Below, in pieces: positions 1 to 64,000 of a stretch of DNA of 64,000 nt. The DNA lies in the IMG/VR virus record IMGVR_UViG_3300035183_001031; one strand, 5' to 3'. Below the pieces are notes generated by a model, which worked only from the letters and a program-made list of their open reading frames with translations, had not been told where the DNA came from and did not search any database. How positions within the stretch are numbered: position 1 is the stretch's first letter; the number at the start of each line of letters is the position of its first letter. The position numbers and the translations under genes are program-made. This stretch comes from an uncultured virus (IMG/VR IMGVR_UViG_3300035183_001031). Its lineage: Duplodnaviria > Heunggongvirae > Uroviricota > Caudoviricetes.

Positions 1-60
1 GGTGCCTTAAGAGTGCCTTGGAGGTGCCTTGGTGCCTTAAGAGTGCCTTGGAGGTGCCTT
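1..60. repeat. 30-bp tandem duplication built from GTGCCTT motifs (degenerate copies continue to ~110)
   Basis: GGTGCCTTAAGAGTGCCTTGGAGGTGCCTT occurs at 1-30 and 31-60; may continue beyond the window edge. Confidence 0.85.
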
Positions 61-148
61 GCCTTGGAACAAGACTTGCCTTGGAGGTGTCTTGGGAAGG
101 GGCATCTTGAGGCAAACGTCTGGGCATGCCTCGAGGAGCGGCGGCCTT

Positions 149-454
149 TTATCCCAGACCCGAGTGCCTCCCACGGGCCATACCCCCTCGAGAATCCCGG
201 GAGAGATTTTCGCCAGGGTTCGTCGGCCGGGCCGCCAGATCATCTGAGCTGATCGTCGGCGGGAGGATCTCCTTCCCCATGGGGAGGCCTAGGTCGACCC
301 ACGTCAGTCTCCGCCAGACCAGCCGCCAGAAGGCCCGCCCCGGATCTCGCTCCCAGGCATGCTGCGGCCAGGTATGCATCCAGAACCAGGCCAGCCAGCC
401 GGCCACCGCGGCGAGGACATAGACCGCCCCGATGACGATGACGACGGCCCTCAT
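149..454 (-). CDS. hypothetical membrane protein
   Basis: ATG at 454; hydrophobic N-terminus AVVIVIGAVYVLAAVAGWLAWFW; ATGA overlap with upstream ORF. Confidence 0.55.
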   Translation of the reverse strand: MRAVVIVIGAVYVLAAVAGWLAWFWMHTWPQHAWERDPGRAFWRLVWRRLTWVDLGLPMGKEILPPTISSDDLAARPTNPGENLSRDSRGGMARGRHSGLG

Positions 455-705
455 CGCCAGGTCCTCCCGGCCCGTAGGCACTCGCGAAGCGTGACCACGA
501 TATCGCTATCTCGCATCATGGGGTCAAGCCGGTCGGTCAGGCACCTGTCGACCCGCTCGGACCGGTCCGCCGCCCTTCTCACCGCGTCCTCGACCCGGTT
601 CAGGCGGAGGTTGATGTCCTCAGGCCCGCCGTCCCGGCAGCCGAGGATGGCCCAGGCAAGGAGCAGGGTCGGCAGCCGGCTGCGCCCCGTCCGTCGATCC
701 TCCAT
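451..705 (-). CDS. hypothetical protein, possible lipoprotein
   Basis: MEDRRTGRSRLPTLLLAWAILGC: signal-like stretch ending in Cys; GGGAGA RBS-like sequence upstream. Confidence 0.5.
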   Translation of the reverse strand: MEDRRTGRSRLPTLLLAWAILGCRDGGPEDINLRLNRVEDAVRRAADRSERVDRCLTDRLDPMMRDSDIVVTLRECLRAGRTWR

Positions 706-773
706 CGTCTTCTCCCTTGTCGGCGACGGGTCCGAGACCCTGGCCGACGGCCGTCCGTCCCGCCGGCCCATCC

Positions 774-1322
774 TCAGACCGACCCCCTCGGCCTCTCCGG
801 CCAGCGTCCGGTCCAGAGCAAGGAGGAGTAGGCCGAGAGGTTGCTCGCCATCGTGCCCAGGTAGGCCTCCTCGAGCGTCGGGGCGACCGAGCGGACCATC
901 TTGATCCCCCGCAGCTCCACCCGGACCTCCTCGTCGAAGATCCGCCCGCGGTCGGCCTCGGAGAGGACCGTCCCGTCCATGCCGGCGAGGTTCCAGCGGA
1001 TGAGGGAGCGCCGGTACCGCTCGAACTCCTTGCCGCCCTCGAGGAGGCTGTGGGCGTGGCTCAGCTCGTGCGCCACCACGCACGCCTGGTACGTCATCTT
1101 GTCCCGGTCGTCCCGCGTGGGGAAGTCCTGCCCCGACGGGACCGTCCCGCTCCTGATGAGGATCCTGTTGCCGGACATGTCGTAGCCGCCCGCGATCCCA
1201 CGGGGAAGGTCGGCCGAGTACTGGACGCGGCAGACCCGCTCGGCGAGCCGCCAGATCTCACAGAGTTGGGCCCAGGCCTCATCGGCCTCCGACCCGGGGT
1301 CGTACGTGTGCATCGACGACAT
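774..1322 (-). CDS. zincin-type metallopeptidase-like protein
   Basis: VVAHELSH (HExxH) motif with downstream DEE; start trimmed to MSSMH behind GAAAGG RBS. Confidence 0.55.
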   Translation of the reverse strand: MSSMHTYDPGSEADEAWAQLCEIWRLAERVCRVQYSADLPRGIAGGYDMSGNRILIRSGTVPSGQDFPTRDDRDKMTYQACVVAHELSHAHSLLEGGKEFERYRRSLIRWNLAGMDGTVLSEADRGRIFDEEVRVELRGIKMVRSVAPTLEEAYLGTMASNLSAYSSLLWTGRWPERPRGSV

Positions 1323-1345
1323 CCTTTCATCCGGTCGACCTTCGC

Positions 1346-1540
1346 TCACGGCAATAGGCTCCTGAGGAACCTGAAGTCCTCCTGCGAGACCTCGCTTCCG
1401 TTGGCGAAGTACTTGACGATCGCCCTGTGCTTGTCGGCGTCTTCCTCGACGAAGACCTCGAGCGCCAACGCGCGGTTCGCATCGTTGGTGACGAGTCGAT
1501 AGACGCGATGGTAACCCGGGAGGACGCACTTCTCGATCAC
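1346..1540 (-). CDS. hypothetical protein
   Basis: GTG start overlaps the TGA of the pentapeptide gene; co-oriented. Confidence 0.5.
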   Translation of the reverse strand: MIEKCVLPGYHRVYRLVTNDANRALALEVFVEEDADKHRAIVKYFANGSEVSQEDFRFLRSLLP

Positions 1541-2307
1541 CACGGCAGGCACCACCTGCAGATGATCTTTCCCGCGACCGACTGCGTGTTCTTTTCCTCG
1601 AAGAGGCCGTCGCACCTATCGCAGCGGTACTCCCCTGGCGCACAGAGGCCGAGGACGCCCTCCGTCTTGGCCTCCGTGAGGCACGCGCCGGTCAGGTTCG
1701 CTCCCGTAAAATCGGCCCCGCATAGGTCCGCCCCTGTAAAGTCGGCCCCACGCAGGTCGGCGTCCCGAAAGTCCGCCCCGGATAGGTCGGCACCCGCGAA
1801 GTCGACGGCGCGACAATACGCATGCCGAAAGTCCGCATGACAGAGGCGGGCGGAGGCCAGGCAGGCGTCGGTGAGATAGGCGCGGCTGAACCATGCCGCC
1901 TTGAAGTCTCCCTCACGAAGCTGGGCATCCGCGAGGACGGCTCGCCCGAAATCTGCCTCCCTCCCGAGGGCCCCCGAGAGGTCAGCGCCGCCCAGGTGGG
2001 CGCTTGAGAAGTCGGCGCCGATGAGCTTGGCGCCGGCCAGCCGGAGCATCGGGGCGAAGATGTGTGCGACGCTGGCGGATACCAGGCTGGCACGCTCCAG
2101 GTTCGTGCCGAAGAGGCTCGCCTCGTCGAGGCAGGCGCGGTCGAGCACGATCCCCGCCAGGCGCCTCTCGTCGAGAGAGATGTGGCGCAGGTCGACCTCG
2201 TCAAGGGAGATGCACCTGGCGTAGGCATTGCAGATCGCCTCGGCGAGGCAGGTGGCCTTGGCGTCGCCGAGGATCACGTCGCCGTGACGGTTATAGACGT
2301 TGATCAT
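1537..2307 (-). CDS. pentapeptide repeat protein with C-terminal Cys cluster
   Basis: A(D/N)(L/F)xx repeats (ADLSGADFRDADLRGADFTG); CDRC...CRWC tail. Confidence 0.9.
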   Translation of the reverse strand: MINVYNRHGDVILGDAKATCLAEAICNAYARCISLDEVDLRHISLDERRLAGIVLDRACLDEASLFGTNLERASLVSASVAHIFAPMLRLAGAKLIGADFSSAHLGGADLSGALGREADFGRAVLADAQLREGDFKAAWFSRAYLTDACLASARLCHADFRHAYCRAVDFAGADLSGADFRDADLRGADFTGADLCGADFTGANLTGACLTEAKTEGVLGLCAPGEYRCDRCDGLFEEKNTQSVAGKIICRWCLPW

Positions 2308-2363
2308 GGCTCCAGGTCATCCTTGTGAGGGTCGTGGCGCGGCCAGGTCGATGATATCCGATC

Positions 2364-2753
2364 ATGGATTTGTCGACCTTCACGGACCAAACCGCCGTCG
2401 TCGTGACAGGCGATCCTCGGCCGACTGTCTTGTCGTTTACGTCCCTATGCATGTCAGCATCTTACCACGGCCGAAGGCGGTACTATGGCCGCATGCAGGA
2501 CAGACAGGAGCGTTTCATGGTTCGAACCTTTCGGATCGTCGCCGGCTCGTACGTGTACGAGAACAGGCTGGTCGAGGGTCGTCCGATGGCGGTCAGGCAG
2601 ATCGAGTCGGTCGGGGAGATCGACCGGGAGGACCACGACTTCATTCGAAGCTTCCTCGAGGGCGCGGACCTCGACGCGAAGATGGCCGAGGTCTGCGCCC
2701 GCGCCCACGGCGACGGAGCCCTCCACACCGCGAGGATCTTCCAGGTCGACTGA
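2364..2753 (+). CDS. hypothetical protein
   Basis: 129-aa ORF heading a + strand run. Confidence 0.55.
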   Translation: MDLSTFTDQTAVVVTGDPRPTVLSFTSLCMSASYHGRRRYYGRMQDRQERFMVRTFRIVAGSYVYENRLVEGRPMAVRQIESVGEIDREDHDFIRSFLEGADLDAKMAEVCARAHGDGALHTARIFQVD

Positions 2754-2765
2754 GGTACCTATCCG

Positions 2766-3284
2766 GTGCCGTCTGTAGGAGAGGCGTTTGGCTTCTTGGC
2801 CCAAGAGGGCCCTGGAATCTTCGGGACCTCTGTCGGCTCCATGCTCTACGTCGGTCACCGCAGGGATACCCATCCATGGTGGTATCAGACGTTCGCCCCG
2901 GCGATCGGAGCCTCCCGCATCGCGGTGATCGACGTCGACAGGAATAACCTGCTGACGGCCCGACACGTCACCTCGGAGCTCTACCACGGGGACATCCGCC
3001 AGAGCGACGTCCCCCACGGGTTCGGCCTCGTCTTCTGGGATGAGGGGCCCGAGCACCTGCCGCGGGAGGAGTCGCTGGAGCTCTGCAGGTACCTGGCGAG
3101 GAGGAACGCCCGGGTCCTCATCAGCTGCCCCTGGGGGTTCCAGGAGCAAGGTGAGGACCGGAACGATCCGGAGTTCCACCACTGGGGTCCTGTGCCCGAA
3201 GACTTCGCATCCATCGGATGGCAGACGCGGACGTTTGGGGTTAAGTTCCCGGACGGCCACGGAAACCTGATCGCCTGGAAGTAG
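2766..3284 (+). CDS. class I SAM-dependent methyltransferase-like protein
   Basis: MLYVG, VIDVD, GDIR, VFWDEGPEHL, LISCP follow the order of class I MTase motifs. Confidence 0.55.
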   Translation: MPSVGEAFGFLAQEGPGIFGTSVGSMLYVGHRRDTHPWWYQTFAPAIGASRIAVIDVDRNNLLTARHVTSELYHGDIRQSDVPHGFGLVFWDEGPEHLPREESLELCRYLARRNARVLISCPWGFQEQGEDRNDPEFHHWGPVPEDFASIGWQTRTFGVKFPDGHGNLIAWK

Positions 3285-3304
3285 GTTCCCTCCGCGGCCT
3301 AATT

Positions 3305-4420
3305 TTGAAGGCGATGCCGCGTCTCTACGAGTACTTCATGTTCGAGATGCCCAGGAGGAAGGGGGATCCCATCCTGGCGACCCTCGACTGGGCTGCCCAA
3401 CAGAGGGGCACCTTCACGATCAACGACCTGTACAACGTCTACGTCGCAAACGGGGGCCGGGCCAACAGCATGGGCGACAACAAGCAGTCGTTTTCGACGC
3501 AGATCAACAGGTACATCGCCAAGCCGTGGAAGGAGGACCAGGACAAGTACGGTGTCTCTGAGAAGAGGCCGCTCCTGGCCGTGAGGCGAGGAGCGCGCGG
3601 AGGGGGCGGCCGCAACCCGACCATCCTTCAATGGGGGCTCGACAGGCCACTTCGCGATCCTAGCGCAGCCCACTTCGTGGAGCCCGACGACGACAGCAGC
3701 ACCGGAGACGCGATGGATCGACTCGAGAAGGTCCTGAGCCGCATGGGCAAGGGTCTCCCGGACGACCCGAAGCAGGGACGACAGAGGCTCAAGGCCGCCA
3801 TCGAGCGCTGGAAGAAGATGAAGACCCTGAACCAGGTCGTGGCCGACATCAGGGGGACGATCCCGAAGGCTGGGCAGATGGACGCCCTCCATATCGCCTC
3901 CGAGTTCCTCATCGATCGGGGCGCGGCTGACGAGGACGACGTCGAAGACGCAGAGGACCAGGTCGCCCCGGCGCCCCCGGCCGTCTCTTCCCATGACGAC
4001 GACGATGACGTCGGCGAGTTCTCAGACGAGCCCGAGGACCTGGACACGATTCCAGACGAAGAGTACGACGAGGAGGAGTCCGAGGCGACTTCGGACGACG
4101 AGTACGACGAGGAGGAGCCCGAGGCGACTTCGGACGACGAGTACGACGAGGAGGAGCCGCCCTCGCCCCCTGTGAAGAGAACCATCGCCCCTCCGTCCTT
4201 CTCCAAGCCCGTCACCCCATCGGCCGGGCCCGGCGTGACAGTCCGAAAGAAGGAAGAGCCGCCGGCGGCGACGGCGCGGCCCGAGCCAGAAGACGACGAC
4301 GAGGAAGACATCGAGGAACCGACCAAGCGGCAGGCCGGCGCCGCAAACTTCATCAGACCGCAGGCGACCCCGGCGGCCCCGAAGAGTCCGCTCACGAAGT
4401 TCTTCAGACGAGGACGATGA
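3305..4420 (+). CDS. hypothetical protein with folded N-terminus and long acidic/Pro-rich disordered C-terminus
   Basis: 371-aa ORF; D/E-rich tail with 13-aa repeats; alternative ATG at 3314. Confidence 0.75.
   Translation: MKAMPRLYEYFMFEMPRRKGDPILATLDWAAQQRGTFTINDLYNVYVANGGRANSMGDNKQSFSTQINRYIAKPWKEDQDKYGVSEKRPLLAVRRGARGGGGRNPTILQWGLDRPLRDPSAAHFVEPDDDSSTGDAMDRLEKVLSRMGKGLPDDPKQGRQRLKAAIERWKKMKTLNQVVADIRGTIPKAGQMDALHIASEFLIDRGAADEDDVEDAEDQVAPAPPAVSSHDDDDDVGEFSDEPEDLDTIPDEEYDEEESEATSDDEYDEEEPEATSDDEYDEEEPPSPPVKRTIAPPSFSKPVTPSAGPGVTVRKKEEPPAATARPEPEDDDEEDIEEPTKRQAGAANFIRPQATPAAPKSPLTKFFRRGR
4055..4158 (+). repeat. 39-bp coding tandem repeat (~2.7 copies; DDEYDEEEPEATS)
   Basis: Units start at 4055, 4094 and 4133. 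Confidence 0.9.
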
Positions 4421-4935
4421 GCTGGTCTCCTGGGTCAGACCGGGAGTGGCGTCGGCTCGCCGTCCCACACATCGCAAAGCTCTGCACTCCGACATGGCCA
4501 GACTCGTATCGGGGCCACCTCGTTGAGATCTCCGAGTTCATGGTGGCCCGCGTCGAGGGCGCCCTGACGAAAGGAGGACAGATCAAGTGGTCTGAGTGCA
4601 GGGCCGACTGCGTCATCTACTTCGGCCGCGTCCCCCTTTGCGAGATCTCGGTCACCAACCCCGAGAGGGAAGCGCGGGCGGCCAAGGGCTATCCTCAGCT
4701 GAGGGCCCAGCTCGAAAGAGATCCCGGGTACGACGCTGTCCCCGTGGTGTTGAAGCGTCTGGGTGAACAGTTCACCGTCTGGGACGGACACCATCGTCTA
4801 AGGACATATCGTCAGGCGCAGAGACAGGACATCCCTTCTCTTGTCGCCTGGATCGTCCCGGGTGACGGAAAGGTTAGGCTGCTGAGACAGCAGCATCCAG
4901 GGACGTCTGCTGGCCTGGGAACGGGATCCCTCTAG
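4417..4935 (+). CDS. ParB/sulfiredoxin N-terminal domain protein
   Basis: PVVLKRLGEQFTVWDGHHRLRTY matches the ParB/Srx DGHHR motif. Confidence 0.7.
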   Translation: MSWSPGSDREWRRLAVPHIAKLCTPTWPDSYRGHLVEISEFMVARVEGALTKGGQIKWSECRADCVIYFGRVPLCEISVTNPEREARAAKGYPQLRAQLERDPGYDAVPVVLKRLGEQFTVWDGHHRLRTYRQAQRQDIPSLVAWIVPGDGKVRLLRQQHPGTSAGLGTGSL

Positions 4936-4955
4936 GTCCCCTCCGACCAGTGCCA

Positions 4956-5147
4956 TCAAGGCGGGTCTGAATCGCCTCGTTGATTCATCCTCAGCCCCTC
5001 TCCATCGACGACCTCCCAATCCTCCGCAAGGAGGTCTGACCTGACCACGTTGTAGAGATGGTTCGGTATCTCGCTGACGCAGAGTATCCTCTTGTTACCC
5101 TTGCGTCGGATCCACCTCCCAGCCCTTATTGCGTCCAAAAAGGTCAC
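4956..5147 (-). CDS. short DUF2829/Tad2-like protein
   Basis: MTFLDAIRAGRWIRRKG...SDLLAEDWEVV resembles the conserved ends of the family. Confidence 0.55.
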   Translation of the reverse strand: MTFLDAIRAGRWIRRKGNKRILCVSEIPNHLYNVVRSDLLAEDWEVVDGEGLRMNQRGDSDPP

Positions 5148-5174
5148 CCAAACATTCTACCACTATGGCCGATG

Positions 5175-5203
5175 TTGACGTGTGCCGCCAAACGTATTAT
5201 AAT
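5175..5203 (+). promoter_or_regulatory. sigma70-type promoter
   Basis: TTGACG (5175-5180), 17-bp spacer, TATAAT (5198-5203), upstream of the 5255-8598 gene run. Confidence 0.8.
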
Positions 5204-5254
5204 GGATTTGGCGGTATAACTGCCATCAACAACGTAGAGTGGAAAGTCAAGCCA

Positions 5255-5578
5255 ATGCAAGTCATCAATCCCATGAGTGACGAGAGGTTCGACGCTGTGT
5301 GCGAGGCCGGCGTGGAACTGGTGAAGAAGCTCCGCCTGGTCCTCATCGCGAATGGGCTCGCCTCCGAGGAGGCGGTGAGCGTTCTGGCGATGGCGGTCGG
5401 CGGCGTGATCAAGGGGACAGACATCGAGCCAGAGCAGTTCATGCGGGCCGCGTACATGTCATTCCAAATGTGGCGTCAGGAGGAGGGGATCGACGGCATC
5501 GAGGGCCTGGTGTTCGATCCCCCGCACAAGCGTCCGGGCTTCATCCCGGTGGCACGCGATCCGTCCATGGAGAACTAG
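5255..5578 (+). CDS. hypothetical protein
   Basis: First plausible ATG downstream of the promoter (MQVINPMSDERF). Confidence 0.65.
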   Translation: MQVINPMSDERFDAVCEAGVELVKKLRLVLIANGLASEEAVSVLAMAVGGVIKGTDIEPEQFMRAAYMSFQMWRQEEGIDGIEGLVFDPPHKRPGFIPVARDPSMEN

Positions 5579-5579
5579 T

Positions 5580-5918
5580 GTGACCCTCAGAGGAGACGAG
5601 GTCCAGAAGATTCAGGTGTCTGCTGACAGCCCTGAGGCGCTGGATCGGGTCCAACGTTCGATCATCATGGTCGTCCGGGCCGCGCTCGACCGGCTTGAGG
5701 CGCTTGGGTACGAGCGCGGCTCAAGGCCTGGTAAGGGGATCGAGATTGACGTCGCTGACGACGGCCTCCCGATCCTCGTTAAACTGGGCAGAGAGGTCGT
5801 CTTCTCCGTCCAGGAGAAGGTCGACCACCGCGGGAGACTGACGATCTCCGGCGAGTGGCAGAAGGACGTCCAGCCTCGAAAACCAAACCTCTGGCGACGC
5901 ATCTTCCGGAGGAAGTGA
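5580..5918 (+). CDS. hypothetical protein
   Basis: 112-aa ORF tightly coupled to both neighbours. Confidence 0.65.
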   Translation: MTLRGDEVQKIQVSADSPEALDRVQRSIIMVVRAALDRLEALGYERGSRPGKGIEIDVADDGLPILVKLGREVVFSVQEKVDHRGRLTISGEWQKDVQPRKPNLWRRIFRRK

Positions 5919-6742
5919 TGCCAGAGTTGCCTGAGGTTGACGCCATCACAGGTGTCGTACGAAAGTACGCCAGGGGCAACTCGATCGTCGACTTTGAGAT
6001 CGTCCGCTGGAACGGAAGGTATTTTGACGGACCAGATGGACCTTTGATCGGACCCAAGCAGTGCGGTGGAAGATGGGATGTTGACGATGTGTTCCGCCTT
6101 GGGAAACGGATCGTCTTCCGGATCCTGTCACCTCGACCGCTTTACCTGATCGCACACAACGCGATGACCGGGTACTTCGATTGGGAACATGAGCCGTGGA
6201 CCTTCGATTACGTCGAGGCTGATCGCGAACCGGACCGGAATGACATCCGGGTAAAGATCCGCTTTGGCGACGGAAAGGTACTTCAGTTCCATGACGTCCG
6301 TCTCTTCGGGAGCATGAAGGTCGTGTCAGAACTTCCTACGGCTCCTCCTGAGCTGCTCTCGACCCCGAATGGGATGCCAAGCCATCCCGTGATGAGTCCG
6401 AGCGAGTTCTATGAGGGACTCAAGGTCAAGACGCCGATTAAGGTCCGGCTGATGGACCAGCGGTTCATCGGAGGCATCGGTAACATCTACTCGGTCGAGG
6501 CGCTTCACGCGGCAGGCATCCACCCGAGCGCCAGGTCCAACCGACTATCCTCGGAGGAGGCCCGTGTACTTCACGCCGCCCTGATTTGGTCTGTGGATCA
6601 CTCCATCCCCCAGGTCAGGTACGACTGGCTGAATGTGTATAGACGTGCCTCCTGCGGGACGTGTGGGCTTCCTGTGAAGCGGTACATACTCTGTGGCCGT
6701 GCCACCTTTGTCTGCGAGGGTTGCCAACCCAATGATGGTTGA
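5918..6742 (+). CDS. mutM: Fpg/Nei family DNA glycosylase/AP lyase
   Basis: MPELPEV N-terminus, RLGK, H2TH motif LMDQRFIGGIGNIYSVEALH, zinc finger CGTCG...GRATFVCEGCQ. Confidence 0.92.
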   Translation: MPELPEVDAITGVVRKYARGNSIVDFEIVRWNGRYFDGPDGPLIGPKQCGGRWDVDDVFRLGKRIVFRILSPRPLYLIAHNAMTGYFDWEHEPWTFDYVEADREPDRNDIRVKIRFGDGKVLQFHDVRLFGSMKVVSELPTAPPELLSTPNGMPSHPVMSPSEFYEGLKVKTPIKVRLMDQRFIGGIGNIYSVEALHAAGIHPSARSNRLSSEEARVLHAALIWSVDHSIPQVRYDWLNVYRRASCGTCGLPVKRYILCGRATFVCEGCQPNDG

Positions 6743-7211
6743 GGCATGCGGACCTACGATGGGGGACCTGCGACTGGCCTCTGGCCGGTCTCCTCTAGTG
6801 ATGCGGTCTCCGTTCAACCTTTTCCAAGAGAGATACGCGGATGATCCATGGAAGCTGCTCTGTTGTACGATCTGTTTAAACCTCTGCGCGGGTCGGATGT
6901 TCGAGACAATCCACGAGGACCTCTTCGCTCTCTGGGGCAGTCCCTATGAGATGGCGACGGCGGACACGGTCGATCTGGAGGCGCTTCTAAGTCCCCTCGG
7001 ACTCCAACGTCGACGGGCCAAAAGCCTGATCAGAATGTCGACGGCGTATGCCTTCCTGTGGGATGGTCGAGATCCGATGCAACTGCCCGGGATCGGGAAA
7101 TATGGCTCCGATAGCTACAGGATCTTCGTGCGAGGAGAGACAAGGATCACGGTCGAAGACAAGGAGCTCAAGAGATACCTTGCCTGGCTCGCCTCGCTTT
7201 CCAAATCCTAA
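6732..7211 (+). CDS. MBD4-like HhH DNA glycosylase (T:G/U:G mismatch)
   Basis: RSPFNLFQE..DPWKLL..TICLN, LLSPLGL..RRAK, LPGIGKYGSDSYRIF, EDKEL follow the MBD4 glycosylase domain. Confidence 0.88.
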   Translation: MMVEACGPTMGDLRLASGRSPLVMRSPFNLFQERYADDPWKLLCCTICLNLCAGRMFETIHEDLFALWGSPYEMATADTVDLEALLSPLGLQRRRAKSLIRMSTAYAFLWDGRDPMQLPGIGKYGSDSYRIFVRGETRITVEDKELKRYLAWLASLSKS

Positions 7212-7267
7212 ACGTATGCCGTAGTCATCTCATCCTGAGATTTGACGTATGTATCGAATGGATCCCG

Positions 7268-7540
7268 ATGAATAAGAAACTGAACCCGCTACAGATGGTG
7301 GCTCGTGAGCTGGCCGAGCACATCGACATGGAGTCTGATGAGATCGAGAGGGGACTGGTCAACCTTACCATGTTCTTACACGATCGCGCCGCGGCTGAGA
7401 TCGACAAGGACGTCGACTCGGATGAGGCCGCCGAGGCTGTGAAACAGTATCGGATAATCTGTGAGGTCATTGCGTTCTTTGGGACCCAGCTCATCGCATT
7501 TGAAGACATGGAAGACGAACTTCCACGAGGATCCAACTGA
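7268..7540 (+). CDS. hypothetical protein (acidic, helical)
   Basis: 90-aa ORF in the + strand run. Confidence 0.6.
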   Translation: MNKKLNPLQMVARELAEHIDMESDEIERGLVNLTMFLHDRAAAEIDKDVDSDEAAEAVKQYRIICEVIAFFGTQLIAFEDMEDELPRGSN

Positions 7541-7541
7541 G

Positions 7542-7865
7542 GTGACTAGGTTAGAGGCCCGACGTAAACAGATGGAGGAGGAGAATGTCCACGGACCACT
7601 CCTTCGGATCGAGGAGCTTACCCATGAGGAGAAGGCGATCATAAACGCCGACTTCATCGAGCTCTGTAGGAATCGAAAGGCCTCGGGCCCGGAGGAATTC
7701 TACCAAGCATACATCGACACCCTTCATCGTTGGAGGGTGATGTGTCCGCACCCGCAACCGCATCGGTTGTATGATGGTTACAGGAAGTCTGACGTTCCTT
7801 TCTCATTTGATGAGCACCGTTGGTTTGACTGCAGGCTATGCGGTGCTGCTGTCATCAATCGTTGA
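7542..7865 (+). CDS. hypothetical protein with CPH...CRLC motif
   Basis: GTG immediately after the previous stop; possible Zn-binding motif. Confidence 0.55.
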   Translation: MTRLEARRKQMEEENVHGPLLRIEELTHEEKAIINADFIELCRNRKASGPEEFYQAYIDTLHRWRVMCPHPQPHRLYDGYRKSDVPFSFDEHRWFDCRLCGAAVINR

Positions 7866-7873
7866 GGCTAACC

Positions 7874-8308
7874 GTGAGTGAGCGGACTTTTCTCATTCAA
7901 CGATATTGCTCTGCAAATTGGCCGCAGATAAGGGGTGAGGTTCCCTTTCTAGCAACCGGCCCAAAATTCGTCGACTGGGCATACGGGCTAGAACGGTTTG
8001 GAGAGTGGAAGTTTGTCTCCGAGCTAGGAAAGCAGTTCGAGGACGTCTTTGCTGAAGATAAAGATCCGCGATATGGCGCCGCGTGGGCATTGCTTGAGAC
8101 AGGCATCGTCCAGGCGCTGTGGGTAGCCCATACCAAGATCTCGGTCGATGATCGATGGCTGAGGTCGGTTGAACAGCTCTCCCGTGAAATCCCCAAGGGA
8201 CCGATCGGTCAGGCCGTGATCGAATACCTCAGCGGTCTCTCCTCTCCGGACTACTTCAGGTCATACGTCAGTGAAGATCAGATTCAACTTATCGAGCTGA
8301 TCCCGTGA
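7874..8308 (+). CDS. hypothetical protein
   Basis: GTG start behind GAGG; stop overlaps the next start. Confidence 0.55.
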   Translation: MSERTFLIQRYCSANWPQIRGEVPFLATGPKFVDWAYGLERFGEWKFVSELGKQFEDVFAEDKDPRYGAAWALLETGIVQALWVAHTKISVDDRWLRSVEQLSREIPKGPIGQAVIEYLSGLSSPDYFRSYVSEDQIQLIELIP

Positions 8309-8598
8309 CGTGGGAGTCCATCCAGATCTTTCTTTTCTCTGCCGCCGTCGATGTCGGAGCCGTCCTCTTTACGAGGTCGGTCCAGATGAAGAGGATGCTG
8401 GTTGGCGTGTTGACCACAGCTATGATTGCGTTCCTAAACTGGTCAAGCATCCTGCTGGTGACTAAGCATGATGACTCGCTCGTCACAGCTTCGGTGTTGG
8501 GCCACGCTTTCGGCTTCGTCGTCGGGATGTTGATCCCGATCCGGGACGCCATGGAGGACGACGTGTGCCGAAGATGTCATCCCACCACGAAACAATGA
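8305..8598 (+). CDS. small membrane protein (~3 TM)
   Basis: Three hydrophobic segments in 97 aa. Confidence 0.6.
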   Translation: MTWESIQIFLFSAAVDVGAVLFTRSVQMKRMLVGVLTTAMIAFLNWSSILLVTKHDDSLVTASVLGHAFGFVVGMLIPIRDAMEDDVCRRCHPTTKQ

Positions 8599-9016
8599 TC
8601 CCATAGTTTCGACCCATCTTGAAGTGATGGGTGTAGTGCCTCACCGCGATTCCCTTAAAGATCCTCCAACGCCATACGAATGACTCTGAGATGTGGGTCA
8701 CATCGTGGAGATATGAGCTGAGGAAAATCGTCGTTGCGGCTCCTGAGATGATCGCCATGGGATGCGGCAGGTCTAAAAGGATGACCAAGGCGCCATATGT
8801 CATGGCGAACGGCGCGAAGTACCAGGCCAAGCTGTCGTGTCGGGACGACCGATACCTCTTTGAGAAGAAAGACTTTGGTGGATAGTTGACCACGTGGTGG
8901 GTCATGTGGGCGCGATAGCCCCAGCTGTCCGGGATATGGATCCACCGGTGGAGCCAATATCCAAGGAAGTCAACGACAGTCGCAGACAAAAAGAACAGCA
9001 TGACTGCCGCGATCAT
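8483..9016 (-). CDS. fatty acid hydroxylase / sterol desaturase family protein
   Basis: His boxes HRWIH, HMTHH, HDVTH, HYTHH and NYG...WWDDIFGT; TM segments. Confidence 0.88.
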   Translation of the reverse strand: MIAAVMLFFLSATVVDFLGYWLHRWIHIPDSWGYRAHMTHHVVNYPPKSFFSKRYRSSRHDSLAWYFAPFAMTYGALVILLDLPHPMAIISGAATTIFLSSYLHDVTHISESFVWRWRIFKGIAVRHYTHHFKMGRNYGIIVSWWDDIFGTRRPPWRPGSGSTSRRRSRKRGPTPKL

Positions 9017-9089
9017 CTTCCCTCCCCCTTCCGATCATTTACTGTGTCAGATCGGCGCTTGTACTATAATTAACGAGGTATTAGAGTAG

Positions 9090-9221
9090 CTCCCATGCTG
9101 AACTCAGGCGACAAAGCATTTTTGGATACCACAGGCTGGTTTCCCATTGGAACCACCGGGCGCGGTGGCCAGTACCCTGTCGCTGATAAGCCGCGCTTGG
9201 CTTGAACTGAGTCCCCGGGAG
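9090..9221 (+). ncRNA. candidate structured RNA, possibly 6S-like
   Basis: Nested pairings CTCCC/GGGAG, ACTCAG/CTGAGT, GCGACA/TGTCGC; TATAAT at 9065-9070 upstream. Confidence 0.35.
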
Positions 9222-9241
9222 GAATGTCGTATTATGGCCGC

Positions 9242-9275
9242 CCGGGGGTAACCCGGAGTGGATATTTTATTTTCT
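9242..9275 (+). terminator. possible intrinsic terminator
   Basis: CCGGG-GGTAA-CCCGG hairpin followed by a T-rich tract. Confidence 0.4.
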
Positions 9276-9291
9276 ACAGTAAAAGGGCACG

Positions 9292-9825
9292 GTGATCGAG
9301 AAGAAGTGGAAGACGCTTGCTGGCGAAGAGGTCGACCTACGGTCGTCCATCGAAGCAGTGCTTCGTGAATTTCCAGATGCAGAACTAACGATCGCCTCCG
9401 ACTCGCAACAGAGAGGTCAACACACCGAATATGTTACTGTCGTGACGTTGATTCGCCCAGGTAAGGGTGGTCGGGTCATCTTCAACCGCGAACTTATCCC
9501 GAGGGTCAGAGAACTGAGAGAGAGGCTTTGGAAGGAGACGTGGCGCTCTACCGAGCTAGCCGCGGAGCTGACCGAGACTCCAGACATCGGAGATAGGATG
9601 AAGATCAACGTCGACGCGATCCACATCGACGTAAACGTCGATCCGAAACATCGGTCATCGAGATATGTGGAAGAGCTGGTCGGCCTTGTGATCGGACAGG
9701 GCTTCAATGCAGTTGTGAAGCCAAAGGCATGGGCGGCGTCACACGCGGCCGACCACGCGGTGAAGCACAAAGAGGAAAGGAAGAAACCGCATGCGGAGAA
9801 CAACGGTCGACGTCTAGTAAGCTGA
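9292..9825 (+). CDS. RNase H-like YkuK (DUF458) family protein
   Basis: IASDSQ, PGKGG, RERLWKE...S, IHIDVN, KPKAWAASHAADH. Confidence 0.85.
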   Translation: MIEKKWKTLAGEEVDLRSSIEAVLREFPDAELTIASDSQQRGQHTEYVTVVTLIRPGKGGRVIFNRELIPRVRELRERLWKETWRSTELAAELTETPDIGDRMKINVDAIHIDVNVDPKHRSSRYVEELVGLVIGQGFNAVVKPKAWAASHAADHAVKHKEERKKPHAENNGRRLVS

Positions 9826-9869
9826 CCACCGTTAAAAAGACAAAGAAGTATTCTTCTTGCTATCAATTT

Positions 9870-9953
9870 GGGTCGTTAAGCTGGACGGGTTCCAGCGCCG
9901 GTCTTGAAAATCGGTTAGGACGAAAGTCAGAGGTTCGAATCCTCAACGACCCG
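9870..9953 (+). tRNA. tRNA-Ser(UGA) with 8/4 fold
   Basis: 8-bp acceptor GGGTCGTT/AACGACCC, CCGGT-CTTGAAA-ATCGG anticodon arm, V-arm GAC-GAAA-GTC, 4-bp T stem GAGG/CCTC, G discriminator. Confidence 0.88.
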
Positions 9954-10016
9954 CAGAACTTTGAAAATAGAATAGACCGTGCATCTCTTTTATAGAGGGT
10001 GATCTCTATCCTCTTC

Positions 10017-10098
10017 GCGTGGATGACGGAACGGTAGACGTGGGGAGCTTAAACCTCCCCGATTGATCATCGTGTGGGTTCGACTCCCACTCCACGTA
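10017..10098 (+). tRNA. tRNA-Leu(UAA)
   Basis: GCGTGGA/TCCACGT, GGGAG-CTTAAAC-CTCCC, long V-arm, GTGGG-TTCGACT-CCCAC. Confidence 0.9.
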
Positions 10099-10116
10099 CA
10101 GATGTCAATATCCCAG

Positions 10117-10201
10117 GGGTCTGTGGTGTCAAAGGCTGACCACCCGACTTTTAATCGGGGGACATTGCGTCCATATGCAGGTTCGAGTCCTGCCAGACCC
10201 A
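10117..10201 (+). tRNA. tRNA-Lys(UUU) with long variable arm
   Basis: GGGTCTG/CAGACCC, CCCGA-CTTTTAA-TCGGG, V stem GGAC/GTCC, GCAGG-TTCGAGT-CCTGC. Confidence 0.85.
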
Positions 10202-10207
10202 CTTAAC

Positions 10208-10277
10208 GCCCGTATAGCTCAAAAGTAGAGCCCTGGCTTGTACCCAGGAGGTTGTGGATTCGTACCCACTACGGGCT
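10208..10277 (+). tRNA. tRNA-Thr(UGU), atypical or degenerate
   Basis: GCCCGTA/TACGGGC, GCTC/GAGC D stem lacking the D-loop GG, CCTGG-CTTGTAC-CCAGG, irregular T arm. Confidence 0.7.
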
Positions 10278-10404
10278 CTAACTCTTAATAATGTGTACCA
10301 AACAGTTGACAGATCATAATCCGCTACCACTCATATTTCCCATCTGCTGATGATGATGATGTTTTCAAGGCGGAGACTTCAGAGAAAGATTTCCAAACCC
10401 TCAA

Positions 10405-10480
10405 CGAGATGAGGCCGACATGGTGAGGCGCACGCTTTGGGAGCGTGAGGCAGCAGGTTCGATTCCTGCCATCTCGACCA
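10405..10480 (+). tRNA. tRNA-Pro(UGG)
   Basis: CGAGATG/CATCTCG, CACGC-TTTGGGA-GCGTG, canonical T arm, encoded CCA. Confidence 0.92.
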
Positions 10481-10483
10481 TAT

Positions 10484-10551
10484 ACACCGGGGGCTGGGCC
10501 CTGGGAGGACTCCAAATCCTCCCTTCCTGAGTTCGATTCTCAGACAGTGTG
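10484..10551 (+). tRNA. tRNA-Trp(CCA), atypical (minimal D arm, mismatched acceptor)
   Basis: GAGGA-CTCCAAA-TCCTC, CTGAG-TTCGATT-CTCAG, D hairpin GGGC-TGG-GCCC. Confidence 0.65.
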
Positions 10552-10576
10552 CTAACGAACGCACAATACAGTTTAC

Positions 10577-10650
10577 CGGTGTTCCCAGCGGGGAGGTAGC
10601 ATGATACTCGAGACCGCCAGGCGGTTCGAACTCCGAGCGCACACCGACCA
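10577..10650 (+). ncRNA. tRNA-like element with encoded ACCA, anticodon not assignable
   Basis: CGGTGT/ACACCG acceptor, GGTTCGAA T-loop-like motif, ends in ACCA. Confidence 0.5.
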
Positions 10651-10777
10651 CTTCTGAGCAAACCGAAAGAACGCGATGATCTTGGTTGAGGCAGCAGATG
10701 GTATGATACGGAATGTTGCTTAAGATATACGATTTGTATCAAATCATACGGAATAATCGCTTAAGGACAAATCTAAA

Positions 10778-10863
10778 GCTTCCGTAGCTCTCGGTAGAGC
10801 AGGCGGGTTTATACCCCGTGGCCAGATGGGCGCCCGGTCAGAGTTCGACTCTCTGCGGAAGCA
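10778..10863 (+). tRNA. tRNA-Ile(UAU) with long variable region
   Basis: GCTTCCG/CGGAAGC, GCTC/GAGC, GCGGG-TTTATAC-CCCGT, CAGAG-TTCGACT-CTCTG. Confidence 0.82.
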
Positions 10864-10933
10864 CGATTAGGCCACTTCAGCGGCAAATGCTCATTTTGCT
10901 GCGTTATTATTGTGCTCAACCTCGACACGACTT

Positions 10934-11010
10934 GCCACTGTATCCCCTCAGTTTCCTAAGCTGTAGAAAGGGTAGTCGGATTCACGCAGGTTCGAGTCCT
11001 GCCAGTGGCG
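10934..11010 (+). tRNA. non-canonical D-arm-less tRNA-Arg(CCU)-like RNA
   Basis: Perfect acceptor GCCACTG/CAGTGGC and T arm GCAGG-TTCGAGT-CCTGC; CAGT-TTCCTAA-GCTG hairpin nested in CCCT/AGGG. Confidence 0.65.
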
Positions 11011-11045
11011 CTTTCTAACACGGAATATCTTCGGATAATCCGTCA

Positions 11046-11120
11046 TGCGGTGAGGATGTTAGCATTTCCAATCCGGGCTCATAACCCGCGACTACGTCGG
11101 TGCAATTCCGACCACCGCGA
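11046..11120 (+). tRNA. tRNA-Met(CAU), initiator-like, atypical D arm
   Basis: GCGGTG/CACCGC with weak 1:72 pair, CGGG-CTCATAA-CCCG (three G-C pairs), GTCGG-TGCAATT-CCGAC. Confidence 0.75.
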
Positions 11121-11163
11121 CAAATGAACACACCCAGCGATCCGTTCTCGTGTTTTCAAACGA

Positions 11164-11379
11164 TCAATTACCGACGTCAGAGGACCACTTCTTGATCTCG
11201 GTCTTAAGGTCATGGGTCATCTCCCGAAGATCGGCCCACTGTCGATCGCCTTCAACTTCTCGAACTGTCCCGTCGGATAACTCCCTTACGGAGATTGGAA
11301 TGGATACGATCGGATCGTGTTCAACTTGTAGCTCGTACTCGTTACCGTTACAGGCAGTAAAGAAGATGATGGATTGCAT
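11164..11379 (-). CDS. hypothetical protein
   Basis: 71 aa; AGGA RBS-like sequence upstream. Confidence 0.5.
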   Translation of the reverse strand: MQSIIFFTACNGNEYELQVEHDPIVSIPISVRELSDGTVREVEGDRQWADLREMTHDLKTEIKKWSSDVGN

Positions 11380-11450
11380 ATCATCCTATCCTATCACGAT
11401 CATGTGGTATGACGACGAGTGCACCCGAAAGAGCTACCATACGTACCATA

Positions 11451-11924
11451 ATGCCGAAGAAGAGCAACTTCGAGGGTGAGGGCAATCCATCTGAGCCCCA
11501 GCCACAACGCAAGACCATCGAGGCCTACCTGGTCCCGGTAGAAATCGACGATGACTCCGTGTGCCTTGAGGTGACCCCCGTAGAACGGGACGTCCTCAGG
11601 AAGCTACTCGGTTGGGACAGTACCTCAGGAAAAGTCAACGGCGGTTTGAAGTCGTTACTGTCATTCTCGGATGCCGAAGCAGCCGTCCTCCTCGGATTCC
11701 TCAAGAGGATCCCGCGACGTAAGACCGTCGAGGGCTATCTATTCCCAGTAGAAATCGACGATGAATCCGTACACCTTGAGGTAACCTCCGCAGAACGTGA
11801 CGTCCTCAGGAAGCTACTCGATCGGGACCGTACCTCAAGAGAGGTCCACGGTGGTCTGAAGTCGTTACTATCGTTCTCGGATGTTGAGGCAGCCGCCCTC
11901 CTCGGATTCCTCAAGAGAATCTAA
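11451..11924 (+). CDS. hypothetical protein made of two tandem 70-aa repeats
   Basis: RKTIEAYLVPVEIDD...LLGFLKRI duplicated with a 210-bp period. Confidence 0.65.
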   Translation: MPKKSNFEGEGNPSEPQPQRKTIEAYLVPVEIDDDSVCLEVTPVERDVLRKLLGWDSTSGKVNGGLKSLLSFSDAEAAVLLGFLKRIPRRKTVEGYLFPVEIDDESVHLEVTSAERDVLRKLLDRDRTSREVHGGLKSLLSFSDVEAAALLGFLKRI

Positions 11925-11933
11925 GACCTTCTC

Positions 11934-12014
11934 ACCTCAACGCCCGTCTGACATTCTAAGTCATTGAAACGGTGATTAGATAACACGCAGGTTCGACTCC
12001 TGTCAGAGGTGCCA
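11934..12014 (+). tRNA. non-canonical D-arm-less tRNA-Arg(UCU)-like RNA, 5' end degenerate
   Basis: TGAC-ATTCTAA-GTCA nested in CCGT/ACGG; GCAGG-TTCGACT-CCTGT; ends GAGGT-GCCA. Confidence 0.55.
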
Positions 12015-12022
12015 CTTATCCC

Positions 12023-12472
12023 GTGCGGTACCAGGAGAGACCATGGTCGTGCGGTCCCGCGGCGCTGAGGTCGGCGGGGTTGGTCCTTGGACAAAAGGTC
12101 TCTGAGCGGACCATCCGTGCCAAGGCAGGGACCACTGAAGACGGGACGGACGAGGAGGAGCTCATCCAGGCCGCACGGCAGCTCGGTTGGACCGCCACAC
12201 CGCACCATTCCGCAGACACAGCGGCAGCGTGGGCCTTCGTCCGGGCCAACGTCCTAGACGGAAGGCCGGTCGTGCTCTGTCTCGACCAGTGGACCCACTG
12301 GGTCACTGTCATCGGAATCGTAGGAGACAAGGTCATCTACTTCGACCCTGCGCGGACCAAGAAGAACATGGACGAGAACGGTCTCACCGTGGCATCCCGG
12401 ACGAACCTCTCCAAGCGCTGGAGGTGCCCGAGTGAATCGAAGCCCTTCTACGCCATCGCAATTGGGAAGTAA
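12023..12472 (+). CDS. C39-like cysteine peptidase
   Basis: YQERPWSCGPAAL, GT..EEL, HWVTVIG, YFDP (Q-C-H-D residues). Confidence 0.85.
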   Translation: MRYQERPWSCGPAALRSAGLVLGQKVSERTIRAKAGTTEDGTDEEELIQAARQLGWTATPHHSADTAAAWAFVRANVLDGRPVVLCLDQWTHWVTVIGIVGDKVIYFDPARTKKNMDENGLTVASRTNLSKRWRCPSESKPFYAIAIGK

Positions 12473-12742
12473 GGTTTCCCGCCAAGTCGACCTGATAGAC
12501 ACATCTCAGACTAATCTGGCCACCCCAGAACGTACGCTGTCCGGATCCTGGGATCACCTCCTGAAAGGAGTAGGTGTTCATCCCAAAAACTGGGATGATG
12601 GCCCGAGGTCATCTGAGGCAGGGTAACAGACCGCCCTCCTGAAGGAGGGGCATTAGATCACAAGCAGACCACAGAAAATTGGTCACACCGCATATCCTCT
12701 GTTACTAACTAATAGTCTATATATTTAATATATATATTATAA

Positions 12743-12909
12743 TTAATTTAATTATTTAAGTTAATTTAATTATTTAAGTTAATTTAATTATTTAAGTTAA
12801 TTTAATTATTTAAGTTAATTTAATTATTTAAGTTAATTTAATTATTTAAATTAATTCAATTATTTAAGTTAATTTAATTATTTAAGTTAATTCAATTATT
12901 TAAGTTAAT
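12743..12909. repeat. AT-rich 18-bp tandem array, 9 copies of TTAATTTAATTATTTAAG
   Basis: Units start at 12743 and every 18 bp to 12904; three single-base variants. Confidence 0.95.
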
Positions 12910-12951
12910 CCTTTCAGTCTTCTATAAGAGCGCGTGTGGTATCTAACCGAC

Positions 12952-13263
12952 ATGCCGACTGAGAATGACAAGACAAAAGCGTCAGCCGATGTCAAGGTTT
13001 CTGAAACGAGGACCCGAGACGAGGCAAAGGAGTTAAAGATCGAGAATGCCAAGCTCAGGAGTGATCTTGAGATGGCCAATGAGCGGATCGTCGCCCTCGA
13101 ACAGAAGCTCAAGGAGATTCCTTCAGGAATGGACTATGCCTTCCTAAACGGAAGGATCTATCAGATCGCTGGTGTCGTGGAGGCGAGATTCGCCACCGAT
13201 GAAGCCCGTAAGGGACACCTTCCGAACGGTCTTGAGACAGAGCTGATTATTCTGAAGCCATAG
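12952..13263 (+). CDS. hypothetical coiled-coil protein
   Basis: ELKIENAKLRSDLEMANERIVALEQKL heptads. Confidence 0.65.
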   Translation: MPTENDKTKASADVKVSETRTRDEAKELKIENAKLRSDLEMANERIVALEQKLKEIPSGMDYAFLNGRIYQIAGVVEARFATDEARKGHLPNGLETELIILKP

Positions 13264-14156
13264 TGTCCAAGCGGATACATCTTCCGCTCTACGGGCAGCT
13301 AAGGGATAGGGTCTCATTCTCTGAGCTAAGGCTCTTCCATGAATGCTCGTGGAGGTGGTTCATCCAGAACGTCCAGGGACACAAGGTAGAAGAACGGTCG
13401 TTCCAGATGGACTTCGGAAGGGCAGTTCACTCTGGGATGGAGGTCCTTTACGGACCTGAGGGGACCGTCGAGAAGGCATCGAAACATGCCCTCGAGATGT
13501 ACGATGAGGCATTGAAGACACTAGACCTCACCCATCCCTCAGATAGAGCCGAGGCTCATCGGATCAGGGACTGCATCCCGAAGTTCTATGCAGACTGCAT
13601 GGAGTGTGAGGAGCTGAAGGGGATCACGACCCTCAAGTCCGAACTGATGCTCCTTGAACCGATCCTCAGGACCGACGGTCTTCAGATCAACTTTAAGGGA
13701 TTCATCGACATCGTCTTCGTCAAGAAGCTCAAGCGGAAGACCGTGATCTATATCGCGGATTTCAAGACCTGTCAGTGGGGATGGCCTGCGAAGAAGTTTC
13801 AGGACATCGAGGTAATCTCCCAGCTTCTCCTGTACAAGCACTTCTTCTGCAAGATGACCGGAGCGGATCCGAAGAACGTCAGCCTCGCGTTCATTCTCCT
13901 CAAGAAGAAGCCGAGGGAAGGAGATCTTTCTGTTGAAGTGGTCAAGGTCAGTGCAGGACCGAAGGCCATCGAGAGGGCCCTAGATTATCTGCAGAAAACG
14001 ATTACGGCGATGCACTCGTATTCATACGAGCAGAACTTTGCAGCCTGCGTTCGCTCATGGATCGATAAGGACACAAAGGAGAAAAGATCTACAAAGTGTC
14101 CTTGGATGGGCACCGAACTCTGTCCAGGGTCTGCGGAAGTCACCGCAGGTAGTTAG
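13263..14156 (+). CDS. PD-(D/E)xK nuclease (RecB/Cas4-like)
   Basis: SFS..C, GRAVH, KGFIDIV...IADFKT, QLLLY, C-terminal C...CPW...C. Confidence 0.85.
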   Translation: MSKRIHLPLYGQLRDRVSFSELRLFHECSWRWFIQNVQGHKVEERSFQMDFGRAVHSGMEVLYGPEGTVEKASKHALEMYDEALKTLDLTHPSDRAEAHRIRDCIPKFYADCMECEELKGITTLKSELMLLEPILRTDGLQINFKGFIDIVFVKKLKRKTVIYIADFKTCQWGWPAKKFQDIEVISQLLLYKHFFCKMTGADPKNVSLAFILLKKKPREGDLSVEVVKVSAGPKAIERALDYLQKTITAMHSYSYEQNFAACVRSWIDKDTKEKRSTKCPWMGTELCPGSAEVTAGS

Positions 14157-14281
14157 ACCTGTAGAACGAGCTCCCCTGGGTCAGATGCCCGTTTATTTTC
14201 CTCCCTGAGAGATCAGACCTCAGGTGGATCGGGAGACTCTTCTTATCCATCGAAGGTTTATCTCGAAAAAGGTTCGGAGGA

Positions 14282-15610
14282 ATGGTTCGAAAGAAGATCC
14301 TGTGGTTGTCTGACCACCCGCTTGTCCCCTCAGGGGTCGGTATCCAGGCCAAGTACGTCATCAGTGGTCTCTTGAAGACCGGTGAGTATCAGTTCATCTG
14401 CTTTGGAGGTGCGATCAGGCATCCCGATTACAGACCGCAGATGGTTGCTCCTGAGGAGTTCGGCCAAGGTAACTGGATCATCCATCCTGTCGACGGGCAT
14501 GGAAACAAAGAGCTCCTTCGAAAGTTCCTCGCAGAGGAGAGGCCTGACGCTGTCGTCCTCTTCACTGATCCACGGTTCTTCCAGTGGGTCTGGGAGATGG
14601 AGGACGAGGTTAGGTCGGTCTGCCCGATTGTGTACTGGCACGTCTGGGATAACGATCCGATCCCAGAGTTCAACCGGGCGATCTATAATGCCACCGACTT
14701 CATCATGACGCTCTCTCTTAAGACGTACGGAATCCTTCAGGGACTAAACTATCCGGAGGAACGGTACGCATACGTGCCACACGCGGAGCCGGCAGACCTG
14801 TTCAAGCCGCTTGATCCGGCAATCATCACAGAGACTAGGCGAAAAAATTTCGGCCCATTTGCGGATCGAGAGTTCATCGTGATGTGGAACAATCGAAACG
14901 CTCGCCGTAAGATGACCGGTGACGTTATCGAATCGTTTGCCAGGTTTGCCAAGAAGGTCGGTCGACAGAAGGTCGCCCTCCTGATGCACACTCAGGCTGA
15001 TGACCAGGAGGGCCAGGACGTTCGGGCCAACGTAAAGCAGCTCGGCATCGAGGACCTCTTCATCCTCTCAGAGCAGAGGGTCCCGCCGGAGCAGCTGAAC
15101 GTGATGTATAACTGCGCTGACTGCGTGATCAACATCTCGAATAACGAGGGGTTCGGTCTTGGTACGCTCGAGGCGCTCTATGCGGGTACTCCCATTGTCG
15201 TCAACATGACCGGTGGGTTGCAGTTTCAGATCGGAGACTGGTGGCAGGACCTGAAGGATTTTAGTGACCAAGATAGGCTTACGAAGATCGCTCGGCAGCG
15301 TCGGTCCACTCATAGGTGGTGGGGCCAGCCGGTGTTTCCGGTGGCGCGTAACCGAGTCGGCTCCCAATCTGTGCCTTACATCTACGATGATCGTGTGAAT
15401 GACGACGACGTCGCCGCTGCTCTAGAGAAAGTCTTCAGGATGGGTCGTGCTGAGAGGAAGAGGCTCGGGCTGCAGGCTCGGGAGTGGGCCTCGAAGACCT
15501 TTGGGATGCAAGAGATGATCGACGGTTGGCGGAACGGTTTGGAACGTGCGATCTCTCAGTATGCGGTGCAGAGGGGATCTCGAGGATCTATCCGTCTGGC
15601 GACTGTGTAG
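14282..15610 (+). CDS. glycosyltransferase family 4
   Basis: LSDHP..SGVG, NRNARRK, ADCVINISNNEGFGLGTLEALYAGTP. Confidence 0.9.
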   Translation: MVRKKILWLSDHPLVPSGVGIQAKYVISGLLKTGEYQFICFGGAIRHPDYRPQMVAPEEFGQGNWIIHPVDGHGNKELLRKFLAEERPDAVVLFTDPRFFQWVWEMEDEVRSVCPIVYWHVWDNDPIPEFNRAIYNATDFIMTLSLKTYGILQGLNYPEERYAYVPHAEPADLFKPLDPAIITETRRKNFGPFADREFIVMWNNRNARRKMTGDVIESFARFAKKVGRQKVALLMHTQADDQEGQDVRANVKQLGIEDLFILSEQRVPPEQLNVMYNCADCVINISNNEGFGLGTLEALYAGTPIVVNMTGGLQFQIGDWWQDLKDFSDQDRLTKIARQRRSTHRWWGQPVFPVARNRVGSQSVPYIYDDRVNDDDVAAALEKVFRMGRAERKRLGLQAREWASKTFGMQEMIDGWRNGLERAISQYAVQRGSRGSIRLATV

Positions 15611-15618
15611 GAGGAACG

Positions 15619-15948
15619 ATGTTTGAGTTGAGACCAACGAACAAGTGGGTCGTGATCGATCCCGTCAAAGAAGATGAGAGGGTCGGTAAGGAGGGCATCA
15701 TTATTGCTCCGAGCAATGCATTGGCTAAGCAGCATCGATTGGCACAGATAGTCGCTAAGGATGACTGTGATGAAGCTAGGTCATTCTCGGTCGGTGATCT
15801 GGTGTTTTACGATGTGATCGGTGCCGTAGAAGGTCGCGTTGGAAACCAGAGCTTTACGATGGTGAGCGCCCGAAATATCATGGCTGTCATTCGGCAGAAG
15901 GAACAGGCCGAGCGGTCAACCGATGTTATTGCGGAGACTCGCGGATAA
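15619..15948 (+). CDS. groES: GroES-like co-chaperonin
   Basis: LRPTNKWVVIDP, GIII mobile loop, VGDLVFY, NIMAVI; AGGAGG RBS. Confidence 0.75.
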   Translation: MFELRPTNKWVVIDPVKEDERVGKEGIIIAPSNALAKQHRLAQIVAKDDCDEARSFSVGDLVFYDVIGAVEGRVGNQSFTMVSARNIMAVIRQKEQAERSTDVIAETRG

Positions 15949-16946
15949 TGCCAGTCCTCGTCACCGGCGGAGCCGGATTCATCGGAAGTAACCTCGTAGA
16001 TGAGCTTATGACGTTGGGTCACGAGGTCAGGGTCCTCGATGACCTCTCGGAAGGTAAGGTCGAGAACCTAAGACGTTGGAGCGGGAACAGGAAGTTCGAC
16101 TTCATTAGAGGCAGCATCTTGGACTTTGATCTGGTCCGACGGGCCTGCGATCATGTCACCTGTGTGTTCCATCTGGCGGCTGATTCTCGTATCCAGACCG
16201 GGATCACCAATCCTCTACATTCGTTCATGACGAACGTCCAAGGGACGGCCAACGTGGCCGAGGCCGCCCGGCAGATGGGAGTCAGGAGGGTGGTTTACTC
16301 AGCCAGCTCTTCCGCCTATGGTCGTCGAAGCGATCATCTCTTGGACCAAGGTATCCCGTTGCACGAGGACCTGCCGACGGACTGCCTCAACCCATACTCG
16401 ATGAGCAAGAAGGCGGGTGAGGAGATCATGGATGTGTACCATAGGCTCTATGGCCTCTCGACCGTCAGCCTTAGGTACTTCAACGTCTACGGTCCTCGTC
16501 ACCAGGAGGAGGGGCGGTACGCGACAGTCATCGCCATCTTCCGCAAGCAGCTTCGTGAGGGCAAGAGGATGACGATCGTCGGTGACGGCGAACAACGACG
16601 TGACTTCACCTTCGTCGGTGACGTTGTAAGGGCCAACATGATGGCCATGATGAATTGGGAGGCGACCGGTGTCTTTAATATCGGCACCGGGAAGAACTAT
16701 AGCATCAATGAACTTGCCCGTGTGGTGGCCGGCAAGCACGACTGTCATCTCTCCCAGGAGGAGTGGGATCGCCTCGTCGAGTACATCCCACCGCGTCTCG
16801 GTGAGGCCAGGATCACCTTGGCCGACAACGCCAAGGCCGCCTCCGTCATGGGATGGAGGCCCCAGATCGACCTCCACCAGGGCCTCCAGGTCCTGGACCA
16901 GTATGAGAAGAAGATGGGGACTGGCTCCCGTATCATCCTTCCCTGA
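15948..16946 (+). CDS. NAD-dependent NDP-sugar epimerase/dehydratase (extended SDR)
   Basis: VTGGAGFIGS, SSSAYG, YSMSK, RYFNVYGP, RDFTFV. Confidence 0.93.
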   Translation: MPVLVTGGAGFIGSNLVDELMTLGHEVRVLDDLSEGKVENLRRWSGNRKFDFIRGSILDFDLVRRACDHVTCVFHLAADSRIQTGITNPLHSFMTNVQGTANVAEAARQMGVRRVVYSASSSAYGRRSDHLLDQGIPLHEDLPTDCLNPYSMSKKAGEEIMDVYHRLYGLSTVSLRYFNVYGPRHQEEGRYATVIAIFRKQLREGKRMTIVGDGEQRRDFTFVGDVVRANMMAMMNWEATGVFNIGTGKNYSINELARVVAGKHDCHLSQEEWDRLVEYIPPRLGEARITLADNAKAASVMGWRPQIDLHQGLQVLDQYEKKMGTGSRIILP

Positions 16947-16954
16947 AAGGCTCC

Positions 16955-19900
16955 ATGAAGCGAAAGCTTTTGTTCATCGCCCCGGCGCTGACCGCATCGG
17001 GATATGGCGTTCACTCCCGTCAGTTGCTCAAGGCCCTCTATGACTCCGGTGAGTATGACATCGCCGTCGAGTCTCTTAAGTGGGGTGAGACCCCATTCCT
17101 GTGGGATGATGAACTGGCTTGGATCAGGAAGTTGACAGGGCGGAAGCATGCCAATCCAGATGTGGCCATCCAAGTCACGATTCCCAACGAGTTCCGTCGT
17201 CGGGCTCCGTTGATGATCGGAGTGACCGCTGGTATCGAGACCGATCGCGTCACCCCTGAGTGGCTGATCGCCTGCAATAACGAAGTCGATGTCGTCGTTG
17301 TCCCGTCAGAGCACTCTAGGCGTTCGTTTGCTGTGGAGTACCAGGGACAGCGGGGCGAGAAGCTTCGTCTTGAGAAGCCTATCGTTGTAATCCCTGAGGG
17401 CGTTGACACGTCGGTCTTTAAGCCGATGGTCGTCTCCAGCAGTCTTCTCGACGAGCTTGGGGTTCCGGCAAAGAACTTTATCTTTTGTGGACTGGGGCTC
17501 GACAGGCCTGACGGTAGAGATCGAAAGAACGTTACTAAGCTGGTCGAATGGTTCTGTCGTTCGTTTGCAGGGAACAAGAACGTCGGTTTGATCTTGAAGA
17601 CCTCTATCGTCAATGCCTCAATGGTCGACTTTGAGGTGACGAAGAAGAGGGTCTCGGACATTAAACAGGGTACCGGCTGCGGTGAGTATCCAAAGATCTT
17701 CATCCTCCATGGCAGGATGTCTGAGTCGGAGATGGCTGCGGTGTACAATGATCCGAGGGTCATCGCCGCCGTCAGTCTTACCCACGGTGAGGGCTTCGGC
17801 TTGCCCTTGATCGAGGCTGCAGCCTGCGGTACTCCGGTCATGGCCACCGACTGGTCTGGGCACGTTGACTTCCTTACAAAGGAAGGGAAGAAGCTCTTTG
17901 TTCCTGTCGATGCAGACCTTCAGGAGATCTACCCAGAGTGCATCTGGCCGGGAGTCATGGGTCAAGGATCACGTTGGGCGGTTCCGAGAGAGTCGGACGC
18001 GGTCACCAAGATGCAGAAGTTGGTGATGAGCGCTGAGACACCGAGGAAGTGGGCTGAGGAACTACAACAGCACATCCATAGTCGATATTCGCTTGAGGCC
18101 ACCGGTGCGGTCTTTGTAGACTTCGTCAGGAGGGCCTGTGAGGAGGCCTCGATCACAAGGCCGGCTACTCGCGAAAGCCTGATTGCTGCCTTGCGTGGGA
18201 AGGTGCGAGCAAGGGGGAAATCGCTCATCTATACGATGCCGATGTCTGCCGGTGACGTCTTCCTCAGCACCTCGATTGTACGCGAGCTAAAACGTAAGCA
18301 CCATGATCACGTGGTGTATTTCGCTACTTCGACACAGTATTTTCCCATCGTTCAAGGGCTTGACTTCATCGATGAGGTGATCGAATGGCAGCCCTGGATG
18401 CAGGACGTCGGCATCCTTGAGGATGTCTTCGACGAGGTCTACACCCCGAACCTTGCGGTCCAGATGACGTGGTCCAACTGGATCCACGGGGGCAAAGGTC
18501 GGAATCTGATCGAGGAATTTGCCGTCCAATGTAACGTCGATCCGACCAGGCTAGAGAAGCCCACGATGGCTGCCTTACCCGAAGATGATCGTTCGTGGGA
18601 TGAGCTTGAGGGCGGACCCTGGCTGGCGCTACACTCTGGCGGGCAGAAGTCTGCGAGGGCTTATTCCTACTGGAAGGATGTCGTCAGGAACATTCGTGAG
18701 GCTGGCATCAAGGTCGTCCAGGTCGGGGCCTCTGACGACATCTCTGTCGGTGATGTCGACTTGGATATGCGCGGCAAGCTCGGATATAATGAGCTCGGCG
18801 TGTTTCTACTCGAGCAGTGTGACGCGCTTGTCGGCATCGACTCTTTTCCGATGCATGTCGCTTCGGCTTATGGGCTGCCTGTCGTCGCCCTCTTCGGAAG
18901 CTCGTATCCTAGGTCGACGGGTCCGATGGACTTTAAGCTGAGGTCTCTCTCAGATGTTGATTTCTTGGTTGACAAGGAATCTATAGGAAAGGCGGCACGT
19001 CGCCTGAGGATCATTGAGACCCCAGATCGCAATGGATGCGAGAAGGCCTGCTACAAGGATGTCTGTAGGATCGATGCGGGGAATCCTTGTATCAACAACA
19101 TCGCACCTGCAGATGTGTATCGAAGCGTCCTAGAGGCCTGTGGGGTTGAATCGGGGCGCGAGTTTCAGGATTATCGACCAAAGGTTGCCGGGTACACTCA
19201 CATCTTAAATCCCAAGACCCACGGTTATCCATACATCCAAAGTATCGGGAGCATGCTAGGATTCTGCGATGAGGTGATCGTCGTCGATGGCGGCTCAACG
19301 GACGATAGTCGTGAAGAACTTGAAAGATCTTTTAAGGATGAGATCGAAAGTGGAAAGCTGAAGGTCATTCTTCGAGAGTGGGATCCCGACGAGCCTGGCA
19401 TGGATGGCATGCAGAAGGCCTTCGGACGTGCCATGGTGTCTCCTGACATGGAGTTCCTCTGGCAACAGGATGCCGACGAGGTCGTCCATGAGGACGACTA
19501 TGAGAAGATCGTCGATATGTGTAAGAGGTTTCCAAGCGATGTGGACGTGATTCACCTTCCGGTGATCGAGCTCTGGGGAGACCAGCGGACGGTTCGGACC
19601 GACAGACACTCTTGGAAATGGAGACTCAGCAGGAACAACCTGCGTATCACCCACGGTATCAACATCCATGCGCGGGTCATGGACCCAAACACGGGTCGTT
19701 TCTATGCCAAGAAGGGAATGTCGGACGGATGCGAGATGATCGATATCGTGACCGGCGAACACCTACCGCACCGTGGTTTCTATAGTAATGAACTTGACAC
19801 CCTGCGTCAGCAGTCTCCGCAGGAGTATGGGCGGGTCATGAATGAGATCTTTAGGAGGCTTCCGTCGGTCTGGCACTACAGTTGGGCTGACCTTCCCAGG

Positions 19901-20107
19901 AAGGTGCGGAATTTCCGAGACTTCTGGGATAAGCAGTGGCAGGTCCTGTACCAGACTCCACCTGAACCTAGGTTTCCAGACGTCGTTACCGATGAGGATG
20001 TCCTCAAGAAAGCTAAGGAGCTTCGTCAGCGCGGCGGTGAGCACCATGAAGCCGAGACGTTCACCATCGACCGGGAGCCGCCGACAAGCATGAGGGGCTG
20101 GGTGTGA
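16955..20107 (+). CDS. three-domain glycosyltransferase (GT4 + GT9 + GT2-like)
   Basis: EGFGLPLIEAAACG; SAGDVFL...GIDSFPMHVASA..VALFG; DEVIVVDGGSTD...DADE. Confidence 0.88.
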   Translation: MKRKLLFIAPALTASGYGVHSRQLLKALYDSGEYDIAVESLKWGETPFLWDDELAWIRKLTGRKHANPDVAIQVTIPNEFRRRAPLMIGVTAGIETDRVTPEWLIACNNEVDVVVVPSEHSRRSFAVEYQGQRGEKLRLEKPIVVIPEGVDTSVFKPMVVSSSLLDELGVPAKNFIFCGLGLDRPDGRDRKNVTKLVEWFCRSFAGNKNVGLILKTSIVNASMVDFEVTKKRVSDIKQGTGCGEYPKIFILHGRMSESEMAAVYNDPRVIAAVSLTHGEGFGLPLIEAAACGTPVMATDWSGHVDFLTKEGKKLFVPVDADLQEIYPECIWPGVMGQGSRWAVPRESDAVTKMQKLVMSAETPRKWAEELQQHIHSRYSLEATGAVFVDFVRRACEEASITRPATRESLIAALRGKVRARGKSLIYTMPMSAGDVFLSTSIVRELKRKHHDHVVYFATSTQYFPIVQGLDFIDEVIEWQPWMQDVGILEDVFDEVYTPNLAVQMTWSNWIHGGKGRNLIEEFAVQCNVDPTRLEKPTMAALPEDDRSWDELEGGPWLALHSGGQKSARAYSYWKDVVRNIREAGIKVVQVGASDDISVGDVDLDMRGKLGYNELGVFLLEQCDALVGIDSFPMHVASAYGLPVVALFGSSYPRSTGPMDFKLRSLSDVDFLVDKESIGKAARRLRIIETPDRNGCEKACYKDVCRIDAGNPCINNIAPADVYRSVLEACGVESGREFQDYRPKVAGYTHILNPKTHGYPYIQSIGSMLGFCDEVIVVDGGSTDDSREELERSFKDEIESGKLKVILREWDPDEPGMDGMQKAFGRAMVSPDMEFLWQQDADEVVHEDDYEKIVDMCKRFPSDVDVIHLPVIELWGDQRTVRTDRHSWKWRLSRNNLRITHGINIHARVMDPNTGRFYAKKGMSDGCEMIDIVTGEHLPHRGFYSNELDTLRQQSPQEYGRVMNEIFRRLPSVWHYSWADLPRKVRNFRDFWDKQWQVLYQTPPEPRFPDVVTDEDVLKKAKELRQRGGEHHEAETFTIDREPPTSMRGWV

Positions 20108-20164
20108 ACGATCTTAGAGACATTGGCAGCATGTCGTCGAGATGTCCAACGAAGAGTTGAGACG

Positions 20165-20932
20165 ATGGGACTGATCACTGACATCTTTGTGACGATAAAA
20201 CCTGGAAGGGACGAGTTGACCGTCCGCTCCCTTGAGTCACTCCTAAAGAACACGAAGCGAGACGAGTTTCGGCTCACCCTCTGCTTTGATGGTAACAATG
20301 CGGACATCGACGATGATCTTAAGGGCATCACCCATGAATGCGCCGACTACGTCTTGATGTCCAACGAGAATGAGGGTTTGGGTCCGACGATCAATAGAGC
20401 GATCGCACACATCCAGTCGATCAACACCTGGTATGGACATCCGACCCACGGTGATCCATCGAAGGTGGCACCGCTGATCACGATGTGTCAGGATGACCTC
20501 CTCTACACAAAGGATTGGTTGTCGATCTTAGCGTCTAGGTTCTTTGCCTACGAGAAGAGTCTGAGGTTAGGGTTTGCCTCGGGAGTCGAGTGCATCGAGC
20601 ATCCTGTAAGGGATGTCATAGGCAGGCAGCTGGTCACCAAGGACTGGATTAGAGCGTCTCAGATGATGGCCCGGCGGGAGTACTGGATCAGCATGATGCC
20701 GATCCCACGGTTTGATCCAGAGACCGGTAGGGTCCGTGCTAAACCGAACGATGGAATGGGAAGCGGCGTCGATTGGTGGCTTATTCGAAATCACGAGAAC
20801 TCAGTCTGCAGGTCTGGACGCACTAACTTGGTGATGCCTGGATTGGTGGTTCACGCCGGATACGATAAGAGCACGTGGCTCAGTCGGGAGCTTCCTGAGA
20901 GCGATACAGACAAGGAGAGGGTGAAGGGGTGA
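20165..20932 (+). CDS. GT-A fold glycosyltransferase-like protein
   Basis: SLESLLKNT, CFDG, NEGLGPTIN, QDD, VDW, VVHAG. Confidence 0.7.
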   Translation: MGLITDIFVTIKPGRDELTVRSLESLLKNTKRDEFRLTLCFDGNNADIDDDLKGITHECADYVLMSNENEGLGPTINRAIAHIQSINTWYGHPTHGDPSKVAPLITMCQDDLLYTKDWLSILASRFFAYEKSLRLGFASGVECIEHPVRDVIGRQLVTKDWIRASQMMARREYWISMMPIPRFDPETGRVRAKPNDGMGSGVDWWLIRNHENSVCRSGRTNLVMPGLVVHAGYDKSTWLSRELPESDTDKERVKG

Positions 20933-21147
20933 GGTTTCTGCTTGCTTTAGTCATGGTATTCGTGATGTCCTGTACGGTGGCCATGCGTCCAGTCGATGTC
21001 CTAGGACCAGGAATCTACTGTCAACCACTCAGCGAGTATCACCAGCGTTGTTGGGACATGCACCAAAAGCCGTGGATCTGTGATATTCGTGGCATGGGTT
21101 GGGAGTGTCATCGGGAATATCCGATCCTGTGGGGCTATACCAGGTGA
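20929..21147 (+). CDS. small Cys-rich exported or lipoprotein-like protein
   Basis: Hydrophobic signal ending VMSC plus four further Cys. Confidence 0.5.
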   Translation: MRFLLALVMVFVMSCTVAMRPVDVLGPGIYCQPLSEYHQRCWDMHQKPWICDIRGMGWECHREYPILWGYTR

Positions 21148-21165
21148 TAGCGCTCGCTTGAGTCG

Positions 21166-22194
21166 ATGCCAAATCGTATCATCACTGTCTCTTTTACTCC
21201 TTTGGATGCTCCAGGGGGTGTTCCGAAGTTCAATCGGGACCTTCATGCAGCATTTCCTGACCGAGAGTGTCTTCACTTCTCCTGGTGGGACTTTCCATGG
21301 TGCATCGAGATGGAGCATCTCCCTGAATGGGAGAGGGCTCGAACACTGAACCACTACCTGATCCAGTCTAAGAAGATCCGTCCGACGGACGTGGTCATCG
21401 CAGATGGGTTTTGGGCCGATGGGCTCCAACACTTGGAAAATGCCATCAGCCACAGTCACGGCATCTGGTCCCATCTCACGAAGGAAGACGTGGAGGCTGG
21501 GAAGCAGCCCGACATGCCCTACCATCACGCCGCCCAAGTGGCCTTCAGAAGGCGTTGGGTCGATCTTGGTAAACACATCACGGCTGTCTCTGACTTCATT
21601 GCCAATGAGATGGAACGGCAGTGGGGATTCAAGGTCGATCGGGTGATCAACAACGGGGTGGACACTGAGGTGTTCCGTCCGACTGATCGTGATACTGGCT
21701 TGGATGGCCTGCTTATCATCCATGGAGTGAATGACAGGGGGAATGTCAATAAGGGCTGGGATCACATCAGTCTGCTCAAGAATAGCATCTCGGAGGCCAA
21801 TGTCCTCTCATTGGATGAAGCCCAGGCCCTTTTAGGTCGTCATGATGAGTCATGGACAAAGGCTCAGGTTCTGGCGGCTGCAGATATCGTCGTACATCCC
21901 TCTGGTTACGAGGGAAATAGCATGTTTGTCGCTGAGTCCCTTGCCTGTGGAGTTCCTTTCGTAGGATATGATGTTGGTTTCGTCTGGACGGTAAGAAAGC
22001 GCCGCGGCCTTCAGGCTATGCCTCGAGAGAAGAGGTCACCGGAATTGACGGTTGAGACCGTCAAGATGGTTATCGAGAAGCCTGATCTTCTCCCAGTCAT
22101 GGGAGATGTTTCTAGGGAAGTGGCTGAGGAGTATCTCTCGATCGAGAAGTTTCGTCAGGGCTGGCGACAGTATGTAGAGGAGATTGAGGGATGA
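21166..22194 (+). CDS. glycosyltransferase family 4
   Basis: PGGV, AVSDF, INNGVD, KG, ADIVVHPSGYEGNSMFVAESLACGVP. Confidence 0.9.
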   Translation: MPNRIITVSFTPLDAPGGVPKFNRDLHAAFPDRECLHFSWWDFPWCIEMEHLPEWERARTLNHYLIQSKKIRPTDVVIADGFWADGLQHLENAISHSHGIWSHLTKEDVEAGKQPDMPYHHAAQVAFRRRWVDLGKHITAVSDFIANEMERQWGFKVDRVINNGVDTEVFRPTDRDTGLDGLLIIHGVNDRGNVNKGWDHISLLKNSISEANVLSLDEAQALLGRHDESWTKAQVLAAADIVVHPSGYEGNSMFVAESLACGVPFVGYDVGFVWTVRKRRGLQAMPREKRSPELTVETVKMVIEKPDLLPVMGDVSREVAEEYLSIEKFRQGWRQYVEEIEG

Positions 22195-22883
22195 CGCATG
22201 ACGTGTATGTCTTCGGAGACTCTCACTGGAGGGTCTTCTTTCCGTTTGTGAATCACGGGGCTGCGGCTGACAACGTCTCTTACGTCGAACACAACATTCG
22301 TACGATCGATACGATTGCCAACGAACTATCAGGCTCTACGATGTACGGTCTTTTAAATCCGAACAGTCGGCATGGGGCTCGAAATAGGATCCTTAACACC
22401 CTCGACTCTCTTGGCGGGGTTGATAACGTCGGACTGGTCTTCGGCGAGGTCGATGCTCGGTATCACAATGGCAGGTACTTCAAGGATGGCGCGATGTTAC
22501 ATGGAAAGGTCCTCGAGCTCATCTCGAGATACATGCGATTTGTTGAGGAGGATCTGATCCTCTCCGGAAGGGTCAGGGGAAACGTGTTCATCTATCATGG
22601 TTTTCGTTATCCGCAGGGAGTCAACACCCTCCTACAACCTGGGCAGCCGATCGGTCCGAACGTCCGACAGGCCACCGATCTGAACATTCGTGTGAATGAC
22701 GGGGTCCGGGCCATGTGTTCCCTCCTCGGAAATGTCTACGGAAGGGTCCATTGGGTTGGGCAGTCGCATGTTAATGACGACGATGTCTCTACAGACGGCG
22801 TCCATCTCATCCCTGAGAAGATCCAGCCGGCGATCTTTAGACGGATGAGGGAGGTCTTTGATGGTCAGGTGATATCGTCGTGA
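22191..22883 (+). CDS. SGNH/GDSL hydrolase-like protein
   Basis: VFGDSH, FGEVD, DGVHL. Confidence 0.7.
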   Translation: MTHDVYVFGDSHWRVFFPFVNHGAAADNVSYVEHNIRTIDTIANELSGSTMYGLLNPNSRHGARNRILNTLDSLGGVDNVGLVFGEVDARYHNGRYFKDGAMLHGKVLELISRYMRFVEEDLILSGRVRGNVFIYHGFRYPQGVNTLLQPGQPIGPNVRQATDLNIRVNDGVRAMCSLLGNVYGRVHWVGQSHVNDDDVSTDGVHLIPEKIQPAIFRRMREVFDGQVISS

Positions 22884-23548
22884 TTCGAGTCCGGGTGGAT
22901 GACTTTCCGCAAACCAGAGGAGAGCCGCAGCACACCTTGGCCGCCTTTCGAGAGTTTGACAGACGTCTGAGGGAGCATCTTGGTGGGAAGAGGTATCTCC
23001 TTGGGGTCATCCCTGATCGGTGTACCATAGACGATGTCCTGTTTCTTCGGGACGAGACAGATTGCGTCATCGGGATGCATGGCACGGACCATGACGAGGC
23101 GCGCCTTGACAGGAACGGCGGAAATCAGTTTGAGCCGTGGTTGACCGTGACGCAGATCCGTGAGGAGCTGCTCTCACGTCATGTCTCGTTACAGGAGGCT
23201 GTCGGTCGTAAGGTTCAGGTCTATATGCCGCCGAGGAATGTGATCGACGGTAGGACCTATGCAGCCCTGCTTAACTCTCCCATGGTCTGGATCACCAGTG
23301 GACCCGAGACGAATCCGGACATGGTGAGGGGCTCAAGTCGATTCATTTATAGCATGTCTCCGTTGGAGTATGGTCGTACCGATGAGCTCCTTCAGAGGAA
23401 TGCCCATATGCACCTCATCGGTGAGGGAAAGGATCGTGATGTGGTGCTTACGCTGCATTGGACGTGGGAGACGAACATCGGGTTGGAACACATGAGGTGT
23501 TTCTTCGATCAAATCCCAAAGGATCTCTTTGAGGACTTCGATGGCTGA
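22880..23548 (+). CDS. polysaccharide deacetylase-like (DUF2334/NodB fold)
   Basis: RVDD, GMHGTDH, PPRN, LHW. Confidence 0.7.
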   Translation: MIRVRVDDFPQTRGEPQHTLAAFREFDRRLREHLGGKRYLLGVIPDRCTIDDVLFLRDETDCVIGMHGTDHDEARLDRNGGNQFEPWLTVTQIREELLSRHVSLQEAVGRKVQVYMPPRNVIDGRTYAALLNSPMVWITSGPETNPDMVRGSSRFIYSMSPLEYGRTDELLQRNAHMHLIGEGKDRDVVLTLHWTWETNIGLEHMRCFFDQIPKDLFEDFDG

Positions 23549-24584
23549 GATTGTGATTGACCTTCGAGCTGGCGGCGATTGGTCCCTCGACCTGTGCTTC
23601 GCCGGTCTTGTGCAGAATCTTGGGTATGAGAGTGTGATCGATGTCCCGTATAAGCCCAAGCATCGTGAGTGGTGGGATGTCATCAATGGGTTACGGGCTC
23701 CTGACTGGGGGCTTGAACGTCGAACGTTGGGGTTTTCGAATGACGTCTGGGACGATCGACATGCCGGCATCCTGAGGAATGATAAGGAGGTGATCAAGGC
23801 GCTTGATGGCAATGGATTGATTGATCGAATCTGGCTTGACGAGCGGATGGAGAGCTTCCAGAAGTATCGTGAGCTTGGGCTCGATAAGGTCGATGCGAAG
23901 GTCGTCGTGGTTGCTGGCCATGATCGCTTTTGGAACCAATCGCCTCAATTCGTCGCATCACTTTACGGTGATAAGCTGCAGGCGATGCTCCTCGATAACT
24001 GGTATCCCGAGTATGCGAATCTTCCGTTCAAGGTCGGAAACATTCGTTGGTCGACAAACTTCGATCACTACTGGGAGAGGCCCGGGGAACCTCCCGAGAA
24101 GCACATTGATATCTGTTTCGTCGGTTACAACAGTCATCCCGATCGAGCGAGGTTCATCGATCACATTGAGAGGAGATGGGGGCACCTACGCAATCACATC
24201 TATCTTGAGCGCCGCCCAGACTCGTTTGAGGAGTTCTTGCCCAAGAAGATGCTCTTTACGATCATGCAGCAATCAAAGATCTGTCTAAACCTGCGTGGGG
24301 CGGCTGATCGTGGTAAAACGTTGCGGGCATACGAGATTCCGTTCGTCGGCTCTCACATGCTCAGTCAGAGAATAGACGATCCGGGCATGATGGATGATTT
24401 CACTGACGGTTGGCACTGCTCGTACTTTAGCGATGAGTCCGAGTTGGATACCATGATCGACTATCTCCTCTCACATGATGATTATCGTGAGGAGGTCGCC
24501 CGTCAGGGAAACCAGCTTGCGACCACCGCACTTTCTGTAAAGCAGCGTTGGGCCGATGTATTAAGGTGGTTAGATGGGGTCTGA
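23541..24584 (+). CDS. CgeB-like glycosyltransferase
   Basis: DICFVG, R..FI, SKICLN, RAYEIP, REEVARQG. Confidence 0.75.
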   Translation: MAEIVIDLRAGGDWSLDLCFAGLVQNLGYESVIDVPYKPKHREWWDVINGLRAPDWGLERRTLGFSNDVWDDRHAGILRNDKEVIKALDGNGLIDRIWLDERMESFQKYRELGLDKVDAKVVVVAGHDRFWNQSPQFVASLYGDKLQAMLLDNWYPEYANLPFKVGNIRWSTNFDHYWERPGEPPEKHIDICFVGYNSHPDRARFIDHIERRWGHLRNHIYLERRPDSFEEFLPKKMLFTIMQQSKICLNLRGAADRGKTLRAYEIPFVGSHMLSQRIDDPGMMDDFTDGWHCSYFSDESELDTMIDYLLSHDDYREEVARQGNQLATTALSVKQRWADVLRWLDGV

Positions 24585-25299
24585 TCCTTTTGTCAAGCTC
24601 TACGACGACATCTCCGCTCGCAAGAACGAGTCGGCGAATGTCGGTCCGTACGGCGGCGGAAATGGGAGGATCGATCGTGCCGTGGACCTCATCCTTAATG
24701 AGGATTTTCCACGTTCTGGGTCATTGTTGGATGTCGGAGGCGCCACTGGAAATCTCGGATATGCTCTAAGAGATCACTTCCAGGTTCGCTGGACGATCGA
24801 CATCGCAAAGGATTGTAAGGGTCCTGCTGAGGCCAAGGGGAACAGGTTTATCTGCACCAACGTTGACAGCAGCGGGTTCTCCGATCTGAGCGGCAATACG
24901 ATCGGGCAGGAGGAGGTCGATCTGGTCGTGGCGCTCGATTTCATCGAGCACATCATCAATCCGGAGAAGTTTGCCGCAGAGTGTTTTCGAGTCCTTAGGT
25001 CTGGCGGTAAGGTCCTCATCAACACTCCTAACATCCAGTTTTGGAAGCATCTGCACAGCCTAGTGGTTGACGGCGTGTTCCCACATACCTCTGGTGATTC
25101 TGAGGTGTATCACGGTGGACACGTGGCCTTCTACAACCTTCAGGACATGAAGAGGATCTTTGGTCGCTTCGAGGACCATCGGATGCACACCCGAGGTCTC
25201 ACTCCAGTGCCTCCGCCGCCGATCTGGACCCAACTGTCAAGGGTCGGCAACCTCCAACTGTCGTATCCAGATCTGATCTTTAGCTGCAGGAAGCCTTGA
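24574..25299 (+). CDS. class I SAM-dependent methyltransferase
   Basis: LLDVGGATG, DLVVALDFIEHI, RVLRSGG..LINTPN. Confidence 0.88.
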   Translation: MGSDPFVKLYDDISARKNESANVGPYGGGNGRIDRAVDLILNEDFPRSGSLLDVGGATGNLGYALRDHFQVRWTIDIAKDCKGPAEAKGNRFICTNVDSSGFSDLSGNTIGQEEVDLVVALDFIEHIINPEKFAAECFRVLRSGGKVLINTPNIQFWKHLHSLVVDGVFPHTSGDSEVYHGGHVAFYNLQDMKRIFGRFEDHRMHTRGLTPVPPPPIWTQLSRVGNLQLSYPDLIFSCRKP

Positions 25300-26204
25300 A
25301 GATCCTCGTCGGAAAGACCTTTGGGATTGGGAATGCAGTCCTTGCGATTCCTATGATCAAGGCTCTCTCTACGTTGGGAGATGTCGATCTTCTCATCGGA
25401 TCTACTCCGGATGACTTTGGAGCGGCTGTCGTTTTCTCGTACCTTCGGGGTACCATCATCAATGAGATCTGGGTCGATCAGGTCCCACCTGGTCATCGAA
25501 AAGGCTACGATGTAGCTATCATGGCCATTCCATTCGACGGCAGGTGGAAGAACGGTCAGCACTATGAAGCCAAAAGAGTTCTCGATGAGAGGAAAAGGCC
25601 TGGAAACGTAGAGCGTCTCGGCTTTGACATGTGGAAGAAACATGAGGTCGAGTATCAGATGGAGAATGCTCGAGAGCTTGGTTACGATGGCCCTACTCCC
25701 AGCGCTTGCTTCCTTCCAGCTGCAGCGCAGGATCCCAACCTTGTCTATGTCGGGGTCGGATACAAGCGGGATCCAGGCGGATTCGGTTCATCAAAGCATT
25801 TTGGGAATGAGCGATACGCGAAGCTGATCAGGGAGGTCCATAGGCTTCGGCCTGGAACGAAGTTCCTCTCTACCGGAGGTCCGATGGACCTAGTTCAGGT
25901 TGGATATCAGATCATCAAGGCTCTTGGGAATGATAGTCCATATCGTTTTCCGCCAATAGCAGATCTAAAAGTTTCATTTCGAGAGCTCACGGGATGCGCA
26001 GCATACATCGGAAATGACACTGGGATGATGCACGTGGCGGCTTCGACAGGTATGCCAACCTGTGGTCTCTTTGCCTATCCTGGCCTCACCATTAAGAACC
26101 CTCCATTCTGTGATAGATCTTTGAGCATAGCGTTCGACAAGGATTCTCCGTCAGTGGAGCATATCGCTGAACAATTTGTCGATTTCGTTTGGGGTAAGGG
26201 ATGA
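25296..26204 (+). CDS. glycosyltransferase family 9 (heptosyltransferase-like)
   Basis: GIGNAVLAIPMIKAL, HEVE, YIGNDTGMMHVAAS. Confidence 0.85.
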   Translation: MKILVGKTFGIGNAVLAIPMIKALSTLGDVDLLIGSTPDDFGAAVVFSYLRGTIINEIWVDQVPPGHRKGYDVAIMAIPFDGRWKNGQHYEAKRVLDERKRPGNVERLGFDMWKKHEVEYQMENARELGYDGPTPSACFLPAAAQDPNLVYVGVGYKRDPGGFGSSKHFGNERYAKLIREVHRLRPGTKFLSTGGPMDLVQVGYQIIKALGNDSPYRFPPIADLKVSFRELTGCAAYIGNDTGMMHVAASTGMPTCGLFAYPGLTIKNPPFCDRSLSIAFDKDSPSVEHIAEQFVDFVWGKG

Positions 26205-27121
26205 GGATTGCGGTCACCGGTGGGATGGGATTCATAGGATCACAGATTGTTGATGATCTGGTTAATCAGGGTCACGATGTGTACGTGGTTGACTTCTGGA
26301 AGGACCTGATTTCTCGGTATGAGAGGGCTCGTCTGCCTATTATGGATGAGTTATATCGGATCTTGCCTCGAGTAGCTGGGCTTATCGACCCGTTTGATTT
26401 TGTCCTCGATGAACAGAAGGCAGTCAAGCCTGAGATCATCGTTCACGCCGGAGCCGTCGTTGACACGATGGACCTAGGAAGCGATGACCTTTTCTGTCGA
26501 AACGTCCAGTTCACCCAGCGTCTCGTCAAGAATGCGTCGGATGATGGCTCGGACATCATTTTCATGTCCAGCGCGGCTGTCTACGGAAACGACCGCAGGC
26601 CGAACAATCCATATGGGTTGTCGAAAGCTCTCGGTGAGCAGATGATGCTTCGTGCAGAGGGGATCAGCACGGTCTCCCTTCGTCTATTCAACGTCTTTGG
26701 TAGGAATGAGCATCATAAGGGTACCATGGCTTCGGTGCCATGGAAGATCGCCCAGGCATTCGAGAAGGGCTCGAAGTTCGAGTTGCACAGTCCTTTGGCC
26801 CAGAGGGACTTTATCCCGTGCACTGCTGTCTCGATGGTCGTATGCGATCTCGTTCAGAAGCTACCTGGGACTGGACACAGTTGGCGTGTGGTCTATGATG
26901 TTGGGACTGGTGCTCCGATGAGCTTTGAGGACCTTGTGGATGAGATTGCCTCGGCTAAGAAGTATACCGGGCGTAGTCCGATCGAGATCGTCTCAATGCC
27001 CTCGCACTTGGAGGGCAGGTACCAGTTCTACACATGTGCTGGGAAGAACGGCGTAGAGAATATCGGTGGTAAGATCGGAACTAGTCAGGGGATAAGGAGC
27101 GCATATGGCGTGGACTGCTGA
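26201..27121 (+). CDS. hldD: ADP-L-glycero-D-manno-heptose 6-epimerase-like
   Basis: TGGMGFIGS, SSAAVYG, YGLSK, FNVFGRNEHHKGTMASV, RDFI, MP..LEGRYQFYT. Confidence 0.82.
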   Translation: MRIAVTGGMGFIGSQIVDDLVNQGHDVYVVDFWKDLISRYERARLPIMDELYRILPRVAGLIDPFDFVLDEQKAVKPEIIVHAGAVVDTMDLGSDDLFCRNVQFTQRLVKNASDDGSDIIFMSSAAVYGNDRRPNNPYGLSKALGEQMMLRAEGISTVSLRLFNVFGRNEHHKGTMASVPWKIAQAFEKGSKFELHSPLAQRDFIPCTAVSMVVCDLVQKLPGTGHSWRVVYDVGTGAPMSFEDLVDEIASAKKYTGRSPIEIVSMPSHLEGRYQFYTCAGKNGVENIGGKIGTSQGIRSAYGVDC

Positions 27122-27572
27122 CGAAGATGAGGTTATCAAAGACCTCAAGAATGACTCAAAAGAGTGGAGTTCCACCCCCTTAGACAGGGCTGAGATTAAC
27201 TTCAATGTCCCACGGGTTAGGGACGACTATGACTATAAGGTCGTCCAGAAGGTCTGGGGTCGAGAGGTCTGGATCATCAACCTGCCGTATTATTGTGGAA
27301 AGATCCTTGAGGTGAAGAAGGGTCACCATACCTCGATGCACTTCCATGGAATCAAACATGAGACTATGTTTTGCGTCGAGGGGCAGTTCCGCATCGACTT
27401 CATCGATGGATCAGGTGAAGTTGTCAGCCGGAATCTTACTCAGGGCGACTCAATTGTGATTCCGCCGATGCTTCCACACTCGATCCACGGTGTCGGAGAT
27501 TTCAATGCTTTGTTCGAGTTTAGTACCGAGCACAGGGATGAGGACAGCATCAGGCTTGGGAAACCAGGATGA
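27105..27572 (+). CDS. cupin (sugar isomerase-like)
   Basis: KVWGRE, YCGKIL, SMHFH..K.E, PH. Confidence 0.8.
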   Translation: MAWTADEDEVIKDLKNDSKEWSSTPLDRAEINFNVPRVRDDYDYKVVQKVWGREVWIINLPYYCGKILEVKKGHHTSMHFHGIKHETMFCVEGQFRIDFIDGSGEVVSRNLTQGDSIVIPPMLPHSIHGVGDFNALFEFSTEHRDEDSIRLGKPG

Positions 27573-28477
27573 AGCTCAACCTGATTGGCCCGTTTGTGGT
27601 TAACGCCCCGTTTGGTACTGAGATCGCCTTTGCCAAGGGCCTCAGGGAGGCTGGCCATGAGGTGAATGAGGTTGATCCGAACGTGACGACCGACTGTCCA
27701 AATGAGGCCGACGTGACGGTGGTCTTCAAGAGCTGTGTCGGCAATGAAGACATCATGCTGAGACGGCTGGATCATCCGATCGTGGTTTACCAGCCTGACG
27801 ATGCGAGGTTTCCTCACATTCGAGAGATGATCTTGAAGATGAGGAGGTACGCGGACCTCTTCCTCAGCTTTGATGATCACGGCGCGACAGTGGCTCGGTC
27901 TCTTGGATATCGGGCCGCTGAGACCCTTTTGCTTACGGCAGATCCAGATCTCTACAGTCCAAGTCCCTCTCCGATCGAGAGGGACATCGACGTGTCCTTC
28001 ATAGGGAGTATCGGAAGCCCGACAGCCCATGCCAGTCGTTTGCGGATGATCAACCAGGCTAAGATTGTGGCCCAGGAGTTTGGTTGGAAGACCCATTTCG
28101 AGGTCAGTCAAGACATCCCGCATGTGGTGGACATCTATCGTCGTTCGAAGGTGGTCCTCAACCATGCCACAGACGTCGGGCAACCGTTTGGAACGGGTTT
28201 TGGGCTGCAGTGTAGACACTTCGAGGTCGGTCTGACCAAGACATGCCTGCTCTCCAACAAGCTTCTTAGTTGGGATCCGTCCATCCCGAGGCCAACATTC
28301 TGTCAGTTTGCCGGTGAGGACTTTGTCGATCGCCTGGTTGAGGTCGTGACATCGAAGGTTGATGGGATCCCATACTATCAGTCGGCCGGCGAGAACCTCT
28401 ATAATGATATCTTGCAGGGTCATATGCCGGTCGATCGTGCCAGGCAGCTTGTTGACTTCATCGAGAGGAATGCATGA
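27569..28477 (+). CDS. CgeB-like glycosyltransferase
   Basis: DD, DVSFIGS, YRRSKVVLN, RHFE. Confidence 0.75.
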   Translation: MKLNLIGPFVVNAPFGTEIAFAKGLREAGHEVNEVDPNVTTDCPNEADVTVVFKSCVGNEDIMLRRLDHPIVVYQPDDARFPHIREMILKMRRYADLFLSFDDHGATVARSLGYRAAETLLLTADPDLYSPSPSPIERDIDVSFIGSIGSPTAHASRLRMINQAKIVAQEFGWKTHFEVSQDIPHVVDIYRRSKVVLNHATDVGQPFGTGFGLQCRHFEVGLTKTCLLSNKLLSWDPSIPRPTFCQFAGEDFVDRLVEVVTSKVDGIPYYQSAGENLYNDILQGHMPVDRARQLVDFIERNA

Positions 28478-29073
28478 GGTTAAACCTTGGCTGCGGAAAT
28501 GATATCCGCGAAGGATACGTCAACGTCGATTTTAGGCAGATCGATCCTCGCGTGGTCATTGTGGACCTATCGAAGTTTCCATGGCCGTTCGAGGACCAGT
28601 CTGCGGACGAGATTCTCATGTTAGACCTCCTGGAGCACTTTCCGTACGCTCAGACGAAGTTGATCCTCTTGGAGTGTTATCGGGTGCTTAGATCGGATGG
28701 TACGGTGGTCATCCAAGTCCCGGATATGGAGATCCTCGCGTCAGTCTTCGTTGGAGACACAACGACGCAGTATCTTCCGTTTCAGTGCAATCGATGTGGG
28801 TGTTGGTTAAATACCGCTACCCAAGATGGATCATGTCAAGGGTGTGGACAGACCCTGAGTGACATTCGAGAGGCAGCGATGATGCGACTTTTTGGAGGGC
28901 AGAATTATCCTGGAAATTGGCATCACACTTGCTTTACGAAGCAAATGTTGACCGAAAAGGCTGCGTCAGTCGGCCTCGAACTTCTTTCTGACGAAGATCA
29001 GGAACAGCAGGCGCCCAATTGGAACTTCAAGATGCGATTCCGAAAAGGTGACATCTGGCGTACCTCGGTTTGA
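28474..29073 (+). CDS. SAM-dependent methyltransferase with CxxC...CxxC insert
   Basis: RLNLGCG..GYVNVD, LLEHF, RVLRSDG..IQVPD. Confidence 0.88.
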   Translation: MRLNLGCGNDIREGYVNVDFRQIDPRVVIVDLSKFPWPFEDQSADEILMLDLLEHFPYAQTKLILLECYRVLRSDGTVVIQVPDMEILASVFVGDTTTQYLPFQCNRCGCWLNTATQDGSCQGCGQTLSDIREAAMMRLFGGQNYPGNWHHTCFTKQMLTEKAASVGLELLSDEDQEQQAPNWNFKMRFRKGDIWRTSV

Positions 29074-29106
29074 GAGCTGTCTATCGAATACCTGGAGAAG
29101 TTATAA

Positions 29107-30177
29107 GTGGCAAGATCGCTTTATGTTGCGTTCGTGGGCATGCGAAGGGATCCGTCGAGTCTCCCAACTGGCTACTGGGAGACCTTCGTCCGCTATCATC
29201 TGGAGCTTCCCTGGTACTACGCCAGATATGCAGATGTGAGGGTCCACCTCACCACCACGGAGCCAGTTGAGTTTTCCAAGAACTTTCAGAGTGAAGGCGG
29301 AGGGACCATCTCGACACTCACTGAAGGGCAGTTTCTTGATCCGTTCTTCAAGGAAAACCATCAGCCGTATGATGTCGTCGTACATTGGAGGAAGTGGTTT
29401 GACGACCTGTACGTTCCAGGAGCTCGAAACGTCATCCTCTCGCAGGACCATTCATACTCTGATGATTGGAAGCGAAATGTCGGAAGTGCATTCAAGTCTG
29501 GTCGTCTTGACGGAATCTTGGTGTTCCCTTCCTGGCATAAGGAAAACACTGCTAGGGAGCTCGATGGGTTAGTTCCAGCATCTCGTCTGTATGAAGGGAT
29601 GACCCTTGGGGTCGACACGGACACGTACTATCCAGGTAACAAGGATCCGTACTCACTCCTCTGGGCATCGGATCCAGGACGTGGACTCGATGCGTTGATC
29701 AATCCTTTTCTTAGACTTTGGAACAAAGATCGAAGGTTTCGATTGACGGTCACTTATCCTGACTATGTCAAGCCAGATGTGGTTGTACGGTTCCAGCACT
29801 TCCTTAAGCATCCTGGAGTGAGGCACCTCCCCTCTGTCCGTAACAGTGCACAGCTCTGGAGCTTGTTTAACGAGTCAGCGATTCTTCCGTACTCATCCAC
29901 ATTTCCTGAGCCATCCTCTCGATGCCATCGTCAGGCAATGGCCGCCGGCTCGATGGTACTTTATCCGCCACATATGGGCACACCGTCGATGTTGATAGAG
30001 AACGGTCTGACTGGAATCGTGGAGACTCCCGATCTTTGGCCTGACATTATCATCTCACGTGTGAAGGATGGGTCGTGGCAAGAGATCGGTCGGAACGCAC
30101 GTACCTACGCATTGGGTGAGAACTGGGCCGTTCAGGCCAAGCGATTCTTTAACTTCTTCTCGAAGGGTCTTTCGTGA
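29107..30177 (+). CDS. GT-B glycosyltransferase (GT4-like)
   Basis: PSWH, LGVD, WASDPGRGL, YSSTFPEPS..QAMAAG. Confidence 0.8.
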   Translation: MARSLYVAFVGMRRDPSSLPTGYWETFVRYHLELPWYYARYADVRVHLTTTEPVEFSKNFQSEGGGTISTLTEGQFLDPFFKENHQPYDVVVHWRKWFDDLYVPGARNVILSQDHSYSDDWKRNVGSAFKSGRLDGILVFPSWHKENTARELDGLVPASRLYEGMTLGVDTDTYYPGNKDPYSLLWASDPGRGLDALINPFLRLWNKDRRFRLTVTYPDYVKPDVVVRFQHFLKHPGVRHLPSVRNSAQLWSLFNESAILPYSSTFPEPSSRCHRQAMAAGSMVLYPPHMGTPSMLIENGLTGIVETPDLWPDIIISRVKDGSWQEIGRNARTYALGENWAVQAKRFFNFFSKGLS

Positions 30178-31163
30178 ATATTAACGATCCTGATTTCATC
30201 CGTACGTTTGAGATGTCGCAGGCGACTGTTGGCCAGGTTGGGTACGGGTTCATTGGAAATGCTGTTGTAGAGCTCTTTCGACCGTTCTGCAGCGTCATAG
30301 TCTATGACAAGTTCCTCGCTGAGAATGGGTACGAAGGTCGTGAAAAGTTTCCTCGAGTAACTCTTTGCAATGACATCGATTCGGTTGTAAAGGTCTCTGA
30401 GATCATCTTTGTAGCTGTTCCGACTCCGATGAGACAGTCAGGCGAATGTGACACTCGTATCGTTGAGTCAGTTGTCCAAGATATCCAGAGCGCCGCCTTG
30501 AGGGCAAAGAGAGACGTCGAGGATTTCATCGTTGTGATCAAGAGCACGGTTCCTCCCGGGTTTACTAGGAGGATGCAGGATAGGTACGCTCTTCGTATCC
30601 TCTTCTCTCCGGAGTTCCTGACCGAGGCGAATGCCGTCAATGATTTTAAGACAACTAATCGGGTTCTTCTTGGCGGTGATCTCGAGGATGCACGGGTGGT
30701 TTTCAAGTACTTCGAGGGAGTCTGGCCGACCCGTATCGATGGCCCAAACTTCGATCCAGAGCACCCTGACGGTATCGTCCAGATCATCCAGTGTGAGCCA
30801 GAGGAGGCTGAGATGGTGAAGCTGTCGACTAACGTCCATCTGACAGCCAGGGTGATGATCTCTAACGAATTGTACTTGATCTGTCAGAAGATGGGCATCG
30901 ATTACGAGAAGGTCAAGATTATGACCCAGCTCGACCGTCGGATCGGCCTCAGTCACATGAACGTTCCGGGCCCCGACGGACACCTTGGATACGGTGGACA
31001 TTGCTTCGTGAAGGATACACAGAGCCTCGCATTCATCTCAAATCAGCTTGGGACGGCTGTTGGAAAGTCGAGTCTCTTCCATCAGCTTCACCTGAGGAAC
31101 CTTGAGATCAGAGATGATCGTGATTGGGAGGCTCAGAAGGGTCGGGCGGTATCTGATGATTGA
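30174..31163 (+). CDS. UDP-glucose/GDP-mannose dehydrogenase family
   Basis: GYGFIG, FVAVPTP, IKSTVPPG, SPEFL, AEMVKL, GYGGHCFVKD. Confidence 0.9.
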   Translation: MNINDPDFIRTFEMSQATVGQVGYGFIGNAVVELFRPFCSVIVYDKFLAENGYEGREKFPRVTLCNDIDSVVKVSEIIFVAVPTPMRQSGECDTRIVESVVQDIQSAALRAKRDVEDFIVVIKSTVPPGFTRRMQDRYALRILFSPEFLTEANAVNDFKTTNRVLLGGDLEDARVVFKYFEGVWPTRIDGPNFDPEHPDGIVQIIQCEPEEAEMVKLSTNVHLTARVMISNELYLICQKMGIDYEKVKIMTQLDRRIGLSHMNVPGPDGHLGYGGHCFVKDTQSLAFISNQLGTAVGKSSLFHQLHLRNLEIRDDRDWEAQKGRAVSDD

Positions 31164-31680
31164 CACGCAGACCTGCGTCGGTGTGATTGGAGAACGTTTT
31201 ACCGCCTGTTTAGATGACCTGAAACTTAGCTATGATGGCACACAGGTCTATGTCAAGGGTCGTCGTGATGTGATCCCTGTTGGTCGTACCATCATCGCGA
31301 ACGGTTGCTTCGATGGTTTACATCCGGGCCATCTTAGTCTGCTAGGTTGGCTTGACACCTATGCCTATAGACTTAGGCTACGGCCTATCGTTGCGATTAA
31401 CTCAGATAGGTCTGTGAGATGTCTGAAGGGACCCGGCCGGCCTGTCTGGCCTCATAACGTTCGGGCTACCCTGATCAACAACCTTAAGTGGCCGTTGACT
31501 GTCGTCGTCTTCGATGAGGATACCCCGCAGAGGCTCATGGATCTTCTTAAACCAGCTGTCGTCTTGAAGGGCAGTGAGTACCAGAAGGAGTCTGTGGTAA
31601 GATGGAAGGACAGCGAGGTGATCACCGTTCCGATGTTGGATGACTGGTCGACCTCAGGGATCTTGGGCGATACTAGGTGA
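31156..31680 (+). CDS. hldC: heptose-1-phosphate nucleotidyltransferase (HldE domain II, HldC-like)
   Basis: NGCFDGLHPGH, NSDRSVRCLKGPGRP, FDEDTP, KGSEY, STS. Confidence 0.85.
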   Translation: MIDTQTCVGVIGERFTACLDDLKLSYDGTQVYVKGRRDVIPVGRTIIANGCFDGLHPGHLSLLGWLDTYAYRLRLRPIVAINSDRSVRCLKGPGRPVWPHNVRATLINNLKWPLTVVVFDEDTPQRLMDLLKPAVVLKGSEYQKESVVRWKDSEVITVPMLDDWSTSGILGDTR

Positions 31681-32600
31681 AGAAGGTTTTGGTAGTTGGG
31701 GATGCGATCGCGGATGTCTACTGCGATTGTAGCTTTAAGAAGATGTGTCCCGATGCCCCGGAGACAAGGGCAGTTGTCGTCCAATCGAGGGATCTACGCC
31801 CTGGTGGGGCAGCTAACGTTGCCTTGAACATGGTGGCGTTAGCTCCAGATGTTCGGGTGTCTCTAATAGCCGAGATCGACGTCGAGATGGGGTTCCTCCT
31901 GAAGAGGAGGTCTTGGAACAAGCTCGATCTGGAATATATCGTGAGAAACGATGGGATGTTGACCAAGGAAAGGATTCTCATCGACGGTCAACTTGTCCTC
32001 CGAAAGGATAACCGTTCCGATGTCGGTCCATACATACGTGAGCTGATCGAGCATAAGATCAGGGACTATCTTTCCGAGAACGATCCAGATCTCATTATCG
32101 TGTCTGATTATGCCCATGGGAGCCTTAGCGAGGCTTCTTGGGATATGCTCCTTGCTTGCCGTGATAGGCTCTTGGTCGATACCAAGAAGGTTGACCTCTC
32201 GATGTTTCGTGACGGCGATAGACGAACGAAGCTGATCAAGCTGAACCGTTCGGAGTGGAGCGACGTTGTTGCGAGAGATGCTATCCCAGAGCGTTACTTT
32301 GAAGCATTCATTGTCACTCTTGGTGCTGATGGTGCTGAGCTGATGATGCATAAGGAGATGAACGATAAGGTCTCTGTCACCAACAATCTTAAGGACGAAG
32401 CCCATGGGGTTTCTGTCGTAGACGTTTGCGGTTGTGGAGATACCTTTATGGCTGGATTGGCTGCCTCGCTTTTGAAGAATGATGATTACTTTACAGCGAT
32501 GCAGTTTGCAAACGCAGCTGCGGCAACCGTCGTGTCACAACCGAGGACAGCGGTGGCAGACCTTAGTGAGACTTTGAGGTTGTTGGATAGGGAGGAATGA
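31677..32600 (+). CDS. hldA: heptose-7-phosphate kinase (HldE domain I, HldA-like; PfkB family)
   Basis: VVGDAIAD.Y, CPDAP, GGAANVA, SDY, VDTK, DVCGCGDTF. Confidence 0.85.
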   Translation: MKKVLVVGDAIADVYCDCSFKKMCPDAPETRAVVVQSRDLRPGGAANVALNMVALAPDVRVSLIAEIDVEMGFLLKRRSWNKLDLEYIVRNDGMLTKERILIDGQLVLRKDNRSDVGPYIRELIEHKIRDYLSENDPDLIIVSDYAHGSLSEASWDMLLACRDRLLVDTKKVDLSMFRDGDRRTKLIKLNRSEWSDVVARDAIPERYFEAFIVTLGADGAELMMHKEMNDKVSVTNNLKDEAHGVSVVDVCGCGDTFMAGLAASLLKNDDYFTAMQFANAAAATVVSQPRTAVADLSETLRLLDREE

Positions 32601-32773
32601 TGAAGCTCGCTGACGATGCCCTGATCAGGATCATTGAGATCCTTCGCCAGGGTCTGATGGAGAATAAGGACATTTCAGATCTTCTGCGAGAGCTCGATTT
32701 AGAGCAGAACTCACAAGGGAAACTGGGAGTGTCTTCGGGATCGAATGCTGGCTGGACTATGACCTCGGAGTAA
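32597..32773 (+). CDS. hypothetical protein (58 aa, below the ORF-track cutoff)
   Basis: MMKLADDALIRIIEILRQGL...; GGAGG RBS; fills the gap. Confidence 0.6.
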   Translation: MMKLADDALIRIIEILRQGLMENKDISDLLRELDLEQNSQGKLGVSSGSNAGWTMTSE

Positions 32774-32776
32774 GAC

Positions 32777-32980
32777 ATGCCGACCTACGAGTTTCGGTGC
32801 GTCAAGTGCCGAAAGGTCATCGAACTTCAGCGCTCAATTAAGGATGACTCAGCACCTCTGTGTATGGAGCCAGGATGTGACGGGCAGCAGGAGATGGAGC
32901 AGATCATCTCAAAGACCAGCTTTGTCCTAAAGGGAGTAGGCTGGGCCTCAGACGGTTACTCAAAGACAGGGGCGGATTGA
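32777..32980 (+). CDS. FmdB family zinc-ribbon protein
   Basis: MPTYEFRCVKC...C...C...FVLKGVGW. Confidence 0.88.
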   Translation: MPTYEFRCVKCRKVIELQRSIKDDSAPLCMEPGCDGQQEMEQIISKTSFVLKGVGWASDGYSKTGAD

Positions 32981-32981
32981 G

Positions 32982-33293
32982 ATGGTCTGGGTCTTCACTG
33001 TTCTCTTATTTCTGATAGTTTGTGCTCTCTCATTCATCTGTTGGAGGCTGGTGATTCGTCTTTTTGAGTTTGATGAGCTCTTAAGGTCGATCATCGATCC
33101 GATGAATGATTACGCCGAAGAGCTGAGGAAGGTTGCGTCTGCCGAAGGTCTTTTGCATGACCATCCTGAGGTCCTTGCATTCCATCGTGCCAACATGCAG
33201 ATGCTTGCGAGGATCGATGCCGCGATCGCCTCCATCAAGGAGGTCCAGCCGAAGGAGCCAGTGCCCCAAGGACTTCCTCCACAGGTGGAATGA
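32982..33293 (+). CDS. hypothetical membrane-anchored protein
   Basis: N-terminal TM helix. Confidence 0.6.
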   Translation: MVWVFTVLLFLIVCALSFICWRLVIRLFEFDELLRSIIDPMNDYAEELRKVASAEGLLHDHPEVLAFHRANMQMLARIDAAIASIKEVQPKEPVPQGLPPQVE

Positions 33294-33967
33294 TGTCGAT
33301 GTACTTCGGCCCGCAGGTCGATGAAAAGATCGCTGAGTACCACAGCGAGCCTGACATCGATAAGCGAAACAAGATCTTTGAGGAGCATATTCGCCCTGCG
33401 ATGCTCAAGCTTATCGAGAGTCAGATGTACCTGTACGGCTTCTATAAGATTGATGATCCGGACACGCTCAAGAACGAGTGCCTGGCCACGCTATATGAGA
33501 CCCTTCCTAAGTTCGATCCGTCGAAGGGAAAGAAGGCATTCTCGTACTTCAACGTGGTGGTCAAGAACTGGTTCATCTGGAAGATCAGAGACAAGAATAA
33601 GAAGCTCAAACAGCAGTCTGAGAACTTCTATGGCATCGATCACGATCGGGTCAAGAACGATCCGTCAATCGTTCTCCAATCTTATGAGGACGAGGTCATC
33701 GAGAGGGAGTTTTGGGTTGAGCTTCACCGTGACATGGATAAGTGGCGCGGGTCCCTAAAGAAGGACCAGGAGCGGCGGGTGCTTGACGCCATCGTTTTCC
33801 TCTTGCAGAATCCTCACCTGGTCTCTATCTTTAACAAGAAGGCGGTCTTCCTCTATATCAAAGAGATGACGGGTCTGACCACGAAGCAGGTCAACCTCAA
33901 CATGAATCGGTTGAAGATGTTGTACGCTGCCTTCAGGGAGAGGTTCCACAGTGGGGAAGAAGGATGA
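33290..33967 (+). CDS. sigma-factor-like protein (putative late sigma)
   Basis: Region-2-like DTLKNECLATLYETLPKFDPSKGKKAFSYFNVVVKN; C-terminal HTH-like IKEMTGLTTKQV. Confidence 0.6.
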   Translation: MMSMYFGPQVDEKIAEYHSEPDIDKRNKIFEEHIRPAMLKLIESQMYLYGFYKIDDPDTLKNECLATLYETLPKFDPSKGKKAFSYFNVVVKNWFIWKIRDKNKKLKQQSENFYGIDHDRVKNDPSIVLQSYEDEVIEREFWVELHRDMDKWRGSLKKDQERRVLDAIVFLLQNPHLVSIFNKKAVFLYIKEMTGLTTKQVNLNMNRLKMLYAAFRERFHSGEEG

Positions 33968-34256
33968 ACTTGCAGACCTGGTCGATGATATCCTCGATAA
34001 CGTCGGTGAAGACCGAGAACGTCTGTCAAACTTCCTTGACAGGCTTCTTTCGGAGCACAGTGACCAACCTGCTGTAATCGCTGAGTATGTGGCCAAGATT
34101 GCTGCCGAATTAAGTCGCCAAAATCAGGTTCGGGTGAATACCGTCAAGGCCTTCGGTAAGGTCCTTGAAGTATTGTCAGATGATGATGAAGATGACATCA
34201 CTGATGAGATCGGAAGACCCTTCCCTGAGGAAGACTTTGATGAGGGATCGAACTGA
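33951..34256 (+). CDS. hypothetical protein
   Basis: 101-aa acidic helical ORF. Confidence 0.6.
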   Translation: MGKKDELADLVDDILDNVGEDRERLSNFLDRLLSEHSDQPAVIAEYVAKIAAELSRQNQVRVNTVKAFGKVLEVLSDDDEDDITDEIGRPFPEEDFDEGSN

Positions 34257-34417
34257 TGGATCGTGAGAGGGCTGATAGACTGCGAGTGATCGCGGTTGAG
34301 ATGGATGCGCTCGTCCGCGACCTTGGTCCGAAATGGATTCGACTGGCTCATCTCCGCAAGGAGGCGCACCAGATCATCGAGGAACTAGAGAAGGCCGCGA
34401 AGGATGATGGACATTGA
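34256..34417 (+). CDS. hypothetical protein (53 aa)
   Basis: MDRERADRLRVIAVEMDALV...; TGATG coupling to the previous gene. Confidence 0.5.
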   Translation: MDRERADRLRVIAVEMDALVRDLGPKWIRLAHLRKEAHQIIEELEKAAKDDGH

Positions 34418-34988
34418 CTGGTACAGACGTCCTGAGCTGATCCTCTCAGAGCTTCTCCACAAGGCCGCTCGTCACGAGAGTGAGAGGCAGTACTATCGTG
34501 CCTCCGTCCTTGCCGTAGACCTTGACGGAGGTAAGCTGCAGAACCCCGATGGGGCCGGTGAGGTTTCCGTCGTCCTTCGTGACGGCACGATAAGGAGGTA
34601 TGCAGCTTTGACCGGCCCGGCAAATCCGCGGGGGTCCATCAAGGCCAGGATCATCACGGACGGATTCGATCGTCTGCTTGATGATCAGTCTCTCCGAGTG
34701 TTCTGGCCGATGTTTCCTCAGGATATGGCAGGCACCCCAGTGACCCCGGGAGAACATGTCTATGTCATGTTTGAGGGGGATGGCATGTCCCATGGTATTT
34801 GGGTCTCTCGAGTGGCTGGTCATGAATCTGCAAATAGCTCCCAGGGTGCTCTTGAGTATGATGCCCCGTCCCATATGCAGTCTGCGATGGACTCGTTCGA
34901 GCCTAATCTTCCAGAATATCCTCGTGATGATGAGTACGCCAGCCTCGCTCCGTCTGAGGGTGCGATCGTGAGGTTTGGAGACGGTTGA
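34404..34988 (+). CDS. hypothetical protein, possibly baseplate hub OB-fold
   Basis: GSIKARI, PMFP...PGEHVYVMFE..WVSRV; directly upstream of the spike gene. Confidence 0.5.
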   Translation: MMDIDWYRRPELILSELLHKAARHESERQYYRASVLAVDLDGGKLQNPDGAGEVSVVLRDGTIRRYAALTGPANPRGSIKARIITDGFDRLLDDQSLRVFWPMFPQDMAGTPVTPGEHVYVMFEGDGMSHGIWVSRVAGHESANSSQGALEYDAPSHMQSAMDSFEPNLPEYPRDDEYASLAPSEGAIVRFGDG

Positions 34989-35575
34989 TGTCGAGGGACA
35001 TGGTTTACGAGGATGTCCCGATCCTGAATCGAAGGCAGGGTGACAACGTCGTGGCAGGACAGAACAATGCCACCATCCTGCTCGGGAGGGACCGTGTTGA
35101 CTCTGTCGACACAGGGTACGGAGCACGGGAGAACGGCGGCGGTAAGTCGGCCGGAGCGATCCACGCTGTCGTCGGGCGGAAAGGTTCAGATCCCTCGGTC
35201 CTTGATGACGCTGCCACCCTCTACCTCTCTCAGAAGGCGGATCCTGATGTCCAGGCGGGGACCGAGGAGATTGGATCGAAGATTTCTGGTAGGCCCTCGG
35301 CCATCTTGAGGGCCGACTGCGTGAGAATCGTTCCTCGGACCGACCTAAAGGTTTCGGTGGGCAAGGCGTACCTCATGATGACGGCAGAGGGAAAGATCGT
35401 GATTGAGGGTGATATCCAGCTCGGCGAGGGGGCGGCAGAGCGGATCATCCGAGGTGATGCGTTTGCTAGGTACTGGAGTGGCCCTGGGCATACGCATCCG
35501 ACGCCTGTTGGACTTTCTGGTCCTCCGCAGCCGCTTCCGGACTTTTTGTTGAGCCCGTCGAATAAGGTTATCTGA
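34985..35575 (+). CDS. baseplate central spike-like protein
   Basis: C-terminal HTHPTPVGLSGPP (HxH tip) after IQLG...RGD. Confidence 0.7.
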   Translation: MMSRDMVYEDVPILNRRQGDNVVAGQNNATILLGRDRVDSVDTGYGARENGGGKSAGAIHAVVGRKGSDPSVLDDAATLYLSQKADPDVQAGTEEIGSKISGRPSAILRADCVRIVPRTDLKVSVGKAYLMMTAEGKIVIEGDIQLGEGAAERIIRGDAFARYWSGPGHTHPTPVGLSGPPQPLPDFLLSPSNKVI

Positions 35576-36012
35576 TGCCGTTGTCAGTTGCGGACCTACG
35601 TCGGATTATCAGACCGCTGTTTGATCCGCAGACGATGCCGACGTTCGATCCGCTTGGTGATTGGATCCGTGCCTATTCGCAATATGCAAGTGTAGGAGTT
35701 GCAGGACCGGCGGTACTTGCGGTCCCGCTCACCAGTGCAGCGGTGGGTCAATTTACGATCCAGGGCTTCTCAAGGGCCCTTATGGAGATGTGGACCGCCG
35801 CCGTTTGGGTTGGGCCTGGTGTGACCGCTGTGACCAGCGTCGTCCCTCCCTTCGAACCGCTTCTGATCGCTCTGACTCCGACTCTAAACGTAAGCTACGA
35901 TCCTGAACTGGCTCCAACGTTGATAGCCAAAGCACTTCATACATATACGCTAAGCGTTGTTGTGACAGTTACCCCTGCAACAGGGATCCCGTTCTTAACG
36001 ACCGTGGCGTAG
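35575..36012 (+). CDS. hypothetical virion protein
   Basis: Lies between spike and gp25-like genes. Confidence 0.55.
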   Translation: MPLSVADLRRIIRPLFDPQTMPTFDPLGDWIRAYSQYASVGVAGPAVLAVPLTSAAVGQFTIQGFSRALMEMWTAAVWVGPGVTAVTSVVPPFEPLLIALTPTLNVSYDPELAPTLIAKALHTYTLSVVVTVTPATGIPFLTTVA

Positions 36013-36072
36013 TGATGAAGTCCGCGATTAAAAGCGAAAGGCTCTTGTTGAGTTGCCCAGGGGGACGCAAAG

Positions 36073-36456
36073 TTGTCAATCGGATTTAACTTTCCGTTCC
36101 AACCAGCGACTGGCTCTCTTGGGTACCTTGAGGTGACGGATGATGTCGCGTCAGCCATCGTGGCAAACCTTCGCTCTCTCTTGCTTACGAACTGGGGCGA
36201 GAGGGTGATGCACTTCGACTTTGGCTGTAACCTTCGAGAGTTCATCTTTGAACCTCGCTCGAAGTCGCTCAAGGGGAGGATCGCGGAGCGGATCAAGGCC
36301 CAGGTTGCAAAGTGGATGTCGTTCCTCACCCTGACTGGAATCTTCATTACATTTGCCGACGAGGATCCGGCTGTTCCTGAGAATGGCTTCCATATTCACC
36401 TCACCCTCGTGTACGGGAACATCCCGGTCGAGGCAACTGTGCTCTTTTCGGGATGA
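36073..36456 (+). CDS. gp25/GPW baseplate wedge protein
   Basis: NLRSLLLTNWGERVMHFDFGCNLREFIFEP. Confidence 0.9.
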   Translation: MSIGFNFPFQPATGSLGYLEVTDDVASAIVANLRSLLLTNWGERVMHFDFGCNLREFIFEPRSKSLKGRIAERIKAQVAKWMSFLTLTGIFITFADEDPAVPENGFHIHLTLVYGNIPVEATVLFSG

Positions 36457-36462
36457 TCTGTC

Positions 36463-38283
36463 ATGGCGATTGATGTCAAGAAGGAGAGGATCGTCAGCCT
36501 CACGAATAGGGACTTCAAGTCCCTCAAGCGTGACCTGATCAATTTCGGCAGAGCGTACGCATCTGGGTCTTTCACTGACTATAACGAGAGCTCTCCCGGA
36601 ATGGCTATCTTGGAGTTCCTCGCCTATGTCGGTGACGGTCTCCACTTCATGCTTGACCAGGCCTTCAACGAGTCTGGGGAGGGAGCGACCCAGCTTGAGA
36701 ATGTGATCGCCCTGGCAAAGGCTCGTGGATATAGACCTCAGGGAAAGAGGCCGTCTGTCGGAACGCTTCATTGGGCCGTCGAGGTTCCAGCGACTGTCGA
36801 CTCGTTCGGTCGAGTGGTCCCTGACGATGCCTACACTCCGACCCTTCTGAAGGGTTCACAGGGAATGGCTCAGAACGGCACCTTGTTTGAGACCCTGGAG
36901 GACATTCACTTTACGGCTTCACTCGGCCGTGAGGTTACCGGCTCTCGTTTTGATTCGAATACGGGAATGCCGACTCACTTTGCGATCAGGAAGTATGTCG
37001 ATGTGATCGCAGGGAAGACGGTCACCGAGACGTTCACCATCACCGAGTTCCAGCAGTTCAGACGCATCGACCTGAGCTATGAGGATGTGATCGAGGTCAT
37101 CGATGTCTTCGATGAAGAGGGGAATGAGTGGTTCGAGGTGGACTACCTCGCACAGGACTGGGTGTTTACCTCCGACACCAACCCTGGAGATGACGGTGTG
37201 TCAGTCCCGTATGTTTTGAAGCTCCAGTCAGCGCCCCGTCGTTTCATCGTTGATCGAAACATCGCAACCGGAGTCACCTCGCTGGTCTTCGGATCAGGTG
37301 ACGGTGTGAGCTACGATGACGAACTCATTCCGAATGTGGCCAGTTATGCCCTGCCGTTAGCTGGAAGACGTACTTTCAATAGCTTCAACATCGACCCTCA
37401 GAACTTTCTGAAGACGCGCAGCCTCGGCCTTTCGCCTCATAACACGACTTTGACGGTGCGCTACCGCGTAGGAGGTGGTTCTGAGACTAACGTCCCTGCT
37501 CGTTCGGTCAGGCAGCCGATCGTGGTGAACCTCTCGTTTGCTTCCACAGGCCTCGATCCCCTTAAGAAGGGCGCCGTCGAGGCGTCGATCGGATGCATCA
37601 ACCTTTCCTCCATGAAGGGTGGAGGTCCGGCCGAGACGATCAAGGAGATCAAGGCCAACTCTGCGGCGTTCTTCGCGTCCCAATCGAGGGCGGTCACTCG
37701 TGAGGACATCGCGGCACGGGTTCTCTCGCTACCGTCAAAGTTCGGAGCGATCGAGAAGGTCTTCGTTAAGCCGACCGAGGCCGGTAGGTACTCGTATGAC
37801 GTCCACATTCTATCGTCAGACGCTGACGGTAACCTTACGACGGCTACTCCGACGCTAAAGTCGAACCTGGCAACGTATCTCAAGAAGTTCAAGATGCTCA
37901 CTGACGGGGTGAACATCCTCGATGCAAGCATCCTGGACATTAGAGTCTACTTCGGGGTAGTTGTCGCATCCGGTAAGAACCGCTCTGAGGTCCTTTTGAA
38001 CTGTGCTACTCGGTTGCAGGAGTACTTCAGGCGCGATAACATGCAGATCGGTCAACCGATCGTGGTCTCTGACGTCGTCGGCGTGCTTCAGAGCATCCAC
38101 GGGGTAGTCTCGGTGTATGAGGTCTCATTCACAAACGTCTTCGGGGTGACCGACGGGCTTTCATACTCCGACGATCGGTTTGCGATCACGGACAACCTTC
38201 GGGACGGCATGTTGATCTGTCCGACCGGAGCGATCTTTCAGGTCAAGTATCCAACCCGGGACATCGTCGGGAGCGCACGATGA
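36463..38283 (+). CDS. baseplate wedge protein (T4 gp6/baseplate J-like)
   Basis: RDFKSLK, DYNESSPG..LEFLAYVGD, YRVGGG, GG..AETIKEIK, RAVTRED. Confidence 0.9.
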   Translation: MAIDVKKERIVSLTNRDFKSLKRDLINFGRAYASGSFTDYNESSPGMAILEFLAYVGDGLHFMLDQAFNESGEGATQLENVIALAKARGYRPQGKRPSVGTLHWAVEVPATVDSFGRVVPDDAYTPTLLKGSQGMAQNGTLFETLEDIHFTASLGREVTGSRFDSNTGMPTHFAIRKYVDVIAGKTVTETFTITEFQQFRRIDLSYEDVIEVIDVFDEEGNEWFEVDYLAQDWVFTSDTNPGDDGVSVPYVLKLQSAPRRFIVDRNIATGVTSLVFGSGDGVSYDDELIPNVASYALPLAGRRTFNSFNIDPQNFLKTRSLGLSPHNTTLTVRYRVGGGSETNVPARSVRQPIVVNLSFASTGLDPLKKGAVEASIGCINLSSMKGGGPAETIKEIKANSAAFFASQSRAVTREDIAARVLSLPSKFGAIEKVFVKPTEAGRYSYDVHILSSDADGNLTTATPTLKSNLATYLKKFKMLTDGVNILDASILDIRVYFGVVVASGKNRSEVLLNCATRLQEYFRRDNMQIGQPIVVSDVVGVLQSIHGVVSVYEVSFTNVFGVTDGLSYSDDRFAITDNLRDGMLICPTGAIFQVKYPTRDIVGSAR

Positions 38284-39641
38284 TCTATCGGATCTTTCCG
38301 TTCAAGGATACGTTCATCACGAACGACTACGTCGCACCGAACTTTACGCGGTTGACAGGGGCCAACGTCGGTTTCTCTGAGGAGCTTGACGTCTTTAAGC
38401 GGGCGGGCATCTCGGGAGCGATCGGGACGGCTGGTTCTGGGACGCTTGCCAGGGCGTTGCTGCAGTTTGATCTATCGAAGTTCTCTGAGCTGACCGCCTC
38501 GGGGGACATTCCGACGGCCGGCTTGACCTTCCATCTCAGGATGAACCATAAGACCCGTGGATGTCCTGAGCCGAAAAGCTATGAGTTGACCATCCGTCCC
38601 ATCTCGTCATCTTGGGATGAGGGTGATGGCATGGACGTCAACACGTACGCCGATGACGGATATGCCAATTGGGAGAAGCGGACTTCGACTCAGTATTGGA
38701 ACGTCGCCGGCGGCGACTTCTTGCCCTCTCCGACCGCAAGCGCGTACTTCGACACTGGCACTGAGGACATCGACGTCGACGTTACCTCGATCGTAAACGG
38801 TTGGTTGAGCGGTACCTTTCCAAACTACGGCGTCGCCGTCCACATGACGGCGAGCCTAGAGTCAGACTCTGTTTACGTCGACTACTACCGCAAGAAGTTC
38901 TATTCTCGACACAGCTCGTATAAGGATCGTCGTCCGTACATTGAGGTCCGTGTCAATGACTTCCGAGGCGACGATCGGGCCAATATGCAGTGGTCACGGA
39001 CTGGCTCCCTGTATCTCTACAATGTCGTCGGAGGTGTTTTCACTGACCTGATTGGCCAGGTAGTGGTCAGCATCGCAGACGCATCTGGCGTCCTCATGCA
39101 TGTCACAGCGAGCCAGGTCGGCACCGGTATCTACAGCGCATCGTTTGCGTTGCCGACCGGATCGTACAGCGGATCTCTTTTCTACGATCGCTGGCGTGCA
39201 GGAGCGGTCGCAATGACCACTGGAACGTTTACCCTCTCAAAGCCGAATCCGGTGAACACCTTGGCCCAGCATCCTTTGATCGCTAGGGTCAGGAACGGGC
39301 AAGATGAGTATACTCCTGAAGATGTGCCGGTGTTTGAGGTGCTGTTTCGTAAGCGCCCCCATACCGTCCCTGTGCTATCGACAGCCTCCTTGGGTCCGAC
39401 TCCCTATATCGTGGAGAGGGCGTGGTATGCGATCGAGAACTTTGCCACGAAGGAGCGGGTGGTCCCGTTTGGAACTGGCTCGCAGAACCACACCAGATTG
39501 TCCTATGGAGGCTCGGGAAACTCGTTCAAGTTCCACATGTCGAACCTCCATCAGGGAAACGTGTACCGGATCATTTTCCTCGTCGATGAGCAGGGTCGAA
39601 AGCAGATCGTAGATCCTGGGTACAAGTTCAAAGTTGTCTAG
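38280..39641 (+). CDS. virion structural protein (DNRLRE-like domain)
   Basis: KDTFI, RALLQFDLS, WDEGDG, DVTSIVNGW, NYG, RPYIEV. Confidence 0.65.
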   Translation: MIYRIFPFKDTFITNDYVAPNFTRLTGANVGFSEELDVFKRAGISGAIGTAGSGTLARALLQFDLSKFSELTASGDIPTAGLTFHLRMNHKTRGCPEPKSYELTIRPISSSWDEGDGMDVNTYADDGYANWEKRTSTQYWNVAGGDFLPSPTASAYFDTGTEDIDVDVTSIVNGWLSGTFPNYGVAVHMTASLESDSVYVDYYRKKFYSRHSSYKDRRPYIEVRVNDFRGDDRANMQWSRTGSLYLYNVVGGVFTDLIGQVVVSIADASGVLMHVTASQVGTGIYSASFALPTGSYSGSLFYDRWRAGAVAMTTGTFTLSKPNPVNTLAQHPLIARVRNGQDEYTPEDVPVFEVLFRKRPHTVPVLSTASLGPTPYIVERAWYAIENFATKERVVPFGTGSQNHTRLSYGGSGNSFKFHMSNLHQGNVYRIIFLVDEQGRKQIVDPGYKFKVV

Positions 39642-39688
39642 AAGGTCGGAGAGCGTGGAGAGAACCTTGGCTGCAAAGAGGCCCCAGA

Positions 39689-41407
39689 ATGCCTGACATC
39701 TTCAGTCTTTTTGACGGAAAGATGGGCGCCGGCTCCGCGGCCGCTGTCTCTGCGCAGAGCCAGGATTCATTCTCAGACGTGGGTCCGGAGAATGACCTGG
39801 TCACGAGGCTCGCGTCGGGCTCAGATATGGTCGACCTGAACGTCGACTACAGTGACTTCTCGAACTTTGTGACGTTCAACTCAGCCGAGTCGTACGTCAA
39901 CGTCACAGCCGATCAGATCCTAAACGAATATCCATTCGGCGGAACTGTGGATGACCTCCAGGCGTTCTTGGATTCACTCGATGGGTACCAGCGATACTTC
40001 CTTGGAAGGTGGCCATCGCGGACGGGACATCTTCGACTGAATCCGATGGTGTCCTCGTCATACATTCGCATCGATGACTTTGGCGTCCAGGACGGGGTCG
40101 CGCGTTCTTCGTTTGTCAGCCCCGGCACAGGGTCGCTGTCCATCCAGGGATGGATTGACGTCCCAGCCATGACTGGATCTAACGATGTCATGGTCGTTTT
40201 CCAAAAGTTGCGGCGGGGGACCACAGACGGCGTCTCCGTGTACGTCTCGGGCTCCAGCTTGTACTTCTTGGTTGCCTCCGGTTCAAACTCTTGCGTAGTC
40301 TCAGGTGCCCTCTCGACGATGCCGTCATTTTTCTCGGCGGTGATCGATCGCTCCGCGGTGACCGGGACGGTCATGCTCATCACGGCGACGACCGGTACGT
40401 TTCCTATCGTCCGTGACACCACGACGATGGTGATGGGAACTAGGTTCGACCTTGCCTCTGGGTCGTTTTACATCGGATCGGGATCGATCTCCGGAAAGGT
40501 GGTGCGACCTTTCACCGGAAGTCTGGATGACATCAGCGTCTGGTCGAGCGTTCGGAGCTTGTCGGCCCTCACGAGTTCGTACAACCGAAAGATCTATGCA
40601 CAGTCCGGTCTTCTCGGTGCATGGCGTTTTAACGAGGCAACCGTCTCCACCCCAAGCTCGTACGCTTCCATTGCGAGAGACTGCTCGGGACATAGGCTTG
40701 ACGGGCGGATCCAATTCTATTTTTCTGGTTCAAGGGGATCCGGCTCACTCGCGTTCGATTCCCCAGATCCGATCCTCAGCTTGGATGATCCTGACGTCGT
40801 CAGCTATATCGTTGAGGCGCAGACCTCAGGATCAAACTTTGATCGTCAGAACGACTCGTTGATCTTCAACCTTTTTCCAGGGAAGTTTTCACAGGGATCA
40901 CAGTCGTTCCAGAATTTTGCTCTCATCCTGGCACGGTTCTTCGATAGGATCAAGCTGTATATCAAGCAGCTCCCTAACCTGAGGAAGGTCGACTATTCTG
41001 AATACGACAGCGCTCCTGACGATCTGCTCGAGGACGTCGCAGCGTTGTACGGCTGGAAGCTTGATGGGAACTTCTCGACCGTCGATGCGTTCAAGTATTT
41101 CCTCGGGCGTGACATATCGCCCGGGCCGCAGGCGAACGTCTCACTCGACACTCGTCTAGCAGATATCAAGTCCAGGTTCTGGCGTCGGGTCCTGCAGAAC
41201 CTGATGTACCTGTATAAGACGAAGGGAACCCGCGAGTCGGTCGAGGCACTTCTTCGCATCTACGGAGTGAACAACGGCTTCGTTCGTCTAAAGGAGTATG
41301 CCTACAGGGCCGAGGCACGACTTCCCGTCGTAAGAGTTGTCTCTGAAAAGAGTGTCAACGCCCTTATGTTTTGTAGCGGGTCCACGGTGAAGTTCGTGGG
41401 GAGATGA
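39689..41407 (+). CDS. baseplate protein with LamG domain and gp7/tail-protein-I-like region
   Basis: FTGSLDDISVWS, GAWRFNE; RRVLQNLMYLYKTKGTRESVEALLRIYG. Confidence 0.7.
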   Translation: MPDIFSLFDGKMGAGSAAAVSAQSQDSFSDVGPENDLVTRLASGSDMVDLNVDYSDFSNFVTFNSAESYVNVTADQILNEYPFGGTVDDLQAFLDSLDGYQRYFLGRWPSRTGHLRLNPMVSSSYIRIDDFGVQDGVARSSFVSPGTGSLSIQGWIDVPAMTGSNDVMVVFQKLRRGTTDGVSVYVSGSSLYFLVASGSNSCVVSGALSTMPSFFSAVIDRSAVTGTVMLITATTGTFPIVRDTTTMVMGTRFDLASGSFYIGSGSISGKVVRPFTGSLDDISVWSSVRSLSALTSSYNRKIYAQSGLLGAWRFNEATVSTPSSYASIARDCSGHRLDGRIQFYFSGSRGSGSLAFDSPDPILSLDDPDVVSYIVEAQTSGSNFDRQNDSLIFNLFPGKFSQGSQSFQNFALILARFFDRIKLYIKQLPNLRKVDYSEYDSAPDDLLEDVAALYGWKLDGNFSTVDAFKYFLGRDISPGPQANVSLDTRLADIKSRFWRRVLQNLMYLYKTKGTRESVEALLRIYGVNNGFVRLKEYAYRAEARLPVVRVVSEKSVNALMFCSGSTVKFVGR

Positions 41408-41410
41408 CAA

Positions 41411-42277
41411 ATGGCTGATAACACTACGATAAATCCCGGAAGCGGCGGCGATACCCTTCGGACAGATGACGTCGGTGGAGGCGTCAAGGTCCCTGTCTCA
41501 AAGATCATTACGGGAGGTGATGGTATCGACGGCGGTTTCGTCGGTATGTCGAACCCGTTCCCGATCATGATCGTGTCGGGGTCAGACGTTGTCGGGACCG
41601 TGACGAATCCGCTTAGGGTAAGCGGCTCCATCGGTGTACTTGTTGGCGGAGTACAGGCTGCTGCATCAAATCCGTTACCGGTCATCCACAGCTCGGGCTC
41701 CCAGACCGGTCTGTTGGTCGGCTCAAACCCGGTCAACTATTCGAATCCGTTACCGGTCATCCACAGCTCGGGCTCCCAGACCGGTCTGTTGATTGGCTCA
41801 AATCCGGTCAACTACTCAAATCCGTTGCCGGTGACCGGCGCTATCGGAGTGCTTGTGGCAGGCTCCCAGGCGTCTAGGACGAACCCGCTTCCGGTCTATT
41901 GTATGGCTGAACCTGCCGGGCAGATTATGTCCGGTTCGACCGTCGTTCCTGTCTACCATGCGTTCGGTGATTTCGGTACGTCTGGTTCCGCGAACCAGGT
42001 TATCCCGCCGCAGGGCGCCGGTAAGAGGATCGCAGTTCTCTCTGCGCACCTCATGGCGCCTTCGACCGTCTTTGTCAGGTGGCAGTCGACCGGTTCGGCT
42101 GGTACCATCACTAACATCTCTGGTCTGATGCCTGTGCCGGCGAACGGCGGTTTTGTGTTACCACACAACCCACACGGTTGGTTTAAGACCCTCGCAAATG
42201 AGGGCCTCAATCTCAACTTGAACAGCGCCGTTAGTTGCGGCGTCATCGTCACCTGGACCGTCTTTAATAACCCATGA
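41411..42277 (+). CDS. fibre or decoration-like protein with NPLPV repeats
   Basis: Repeated SNPLPV; internal 25-aa tandem repeat. Confidence 0.6.
   Translation: MADNTTINPGSGGDTLRTDDVGGGVKVPVSKIITGGDGIDGGFVGMSNPFPIMIVSGSDVVGTVTNPLRVSGSIGVLVGGVQAAASNPLPVIHSSGSQTGLLVGSNPVNYSNPLPVIHSSGSQTGLLIGSNPVNYSNPLPVTGAIGVLVAGSQASRTNPLPVYCMAEPAGQIMSGSTVVPVYHAFGDFGTSGSANQVIPPQGAGKRIAVLSAHLMAPSTVFVRWQSTGSAGTITNISGLMPVPANGGFVLPHNPHGWFKTLANEGLNLNLNSAVSCGVIVTWTVFNNP
41669..41832 (+). repeat. 75-bp coding tandem repeat (~2.2 copies)
   Basis: Units at 41669, 41744 and 41819 (NPLPVIHSSGSQTGLLVGSNPVNYS). Confidence 0.9.
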
Positions 42278-44142
42278 GCCTCTGTCTCTCATTCGCTGGA
42301 AGCGCCGGGCTCGATGCGACGACCCTGGTCTCGATCACCGTCTCTCCGTCTCCGATGGTCCTCTACCTCTGAAGCATGGGATCGCCACAGCAGGCATACG
42401 CGACAGGAACGTATTCCGATGGCAGCACTGCTGACATCACGAACGCTGTCACGTGGACGGTCAGTGATACCTCGATTGCGACGGTCGGGACGTTTACCGG
42501 CCTTGTCACGATCGCCGATGCTGGCAAGATCTGGGGTGGGACGATTGGGTTGACGGCGACGCTTGCCCCAGGAACACCTGGCACAGCATCGATCGTTGTC
42601 GTGTCATGCGACAGCGGCTCTGTAGCACCGAGGATGCCGCAGTCAGATGATCAGTGGATGGCCTTGGGGCTCTCACCGTGGGGTTCTTGGTGGGGATTGC
42701 AGGAGTTGACTGGCAACCTGGTCGGGAGCGGATCAGCAGCGTTTACCCTGGCGGCCTCGGTCGCCCCGGCGGGCGGTGTGATCTCTTTTGGACAGACAGA
42801 ATCCGGTTGGCTTCGAAAGACAATTGTCCTCTCTGGGACAAACTCGGGTGGGTCTCCCAACTTCCGTGGGACGGGCCCGAACTTGCAGACGTCGTCCACG
42901 GCATTCCTCGCTTACTGTCGGATGCCTCTAGGACAAGGAAACCTCGGGTTATTCGGTCAACCGAGCGACTCGGCCACAAACATCCTTGCGATGGCCTCAC
43001 ACACTTCTTTTGGATACTATGGGGAGGTGATGGCGAGGATTCAGGGCACATCGAAGATGGTCATCTGTCCAACCCCGGCACGGATGGACGATCGTATTCA
43101 TCCGATGCTTGTCGTCTATAACAAGACGACCGGCGATGCGCTCGCTTGCACTGACATGGGCGTCGTCGTGTCGAGCAGTCTAGCTGCATTTTCAGCTACA
43201 AGTGTCGGTCTCGGTCCGCTATTCGGGACGACGGGCGGCGCTGCCTCTGCGTCATTCAGCTATTTTGCCATCGCGACCGGTTCCATCGTTGAACCGCTCA
43301 CAGATCCGTCCGGTGCAGCTGATTTCCTCTCACGGCTCGGCTGGAACGTCATATGGAAGGACTGCCCGATTGACTCAGGAAGCATCAGGCTTCCCTATGT
43401 GCCACACCACTGGAAACAGCTTGGTCAGCAACCGTGGACTGCGACCTGGAACATGCAGGAGCCAGCCGGAACTAGCCTTGTTTCATACAACGGTTGGGAC
43501 GGTAAGAATGTTGCGGCATGGACGCTGACTCCATCGAATGCCGCTCTTCGATATCCGTGTCCAGGTTGGATGAGGGTAGGTGTCAACCTAACTAACGCGA
43601 CGTCGCGGCGAATCATGATCACTGATGTCTTGAACGGCGACGACAACCTCTGGAATCCAACGGGATCGATCGCGATGATGGTCTACGGAGACATCGAGGC
43701 GGTCGGAGGAGGGTCGTATGGTTTGATCGGTAGCTCTCCTAGCGTCAGTCAGCTTGGCGCGGGTGGGACGGTCGCGCTTCATGGCGTCGGTCTTGGCAAG
43801 AAGCTGGCGGTCTACTGTTCAGGTACCTCTGTCACCGGTTCATATGACCATGCCGACGGGAGGGTCCATCCGTTCATGCTCGTCTATGACGCGACCAACC
43901 AGAGGGTGAAGGGATACTCTGACTTGGAGGCCATCACCGGTTCGTATCAGCCGCTGTCACTGTACACAAGCCTCACGTCGTCGATAGGCATCGGGGGCAT
44001 CCCCCAGTGGGTGACATCAGTCGCAGTGAGCGGGACGTACCTGTACTTCACGATCTGCACCGGAAGCCTCGCTGAGCAATTGAGCGACGATGGCCAGGCA
44101 AGCCAGTTCCTCAAGAGCCTCGGCTGGAACCCACCCTGGTGA
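42274..44142 (+). CDS. Ig-like (Big_2) plus two lectin-like repeats; in-frame TGA at 42370-42372 (otherwise starts at 42376)
   Basis: TLVSITVSP...*SMGSPQQAYATGTYSDGSTADITNAVTW; two internal repeats ending FLSRLGW and FLKSLGW. Confidence 0.65.
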
Positions 44143-44150
44143 GGTGAAAG

Positions 44151-45422
44151 ATGGCCCTCGGCGGCATCATCCTCTATCTTCAGTTTCAGAACTCTTCGGG
44201 GAGCGTCGCGTCAGTTCCAATCTTACGCGCCGGGGGAGAGTTCAGCGCAGAGATACGGGTGAGATTTCCATCTTCGACAAATGACAATCTCACTCCGACT
44301 GAGCTCTCGGGAGCCCTGTTTACCCTTAGCGTGGGTTCGTCGCCTGCCGGCTATCTCTCTGTCTGGTATGAGAAGGCGTCGGCTGCGAGCACGACCGGAA
44401 CGGTGTACGTCACGTCATCGGCCGGAAGGCTGGAGCTCCCATCCGTTCCGATCTTTGATGATAGGTTCTACAACATCTCGCTCGTTCGTGAGAACTCCAC
44501 CGGCTCCCTGAGGCTCTCGACGATCCGATACGAGGCAGACTCTTTGACATTCAGCACCTCGAGCGTGGCGCCGAGCGGGTCGACTGGGTTTGCGCCGGCT
44601 GCCTCTTACGATACCGTTGAGCTCGGTTCGTCTGCGTTGGTCCCGTCTCGGGGACAGTTCTGGGCACAGGAGTTTCGGCTCTGGACCGGATCGCTGCGCG
44701 ATTCGGAGCTGCATGCCCACGCGAGGCATTTTGAGAGTTACGGTCGTGAAATATCGTATGATAATCGTGAACTCTTGATCCATTGGAGGTTGGCCGACGG
44801 AGTCTCGGCCGACTCATCTGGTAGCATCTACCTCCTTGATTCGACCCCGGCGGGCTGGACGGCGACTGGAAGCAATTTCATCCCTAATCGATCTCCGTTC
44901 ACCAAGTTCCTCGAAGATTACGCCTACATTCCAAGCATCGATTACGGCTGGAACCAGGAGAAGGTTCGCACCTACACAGGAACCACCGTCGATCCGCTTG
45001 AGAGATACGAAGATGAGAGGTTCGTCTCCCTTGAGTTCAACATGTTCGATGCCCTCAACGAGGACATCTCACACCTGATGGCCTCGTACGATGAGCTGAA
45101 CAACATCCTCGGTCATCCCATGAACCGATACCGGCATGACTACGAGGGCCTCCAGCAGATGCGGGAGACCTACTTCAAGAGGTTCCAAGGCCAGCTGAAC
45201 TTCCGTGCCTTCGTGGACATGTTGGATTTCTTCGATAGCTCCTTTGTCACGATCGTCCAGAGGCTTATCCCTGCCAGGAGCATCTTTAAGGGTGACGAGA
45301 TCGTGGTCGAGAGCCACATGTTAGAGCGTCCGAAGTACACCTACGGATTCAGGCCCATCCGTGAAGGAATCATTGATATCAGCGGAAGCATCTCCATCGT
45401 CGAAAGGAATGAGGACTGGTGA
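44151..45422 (+). CDS. baseplate/tail protein with LamG-like domain
   Basis: QEFRLWT, LLIHWRL, GDEIVVESHMLERPK. Confidence 0.6.
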   Translation: MALGGIILYLQFQNSSGSVASVPILRAGGEFSAEIRVRFPSSTNDNLTPTELSGALFTLSVGSSPAGYLSVWYEKASAASTTGTVYVTSSAGRLELPSVPIFDDRFYNISLVRENSTGSLRLSTIRYEADSLTFSTSSVAPSGSTGFAPAASYDTVELGSSALVPSRGQFWAQEFRLWTGSLRDSELHAHARHFESYGREISYDNRELLIHWRLADGVSADSSGSIYLLDSTPAGWTATGSNFIPNRSPFTKFLEDYAYIPSIDYGWNQEKVRTYTGTTVDPLERYEDERFVSLEFNMFDALNEDISHLMASYDELNNILGHPMNRYRHDYEGLQQMRETYFKRFQGQLNFRAFVDMLDFFDSSFVTIVQRLIPARSIFKGDEIVVESHMLERPKYTYGFRPIREGIIDISGSISIVERNEDW

Positions 45423-47401
45423 AGCGTCGTAAGGAATACTCTCATCGTCCCGGCATGCGGTTCGACCGCAGGCACGTCCAGGGTCCTGACGCCGGATTTC
45501 TCGGCGGAGAGATCGAGGTCACGACTATCACCGGCAGCGTTGAGAGGTTCTTGACGGATCGGAGCGGTTCATATCGGCTTCCGTCCGTTTCATCGGTTAA
45601 CTTTAGGAATTCATCGTACGTGACCACCGTGCTTAGCTCGAGCGATCACGAGGTCACGTCCCTGAACCTTTGGAGGAGCGGGTCGGAACCGCTCGAGACC
45701 ACGGCGGTGCCGGCCAGCGCCTCGATGTACTACTCGAAGCACGGCAGGTACCGGCACGTCATCGTGAAGAAGACGGCGTCCGTCAAAGATCTGATACGTC
45801 TTCCCGCGGGTATGGACGGCGCCACTCCGGTCTATTACGTCCCGGGGAAAGGGACCGACGTCACGAGCGTGACCGGCACGGTGGCCTACACATCAATATT
45901 TAATTATTCATTGATTGGATCTAGTATCAAGTTTCCTGCCGTGATCCCGGTCGAGGTCCCACACCGCGGGAGGATCGTCGACCTTAAGGTCTGGATCGAG
46001 CTGATGCAGGTCTCGGGATCGTCGAGTGTTGACGGTGCTGGAAGATATCCACTAGGAAACCTGGCGATCGCCATCAGGTCCCCGAACCTTAGCGGGTTCC
46101 ACGCTCATCCGATCAGGAACGATCCGATCCTTAAGAAGGTCTTCACCTCAGATTTGGCAGAATTTACTGCGGTGAGCGATCATGATCCAATCGGTCGTTC
46201 TCTTTTTGGACCGGATTATATCTCACCGTTTTATCGCGATTCCTTCATCCTCTGGGAAGGTCCAGGTCTATTCGAAAAGACATCTTATGGTCCGTGGGAT
46301 GCTGACAATCACACGCTTACAAGACGATATCCATCATGGCAGCGAGATCGTTCGATGCGGACCGTCTTTTCAGACGGGGCGGCCATCCCGAATCCGAGGC
46401 ATGCCGTTCCTGGTGGTTCGTCTGGAAGCTATAACGGAGCTCCGAATTCGTACTTCGGATTCAATAGTGCGTTCGGCTTTGACGTCCCGTGGACGTCTGC
46501 GGCAGAGATCTCGGGGGCAAACACGTATCAGATGGCCGGCTCTCCTCCTAAGGGTTGGTTGAACGGCCCTGGGGGCACCAACCTGATCGACGAGTGGCCG
46601 ACGACAGGAGTAAACTACGGAGCTGAGCAGCTTCGGCCCCTGTATCCGCTGCTCGACCCTCTCTATCAGAGAAAGAGGTACGGGGATATTCCTGTGAGGT
46701 TGACCACTGGTTCGGCCCTATTCGATCCCGGACGGTGGACCGGATTTCGTCCTGGGCTTCGTGGGACCGAGGCAAGCGGGACATGGTACCTCATGATCGG
46801 AGATAATCGCTTTACTTTGTCAGGAACTAATGGCACCTATACTCCGACGTATTTCCAACAGGTCCGTCTTGAGTTCATCCTCGCCTCGGGCAGCGAGTCG
46901 GAGTTTACCTTACGGAGGCAGTCCAGGGTCCGTGCTCGGAGGGCTCGTTCCGAGGTCCTTATCCTGACCATCTCAGGTAGTGATTTTTTGACTGGTATGA
47001 CCGGCAGCTGGGATGCGCACACCAGCGACACGTATCTGGCCGATGATCAGGTCTGGCCTGAGATCGGTCGGACCATCGGGATCACCCTTCTGACAGGCTC
47101 GGCCGAGAACGCTGACTTCGCGCTCTATTACAGGCTCTCTGGGTCCCTTGCTGACATCTCGGGGACTACTCCGGGATGGCTCCTCAACAATCAATTTGCA
47201 GTTCCGGTCATCCCGATTAGTTCGGCGTCCTTGGTAGAATTTACCACGACGGCGGTTAATTCGATCAATCCGCAGGAGATCATTACTGTCCGACCTGCGA
47301 TCGATAGCGCCCAGCGTCTTGCCGAGGCAGCTGAGGATGTTCAGCCACTTAAGACTCGGGTTGCCGTCCTCGCCGAGCTTCTTTCGGGCAGCTCTAGTTA
47401 A
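45419..47401 (+). CDS. virion protein with a split proprotein-convertase P-domain-like fold
   Basis: IVDLKVWIEL..GNLAIAIRSP...GTEASGTWYLMIGD. Confidence 0.55.
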   Translation: MKRRKEYSHRPGMRFDRRHVQGPDAGFLGGEIEVTTITGSVERFLTDRSGSYRLPSVSSVNFRNSSYVTTVLSSSDHEVTSLNLWRSGSEPLETTAVPASASMYYSKHGRYRHVIVKKTASVKDLIRLPAGMDGATPVYYVPGKGTDVTSVTGTVAYTSIFNYSLIGSSIKFPAVIPVEVPHRGRIVDLKVWIELMQVSGSSSVDGAGRYPLGNLAIAIRSPNLSGFHAHPIRNDPILKKVFTSDLAEFTAVSDHDPIGRSLFGPDYISPFYRDSFILWEGPGLFEKTSYGPWDADNHTLTRRYPSWQRDRSMRTVFSDGAAIPNPRHAVPGGSSGSYNGAPNSYFGFNSAFGFDVPWTSAAEISGANTYQMAGSPPKGWLNGPGGTNLIDEWPTTGVNYGAEQLRPLYPLLDPLYQRKRYGDIPVRLTTGSALFDPGRWTGFRPGLRGTEASGTWYLMIGDNRFTLSGTNGTYTPTYFQQVRLEFILASGSESEFTLRRQSRVRARRARSEVLILTISGSDFLTGMTGSWDAHTSDTYLADDQVWPEIGRTIGITLLTGSAENADFALYYRLSGSLADISGTTPGWLLNNQFAVPVIPISSASLVEFTTTAVNSINPQEIITVRPAIDSAQRLAEAAEDVQPLKTRVAVLAELLSGSSS

Positions 47402-47404
47402 ACC

Positions 47405-48004
47405 GTGGGATTTCTTGACCGTCAGAGTAGGGTCATCGACGTCGTTTTGACCGGTCGCGGACGTGAGCTCCTTGCTCGAGGAGAGCTTGACTTCGCATAC
47501 TACGCGTTCTTTGATGACGGGATTGATTACGATCCATGGTCACCGGAACCGTTGACGGATGAGGAACGGGACGACCTGATCCACTCTTCACCGATGCTGG
47601 AGGCCCCCATTGTCCAAGACCGTCGGTCAAATATTCTGCCGCTCGAGCCGACGTCCTTCCTGTTCAAGGCGGCCCCGGACTACCTGGTCCTTCCCCGACT
47701 TCTTCATCCGCATCCTACGGGTTCCTGGGTGGGTCTACAGTGTGATCAGCTCTCTTCTGGGTCCTCCTTCATCCGGAGCTCCACCACTCGTGCCATGGTC
47801 CCGCTAGAGCTCACTGGAGAGACTGCCGGAGCTGCGGGCTTCTCGATCCACGTGTATGTCAGCGGAACCAACGGCCTGACAGAGCTTAGTCCTAAGTTCG
47901 ACCTGTCGGGCCGCCGCGCCATCGATCCGTTTGTCGCGTTCTCAATCGATGATGAGGCCGTCGTTCGTGGTCCAGATAACTCGACCAGGAGGGGCAGGCG
48001 GTGA
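47405..48004 (+). CDS. virion structural protein (paralogue of 54188)
   Basis: IDVVLTGRGRELLARGE..YYAFFDDGIDY...PMLEA. Confidence 0.6.
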   Translation: MGFLDRQSRVIDVVLTGRGRELLARGELDFAYYAFFDDGIDYDPWSPEPLTDEERDDLIHSSPMLEAPIVQDRRSNILPLEPTSFLFKAAPDYLVLPRLLHPHPTGSWVGLQCDQLSSGSSFIRSSTTRAMVPLELTGETAGAAGFSIHVYVSGTNGLTELSPKFDLSGRRAIDPFVAFSIDDEAVVRGPDNSTRRGRR

Positions 48005-50781
48005 TCAGAAGGTTTGCGACTGAGACGCCGGAGCGTCCGATCGTTACCCGAGAGCCAGCCGCTCCGAGGCCCTTGCCTCCGGTCAAGGACATCAGAGAGG
48101 CCGTCACCTCGCTTGCCGAGACTGCGTTGCGGTCGGTCTCGGCTGTCCGTGATGCATTTTCATCTGGAATTCCGCCGTACCAGACGGTGGGCTCCGGGTC
48201 GGTCGCATCGTACGTGGCTGCGATCACAAAGGATCCCCTTGCCTCGAAGATCGTTCAAAGTACATCGCATCTGGGGCTGGCCACGTCCATGGCCGGATCG
48301 TCGGTCCCTGCTCCTAAGCCTGAGCTTGACTCGGCCGAGGTCTTTGAGGACGCGGGAGGGATCCTTGATGCCTTCTCCGTCAGGCTGACCGTGTCGATCA
48401 GGTCGATCGACCTTTCGAAGGTCAAGTATCTTAAGGTTATGAGGGCCAATGTTGGTCCGGTACCCGGGGCACCTCGTCCAGCCGTGTCTGCCCTGATGAC
48501 TAACCCCGCCCTGTCGGGAAAGAACCTCGATGCCGTCCTCGCTGCGGCGAAGATGGCTGACAAGGTCGGCGTTGGAAATAGGCTTGTCACGTTCATCTCG
48601 ACCGACCTTGCTGATTCGGGAAAGTCCGTCTCGTCTCCCAACGCGCAGGAGCTGCGTCCAGTCGTCCCACCTACCAACACGAATAAGAGGACCAATACTG
48701 CGGCCGGACTTCTGTCGATCGCAGGGGCTGACAGGAGCGTCGTTGAGAACCTCTCGTTTTACTTGAACAGGCAGGCGCTTGGCGCAGTCCCTAAGCCCCC
48801 GGTGCTTCCAACTGAGGTGGTGAGTAGGACGGGGATTAACGTCTTGAAAGGAAACAGCGTCGCAGCCTTGTCGAGCGGCATCGTCCAGGCTCCGAACGCC
48901 ATGGGATTCTCAGAGATCACCCGCGTCGATGCGGCAGGACCAAACGCCCGCACCGTCGGCGACTTCATCGAGTCGTACGTCATCGATCGTGCTGTTGTGT
49001 ATGGATCCTCCTTTGTCTATTACGTCAGCTGCGTGGGACACGACGGCTCCGAAGGTCCTCGATCAAGGATGGTCAAGGTCAACGTCTTGCGGAACGTCCC
49101 GCCTGATACGCCCGATGTGGTCTATTCAATCATCGGTGGGCATCCACGGTTCACGATTCGATGTAGGCCAGGAACCGATCACGTAGAGATCTTTAGGTCT
49201 GGTCGGGCGGTGCTTGACTCTATCAGGCTTGGTAGCGAGAACTCCCTGATCATGCAGGGTCCCGCGACCAAGGTCGGCCAATACTGGCACATCTCTGATG
49301 TCGGCCTGGGACCGGACGGCTCCACCTCATTCGTCGATACATCGGCTGTCCCCGGTGACAGGCTCTCCTACCGGATCTACGCGGTTGATCCGTACGGGAT
49401 GAAGTCGCAGACTCCATTCTCATGTTCTCTTAAGATGCCGGAGGATGGACGACCGATCCCCCTTCCTGTTCCGACGATCACCGCCGAGCAGGTGGTCGGC
49501 CAGCCGGCTGTGAGCGTCAAGATGAGGGTGGATGATCCGCGTGTGCTCGGCTTCACCGTTCAGCGGCGTGATGTAACGATTCATGAAAAGTCCGTCCATC
49601 AGGCGAACCAGCCCGAGCATGTTGACCTTGGGATTCCTCGTAGTCCCAAGAGCTCAATCTCACGGCAGGGGCCGCAGCTAAGGGACGCAGACTGGCCGGT
49701 GTACGTTCCCGCGTCTCAGGGTTCTGCGTCATACGTCGATACCAGCGTTCGGATCGATCGGGTGTACCAGTATGCGATCGGCGCAATCGATAATCGCGGA
49801 AACAAGACTCTCCTCGTTGGATCTCCTCCGATCGGGGTGTATGCGCGGCCGGTGATCGATCCTCCGACCGCCCTCTCCTCATCGATCTCTGTGGTAGACG
49901 GCGATCCGGTCGGGGTCGTCCTCTCGTGGACACCGAGCACGAACGATTTTTCTCCCAACTCGTTGATCGGGGATCAGGACGTCCTTGCCGCGACCGCGGT
50001 CAGGAGCGTCTTTCAGGTGGAGAGGAGACAGGTCGGAGCTCCATTCTGGGATGCTTTACCTGCTACCAGCGAGTCATGGTTCCTCGATAAGGTGAGCACC
50101 GAACAAGCGCCACCGTTCAGGCCTGCATACGTGATCCCGGGCGGGGTGTACGAGTACCGGGTGATAGCGATGCAGAGCGGAGGATTGCTAAGTTCTCGAA
50201 CCGATCCTATCTTCGTCACTGTCGCCCCTCCGCCGGCAGTCCCATCTCCGCTCTATGTCAGATCGACTCCGATCGAGGTTATTCCGACCATCGTCGTGGT
50301 CTCATGGAACATGGTGAGCACCTTCGTAGAGAGGTGGGAGGTCGAGAGGGCCGTCACAAACAGGTTGTATGGATCTCAGATTTCAGCGGTCGACATCGAG
50401 ACTGTGAAGCGTTTCGAATATCGCAGGGTGGCAGACCTCACACCGGAGTCCAGCCGGGCGAGGGCCCTGACTGCCGACACTGGGTCACTTGATCGAACTA
50501 TCTTTGTGGGCAATCGTTTTTACATCGACGCTGACGTCACTCCGGCAAACGCATACTTCTATCGCGTTCGGACTGTCGGCCGGCTCGGGACGATCTCGGA
50601 CTGGGTCTATTCAGGAGTCGTTCTTCGGGACGTCGCCTTCGACCGCAAGTTCTTCTCCACTCTTGATGATGAGGTAAAGGTGGAGCTCTCGACGAATCCA
50701 CGCGAGATCACAACCAGGGACACAGCCGAGCTTGCTGAGGAGTTGATTAGGCTGAGGATCACTCGCGGGATCGAACCATGA
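48001..50781 (+). CDS. fibronectin type III repeat virion protein
   Basis: Repeated FVD...Y.YRI.AVD..G motifs. Confidence 0.65.
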   Translation: MIRRFATETPERPIVTREPAAPRPLPPVKDIREAVTSLAETALRSVSAVRDAFSSGIPPYQTVGSGSVASYVAAITKDPLASKIVQSTSHLGLATSMAGSSVPAPKPELDSAEVFEDAGGILDAFSVRLTVSIRSIDLSKVKYLKVMRANVGPVPGAPRPAVSALMTNPALSGKNLDAVLAAAKMADKVGVGNRLVTFISTDLADSGKSVSSPNAQELRPVVPPTNTNKRTNTAAGLLSIAGADRSVVENLSFYLNRQALGAVPKPPVLPTEVVSRTGINVLKGNSVAALSSGIVQAPNAMGFSEITRVDAAGPNARTVGDFIESYVIDRAVVYGSSFVYYVSCVGHDGSEGPRSRMVKVNVLRNVPPDTPDVVYSIIGGHPRFTIRCRPGTDHVEIFRSGRAVLDSIRLGSENSLIMQGPATKVGQYWHISDVGLGPDGSTSFVDTSAVPGDRLSYRIYAVDPYGMKSQTPFSCSLKMPEDGRPIPLPVPTITAEQVVGQPAVSVKMRVDDPRVLGFTVQRRDVTIHEKSVHQANQPEHVDLGIPRSPKSSISRQGPQLRDADWPVYVPASQGSASYVDTSVRIDRVYQYAIGAIDNRGNKTLLVGSPPIGVYARPVIDPPTALSSSISVVDGDPVGVVLSWTPSTNDFSPNSLIGDQDVLAATAVRSVFQVERRQVGAPFWDALPATSESWFLDKVSTEQAPPFRPAYVIPGGVYEYRVIAMQSGGLLSSRTDPIFVTVAPPPAVPSPLYVRSTPIEVIPTIVVVSWNMVSTFVERWEVERAVTNRLYGSQISAVDIETVKRFEYRRVADLTPESSRARALTADTGSLDRTIFVGNRFYIDADVTPANAYFYRVRTVGRLGTISDWVYSGVVLRDVAFDRKFFSTLDDEVKVELSTNPREITTRDTAELAEELIRLRITRGIEP

Positions 50782-52409
50782 GCCTTCAACAGATAGCAGA
50801 TTGCCTGAAGGCAGGGTTGTCGATGGATGCCTCGAAGGAGGATGCCCAGAGGTTCCTGGATGCCTGTCAGTACACCGCCAGCGTCATGAATGTAGAATTT
50901 TGGATTGACGCGGGGGCAAGTCTGTCGACTGTCCAGGTAGCCATGTTGATCCGCGGTGCTATCATGGAGCGCATCAATAAGATCAACGAGGTCCATGTCC
51001 TCGCGTTGTCCCGCGGCTACCTCTTGCCAGACTCCCCCTTTCCTAAGATCGAGGCGGTGAACGCAGGACGTCGTCTGTTTCAAGACCTGCCGTGGGACTT
51101 CAACACACAGGTCATCCTCCAGAATGCCGCAAAGGAGCTTTCGGAGGTTGCCCAGGCATTCGTTGATGGGAAGGTCACCTTTGATCGGAAGCCCGCCGCA
51201 CAGCTGTCGTCCTACGAGGTCTCCGTCGATGGCATCTCTCCCCAGAGCGGAGACGCGTTGGCAGACATCCTCGGATATCAGCCGGACGGAGACTTCGTCA
51301 AGAGGAAGCGGGCCATCGATGCGCTGGCGAAGCTTGACTTCTCGAAGAGGAAGCCGTACCTCCTTTTCACGCTTGAGTCTGACGACGGCATCACGGTCTG
51401 CTGGTCCAAGATGCGTGATGCTGCTGGGTACATCATCTCAAGACGTGACGTCTTTGCCGGTGTAGACTTGCCGCCGATCACCCTTAGTAACGAAGGGCTA
51501 GAGGAGTCCACCAATGACCTCCTGCAGGATGAGAAGTTCTGGCAGGCCCTGTCATTCTATGATTGGGCGGGCCCCCACGACGTCTACGCCTACACCGACG
51601 ACGGTGTGATCGAGAATACCCTCTACTCGTATCGGATCTCAGGCCTTCAGAGGAAGGTGCCGGCGACTCCGTTCATCTTTGATGTCCCGATGAACGCCCT
51701 TTTGTTCTCGCCGACGATGGCGCAGGCCGCCACGAAGGCGTTGCAGGATGAGGCCACTCGCTTTGGTCGTGATACTTCGACGATTAGTCCGTATCCAGCT
51801 CTGTCGGAGGCTCTCTACGGCGATCCGGGGTTCGGATGGGTGATCGCAGGATGCAATGTCCTGGCCAGCATCAGGAGGGGAGATGCGGTCGATGACGTCC
51901 GCGCGAACTCATACATTGGATCACGTGCAGATAGGATCTTTGCTGAGGCTAGGGCAGGTCGTCTGTTCGTTCCGACTGACGTCGGGACGGTTCAGAAGAA
52001 CGTTGAGGCCGCGATCTCTTCATACGGAGTTTCACAGACAATCCTGTCCATCCTTGATGGAACGGGCGCGACCAACTTCATCTCCGGAAAGGATGATCCG
52101 AACGGGATCCAGGCCACCCAGGCCTCGATAGAAGGGTCCACTGCCGGCCTCGCCAGGATCCTCTCAGTGATCGATCCTGAGACTGCTACTCTTGATCCGA
52201 CCCTGATCTCGGTCGCCAGCAGGGCCCAGATCAAGAGCAGTAAGAGCTTTGCGGTTGACTTCCTCGATGCAAGGTCAGGTCCGACTCCGCCCTCCTTCGC
52301 TGAGATCGCAGGATCTGATGTGATCGACCTGACCACGTACTCAGGCATCAATCGATTCATGCAGATCCTTCGGGCTATCTATGATTTCTATCCAGGAGCC
52401 TTCTCCTGA
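50778..52409 (+). CDS. hypothetical virion protein (one FN3-like segment)
   Basis: ITVCWSK..AAGYIISRR...YTDDGV..YSYRI. Confidence 0.6.
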   Translation: MSLQQIADCLKAGLSMDASKEDAQRFLDACQYTASVMNVEFWIDAGASLSTVQVAMLIRGAIMERINKINEVHVLALSRGYLLPDSPFPKIEAVNAGRRLFQDLPWDFNTQVILQNAAKELSEVAQAFVDGKVTFDRKPAAQLSSYEVSVDGISPQSGDALADILGYQPDGDFVKRKRAIDALAKLDFSKRKPYLLFTLESDDGITVCWSKMRDAAGYIISRRDVFAGVDLPPITLSNEGLEESTNDLLQDEKFWQALSFYDWAGPHDVYAYTDDGVIENTLYSYRISGLQRKVPATPFIFDVPMNALLFSPTMAQAATKALQDEATRFGRDTSTISPYPALSEALYGDPGFGWVIAGCNVLASIRRGDAVDDVRANSYIGSRADRIFAEARAGRLFVPTDVGTVQKNVEAAISSYGVSQTILSILDGTGATNFISGKDDPNGIQATQASIEGSTAGLARILSVIDPETATLDPTLISVASRAQIKSSKSFAVDFLDARSGPTPPSFAEIAGSDVIDLTTYSGINRFMQILRAIYDFYPGAFS

Positions 52410-54175
52410 TGCCTTCTAAGCTTGCCAACGTTGTCTATGGTACGGCCCTTGGGGAGCTCACGGAGGTCGCTCCGTCTCCAGAGCCGACCCCTGTCAAGAC
52501 CCCTATCAAGGGAGGGGTCGGCGATGCTCTCCCTGAGAGTCAGATCGGTGGGGTCAAGGTTGGCACACGGCCGCCCGAGATCAACCCGAGTGAGACAATC
52601 TTGTCTTCAGAGTCGGTTCGGGCCTTTCACTCGACCCTTTTTAGGAGGTTCAACCTTCGAGCCATCTCGACGTATAACTTCTACGTCGATGGTGAGGATG
52701 TAGCTCCGACGTTCGATGCGTCCGGATCGCTCTCTGACCTTCCGCGGTATGTGACCCTGAGGTGGGCCACCGCTCCAACGCTCGTCCCGAAGGGCGGTAA
52801 CAAGACGTCGCGGCCGTTTGCAAGTCCGAAGATCATCTCTCCGCCTATTGCGGTGAAATTTGATGTCGCAGCCTCATCGCTCGCGAACGGATTCATCGAG
52901 CCAGGGGTGATCTCCTCGATCATCACGGCCCCGATTCCGCCTGCGATGAACCAGCCGACGACCCTCGACGAGGACTCATTTCTGCTCGATCCGGCTGCCG
53001 CCGGTCAGTCTGCGGCCGATCACGTCGGTGACGCCAGCTCCCCGTACACCTATAGGACGCGTCCGACCGCGAGAGAGGCCACTGTGGTCAAGTTCATCGA
53101 CCCATCCATCGTTGGAGCGCTTGATGCGAACAGGATCACCGTGGCCCAGGATCCAGCCCAGCTTACGGTCCTTGGTTCACTTACGAAGATCATGGGGTCA
53201 CTCGAGGTCATCTCTGAGTTCAATCAGGATGTCCAGGTCCAGAATCCACCGCCTGACTTCACCGGTGTCCCAGACGCCCCTGCCGTGCTCTACGTGGGAT
53301 ACGTGATTGAGAGACACGACCTTAAACCGGACGGCTCGATGGTGAGAGGTCGGGTCATCAACATCGACGATCCAACGCAGGATGAGTTTATCGATAGACA
53401 GGTCGCGTACAACGGTACGTACTTCTATCGCATTAGGTCGATCGTGCAATGGACTAGGACCAGCAACGTTGACTTCATGGGCCTATCCACGATCGATAGA
53501 CAGACAGCCTTTTCATCCCTTGTTGCCCCTCCCCTCTCATCTTTCTACGCCGGAGATTGGTCGGATTGGGCGCGGACGCAGGTCATCGACAACCTCCCAC
53601 CAGAGCCACCCGACGAGATCATCGCGAGGCCGGTGTCGTGGAAGGGAGAGATCCACGTCTCGTGGAAGGAACCGAACGATCCCCAACGAGACATCTCCTC
53701 TCTAGTCCTCGTCCGGGCCACCTCCGACGACGGAATGATCTCAGATTGGAAGGAGATCAAGATCTTCCCCGTCGGAAACGGCCTCTACGTGGATCGTGAT
53801 GTGGTCCCGTTTGAGCAGGGTCAGCGGGCATATATCTACGCCCTGTATTCGAACTCGTACCACGGGGTCATCTCCCCTCTCAGCGAGCAGATCGAGGTAA
53901 GGTTGTCATCGAGGGATTCTCGTGAGGAGTTTCCCGTGGTGCAGCTTGCTCCCCGTGGGGCTGATCCGATGATCCACGCATCAGCACGGCAGATGGTCGC
54001 CTCGACCGAGATCAATGCCAATCGGCGCCTCACCTTTTACTGTAGAGATGCCCGGAGCGGACATCCCCTACGGGACTCTACGTATGTCATAGAGGTCCGG
54101 TCACTGGCGACCGGTGAGAGGGCGCTTGTCACTATGGACGTCGATGCCATCGACATAGGTGTCGCAGATGCATAA
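52409..54175 (+). CDS. FN3-containing virion protein
   Basis: VGYVIER, FIDRQVAYNGTYFYRIRS, PPEPP..VSWKEP. Confidence 0.6.
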   Translation: MPSKLANVVYGTALGELTEVAPSPEPTPVKTPIKGGVGDALPESQIGGVKVGTRPPEINPSETILSSESVRAFHSTLFRRFNLRAISTYNFYVDGEDVAPTFDASGSLSDLPRYVTLRWATAPTLVPKGGNKTSRPFASPKIISPPIAVKFDVAASSLANGFIEPGVISSIITAPIPPAMNQPTTLDEDSFLLDPAAAGQSAADHVGDASSPYTYRTRPTAREATVVKFIDPSIVGALDANRITVAQDPAQLTVLGSLTKIMGSLEVISEFNQDVQVQNPPPDFTGVPDAPAVLYVGYVIERHDLKPDGSMVRGRVINIDDPTQDEFIDRQVAYNGTYFYRIRSIVQWTRTSNVDFMGLSTIDRQTAFSSLVAPPLSSFYAGDWSDWARTQVIDNLPPEPPDEIIARPVSWKGEIHVSWKEPNDPQRDISSLVLVRATSDDGMISDWKEIKIFPVGNGLYVDRDVVPFEQGQRAYIYALYSNSYHGVISPLSEQIEVRLSSRDSREEFPVVQLAPRGADPMIHASARQMVASTEINANRRLTFYCRDARSGHPLRDSTYVIEVRSLATGERALVTMDVDAIDIGVADA

Positions 54176-54187
54176 ATAGGGAGAGTT

Positions 54188-54901
54188 ATGGGGTACAACG
54201 ACAACACCACCGACTTCTATATCGATGCGACGGTAACGGACGTTGGCCGTCGTGCCCTCGCGAGGAATGACGGAAGCTTTTCCGTCGTCAGGTTCCGTCT
54301 TGGAGACGATGAGATCGACTATCGGGACTGGAACGCCCTCACTGGCTCAGACAGCAAGGACGCGAAGATCCTCGACACGCCGATCCTTGAGGCCTTGACG
54401 AACGAGACTGTTGCCCTTCGCAACCCGCTCGTCACGATCAGGAACTCCTCGCTGCAGTACATGCCGAGGATGGTTTCCAATCCGTCCAGCGTCTCTTTGA
54501 AGGAGCGTACTGACAGCGCCGGCGGCGGCGTGAGCATCACGGTCTCGCAGCAGACCACCCGTTCTCAGGCGATCATCCCGGCCGAGCTCATCGACGTGAA
54601 CTACATCATTGAGGTCGATAACGACTTGGTCTACGTTCCCAAGGAGGTACCGGTCTCCGTGCAGCCCTTCGGGACAGCGAAGTATATCATCCCGGCCGAT
54701 CCTACCGCGACCACATCGGCTAACGGGACCCAGTGCGTCTTCACGCTTCGAGTCCAGACTATCAGCGACGAGGTCTTTAACGTCCTTGCTGGTGTCACTG
54801 CCTCTCGACCGAGGACGATCAACACGACGGTCACTGTCACAGGACAGCAGAGCGGTCTCTCTGTCCAGATCCCGGTCTCCATCCTCGAGTTTGTGGGGTA
54901 A
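54188..54901 (+). CDS. virion structural protein
   Basis: IDATVTDVGRRALARNDGSF..FRLGDDEIDY...PILEA. Confidence 0.65.
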   Translation: MGYNDNTTDFYIDATVTDVGRRALARNDGSFSVVRFRLGDDEIDYRDWNALTGSDSKDAKILDTPILEALTNETVALRNPLVTIRNSSLQYMPRMVSNPSSVSLKERTDSAGGGVSITVSQQTTRSQAIIPAELIDVNYIIEVDNDLVYVPKEVPVSVQPFGTAKYIIPADPTATTSANGTQCVFTLRVQTISDEVFNVLAGVTASRPRTINTTVTVTGQQSGLSVQIPVSILEFVG

Positions 54902-54904
54902 TCA

Positions 54905-55900
54905 ATGTCGTATAAGTCCATAAACTTCCAGCAGGACTTCGCCCCGCTCTCGACAGCGGTCAACGAGGTCATCTCGATCTCTGGTTCGATCCCGGCGAAC
55001 AACTCGAACGTCAAGTTCTACAAGAACATTGCGTCAGGTTCTGCCGCGATCGATCTTGGCGGATACTACGAGACAGTGTACGATTCGGCTCCCTCGTCGG
55101 CCCTCTCATCTCCTCTCTTTGACATCACATACGGCATAACGACGGGCTCCGTGTACAACGTTGCGTCGACGACCACCTCGTCGCTGACCGAGAAGGTGAA
55201 GATCCATCGTCAGATGGCAGCCCTCTTGCTTGGTAATCCTGACAGCAAGTTCACCATCAATTCACAAGAGAGAAACGAGGCGATCTTCATCCTCTTCAAG
55301 AGGAACATCCTCAAGGATGAGCTCAAGAAGGGCACGATCGCCTTCACGATCAACTCGACCGCTCCGACGCAGTACACGGCCTCCGATGCCGGCGCCGCCT
55401 CTACCTTTAAGCAGACGGTCGGCGGCGACTACGCCCCACTCAAATACAACGGTACGGGTTCTGAGGTCGGCCAGGTCTGGTATCAGGCCGGCGTGATCGT
55501 CCTTCCTCCTGACCTCTGTTGGGGTGCCATCGCCAACTGGTCCGGCACCAAGACGCTGGTCAACATCCAATCATCCGGAACCATTAACCAGATCGTCGAT
55601 GGGTTTAGGACCCACGTGGAGAACATCCAGGTGAACAATCAGACGAACCTCCAGTCGTCGGTGTACTTCTGTCGTGCGTACAATAACGAGTTTAACTACT
55701 CGTCGAACCCAACCTTCGTGAACGCTGACGGCCTGATCAGGGTTACCTCAGGAAGCAACATCTTGACGACCCAGACTTACATCACTACCATCGGGCTCTA
55801 TGATGAGAACGACAACCTCCTCGCTGTCGGTAAGACCAACAAGCCGGTCCTAAAGAGTCCGCAGACAGAGGCGGTGTTCCGGTTGAGGCTCGACTACTGA
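54905..55900 (+). CDS. tail-associated structural protein
   Basis: FNYSSNPTF...YITTIGLYDENDNLLAVGK..KP..FRLRLDY. Confidence 0.65.
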   Translation: MSYKSINFQQDFAPLSTAVNEVISISGSIPANNSNVKFYKNIASGSAAIDLGGYYETVYDSAPSSALSSPLFDITYGITTGSVYNVASTTTSSLTEKVKIHRQMAALLLGNPDSKFTINSQERNEAIFILFKRNILKDELKKGTIAFTINSTAPTQYTASDAGAASTFKQTVGGDYAPLKYNGTGSEVGQVWYQAGVIVLPPDLCWGAIANWSGTKTLVNIQSSGTINQIVDGFRTHVENIQVNNQTNLQSSVYFCRAYNNEFNYSSNPTFVNADGLIRVTSGSNILTTQTYITTIGLYDENDNLLAVGKTNKPVLKSPQTEAVFRLRLDY

Positions 55901-55908
55901 GGTAATCC

Positions 55909-57813
55909 TTGTCCGTCTTCAAGCGGTTTGGGCCGGGTGACCAGATCGACAACGTCCTGGTCCTCGAGCCGCTTTGGACTGTGACCTCCGGCACCGGAGG
56001 TTGGAGGGGGTCCCCCGAAGGGTCGGCCTCTGTCAGCCTCTATGGCGGCTATAATAGGCAGCCCGCTGGGGTAGTTCAAGAGTACCGTTTCCAGCGGACC
56101 ATCCAGGGCACCGACTCGTTCGGCCAGCTAGTCCGATCTGGGCCGATCACTGCCTCGATCAACTATGTGTGGGCCACCGACGAGGACCTGGGTCTCTTGC
56201 AACGGTCATCCACCAGGTGGGGTCATGAGCATTGGAAGACGGTTATGCGGCTCTATGACTATTACAGTCGTAGGGACCCTGACTATGTCACCTCATCGTA
56301 CAACCATTACTGCCTTTACTTCAACTCCGGTTCTTCAAATATCGTTACGGTCTTCGATAGGTACTCATCGAACCCCGAGAGGTTCCGAGCGCTTCCGACC
56401 GGGTCATTCACGATGGAAGCCTGGTTCAAGCCGTTTACGACCGGTACGAGTGGGGTTGAACTGACGATATTCGGACGGGCTCGTTCGTATCGGATGTATC
56501 TGGACGGTTCGACCGGAAAGCTGAATTTCGACATTCACAGTGGAACGAACGCAGTCCACACGACGGTGACATCGTCGATCGCGGTCACCCCTCTTCAGTG
56601 GCACCATGCCGCTATCTCGTTTGACCACACCACGCTGACGGGGGCTATGTACCTCGATCTACAACAGGTCGCGAGCTTCACGTACCCCAGTCCTATCCCG
56701 AATCCCAACAACTACACGGGCTCGCTGCACATCGGAGCGGCGTACGGAGGCGCAGTCAGTCAGCAGTTCTCACATTATTATGAAAACGTGGCTCTTCATG
56801 CTGCCGGTCAGGCCGGGTCGGTCTTTCATGGCTTCATTGGGAACGTCAGGATATGGGGCGCGAACCGGAGCTGGGCTCAGATCTCCGCGTCTCACAATGT
56901 CAGGCTGACTGGATCTGGGCTGGCGGCCCCGCTCCTGTGTGACATACAACTCAGCGAGGGTCCGCTCGTGTATGCTTCTCCTTCTGGGGACGTTTCGGGG
57001 TTCATCGTCTCATATGCGAGCGGGGGTTTGGTCGGCTCTGGAGTCCTTGATCACGCGGCCGCGTACCAGGCCAAGAGCCCTGACTACGGAGTCCTCTATA
57101 AGTTCAGCGATCGGATCGGTCCGGTCTGGCATCCGAACGATAACGCTCGATTCTATGTTCCAAAGGAGTTCATCCCAACCAAGATCTCGGGCACCAACTG
57201 GTCATCATCTGGGTCTCTTCCGGTGGAACGTCTAAGGATCCTGAGTATTCCGGCAGGTTTTACGGGTCGTCAGATCACGAAGGGCTCGGTTCGAGTCACT
57301 GATAACACCTACAGTGCATCGACCCACGGACTTCGACGAACTTTGATCGACGATGGAAGGGGAGGTCTGTATCTGTCTGGCTCTGCTGCGCTCGGTAGCA
57401 CCGATTCACACGGCAGCGTTGGGTGGAACAAGGTCGGGAACGTCTTCTACAACGAGGGACTGATCGTCATCAAGGATCCAGCCCTGTTGGATTTCGCCCA
57501 TCCAACTGAGCATGCCTCTGATGATGAGAACAATCTTCTTCAGCTTGAGTTTCGAGGCAACAACAGAATCTATGTGAAGACTCTGATGTGCCGGATCGAT
57601 CGCGGAGATTACAACGCTTCGCTTAATCCGACATTCTATCGGACGGAAGAGGATGGCAATCGGGTGCGCCGGTATCAGACCGGGTCCCTATACATCACCA
57701 CCGTGGGCATCTATAACTCCAGTCGTGAGCTTGTTGGGGTCGCGCGGCTCGCGGAGCCGCTTCGGGGTCGTCCACGTGACAGGATGAACATCAAGCTCAG
57801 ATTGGATTTTTGA
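55909..57813 (+). CDS. tail-associated protein with LamG domain (C-terminus paralogous to 54905)
   Basis: SFTMEAWFKP, WHHAAISFD, FHGFIGNVRIW; YITTVGIYN...IKLRLDF. Confidence 0.7.
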   Translation: MSVFKRFGPGDQIDNVLVLEPLWTVTSGTGGWRGSPEGSASVSLYGGYNRQPAGVVQEYRFQRTIQGTDSFGQLVRSGPITASINYVWATDEDLGLLQRSSTRWGHEHWKTVMRLYDYYSRRDPDYVTSSYNHYCLYFNSGSSNIVTVFDRYSSNPERFRALPTGSFTMEAWFKPFTTGTSGVELTIFGRARSYRMYLDGSTGKLNFDIHSGTNAVHTTVTSSIAVTPLQWHHAAISFDHTTLTGAMYLDLQQVASFTYPSPIPNPNNYTGSLHIGAAYGGAVSQQFSHYYENVALHAAGQAGSVFHGFIGNVRIWGANRSWAQISASHNVRLTGSGLAAPLLCDIQLSEGPLVYASPSGDVSGFIVSYASGGLVGSGVLDHAAAYQAKSPDYGVLYKFSDRIGPVWHPNDNARFYVPKEFIPTKISGTNWSSSGSLPVERLRILSIPAGFTGRQITKGSVRVTDNTYSASTHGLRRTLIDDGRGGLYLSGSAALGSTDSHGSVGWNKVGNVFYNEGLIVIKDPALLDFAHPTEHASDDENNLLQLEFRGNNRIYVKTLMCRIDRGDYNASLNPTFYRTEEDGNRVRRYQTGSLYITTVGIYNSSRELVGVARLAEPLRGRPRDRMNIKLRLDF

Positions 57814-58551
57814 TTGGTCATCATCGGTTGGGACGTTTCCACAACGGCCATCGGCGTCTGTGTCAAGTGGGATGGACGTCCCCATGAGTTCCACGTCATC
57901 TTCCCTAAGGGAAAGACCGCGCTGGACAAGTGGAAGGACGCCAAGCTTAACATCGTCAACTTCATGCATGGGATCAACGGACAGATCAATGATGAATTAT
58001 TAAGGCACCCAGGGTCGTCCGCCCATGGATCACATTCGCATGTCAAGCACGTGGTTGAACAACGGCTTGGTGGCTTCACCGGCGGTCTTACCACTAAGCA
58101 GACGTTGATGGCGCTGGCGGCGATGAATGCTGTTGTCAGCACCGAGCTGTCAGCCTCCGGTGAGGTCGAGTTCATCCTCCCTCAGACTGCGAAGGCGCTC
58201 ATCGGGCTAAAGAAGAAACAGATCGAGGGCGAGGACAAGAAGGAGACTGTGGTAAGATTGGCTAGATCTGCATGCCCAGGTTTTCCATACAAGGAGAAAA
58301 GTTCCTCTGGGAAGCCAAGAAACGATAAGGGCAAGACATACCCTTGGGTTAAGGGAATAGACGATATGGCTGATGCGTGGCTGCTCGTCGAGGCATACCA
58401 GGCGCTGAGGGGGAAGGCCGAGAGTGAACAGTTGGAGAAAGCTGCAGGCCATAAAGGCAAGGCTCGGCGAGCCCAAAAAGACGGTTCCAAGGAAGAACGA
58501 GTACGGGTTTCTCTGCCCGAATCCGAAGTGTACAAGCGCAAAGCAAGGTAA
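57814..58551 (+). CDS. RuvC-like Holliday junction resolvase
   Basis: IIGWDVSTTAIG, VVEQ, K, DDMADAW. Confidence 0.75.
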   Translation: MVIIGWDVSTTAIGVCVKWDGRPHEFHVIFPKGKTALDKWKDAKLNIVNFMHGINGQINDELLRHPGSSAHGSHSHVKHVVEQRLGGFTGGLTTKQTLMALAAMNAVVSTELSASGEVEFILPQTAKALIGLKKKQIEGEDKKETVVRLARSACPGFPYKEKSSSGKPRNDKGKTYPWVKGIDDMADAWLLVEAYQALRGKAESEQLEKAAGHKGKARRAQKDGSKEERVRVSLPESEVYKRKAR

Positions 58552-59365
58552 GGTCCGTCTCTGGGTGAATCCAGAGAAGGATACCTTTAACTGTTGGCAC
58601 TGCGGCTTTAGCGGCAAGTCCTTGGCGGCCATCATGGTCCAGGGATCGAAGGAGCATAGGGAGTACCTGGAGTCTAAGCCGACCACAGAGAAGAGCATCT
58701 TTGCCAGACCCGTTGGGGTGCAGAAGCCACGGTGCGTCAGCCTTCCTGTCGGATTCACGCCGATTCGTCTGAGCGGTGAGGCCAGAGAGGCCCCGTACGT
58801 CTCCTACCTGAGGCGGAGGGGTGTATCCGATGATACGACGGTGCTCTATCGGATGGGCTATGTGGACTTCGGTCCCCTCTCCGGCCGTGTGGTGATTCCA
58901 TCATTTGATGCGCTGGGTGCTCTTAACTTCTGGTCAGCACGGAGCATCTATCCGTGTGAGAAGACGTTCAGCTATCGGCTTCCAGATGCATCAAAAGATG
59001 TGGTGTCGAACGAGCACCTGGTCAATTGGACGGAACCGGTCTATCTGGTCGAAGGGATATTTGATGAGGTGGCTATCGGTCCTCAAGCGATTAGTCTTTA
59101 TGGAAAATTTTTGCAGCCTTTGCTTGCCAAGCGACTTGTGGAGCGTCGCCCTCCCATTGTCTACGTCTGCCTCGATTCTGATGCTAGAAAAGAGGCACTC
59201 GAGCTGATGGAACAGCTGGTCGGATATGACATCACGTGTGCCTTGGTTGACCTGCCAGGTAAGGATCCGGCAGAGTTGGGTTCTGCTGTCGTTCAGAAGG
59301 CTGCCAAGGAGTCTCGAATGGTCACCGGCTCGGTCGGACTACTCGCTGTGGAGGGTCGACTGTGA
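58424..59365 (+). CDS. DNA primase (zinc finger + Toprim)
   Basis: CPNPKC...FNCWHCG, YLRRRG, RVVIPSFD, YLVEGIFD, LDSDA, KDP. Confidence 0.88.
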   Translation: MNSWRKLQAIKARLGEPKKTVPRKNEYGFLCPNPKCTSAKQGKVRLWVNPEKDTFNCWHCGFSGKSLAAIMVQGSKEHREYLESKPTTEKSIFARPVGVQKPRCVSLPVGFTPIRLSGEAREAPYVSYLRRRGVSDDTTVLYRMGYVDFGPLSGRVVIPSFDALGALNFWSARSIYPCEKTFSYRLPDASKDVVSNEHLVNWTEPVYLVEGIFDEVAIGPQAISLYGKFLQPLLAKRLVERRPPIVYVCLDSDARKEALELMEQLVGYDITCALVDLPGKDPAELGSAVVQKAAKESRMVTGSVGLLAVEGRL

Positions 59366-62300
59366 GGATCGCTCACATCTCCGACCTGCATATTCGAAAC
59401 TTTAAGTATCGACGTGAGTACCGTGAGGCATTCCTCGACCTGTACGACCAGCTACAGAAGTTAAAGCCAGATCTGGTCATCAATACAGGTGACACCGTTC
59501 ACAGCAAGCTGGCGGTGTCTCCAGAGCTGTTCGATGACGTGGCCAACCATTTTCTAGCTGTGACGGAGATTGCTCCGTACTGGTTGATCCTCGGAAACCA
59601 TGACCTTAACCTGAAGAACATCGGTCGGACTGATGCCATCTCACCGATTGTGAGAGCCTTACAGGGGAGAACGAGGCATGAGCTCAGGATGGCAAAGAGT
59701 CATCCTGAGCGGATGCTTGATGGCAGGTTTCCGAACTTCGCCTTCTATCCGTATGACATCCGCCAGCCGGTCTGTGAAATCATCCCGCTTGAGGGCGATA
59801 TCAACATCGGCCTATATCACGGATCGATCGCGGGGTGTGTCACCGATCAGGGCTTCGTGATGGAGGAGGCCGAGTCTGAGGTCGACCAGTTCGGGCGGAT
59901 GGATTTTGTCATGATGGGTGACATCCACAAGAGGCAGTCCTTCCGAGATGGAAGGATGCAATATCCGGGTTCGCTCATCCAACAGAACTACGGAGAGGAG
60001 CTTGTTAAGGGCTTCCTTATCTGGGATATCCAAGATCGGGACAGGTTTAACGTTGAGTTCTGCCCAGTGAGGGCACCGGGTCGGTTTTACACGATCCAGG
60101 TGCCCGCCAGCCTCGACCTATCAGGCATCGATGTCCCCAAGGGTTCACGCATCAGAGCAATGGTCCAGGGCGAACTCTCTCCCTCGAAGAGACTGCAGTT
60201 GGAGGAGGCCCTGAACAAGAAGTTCGAGCCGATCGAGGTTATCACACCGGACTTCTTCGGTGAGAAGGTCTCGATGGCGGCTTCTGATAACATCGATAGC
60301 CTGGTCGGATCTCGTGAACAGATGATGCGGGATCACCTGAAGGAGAAGGGGATCGATGGGACCGAGGCCGATGAGGTCATCAAGCTCTTTAATCATTTCG
60401 AGAAGGACTTGGAGCTCGATGGATCTGCCCGCGGAACGACCTGGAAGCTATTACGGGTGGCCTGGGATAACATGATGAACTATGGTGAAGGGAATGTCCT
60501 AGATTTCACGAAGTTGAGGGGCCTTGTCGGAGTGTTCGCCCCGAATGCCTCAGGGAAGTCCTCCATCTTTGACATTGTCCTGCAGTCTCTTTTCGATAAG
60601 GTTACCAAGGATGTTCCACGAAACATTGATCTGATAAACGATAACAAGGACTTTGGGAAGATGGTCGTGGAGTTTGAGGCGAATGGGAAGTCCTACTGCA
60701 TCGAGCGTTCGATCGAACGTATTCACTACGGTCAGCGAAAGCTTGCAGAGACGAAGCAATGGGGTAAGACCAACCTCGATTTCTCAAGCGCCAATGATTC
60801 ATTGAACGGAACCAGTAGGCCAGAGACCGAGCGTGCGATCAGGGCGATCGTTGGGAACTTTGACGATTTTGCTTTGACCACAATGGTGTCACAGAACCCA
60901 ATTTTTGGGCTCCCTGGAGGCGGTGACATCATCAACTGTCGGGAGACGGACCGGAGGAAGATCCTCTTCAGGTTCCTTGATCTCGATGTGTATGAGAAGG
61001 TCAATCAGGCGTGTAAGGATGAGCTGAAGACGATCGTTGGAAATCTCAAGGGACAGGATCGAGAGGCCCTTACGAGGCAGTTGGAGGAACTCGAGTCCGA
61101 GCTTCTGCATAAGCAGACTATGCTTGCGGCTGAGCGCGCTGATCTTGATAAAAACGAGGCGGCTCTCGCGATGAAGAGGCAGGAGCTGGCACGACTGGAG
61201 GCTGACGATAGGGCTCAAGATGCCTGTGATATCGCTAAGCTCGACGACGCATCGGCGATGGCCTCTGTCAAGCTGAGAAAGGCCATCGTTGCCCATGAGA
61301 AACTCGAGAAAGCTCGAGTTGAGGCAGAAGAGATATACTCAAATCTGCTCAAAAACAAGCCCGAGAGGCCCTCGATCACGCTAGAAGAGCTGACTGAGAG
61401 GATGGAGAGGGTGCGGACCGAACGTGAGTCCGCCAAGGTTAATCTAGCAAAACAGAAAGATGCCCTAGCGAGAGGTAAGAAGGCTCTCGTTATTCTTGAC
61501 GAGGTTCCCTGCGGGGGAAAATTTCCGACTTGTAAGTTCATCAAGGATGCAAGCGAGTTTTTGACACAGAGAGAGATCGTTGAGGCGGCGATGAGGTTGT
61601 ATGAGACCGTTGTCAACGTCTCAAATTCTGAGATTTCAGCCCTTGAGGGTTTCGAGGTGATGCATGTTGAGGTCTCTCGTTGGGAACGTCAGGTCGTTGA
61701 GGCGAAGGCCAAGCTCGAGCGTCTGAGCATGGAGGCAAAAGCTGCATGGGACGTCCGTTTAGCGGCCCTTGAAATGAGCCAGGAGGCCGATCGAGCCCTT
61801 GACGAGGCCTTGAAGAAGCTCGATCCGACGATTGGACAACAGATCAAGGACATGGAGGACAGCATTGAGCGCCTTGAAGATGCCGTCAATGACTGTGAGA
61901 AGAAGATCGAGCTGTGCCTGAGGCAGATCGGAGCCGCTGAGGCGAAGAAGACTGCGGTGGAGGCCGAGATCGCTAAGCTTGAAGAGATGAAGCGGAGGGT
62001 ACGGGCCCATGAGCGTCTTGTCGAGCTTACTGGGAAGAACGGATTGCCATATCGGATCCTCACGCTTGTCCTTCCGATCATCAACGATGAGATCTCAAAG
62101 ATCTTAACTGGGATCGTGAAGTTCAATGTCTTCTTCGAGGATGATCCAGAAGAGCAGACCGTCAGCCTCTTCATCCGCTATGGGGATTATAAGAGTCGTC
62201 CACTTTCGCTAGGGTCTGGAGCTGAGAAGTTCATCGCCTCTTTGGCAATTCGGGTGGCCCTTCTCAGCGTCTCTTCACTTCCTAAGACGGATATTCTGAT

Positions 62301-62487
62301 TATCGACGAGGGCTTCGGAAAGCTCGACCCGGAACACCTCGAGGCTCTACAGAAGATGTTTGAATACCTAAGAGAGGCGTTCGGAACGGTTTTCATCGTC
62401 TCACACGTTGATTCGATGAGAGACGTCGTCGACCATAGCCTTGATATCACAAGTCAGGACGGATATGCACACGTGGAGGCGATCTGA
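59362..62487 (+). CDS. fused SbcD/Mre11 nuclease - SbcC/Rad50 ATPase (gp47-gp46-like)
   Basis: SDLH, TGD, GNHD, GDIH, YPGS; Walker A NASGKSS, coiled coil, GSGAE signature, ILIIDEGFGKLD, IVSH. Confidence 0.92.
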   Translation: MRIAHISDLHIRNFKYRREYREAFLDLYDQLQKLKPDLVINTGDTVHSKLAVSPELFDDVANHFLAVTEIAPYWLILGNHDLNLKNIGRTDAISPIVRALQGRTRHELRMAKSHPERMLDGRFPNFAFYPYDIRQPVCEIIPLEGDINIGLYHGSIAGCVTDQGFVMEEAESEVDQFGRMDFVMMGDIHKRQSFRDGRMQYPGSLIQQNYGEELVKGFLIWDIQDRDRFNVEFCPVRAPGRFYTIQVPASLDLSGIDVPKGSRIRAMVQGELSPSKRLQLEEALNKKFEPIEVITPDFFGEKVSMAASDNIDSLVGSREQMMRDHLKEKGIDGTEADEVIKLFNHFEKDLELDGSARGTTWKLLRVAWDNMMNYGEGNVLDFTKLRGLVGVFAPNASGKSSIFDIVLQSLFDKVTKDVPRNIDLINDNKDFGKMVVEFEANGKSYCIERSIERIHYGQRKLAETKQWGKTNLDFSSANDSLNGTSRPETERAIRAIVGNFDDFALTTMVSQNPIFGLPGGGDIINCRETDRRKILFRFLDLDVYEKVNQACKDELKTIVGNLKGQDREALTRQLEELESELLHKQTMLAAERADLDKNEAALAMKRQELARLEADDRAQDACDIAKLDDASAMASVKLRKAIVAHEKLEKARVEAEEIYSNLLKNKPERPSITLEELTERMERVRTERESAKVNLAKQKDALARGKKALVILDEVPCGGKFPTCKFIKDASEFLTQREIVEAAMRLYETVVNVSNSEISALEGFEVMHVEVSRWERQVVEAKAKLERLSMEAKAAWDVRLAALEMSQEADRALDEALKKLDPTIGQQIKDMEDSIERLEDAVNDCEKKIELCLRQIGAAEAKKTAVEAEIAKLEEMKRRVRAHERLVELTGKNGLPYRILTLVLPIINDEISKILTGIVKFNVFFEDDPEEQTVSLFIRYGDYKSRPLSLGSGAEKFIASLAIRVALLSVSSLPKTDILIIDEGFGKLDPEHLEALQKMFEYLREAFGTVFIVSHVDSMRDVVDHSLDITSQDGYAHVEAI

Positions 62488-62751
62488 ATGTACATGAAGG
62501 ACTCTGACGGTAAGAAGAGCTTCACCGTCACCATCTCTGTGATCACCTTCGTGGTTGTGATGCTGAAGGTCCTATTTGGCGGCATCTCGTTCACCGTGGG
62601 TGACACATCAATCTCATTCGGCAATATTGGCTCAGATGAGATCGCAGCGTTATTGGCGCCGACCCTCATGGCGTACTCATTCCGCAGGTATACGGACACG
62701 AGGTACGCGGGTGTGAACACTGCTGATGCAGATCCGGGGTTGCCAGAATGA
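62488..62751 (+). CDS. putative holin
   Basis: 87 aa with ~2 TM segments, upstream of a spanin-like gene. Confidence 0.45.
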   Translation: MYMKDSDGKKSFTVTISVITFVVVMLKVLFGGISFTVGDTSISFGNIGSDEIAALLAPTLMAYSFRRYTDTRYAGVNTADADPGLPE

Positions 62752-63530
62752 AGTTGCTGAAGTACGTTGGATTGGTAATCATCTTCCTGATAGTCATTGC
62801 GATCGGCTTCAGGGCAGGCGACTGGTGGAGGGGACGTCAGGCGAACGATGAGATCGCGGCCCTCAAGACAGAACTATCGAAGCACCTCGAGACAATCGAG
62901 GTCCAGAAGAGCGTTTACGTCGCCCAAACCATCAAGTATGCGACCTTGCAGGGTCTACTCGATGCCTCTCGGGCGGAGGTCAAGGCGCTGAAGAAGTATC
63001 TGGATGACGCAAGGGCGAAGCTTCTGGCTGCAGAGGAGATTTCCTTAAAGTGGAAGAAGGCCTACGAGGCCGTGCTTGCTGCCAACCAGGAAGAGAAGCC
63101 GTCTGAGGACCCGAACGGGGTTCCACGTAAGATGGTTACATTCGAGGGTGACCTTGGGCCGATTCGGGCCTCCGGGTATACCTTAACCGATCCACCCGAG
63201 GCATTCTTGAAGTTGGAGCAGATTGCCCCGTTGGTCATGACTGTCGCCGTGGCCCAGAATAGGGATGAGACGTGGTCGACCTTCGTAACGTCCTCAGACC
63301 CCAATGTCGATGTCAAGGTCAATCTCGCTGGGGTGAACCCGCTCTTGCTCAAACCTAAGTGGTATCAGAGGCTCTGGTTTGAGATCGGAGCCTCGGTCAT
63401 CGGTGATCCATCTGGAGTTGCATCCGTCTCCTACCTGGGTGAGAGGTGGTCGCTCGGAACATACTGCTACACAGCTGCTGCGGGAATTAGTGGCTGTGGA
63501 GGAGCCCTGGGCATCAGGTTGTTTAAGTGA
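62748..63530 (+). CDS. putative spanin (N-terminal TM, coiled coil, C-terminal beta region)
   Basis: TM helix, long heptads, beta-strand C-terminus ending ALGIRLFK. Confidence 0.4.
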   Translation: MKLLKYVGLVIIFLIVIAIGFRAGDWWRGRQANDEIAALKTELSKHLETIEVQKSVYVAQTIKYATLQGLLDASRAEVKALKKYLDDARAKLLAAEEISLKWKKAYEAVLAANQEEKPSEDPNGVPRKMVTFEGDLGPIRASGYTLTDPPEAFLKLEQIAPLVMTVAVAQNRDETWSTFVTSSDPNVDVKVNLAGVNPLLLKPKWYQRLWFEIGASVIGDPSGVASVSYLGERWSLGTYCYTAAAGISGCGGALGIRLFK

Positions 63531-63838
63531 AGCGAACGAGCAAGAGGATCGTCTCTCCCGTCTCTCTTCGGGAGGTCTATCACCTCCAGGGAGAGTTTTC
63601 CGCGAAGATGATCATCGATCCAGCTGTCTCACCGACCATCGAGAAGGTAGATGTCGAAATCCGAAACTCCGATGGGAAGATGATGGAGTTCACTGCACGA
63701 CGGTGGGGGACCAAGCTCACCGTCTCATTCAAGATCGATCAATCGACCCCGGACGGGGTTGCAGTTATCGACGTCTTACTCAGGCGGAAGGACGGGCCTC
63801 CAGTGAAGGAGCGCCTCGACTTCTGGATTGTGAAATGA
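63527..63838 (+). CDS. hypothetical protein
   Basis: 103-aa ORF; GTGA coupling. Confidence 0.6.
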   Translation: MKRTSKRIVSPVSLREVYHLQGEFSAKMIIDPAVSPTIEKVDVEIRNSDGKMMEFTARRWGTKLTVSFKIDQSTPDGVAVIDVLLRRKDGPPVKERLDFWIVK

Positions 63839-63906
63839 CGGTAGACGGACGATGAGATTACTCTCGGTAAAAAGTCAGGACGGCTAGTCAATCGAAATCG
63901 GAGGGC

Positions 63907-64000
63907 ATGATGGCCTGGATCGATCGTGCTAAGGACCGTGAGTTGTCAGGTAGGACGCCGACATGGTGTCCCATCTGCAACCTTGTGATGAAGGGCGGTT
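63907..64000 (+). CDS. partial ORF with CPIC motif (runs off the window)
   Basis: MMAWIDRAKDRELSGRTPTWCPICNLVMKGG behind GGAGGG. Confidence 0.5.
   Translation, partial: MMAWIDRAKDRELSGRTPTWCPICNLVMKGG

Follow-up and report, generated by a model that had tools for sequence, protein, structure and literature searches.

Circularly permuted tRNA genes are present in the red alga Cyanidioschyzon merolae, where the permutation is undone during maturation and a canonical tRNA results. Loss of the D hairpin is known from mitochondria, and PMC7609411 and PMC11551756 describe the D-armless mitochondrial tRNAs as truncated molecules that are flexible or Y-shaped and lack the contact between G18G19 and the T loop. 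PMC11551756 also presents mini HisT, a synthetic D-arm-less tRNA, and shows in evolved E. coli that a bacterial synthetase, EF-Tu and the ribosome accept a tRNA without a D hairpin.

The window analyzed in this study is the whole 64,000-nucleotide stretch of DNA from an uncultured virus of the Caudoviricetes. An earlier note had pointed to two tRNA-Arg-like copies without a D hairpin in this window, and at both places the sequence reads as described (copy 1 and copy 2, Table 1). Copy 1 is one of a widespread group of phage Arg and Ile tRNAs, most of which carry no annotation. With a probability of roughly 0.72, copy 1 is an AGG-reading phage tRNA-Arg gene of a non-cloverleaf class in which the 5' strand of the D stem and the D loop are relocated, and its product is a working tRNA with a normal three-dimensional core. 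No description of this fold was found in the openly searchable full-text literature.

Table 1. Positions of the two rewired copies, their parts and the neighbouring tRNA genes in the window.
Feature	Position	Strand	Details
Seven ordinary tRNA genes just upstream	9870-10864	+	Ser-UGA, Leu-UAA, Lys-UUU, Thr-UGU, Pro-UGG, Trp-CCA, Ile-UAU; ARAGORN, Rfam
Copy 1, rewired tRNA-Arg(CCU) gene	10934-11010	+	77 nt including discriminator G
Copy 1 acceptor stem, 5' strand	10934-10940	+	Mate 11003-11009; GCCACTG/CAGTGGC, 7/7 Watson-Crick
Copy 1 connector U8-A9-U10	10941-10943	+
Copy 1 outer helix, 5' strand CCC	10944-10946	+	Mate GGG 10970-10972
Copy 1 anticodon hairpin	10949-10963	+	4-bp stem CAGT/GCTG, loop TTCCTAA, anticodon CCT at 10955-10957
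Copy 1 bulge T-A-G-A-A plus A36	10964-10969	+	Family consensus N-W-G-A-A-A
Copy 1 outer helix 3' strand GGG, T, D-loop-like string, connector	10970-10985	+	String AGTCGGAT; connector TCAC
Copy 1 Levitt-type pair	G 10975, C 10985	+
Copy 1 position-20 equivalent	A 10980	+
Copy 1 T arm	10986-11002	+	GCAGG, TTCGAGT, CCTGC
Copy 1 discriminator G	11010	+
tRNA-Met(CAU)-like cloverleaf between the copies	11046-11121	+	D and T loops atypical; called by ARAGORN with -mt -ps only
Copy 2, diverged rewired tRNA-Arg(UCU)-like gene	11934-12014	+	Encoded CCA 12012-12014
Copy 2 outer helix	CCG 11944-11946, CGG 11970-11972	+	Extended form in the earlier note CCGT/ACGG
Copy 2 anticodon TCT	11955-11957	+	Stem TGAC/GTCA, loop ATTCTAA

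The plan shared by the family starts with a 7-bp acceptor stem and U8-A9-U and goes on with a 3-bp outer helix around a 4-bp anticodon stem, a WGAA bulge, the D-loop-like string U-A-R-Y-Y-G-G-N and a normal T arm. The D hairpin between the acceptor and anticodon arms is absent, only 3-4 nt being found before the outer helix. The anticodon loop has 7 nt and the Watson-Crick anticodon stem 4 bp, not 5. In copy 1, TAGTCGGA comes after the TAGAA bulge; an encoded CCA is absent, and CTT follows directly on the 3' side. Copy 1 is a textbook family member, with 0 deviations at the 28 columns conserved in at least 95% of members, and it scored 85.9 bits (E 8e-22) with R2, a covariance model built from 45 relatives, none of them from the window.

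A covariance model built from the two window copies (R1) and used to search phages, as the earlier note had proposed, retrieved full-length homologues in three related phages of about 200 kb (L004, L007 and L021). With R1 and the filters off, no further copy was found in the 64-kb window besides these two. Three DNA patterns derived from the window copies yielded true loci in 33 of 39 cases, in 5 of 80 loci retrieved (102 matches) and in 115 of 119 cases, respectively; an initial, stricter DNA pattern gave 0 matches. Columns 33-36, part of columns 39-42, columns 45-46 and the T loop were imposed by these searches. A script filter requiring at least three outer-helix, four anticodon-stem, at least six acceptor and at least four T-stem pairs kept 106 of the 119 matches to the third pattern, and nine family-like matches were rejected by the script, none of them for the outer helix. 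The collection comprises 131 distinct relatives. Besides viral contigs and metagenomes, their sources include a small number of bacterial assemblies and cultured Streptomyces, Microbacterium, Vibrio and Bacteroides phages. Among the cultured carriers, Streptomyces phage Jay2Jay (KM652554) has the element at about 75237-75313, Mildred21 at 91367-91442 and Microbacterium phage Zooman at about 89187-89260; Vibrio phage 184E37.3a is a further carrier. CCA lies immediately 3' of the discriminator in 25 of 47 members, and another tRNA is located within 400 nt in 27 of 47. The acceptor stem of the Kehishuvirus copy has only 5 of 7 pairs. A cellular core gene was considered and rejected: only 5 of the 80 loci retrieved from species genomes were real, all but one of these (L140) lie in tRNA arrays, and in the family of the Achromobacter carrier a match occurred in 1 of 121 genomes, which was the carrier itself.

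Analysis of the 131 distinct members in a plain MAFFT alignment, unfitted to the fold, revealed pairing in 98.3% of cells, against 66.3% after shuffling (0 of 500 shuffles reached the observed value) and 38-50% with the partners slid. Changes on both sides were found at 19 of the 21 pairs, in counts that ignore kinship among the members. The shared plan and its compensatory changes bear out the earlier suggestion of a selected class. The acceptor helix is 97.6% paired, with 7/7 pairs changed on both sides, and the anticodon stem is 100% paired in 131 rows, with 4/4 pairs changed on both sides. The T stem is 97.9% paired, GGTTC.A having been imposed by the search. RNAalifold, unaided, gave the same four helices, including the outer helix.

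The outer helix was found as CCC/GGG (70), CUC/GAG (29), CGG/CCG (17), CCG/CGG (9), CGC/GCG (2) and single forms, which amounts to at least six compensated forms. Its pair types were CG (81), UA (29) and GC (20) at 12-38, CG (102), GC (26), AU (1) and UA (1) at 13-37, and CG (129) and AU (1) at 11-39. It is read as the equivalent of the D stem (positions 23-25 with 10-12). The earlier note had drawn it with 4 bp; the pairing CCC(C)T/AGGG exists, but the covarying part is only the 3 bp listed in Table 1. At the fourth pair of that drawing stands C.A, which is invariant, or else U15 pairs with A36 and a C bulges out; because these bases do not vary, the layer next to the anticodon stem can be drawn as either U15-N31 or C14-A36.

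Columns 42 (R15-like) and 53 (the base before the T stem) form a Levitt-type pair that is A-U in 100 rows, G-C in 25, G-U in two and other combinations in four; the G-C form is present in Ile, Arg and CAU members. The connector is conserved as U8 (130/131), A9 (130/131) and U10 (127/131) in columns that no search pattern fixed. Of the two G in the D-loop-like string, one is kept in 130 rows and the other in all 131; the A14-like base is near invariant. G33, A34, A35 and A36 appear in at least 129 of 131 rows, but the search patterns had fixed these columns. Every one of the 131 rows has A at column 25 (position 37), whereas 3 of the 42 rows of alignment A9 have C in place of U33. The GG, the Levitt-type covariation and the position-20 identity base all retained in the string support the earlier proposal that the D-loop function has moved into the variable region.

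Most members have escaped annotation. Neither window copy was called by ARAGORN in bacterial or mitochondrial mode, while the seven upstream tRNAs were called; the earlier note had expected a pseudo or undetermined call. ARAGORN missed 46 of 47 and 91 of 93 members, calling 1 and 2, respectively. Its tRNA-Arg(cct) call at 661-751 of locus L118 (91 nt) appears to be a weak false call and was left out. Against the Rfam tRNA model RF00005, copy 1 reached 31.2 bits (cut-off 29) only after the filters had been relaxed, and it is absent from the default window scan; in the alignment the D arm is deleted (15 model positions) and 18 nt are inserted in the variable region. Copy 2 gave no tRNA match to RF00005 at E<=10. 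Among 20 relatives, 10 passed RF00005 at 30.3-36.5 bits, whereas neighbouring ordinary tRNAs scored 46.9-66.7. In the GenBank records of cultured phages most members are unannotated or misnamed, for example as tRNA-Phe in Mildred21 and tRNA-Leu in EGole. Since members are missed by the finder and in GenBank, phage tRNA counts and codon-supply analyses are off for rare Arg and Ile codons.

Comparison of anticodons revealed a wider class than the earlier note had described. Both window copies have Arg anticodons, as it stated, but Ile anticodons dominate once the position-20 base is left free in the search pattern: the 90 distinct members then found comprised UAU (64), CAU (11), GAU (4), Arg (10) and Val (1) anticodons, and an Arg-only class was rejected. 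The Arg excess given by the first two patterns (46/47) arose because the A after GG or the loop CTAA had been fixed. In the 91 rows found without fixing the base after GG, this base is A in 10/10 Arg members and U in 81/81 Ile, CAU and Val members; overall it is A in 46/46 members with Arg anticodons. It would occupy the structural place of position 20. The discriminator in the rows without a fixed base is A in 69/69 Ile and 11/11 CAU members and G or A in 10/10 Arg members; the 46 Arg-type members together have G (28), A (12), U (5) or C (1). Table 1 of PMC9976931 gives bacterial identity sets of A20, C35, U/G36 and A/G73 for Arg and of U20, U21, A35, U36 and A73 for Ile. The identity bases of the family agree with the rules in that table, and copy 1 (CCU with G) and copy 2 (UCU with G) both have C35, U/G36 and A/G73. 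The fold has so far appeared only with anticodons of class Ia synthetases (Arg, Ile, CAU and Val).

Rewired and ordinary tRNAs occur side by side. In 20-kb stretches surrounding the rewired genes, G002 has ordinary CCG and ACG with rewired CCU, UCG and UCU; G004 has ordinary ACG, CCG and UCU with rewired CCU and rewired Ile-UAU; and G005 has ordinary ACG with rewired UCU. Strict non-redundancy of anticodons was rejected as a rule: the Microbacterium phage Zooman has ACG twice, as an annotated ordinary Arg(ACG) beside a rewired one. In the window and in L004, a rewired Arg(CCU) gene (copy 1 and its homologue, respectively) comes directly after tRNA-Ile(UAU). In two other members of the phage family (L019 and L015), the gene in this slot is an ordinary Arg(CCU), and the L019 order Ile(UAU), Arg(CCU), Met(CAU) is that of the window. 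AGG is the top Arg codon in 33 ORFs of the window (301 of 925 Arg codons). A blastn search of GenBank phages with 9800-12100 found no close relative, and related loci sought with two single neighbouring proteins were not found. The same region was matched by two DNA runs from microbial-mat metagenomes and by no RNA run.

The two copies in the window are of unequal standing. Copy 2 deviates at 8 of the 28 conserved columns (U8C, A9G, U10C, C14U, U15C, A14-like to G, G18-like to A and one inserted base), against none in copy 1, with deviant bases at 11941-11948, 11974 and 11978, and scored 49.4 bits (E 3e-11) with R2, far below the standard members (at least 79.7) and above ordinary tRNAs of the same loci (at most 31.3). 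Its TTGAA bulge is followed by TGATTAGA, its Levitt-type pair is A.C and its discriminator is G. The encoded CCA and the weaker acceptor reported earlier were both found, the stem having 5 of 7 pairs with mismatches A.A at 6-72 and A.C at 7-71. Copy 2 is thus a diverged paralogue built on the shared plan; several core bases and two acceptor pairs are lost, and it is probably impaired or inactive as a tRNA.

A normal tRNA already has its strand 39-44 stacked end to end upon strand 10-13 and U8 stacked beside position 22. Given this stacking, the rewired order could rebuild the same stacked D/anticodon helix. In the proposed arrangement, canonical positions 10-21 (the 5' strand of the D stem and the D loop) would have been moved from before the anticodon arm into the variable region. 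The molecule would then start with the acceptor stem, U8-A9 and the 3' strand of the D stem, which continues without a break into the anticodon stem. The anticodon loop and return strand would lead to a short GAA bulge, and the 5' D-stem strand, the D loop, a connector of 3-4 nt and the T arm would complete the order. A D/anticodon helix of about 10 layers, the elbow between G18G19 and the T loop and the 15-48 Levitt pair would together give the L shape. Host ArgRS or IleRS may read A20 or U20 in the relocated loop, position 35 and the discriminator, and the charged rewired tRNA would serve translation of phage genes. The L-shaped fold, charging and ribosome use are predictions. The odds are even for a broader proposal, that the class is a natural, topologically permuted phage tRNA fold in which the L core and synthetase identity are kept. 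It would be the first non-cloverleaf elongator class outside organelles, and it may be selected for remaining chargeable while evading host enzymes that bind to the usual D arm, possibly tRNA-targeting defence nucleases or modification or quality-control enzymes.

The earlier note had also offered the RNAs as decoys for anticodon nucleases. More broadly, they might be tRNA mimics that are made and folded but not translational, and that titrate or divert a host enzyme acting on tRNAs, whether an anticodon nuclease or an enzyme of tRNA modification or quality control, or that serve a phage protein. A fold unlike every host tRNA, anticodon loops near genuine Arg and Ile loops, anticodons centred on the rare-codon readers UAU, UCU and CCU, and the redundant anticodon in Zooman are consistent with such a role. 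A nuclease bait, however, needs no anticodon-linked switch of position 20 (A in 10/10, U in 81/81) and discriminator (A in 80/80 Ile and CAU members), nor the CCA encoded in more than half of the 47 members. The filling of anticodons missing from the nearby array (G002, G004, G005 and L148) is unexpected for a decoy, and relatives with an ordinary tRNA-Arg(CCU) at the corresponding place in the genome likewise argue against one. Because identity elements track the anticodon and CCA ends are encoded, chargeable tRNAs are favoured over pure decoys, and a decoy role is considered unlikely.

Decay, in which ordinary tRNA-Arg genes would have lost the D arm and would now be drifting, has something in its favour for copy 2 only, where the changed U8, A14-like and G18-like bases, the A.C Levitt-type pair, the acceptor mismatches and the low score would fit. 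Even this copy keeps a compensated CCG/CGG outer helix, a perfect 4-bp anticodon stem, the T arm, the A20-like base, discriminator G and CCA. In the case of copy 1 and the class as a whole, decay cannot explain 98.3% pairing, compensated in four helices, in 131 distinct sequences from many phage lineages, and drift cannot produce the coupling of identity bases to anticodons, which makes this explanation very improbable. The least probable alternative of all is that the order is undone at the RNA level, by cutting and rejoining or by removal of an intron-like insert, so that an ordinary cloverleaf matures. The red algal permuted genes offer a precedent, but two cuts and two ligations would be needed within a 77-nt RNA, neither a bulge-helix-bulge nor another splice motif is visible, and 77 nt without CCA leave nothing removable. 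Moreover, covariation is seen in the helices of the transcript as encoded, without rearrangement.

If the rewired RNAs work as tRNAs, the cloverleaf is not the sole secondary structure of natural bacterial translation, and the same three-dimensional core can be built from a different strand order. Such an experiment of nature is relevant to how tRNAs fold, to how RNase P, synthetases, EF-Tu and the ribosome recognize them, and to orthogonal tRNA design. The presence of carriers among cultured phages of four bacterial genera opens these claims to bench work.

Comparison with known systems places the phage class apart from each of them. It shares a non-canonical segment order with the permuted genes of C. 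merolae, but its covarying helices follow the genomic order instead. Like the D-armless mammalian mt-tRNA-Ser(AGY) and nematode mt-tRNA-Ser, which function as tRNAs according to PMC7609411, it has no D hairpin; unlike them, it reaches full length at 77 nt, with the D-loop sequence, GG, the consensus T loop and Levitt-type covariation all retained. Mini HisT differs in being man-made and 62 nt long, with the D arm deleted rather than relocated and a pnp mutation for stability, as given in PMC11551756. The class resembles canonical class I tRNA-Arg and tRNA-Ile (RF00005) in its 7-bp acceptor stem, 5-bp T stem with UUCRANY loop, 7-nt anticodon loop, mostly U33, and A37, as well as in U8, the A-R-Y-Y-G-G-A/U D-loop sequence, the Levitt-type R/Y pair and the synthetase identity bases. 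As in canonical phage tRNAs, the length is similar, the genes lie in tRNA arrays and CCA is often encoded. It departs from canonical tRNA in having a D-stem equivalent that encloses the anticodon arm, a D loop placed after that arm in the variable region, a WGAA bulge and C-A-Y connector that replace the variable loop, and four Watson-Crick pairs in the anticodon stem.

The window, which matches a 68-kb viral record of IMG/VR in reverse complement and includes tail and baseplate-like genes, contains seven ordinary tRNA genes identified with ARAGORN and Rfam. Inspection of the sequence beside them bore out the earlier note, which had described two tRNA-Arg-like RNAs built on one plan lacking a D hairpin. 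In copy 1 the acceptor stem is perfect, the T arm is canonical and the anticodon hairpin carries CCU; this hairpin sits inside a short outer helix and is followed by a TAGAA bulge and then by TAGTCGGAT, which looks like the D loop of a tRNA-Arg. Copy 2 is built likewise, from other stem sequences; its anticodon is UCU, its CCA is encoded, and its acceptor stem contains two mismatches. Neither copy was called by ARAGORN in default or mitochondrial mode, nor by Rfam in default mode. Copy 1 matched the Rfam tRNA model at 31.2 bits with lax filters only, in an alignment that dropped the D arm and placed an 18-nt insertion in the variable region. Copy 2 had no Rfam tRNA match at E<=10. Coordinates are listed in the table. 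Long variable arms, present here in two ordinary genes, are unusual for Lys and Ile tRNAs.

Features of the window and of related loci (L numbers, loci around homologues or pattern matches)
Feature	Location	Remarks
Window left end	1-6000	67% G+C, 50-58% over the remainder; genes for a pentapeptide-repeat protein and for base-excision repair enzymes (Fpg-like, HhH-GPD)
Seven ordinary tRNA genes	9870-10864	
tRNA-Ser(UGA)	9870-9954	Selenocysteine-tRNA model 41.8 bits (cut-off 47), above general tRNA model 36.2 bits
tRNA-Lys(UUU)	10117-10202	86 nt (ARAGORN); 14-nt variable-region insertion, folds as 4-bp hairpin
tRNA-Ile(UAU)	10778-10864	87 nt (ARAGORN); 16-nt variable-region insertion; gene 91 nt in L004, 92 nt in L015, but 75 nt in L019
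Copy 1	10934-11010	
Copy 1, putative 22-25 equivalent	10943-10946	
Copy 1, putative 10-13 equivalent	10970-10973	
Copy 1, putative D loop	10974-10981	
Copy 1, putative position-48 equivalent	10985	
tRNA-Met(CAU)-like cloverleaf	11046-11121	Between both copies; D loop without GG, T loop TGCAATT; missed by ARAGORN default and Rfam; syntenic with L019 tRNA-Met(CAU)
ORF	11409-11924	171 aa; two ~80-aa tandem repeats (...VPVEIDD.SV.LEVT..ERDVLRKLL...GGLKSLLSFSD.EAA.LLGFLKRI); no Pfam match
Copy 2	11934-12014	Begins 9 nt past the stop of the ORF
PD-(D/E)XK nuclease	13263-14156	Neighbouring gene
Rewired UCU members	L021:2905-2982, L080:269-345, L148:1298-1374	Loop position 33 is C in place of the near-universal U; loops CCUCUAA, CCUCUAC
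Rewired UAC (Val) members	L060:269-346, L235:89-165	One has A, the other U, after GG
tmRNA genes beside tRNA arrays, related large phage contigs	L020:1674-2348, L192:16351-16727	
Rewired gene, Streptomyces phage Mildred21 (L315)	MF155946 91367-91442	Labelled tRNA-Phe(gaa); loop CUUCGAA = UCG (Arg)

A covariance model built from both copies, as the note had proposed, did not turn up a third copy in the window. Homologues of the neighbouring nuclease number more than 170, and many lie on contigs of 180-215 kb, placing the window in a family of ~200-kb phages. Full-length matches to the model occur in three loci around these homologues, namely L004 (CCU, following tRNA-Ile(UAU) immediately, like copy 1), L007 and L021 (both UCU). 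The slot after tRNA-Ile(UAU) in L019 and L015 is occupied by an ordinary cloverleaf tRNA-Arg(CCU), so rewired and ordinary genes replace each other within one phage family.

DNA search patterns were taken from the 3' half common to members. Fixing the loop as NCUAA yielded 24 viral loci; omitting the anticodon yielded 39 (33 real, six chance); freeing the base after GG as well yielded at least 119. Among the 119 matches listed, a simple pairing check found 106 structure-consistent, nine family-like (weaker in one helix or at a contig edge) and four chance matches. One-genome-per-species bacterial and archaeal assemblies gave 102 matches, with five real loci among 80 examined, one being an isolate of Achromobacter anxifer. 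Since the patterns derive from the window copies, part of the conservation in patterned columns is imposed, and forms that diverge further are under-represented.

Copy 1 is typical of this family. A second model, built from the 45 non-window members only, scored copy 1 at 85.9 bits, standard members at 79.7-98.7 bits, three shorter variants at 63.9-66.9 bits, copy 2 at 49.4 bits and ordinary tRNAs at 31.3 bits at most. When 131 distinct members were aligned with MAFFT, without model fitting, 98.3% of cells were paired in the proposed structure, compared with 66.3% in shuffles (0 of 500 attained the observed value) and 38-50% with partners slid; unaided RNAalifold gave the same four helices. 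The outer helix, whose 5' strand was in no search pattern and which was not the failing helix in any family-like match that was rejected, is compensated: raw counts, ignoring shared ancestry, were CG 81, UA 29 and GC 20 at pair 12-38; CG 102, GC 26, AU 1 and UA 1 at pair 13-37; and CG 129 and AU 1 at pair 11-39. The covariation noticed between two copies recurs across 131 distinct relatives. Variants retain the design at other dimensions, with a 4-bp helix (CGGC/GCCG) and 2-nt bulge in L118 and L146 and a 5-bp helix (CCUAU/AUAGG) and 10-nt bulge in Vibrio phage 184E37.3a.

Comparison of the members further shows that the string moved past the anticodon behaves like a D loop, in agreement with the first reading. 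U8 is kept in 130 of 131 members and the A14-like base in 129; GG is kept in 130 and 131 of 131, as imposed by the search patterns. The R15-like column 42 and column 53, which immediately precedes the T stem and was never fixed by a search pattern, combine as A-U 100, G-C 25, G-U 2 and other 4 (raw counts), the G-C form occurring in Ile, Arg and CAU members; such covariation is the hallmark of the Levitt pair 15-48. In the 91 rows gathered without fixing the base after GG, this base was A in all 10 rows with Arg anticodons and U in all 81 with Ile, CAU or Val anticodons; the discriminator was A in 69/69 Ile and 11/11 CAU rows, whereas Arg rows had G or A. Bacterial identity sets are given as A20, C35, U/G36 and A/G73 for Arg (PMC9976931, Table 1 and arginine section) and U20, U21, A35, U36 and A73 for Ile (PMC9976931, Table 1), and the anticodon-linked bases of the family match both. 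All anticodons seen on the rewired scaffold, CAU included, are of class Ia synthetases (Arg, Ile, Val, Met/Ile2).

In canonical tRNA, the D and anticodon stems share 22-31 as one continuous strand, which faces 39-44, a break and then 10-13, and U8 stacks beside the 13-22 pair. The rewired RNAs would join exactly these stacking neighbours: U8-A9 would run into the 22-25 equivalent and on into the anticodon stem, and the return strand, past the WGAA bulge, would run into the 10-13 equivalent and then the D loop, with a C-A-Y connector terminating in the position-48 equivalent just 5' of the T stem. Four anticodon pairs, U15.N31, C14.A36, three Watson-Crick pairs and U10.U40 would give about ten layers, as in normal tRNA; layer five may be either U15.N31 or U15-A36, and the bases involved are invariant. 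Transposition of positions 10-21 into the variable loop would be the simplest description. As a guess, the advantage might be escape from host enzymes docking on the D arm.

Several observations are evidence that rewired genes probably serve as tRNAs. Of 47 members, 25 encode CCA right after the discriminator, and 27 have another tRNA within 400 nt. Anticodon cover in 20-kb stretches around rewired genes of three large viral records revealed ordinary Arg CCG and ACG beside rewired CCU, UCG and UCU in tandem (G002); ordinary Arg ACG, CCG and UCU beside rewired CCU and Ile-UAU (G004, a complete record bearing terminal repeats); and ordinary Arg ACG beside rewired UCU (G005). The rewired genes there supply anticodons that nearby ordinary genes leave uncovered; in Microbacterium phage Zooman, however, ordinary and rewired ACG adjoin. 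AGG is the commonest Arg codon in the window (301 of 925 Arg codons, 33 ORFs), which fits a need for a CCU reader. In copy 2 the outer helix is still compensated (CCG/CGG), the anticodon stem perfect and the T arm intact, and the A20-like base, discriminator G and encoded CCA are all present. Of the 28 highly conserved columns of the family, however, copy 2 deviates at 8 (U8C, A9G, U10C, C14U, U15C, A14-like to G, G18-like to A and one inserted base), and its Levitt-type position is A.C, besides the two acceptor mismatches. Copy 2 is read as a diverged paralogue, probably weakened or dead as a tRNA; it may have a new role.

Searches of GenBank phages with blastn matched an Ile-type member in 80 records, of which 77 are Streptomyces phages of the ~130-kb BE type and one is a crAss-like Kehishuvirus of Bacteroides, with two others; among 40 matches listed, 38 had no annotated feature and two, both EGole, were annotated 'tRNA-Leu'. 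An Arg-type member matched 44 records (Vibrio 24, Streptomyces 15, Microbacterium 3, two others), mostly unannotated. The Kehishuvirus element occupies the sole gap of a dense tRNA array, and that of Streptomyces phage Jay2Jay (L313, KM652554), a rewired Ile(GAU), is flanked by two protein genes 130 nt apart and sits immediately downstream of gp110, an annotated nucleotidyltransferase that could be a CCA-adding enzyme. ARAGORN detects 1 member of 47 and 2 of 93, with the ends or the identity wrong in every case, and 10 of 20 pass the Rfam cut-off (30.3-36.5 bits). A core cellular tRNA in the family of the Achromobacter carrier was ruled out, a match being present in 1 of 121 genomes, the carrier alone; the gene is therefore sporadic in that family.

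The word 'phage' is absent from a 2020 review of non-canonical tRNAs (PMC7609411). The fold was described nowhere in the full-text literature searched; subscription journals were outside this scope, so an earlier description is possible. Rewired RNAs share all their parts with ordinary tRNA-Arg and tRNA-Ile and differ in the order of these parts; D-armless mitochondrial tRNAs are truncated and without elbow contacts. Besides these two groups, the closest known things are mini HisT, which is synthetic and D-arm-less, and the permuted tRNA genes of algae, whose permutation is undone during maturation.

Follow-up and report, generated by a model that had tools for sequence, protein, structure and literature searches.

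An [ST]-G-[ST] tripeptide enriched in tail proteins across a clade of aquatic myoviruses may mark attachment sites of a sugar coat

We found that the tripeptide [ST]GS occurs at about six times the expected density in the baseplate and tail-fibre module of an uncultured phage, and that this excess extends across a large clade of aquatic myoviruses, including Microcystis phage Mel-JY01 and Flavobacterium phage immuto. The tripeptide may mark the sites at which a sugar coat is attached, as its statistics and its association with a phage glycosyltransferase domain, GT_2N, suggest. We propose that [ST]-G-[ST], with Ser preferred in the third position, is a tag for a trans-acting phage factor and most likely an O-glycosylation sequon of outward-facing tail proteins, a reading to which we give a probability of roughly 0.45. 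A glycan-bearing sequon built by a glycosyltransferase and heptose locus had been proposed in a sequence-only reading of the same DNA, and this interpretation is partly supported. The window, i.e., the whole stretch analysed, spans 64,000 nucleotides, and its ORFs were all called mechanically as the longest reading frames and are not curated genes (Table 1).

Table 1. Features of the window, with [ST]GS counts as observed vs expected
Feature	Position	Strand	Support	[ST]GS
PD-(D/E)XK nuclease	13263..14156	+	PF12705 E 4e-18	
GT4_1, GT4 glycosyltransferase, 442 aa	14282..15610	+		
Cpn10	15484-15948			
NDP-sugar epimerase/4,6-dehydratase, SDR family	15948..16946	+		
Three-domain glycosyltransferase, 1050 aa	16955..20107	+	GT_2N (GT4, ~1-380), GT9-like (~569-661), GT2 (~772-889)	
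Further GT4-type and Glyco_trans_1_2-type transferases, two methyltransferases, cupin	21166..29073	+		
Second GT9 domain	25296-26204	+		
HldD-like ADP-heptose 6-epimerase	26201-27121	+		
Nucleotide-sugar dehydrogenase	within 30174..32600	+		
HldE domain II-like adenylyltransferase	31102-31680	+	TIGR02199 E 1.4e-28, below equivalog cut-off	
HldE domain I-like heptose kinase	31677-32600	+	TIGR02198 E 3.3e-35, below equivalog cut-off	
gp25-like baseplate wedge, 127 aa	36073..36456	+	PF04965 39.5 bits (cut-off 27.2); PHROG baseplate wedge	1 vs 0.08
gp6/Baseplate-J-like wedge, 606 aa	36463..38283	+	phrog_219 E 2.4e-20	2 vs 0.64
Clade-conserved baseplate protein, 453 aa	38280..39641	+	71 homologous ORFs (IMG/VR loci)	4 vs 0.59
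Split gp7-like giant baseplate protein, N half, 572 aa	39689..41407	+	LamG-type beta-sandwich	12 vs 1.23
288-aa protein within gp7-like split	41411..42277	+		7 vs 0.80
588-aa protein within gp7-like split	42376..44142	+		8 vs 1.75
Split gp7-like protein, C half, 423 aa	44151..45422	+		7 vs 0.70
660-aa tail protein	45419..47401	+		12 vs 1.28
Adaptor-like protein, 199 aa	47405..48004	+		2 vs 0.23
Three large tail ORFs (926, 543, 588 aa)	48001..54175	+		not enriched, 3 vs 2.0 in total (48001-50781, 2 vs 1.03; 50778-52409, 0 vs 0.46; 52409-54175, 1 vs 0.51)
Adaptor-like protein, 237 aa	54188..54901	+	conserved in clade	1 vs 0.24
Clade-conserved tail protein, 331 aa	54905..55900	+		5 vs 0.47
LamG-domain tail protein, 634 aa	55909..57813	+	PF13385 67 bits (cut-off 27.6)	7 vs 1.17

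The module (positions 36073-57813) comprises 15 plus-strand ORFs, 7175 aa when pooled, and holds 71 [ST]GS for the 11.1 expected from within-protein shuffles (sd 3.3; maximum 25 in 2000 shuffles). Both SGS (41 vs 6.4, z 14) and TGS (30 vs 4.6, z 12.7) contribute, and the next tripeptide, with a z of 7.5, is based on 3 occurrences. The signal is ordered and synergistic. Permuted tripeptides are not enriched in the module (GSS, 12 vs 6.4; SSG, 10 vs 6.5; GST, 8 vs 4.6), and neither is either half of the motif alone: GS preceded by residues other than Ser or Thr is found 50 times for 51.7 expected, and [ST]G followed by residues other than these 73 times for 88.4. NGS is absent from the module, and [ST]GT is frequent (23 vs 8.0). 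Codon use and frame specificity place the signal at the protein level: the motif codons match the background, with all four Gly codons and both Ser codon families in use, and the DNA pattern encoding the motif is found 71 times in the coding frame, 18 and 3 times in the other two frames, and 17, 11, and 3 times on the reverse strand. An artefact of Ser/Gly/Thr composition, low-complexity repeats, or a DNA-level signal might have been suspected, since Ser makes up 8-14% of the tail proteins, more than of the remaining proteins of the window, and one internal repeat accounts for 2 motifs. We regard it as highly improbable: it is refuted by the shuffles, permutations, frame counts, and codon use, and even an expectation preserving dipeptides (35.8) is about half the real count.

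The sequence-only reading had claimed a strong enrichment in virion proteins. This is confirmed and goes beyond composition, and 43 non-structural ORFs (11471 aa) contain 5 [ST]GS for 4.8 expected, which is neither excess nor avoidance. Its by-eye counts were accurate for 39689-41407 (12), 45419-47401 (12), and 41411-42277 (7), its "several each" correspond to 4 in 38280-39641, 5 in 54905-55900, and 7 in 55909-57813, and the 1050-aa glycosyltransferase and the 1041-aa SbcCD fusion indeed have none.

The gp6-like protein, whose PF04865 match (20.7 bits) is slightly below the 21.1 cut-off, was used as the clade marker, homologues being found in relatives. Among the proteins downstream, the one at 39689-41407 has a PF13385 match under the cut-off (22.8 bits), and the 288-aa protein has an internal repeat of the type NPLPVIHSSGSQTGLL and no homologue among 12 related loci. 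The sole homologue of the protein at 42376-44142, in L019, retains 7 of its 8 motif sites at 49% identity. The two adaptor-like proteins are similar over their N-terminal ~70 aa, and the ORF at 48001-50781 weakly matches phrog_31, "central tail fiber J." The enrichment is uneven across the module, the ORFs of 48001-54175 standing at about expectation; this and the lack of motif avoidance in non-structural proteins run counter to the sequon reading.

Of the 49 IMG/VR loci in which 800 aa or more follow gp6, 46 are enriched (observed/expected 3.0-8.9), with no excess upstream of gp6. G015, a contig picked for carrying GT_2N, has 107 [ST]GS for 35.7 expected genome-wide. The enrichment is confined to outward-facing parts of the virion, i.e., the tail and, in relatives, the sheath. 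In Mel-JY01 it affects the tail module, the sheath (4 vs 1.0), and a 508-aa structural protein (13 vs 2.5), and is not seen in the capsid, portal candidate, tube, terminase, and two giant proteins; the sheath of immuto has 7 motifs for 1.3 expected. Tail fibres in general do not show this excess: 28 T4 proteins, including gp7-12 and gp34-37, lack it.

The motifs are predicted to sit at beta-turns. AF2 modelling of 39689-41407 puts each of the 7 LamG-domain motifs in a turn that directly precedes a strand or links two strands, with a pLDDT of 84-92 for residues 151-250 and 261-280, 70 for 251-260, and 58 for 141-150, where the first motif lies; the model of 54905-55900 is of low confidence. The residue following the motif is hydrophobic in 64% of cases, vs 41% in the background. 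Several sites are conserved in distant homologues (TGS is found at one column in 10 of 10 enriched rows), 8-9 of the 12 sites in 39689-41407 are retained at 45-47% identity, and fibre-like proteins of relatives have six-residue periodic runs (TGS-xxx-SGS-xxx-TGS). These observations favour a purely structural, cis-acting role, in which [ST]-G-[ST] would be the clade's way to build tight beta-turns, hairpins, and fibrous-beta corners with nothing attached. We consider this unlikely, since turn propensity leaves the synergy of the motif and the absence of NGS unexplained, and the baseplate and fibre proteins of T4 have no excess. Moreover, motif positions in some tail proteins turn over while their density is kept: in 44151-45422 they shift from relative to relative, and in 54905-55900 none of the aligned window sites is retained in 4 distant homologues, which hold 2-4 motifs elsewhere.

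Losses of the motif bear on the same question. The non-enriched L029, L031, and L040 are nested (SH-aLRT 99) within a 13-row clade (SH-aLRT 100) of enriched phages, and LR756508 falls within a second enriched clade (SH-aLRT 95). We scored the 15 sites that have [ST]G[ST] in half or more of the enriched rows of the 13-row clade; of the 45 cells from non-enriched rows, 3 keep the motif, 20 keep Gly but not the flank(s), 16 have lost Gly, and 6 are gaps. Gly is thus often retained (20 of 39 ungapped cells), as a structural role would have it, but the flanking hydroxyls are lost: in two nested lineages, same-domain homologues have shed almost every conserved site at once (3 of 39 kept), so the fold does not require the hydroxyl flanks.

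The [ST]GS excess tracks GT_2N across relatives, and the two show coupled loss. GT_2N falls in virus-only clusters; of 50,697 phage records, Mel-JY01 and 4 immuto records alone contain it. It is intact in 7 of 7 enriched genomes having that region, and 14 of 14 further contigs, picked solely for carrying it, are enriched (13 of them also hold gp6 and have ratios of 2.5-6.5), so that enrichment accompanies an intact GT_2N in all 21 genomes that have one. The enriched contigs G006, G009, and G011, where the GT region is missing, are uninformative because they are fragments (29-81% complete). The non-enriched set examined consists of three genomes from two independently derived lineages. LR756508 (484 kb; ratio 2.1) lacks GT_2N; G002 and G003 carry it, at ratios of 1.8 and 2.0. 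Having both GT_2N and GT4_1, they indicate that presence alone is insufficient. Of the 30 columns that do not vary among the 21 enriched copies, one differs in their GT_2N (WSG to WGG, a Ser-to-Gly change), which also has a ~19-aa loop deletion found in them alone, so that the case for a defective enzyme would rest on one changed residue and one deletion. Enrichment and GT_2N were probably both ancestral in one clade, and the association therefore rests on just two independent loss events.

The sequence-only reading had linked the motif to the whole 18-kb locus and to heptose. Co-occurrence stands for GT_2N, but the entire locus is not a conserved correlate. The window and its relatives share only the PD-(D/E)XK nuclease, which heads the conserved GT locus in every relative having the region, GT4_1, which is universal in the clade, non-enriched genomes included, and GT_2N. 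Sugar-nucleotide genes vary by lineage, which argues against heptose as the conserved sugar. A GT2-type partner, fused to GT_2N or at most three ORFs downstream, is found in just 16 of the 21 enriched genomes (7/7 and 9/14) and the three GT2 types are not detectably orthologous (probability 33%); therefore, no further enzyme could be pinned down.

The tag could instead be read by another trans-acting factor, e.g., through phosphorylation or acylation, by a phage or host chaperone or assembly factor, or by host glycosylation, with the GT locus targeting, for example, the host envelope. Coordinated gain and loss demands merely some shared trans factor, GT_2N persists in the non-enriched G002 and G003, and the window is about one-third of the genome (G001; 68 kb, 33% complete), so that other enzymes may lie outside. 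The clade also has chaperonin genes (Cpn10 in the window; GroES and GroEL in the immuto annotation). We nevertheless find such a factor quite unlikely. The hosts of Mel-JY01 and immuto, Microcystis and Flavobacterium, belong to different phyla, which makes a shared host enzyme less likely. A screen for Mel-JY01 ORFs present in immuto and G005 and absent from G002 and LR756508 passed seven, namely two GT2-type transferases, three virion-type or large proteins, and two small ones (98 and 120 aa), none of which was found in G007, G008, or G010. Finally, the unique defects of GT_2N in G002 and G003 fit a glycosyltransferase.

How would such a sequon compare with known systems? Mycobacteriophage virions are O-glycosylated by phage-encoded glycosyltransferases (Freeman et al. 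2023, as described in PMC12619734), and that text places the glycans at the C-termini of capsid and tail-tube subunits of siphoviruses. If our reading is correct, both cases would involve phage transferases that modify their own virion proteins in the infected cell and produce an outward glycan layer. Unlike there, the candidate sites here are an internal tripeptide at beta-turns of myovirus proteins of the baseplate periphery, fibres, and sheath, there is no enrichment in capsid and tube (in Mel-JY01), and the candidate enzyme belongs to a different, virus-only GT4 family. The bacterial autotransporter heptosyltransferases (BAHT) TibC and AAH are cytoplasmic GT9-related enzymes that hyper-heptosylate Ser in the beta-helix passengers of TibA and AIDA-I with ADP-heptose (PMC4358343). 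Like their substrates, the proteins of the clade have many candidate sites each, on turns of beta-rich surface proteins; the sites reported there for TibC are Ser only, in QN-S-GG and NT-S-AA contexts, and differ from [ST]G[ST]. The window has a domain-level ADP-heptose pathway and two GT9 domains, but these weakly resemble LPS heptosyltransferases (3tov, 1psw), have no TibC match, and reach BLASTP E values of 0.054 and 0.11 against the TibC-like domain of Mel-JY01, which, together with the different Ser contexts, speaks against the TibC/Aah-like mechanism suggested earlier for the window. Mel-JY01 itself has a true homologue of TibC, a protein-serine heptosyltransferase (4RAP, E 1.2e-69, chain residues 23-383 of 406), adjoining a motif-rich virion protein, and this speaks for the sequon reading; present in 1 of the 14 genomes compared, the TibC-like domain cannot explain a clade-wide tag.

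Short sequons are familiar in bacteria: NGT/HMW1C-type enzymes of the cytoplasm recognise N-X-S/T, and D-[ST]-[AILVMT] is the sequon of the general O-glycosylation system of Bacteroidota. The tripeptide would resemble them as a sufficient local determinant whose over-representation in surface proteins is a genomic footprint, and differs in residues and enzyme families. We found no enzyme reading [ST]-G-[ST] in open-access papers and bioRxiv preprints on phage virion glycosylation. Multiple transferases with nucleotide-sugar genes in large phages also recall loci that hypermodify DNA with glycans, reportedly described by Pyle and colleagues in 2024; here the conserved transferases adjoin a PD-(D/E)XK nuclease, and in LR756508 the conserved GT(s) stand beside a thymidylate synthase. 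Phage GT loci can indeed have this function (PMC13326640). However, the accessible part of PMC10516641 reports for digested immuto DNA, by LC-UV-MS/MS, canonical dA, dC, and dT plus fdPreQ1 and no glycosylated nucleoside, which weakens the rival that the conserved transferases act on DNA, and a DNA target would leave the protein motif unexplained.

What we observed directly is how often the tag occurs, where it sits in the structure, how widely the clade carries it, and that it is lost together with GT_2N; from this we infer the following chemistry for the O-glycosylation sequon. In the infected cell, GT_2N would recognise the tripeptide on tight beta-turns and hairpins, in proteins of the fibres and the baseplate periphery and, in relatives, also of the sheath, and, as the candidate priming enzyme, would add the first sugar to the Ser/Thr hydroxyl. 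The glycan would then be extended and decorated by lineage-specific enzymes. In the window these may include the fused GT9 and GT2 domains, the other GT4 and GT9 enzymes, methyltransferases, and NDP-sugar enzymes, with phage-made ADP-heptose possibly supplied by the HldE-like kinase and adenylyltransferase and the HldD-like epimerase. If this is true, the distal tail of these phages wears a sugar coat whose composition is specific to the lineage and whose attachment tag is constant.

The interval 36073-57813, the module for baseplate and tail fibres in a large uncultured myovirus, encodes proteins with far more Ser/Thr-Gly-Ser tripeptides ([ST]GS) than their composition predicts. The per-ORF counts of the sequence-only reading were all reproduced, and its claim of a strong enrichment specific to this class of proteins held: the 15 plus-strand ORFs (mechanical longest-ORF calls, 7175 aa) hold 71 [ST]GS against 11.1 expected (sd 3.3), with a maximum of 25 in 2000 within-protein shuffles, and in the remaining 43 ORFs there are 5 where 4.8 are expected. 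SGS (z 14) and TGS (z 12.7) stand far above all other tripeptides, and the counts of GSS, SSG and GST, permutations of the motif, are close to expectation. With dipeptides preserved, the expectation is 35.8. The motif is ordered and synergistic. GS preceded by a residue other than S or T occurs 50 times against 51.7, and [ST]G followed by a residue other than S or T 73 times against 88.4; [ST]GT (23 against 8.0) and [ST]AS (20 against 9.9) exceed expectation, and NGS occurs 0 times. The position after the motif is hydrophobic at 64% of 70 sites, compared with 41% in the background. Codon use within the motif equals the background. The DNA pattern encoding it occurs 71 times in the coding frame versus 18 and 3 times in the other frames, and this specificity implies selection on the protein. 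Shuffles, permutations, codon use and frame specificity thus rule out composition, low complexity or a DNA-level process as the origin of the excess.

The organization of the module (see the table) includes a feature of T4-type baseplates, adjacent gp25-like and gp6/Baseplate-J-like genes, whose order is identical in the Microcystis phage Mel-JY01 and the Flavobacterium phage immuto. Most remaining ORFs of the module could not be assigned to any family. A giant gp7-like baseplate gene is split into two halves that form one ORF of ~975 aa in four related loci (L018, L020, L021, L022). The split is not an assembly artefact, because a fifth locus (L019) is arranged identically. Three large ORFs are the only big tail ORFs without an excess (3 against 2.0) and may be a recent import. 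The N-terminal ~70-105 aa of each of two adaptor-like proteins match one and the same clade-conserved protein of ~200 aa, which suggests two fibre sets. The record nearest to the window (G001) is a 68-kb fragment, 33% complete. At the other end of the window, the first ~6 kb have 62-67% G+C versus 50-59% elsewhere, and the ORFs of positions 1-6000 have homologues in none of the five related genomes compared.

Features of the window discussed in the text, with the matches on which their assignments rest
Feature	Coordinates	Remarks
Pentapeptide-repeat protein	1537-2307	minus strand; PF00805 E 4e-34; in the high-G+C first ~6 kb
DNA-glycosylase-type gene, Fpg/Nei-like	5855-6742	adjacent to the next
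DNA-glycosylase-type gene, HhH-GPD	6693-7211	pair spans 5855-7211
C39 peptidase domain standing alone	12023-12472	149 aa; upstream of the glycosyltransferase (GT) locus
Glycan locus	13263-32600	upstream of the tail module; also holds a PD-(D/E)XK nuclease, an SDR epimerase/dehydratase, two methyltransferases, more GT4-type transferases, a second GT9 domain, an HldD-like epimerase, a nucleotide-sugar dehydrogenase, and HldE-like adenylyltransferase and kinase as split genes
GT4 enzyme GT4_1	14282-15610	glycan locus
Cpn10/GroES-like gene	15484-15948	within the glycan locus; GroES and GroEL are annotated in immuto
GT4 + GT9 + GT2 domains	16955-20107	1050 aa; glycan locus
gp25-like	36073-36456	PF04965 39.5 bits (cut-off 27.2)
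gp6/Baseplate-J-like	36463-38283	phrog_219 E 2.4e-20; PF04865 20.7 bits, under the cut-off of 21.1
gp7-like, N half; LamG-type	39689-41407	PF13385 22.8 bits, below cut-off; all-beta domain at 150-285 in the AF2 model
Motif-rich gene	41411-42277	between the gp7-like halves
Motif-rich gene	42376-44142	between the gp7-like halves
gp7-like, C half	44151-45422
Adaptor-like	47405-48004
Three large ORFs	48001-54175	not enriched
Adaptor-like	54188-54901
LamG-type	55909-57813	PF13385 67 bits (cut-off 27.6)
Primase-like gene and 1041-aa SbcD-SbcC fusion	58424-62487	after the tail module; order also in Mel-JY01, LR756508 and two further genomes (G005, G002)

How far does the excess extend? In a T4 control, 28 structural proteins, including gp6-12 and gp34-37, have 0-4 motifs each, all near expectation, which rules out a general property of tail fibres. 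Full-length relatives of gp6, our clade marker, were found in 6 of 50,697 phage records: Mel-JY01, the 484-kb uncultured LR756508 and four immuto records. The ORFs downstream of gp6 are enriched in Mel-JY01 and immuto (e.g., 11 against 1.5, 9 against 0.55, 26 against 6) and not in LR756508. Across the Mel-JY01 genome, an excess is also seen in the sheath (4 against 1.0) and in a structural protein of 508 aa (13 against 2.5); counts for the capsid, portal candidate, tube, terminase and two giant proteins match expectation. The immuto sheath has 7 against 1.3. A 373-aa ORF of immuto outside the tail module (L160:11031-12152; record 135031-136152), without a Pfam family, has 12 [ST]GS against 1.3 expected, with a six-residue period (TGS-LST-SGS-LGV-TGS). 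We recovered the clade with two scans of IMG/VR, each giving at least 600 matching stretches, from which the best 80 loci were retained. For the gp6 profile, 73 of these were tabulated and 24 with less than 800 aa of ORFs downstream were dropped. Among the remaining 49, drawn from the best 80 of at least 600 stretches, the observed/expected ratio downstream of gp6 is 3.0-8.9 in 46, and upstream of gp6 there is no excess; L031 (1.6), L040 (1.0) and L029 (1.9) fall outside this range. The excess is a property of the clade and not of fibres in general. Our searches of open-access papers and bioRxiv found no phage tail sequon and no paper on Mel-JY01.

The sequence-only reading had tied the motif to the whole glycosyltransferase/heptose locus upstream. 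One part of that locus does track the excess, the N-terminal GT4 domain (residues ~1-380) of the 1050-aa glycosyltransferase, hereafter GT_2N, but the locus of 18 kb as a whole does not and was rejected as a correlate: in a comparison with Mel-JY01, immuto, G005 and G002, only the PD-(D/E)XK nuclease, GT4_1 and GT_2N are matched by homologues in each of the four genomes, and the locus genes 15948, 26201 and 30174 in one or two. GT4_1 fails to discriminate, since the non-enriched LR756508, G002 and G003 carry it as well. GT_2N belongs to GT4 (PF13692 39.6 bits, cut-off 27; PF00534 37.4 bits, cut-off 26.4), a family from which acceptor specificity is not deducible, and its C-terminal HGEGxGxPxxE block is conserved in 23 of 23 aligned copies. 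It occurs in 5 of 50,697 phage records, exactly those of Mel-JY01 and the immuto phages, and the nearest ESM-Atlas clusters are all viral. All seven enriched genomes that include the region carry it (the window, G008, G010, Mel-JY01, immuto, G005 and G007; four fragments without the GT region, G004, G006, G009 and G011, were left out of this association), and it is absent from LR756508. The reverse test used 20 long contigs picked solely for GT_2N. Thirteen also hold gp6, and all of them are enriched downstream (ratios 2.5-6.5, P <= 3.6e-4). A fourteenth contig (G015, complete, 170 kb) gives no gp6 match at E 1e-10; over its whole genome the motif is enriched, at 107 where 35.7 are expected. 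GT_2N occurs without the excess in a single lineage, that of G002 and G003. Their GT_2N is altered at 1 of the 30 columns invariant in 21 enriched copies (Ser to Gly in a W-S-G block) and lacks a loop of ~19 residues found in all 21. The pair of GT_2N and GT4_1 is not sufficient by itself. The ancestor of the clade probably had both the excess and GT_2N, which leaves two coupled losses as the independent evidence for their association.

Two other candidates for a clade-wide factor were discarded. A domain of GT2 type, fused with GT_2N or next to it, was present in 7/7 enriched versus 0/3 non-enriched genomes at first, then in 9 of 14 further enriched contigs, and the three GT2 types are not detectably orthologous. 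A phyletic screen of the Mel-JY01 ORFs gave seven with counterparts in immuto and G005 but none in G002 or LR756508, and of these seven none was found in G007, G008 or G010. Apart from these candidates, the second ORF after GT_2N in an enriched 196-kb contig (L228:12520-13299) has a weak MptE-like match (PF01973 29.4 bits, below cut-off), a family that includes the Maf flagellin glycosyltransferases. In LR756508 (L145:2641-12088; record ~302.6-312.1 kb), the pair of PD-(D/E)XK nuclease and GT4_1 is flanked by a ThyA-type thymidylate synthase on one side and by a sialic-acid-like set on the other (CMP-type cytidylyltransferase, GT29 sialyltransferase-like gene, GT25 gene).

The position of the motifs in predicted structures raises the possibility that the tripeptide is purely a structural signature of turns. 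The AF2 model of 39689-41407 has a beta-sandwich block with pLDDT 84-92 at residues 151-250 and 261-280, and 70 at 251-260. Seven motifs begin in or next to it (residues 147, 162, 187, 197, 257, 264 and 276, the first in block 141-150 with pLDDT 58), and all seven are modeled either at a turn that leads straight into a strand or in a hairpin of two residues linking strands, as such a signature would have it. The model of 54905-55900 is poor (mean pLDDT 54); the sole motif in a better block (pLDDT 71-81), at residue 184, is in a hairpin turn. Conservation differs between proteins: 39689-41407 retains 8-9 of 12 sites at 45-47% identity, 44151-45422 none of 5-6 aligned sites at 42%, and 54905-55900 none of 2-5 at 31-33%. 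The homologues of the latter two have 2-5 motifs at other aligned positions, and these alignments indicate that density is kept while positions shift. Most substitutions exchange S and T at one of the two flanks or replace the central G by S or A.

What speaks against a turn signature is the way in which the motif was lost. In a gp6 tree (quick IQ-TREE, SH-aLRT support), the non-enriched L029, L031 and L040 form a clade (99) within a 13-row clade (100) whose other 10 rows have ratios of 3.9-6.6, and LR756508 lies inside a 30-row clade (95) of enriched phages. Since both non-enriched lineages are nested in enriched clades, the excess was lost twice. Fifteen alignment sites have [ST]G[ST] in half or more of the enriched members of the 13-row clade, and we compared these. 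Among the 45 non-enriched cells, 3 retain the motif, 20 retain the Gly and have lost one or both flanks, 16 have lost the Gly and 6 are gaps. Although the fold is the same, many sites in several proteins have jointly given up their hydroxyl flanks, which speaks for a trans-acting cause common to them and against an intrinsic need of folding. We regard the turn signature as the less likely reading. The motif is a real, strong, specific and clade-wide feature, with the behaviour of a trans-acting reader's footprint. Among such readers, GT_2N would prime O-glycosylation at [ST]GS as a putative sequon, the best-supported mechanism, to which we assign a probability of roughly 0.45. That the tag is instead read by something else, or receives another modification, is a slightly slimmer prospect than the turn signature.

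Glycosyltransferase loci of large phages could serve another purpose, since they can hypermodify DNA (as described in PMC13326640). In immuto, the passages of PMC10516641 on LC-UV-MS/MS of digested DNA give canonical dA, dC and dT, with dG fully replaced by fdPreQ1, and report no glycosylated nucleoside. The conserved glycosyltransferases of immuto therefore probably have another target than DNA.

Which sugar could be attached? The sequence-only reading proposed heptose, by analogy with autotransporter heptosyltransferases. TibC is described in PMC4358343 as a protein-serine heptosyltransferase acting on turns of a beta-helix, with an iron-finger motif of four conserved Cys and a beta-hairpin thumb for assembly of the dodecamer. 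The motifs of the window are modeled at beta-turns; their sequence context differs from that of the TibA sites presented there. The best NCBIfam matches of the HldE- and HldD-like genes (HldE domain I E 3.3e-35, domain II E 1.4e-28, ADP-glyceromanno-heptose 6-epimerase E 3.2e-47) are all below equivalog cut-offs; neither GmhA nor GmhB was seen in the 64-kb window. The GT9 proteins of the window are not TibC-like. At E up to 1, no TibC chain of the PDB matched the 1050-aa glycosyltransferase, its middle domain or the 302-aa GT9 protein; the only PDB matches of the GT9 proteins, 3tov and 1psw, are LPS heptosyltransferases, matched weakly over ~60-110 residues, and TibC_1st (PF21129) is not among the Pfam matches of the window's proteins at E up to 0.001. 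Furthermore, the sugar genes vary by lineage: aminotransferases and a pilin-glycosylation-type gene in immuto; GDP-mannose dehydratase, PfkB, HAD and NTP-transferase in G007; fucosyltransferase-like genes in L273; sialyltransferase-like genes in LR756508. Heptose is therefore at most a lineage-specific decoration, and +192 Da is not necessarily the linking mass.

A true TibC homologue does occur in the clade. A 1226-aa protein of Mel-JY01 (L015:4750-8430; record 4750-8430), annotated as an FkbM methyltransferase, consists of a GT_2N-like GT4 domain, a middle part of ~410 aa and a C-terminal TibC homologue (4RAP E 1.2e-69; TibC_1st 20.5 bits, below cut-off), with a C-x-x-C near the expected place of the iron finger in the BLASTP alignment. 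Its gene adjoins that of the 508-aa structural protein with 13 [ST]GS, and the two form a candidate phage protein-heptosylation cassette. Its presence beside a motif-rich protein makes protein glycosylation by a phage of the clade plausible on independent grounds. A 639-aa "cytidylyltransferase like protein" is encoded 3 kb downstream. As a clade-wide factor the TibC-like enzyme was rejected, since among 14 genomes compared it was found in Mel-JY01 alone.

A broader reading, which we hold tentatively and consider less probable than the priming role of GT_2N taken by itself, would make [ST]-G-[ST] the sequon of a virus-only GT4 O-glycosyltransferase, GT_2N, that primes lineage-specific glycan coats on the distal tail across a very large, globally distributed clade of aquatic myoviruses, whose hosts range from cyanobacteria to Bacteroidota. 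The tag would stay unchanged while the attached sugars diversify, those of the window being built from phage-made ADP-heptose. Even without attachment, a six-fold, clade-wide and protein-class-specific tripeptide bias, jointly lost at many sites in two lineages, needs explaining. If the reading is true, [ST]-G-[ST] would be the first sequon to be defined for a phage that glycosylates its own proteins, and receptor-binding and baseplate proteins of myoviruses would be seen to carry sugars for the first time. The genomic footprint is readable straight from sequence in hundreds of uncultured aquatic phages, and two relatives, Mel-JY01 and immuto, are in culture. A sugar-coated adsorption apparatus would matter for host range, for withstanding proteases and grazers and for the stickiness of particles in water, and it would explain the purpose of the large "LPS-like" glycosyltransferase loci of aquatic phages.
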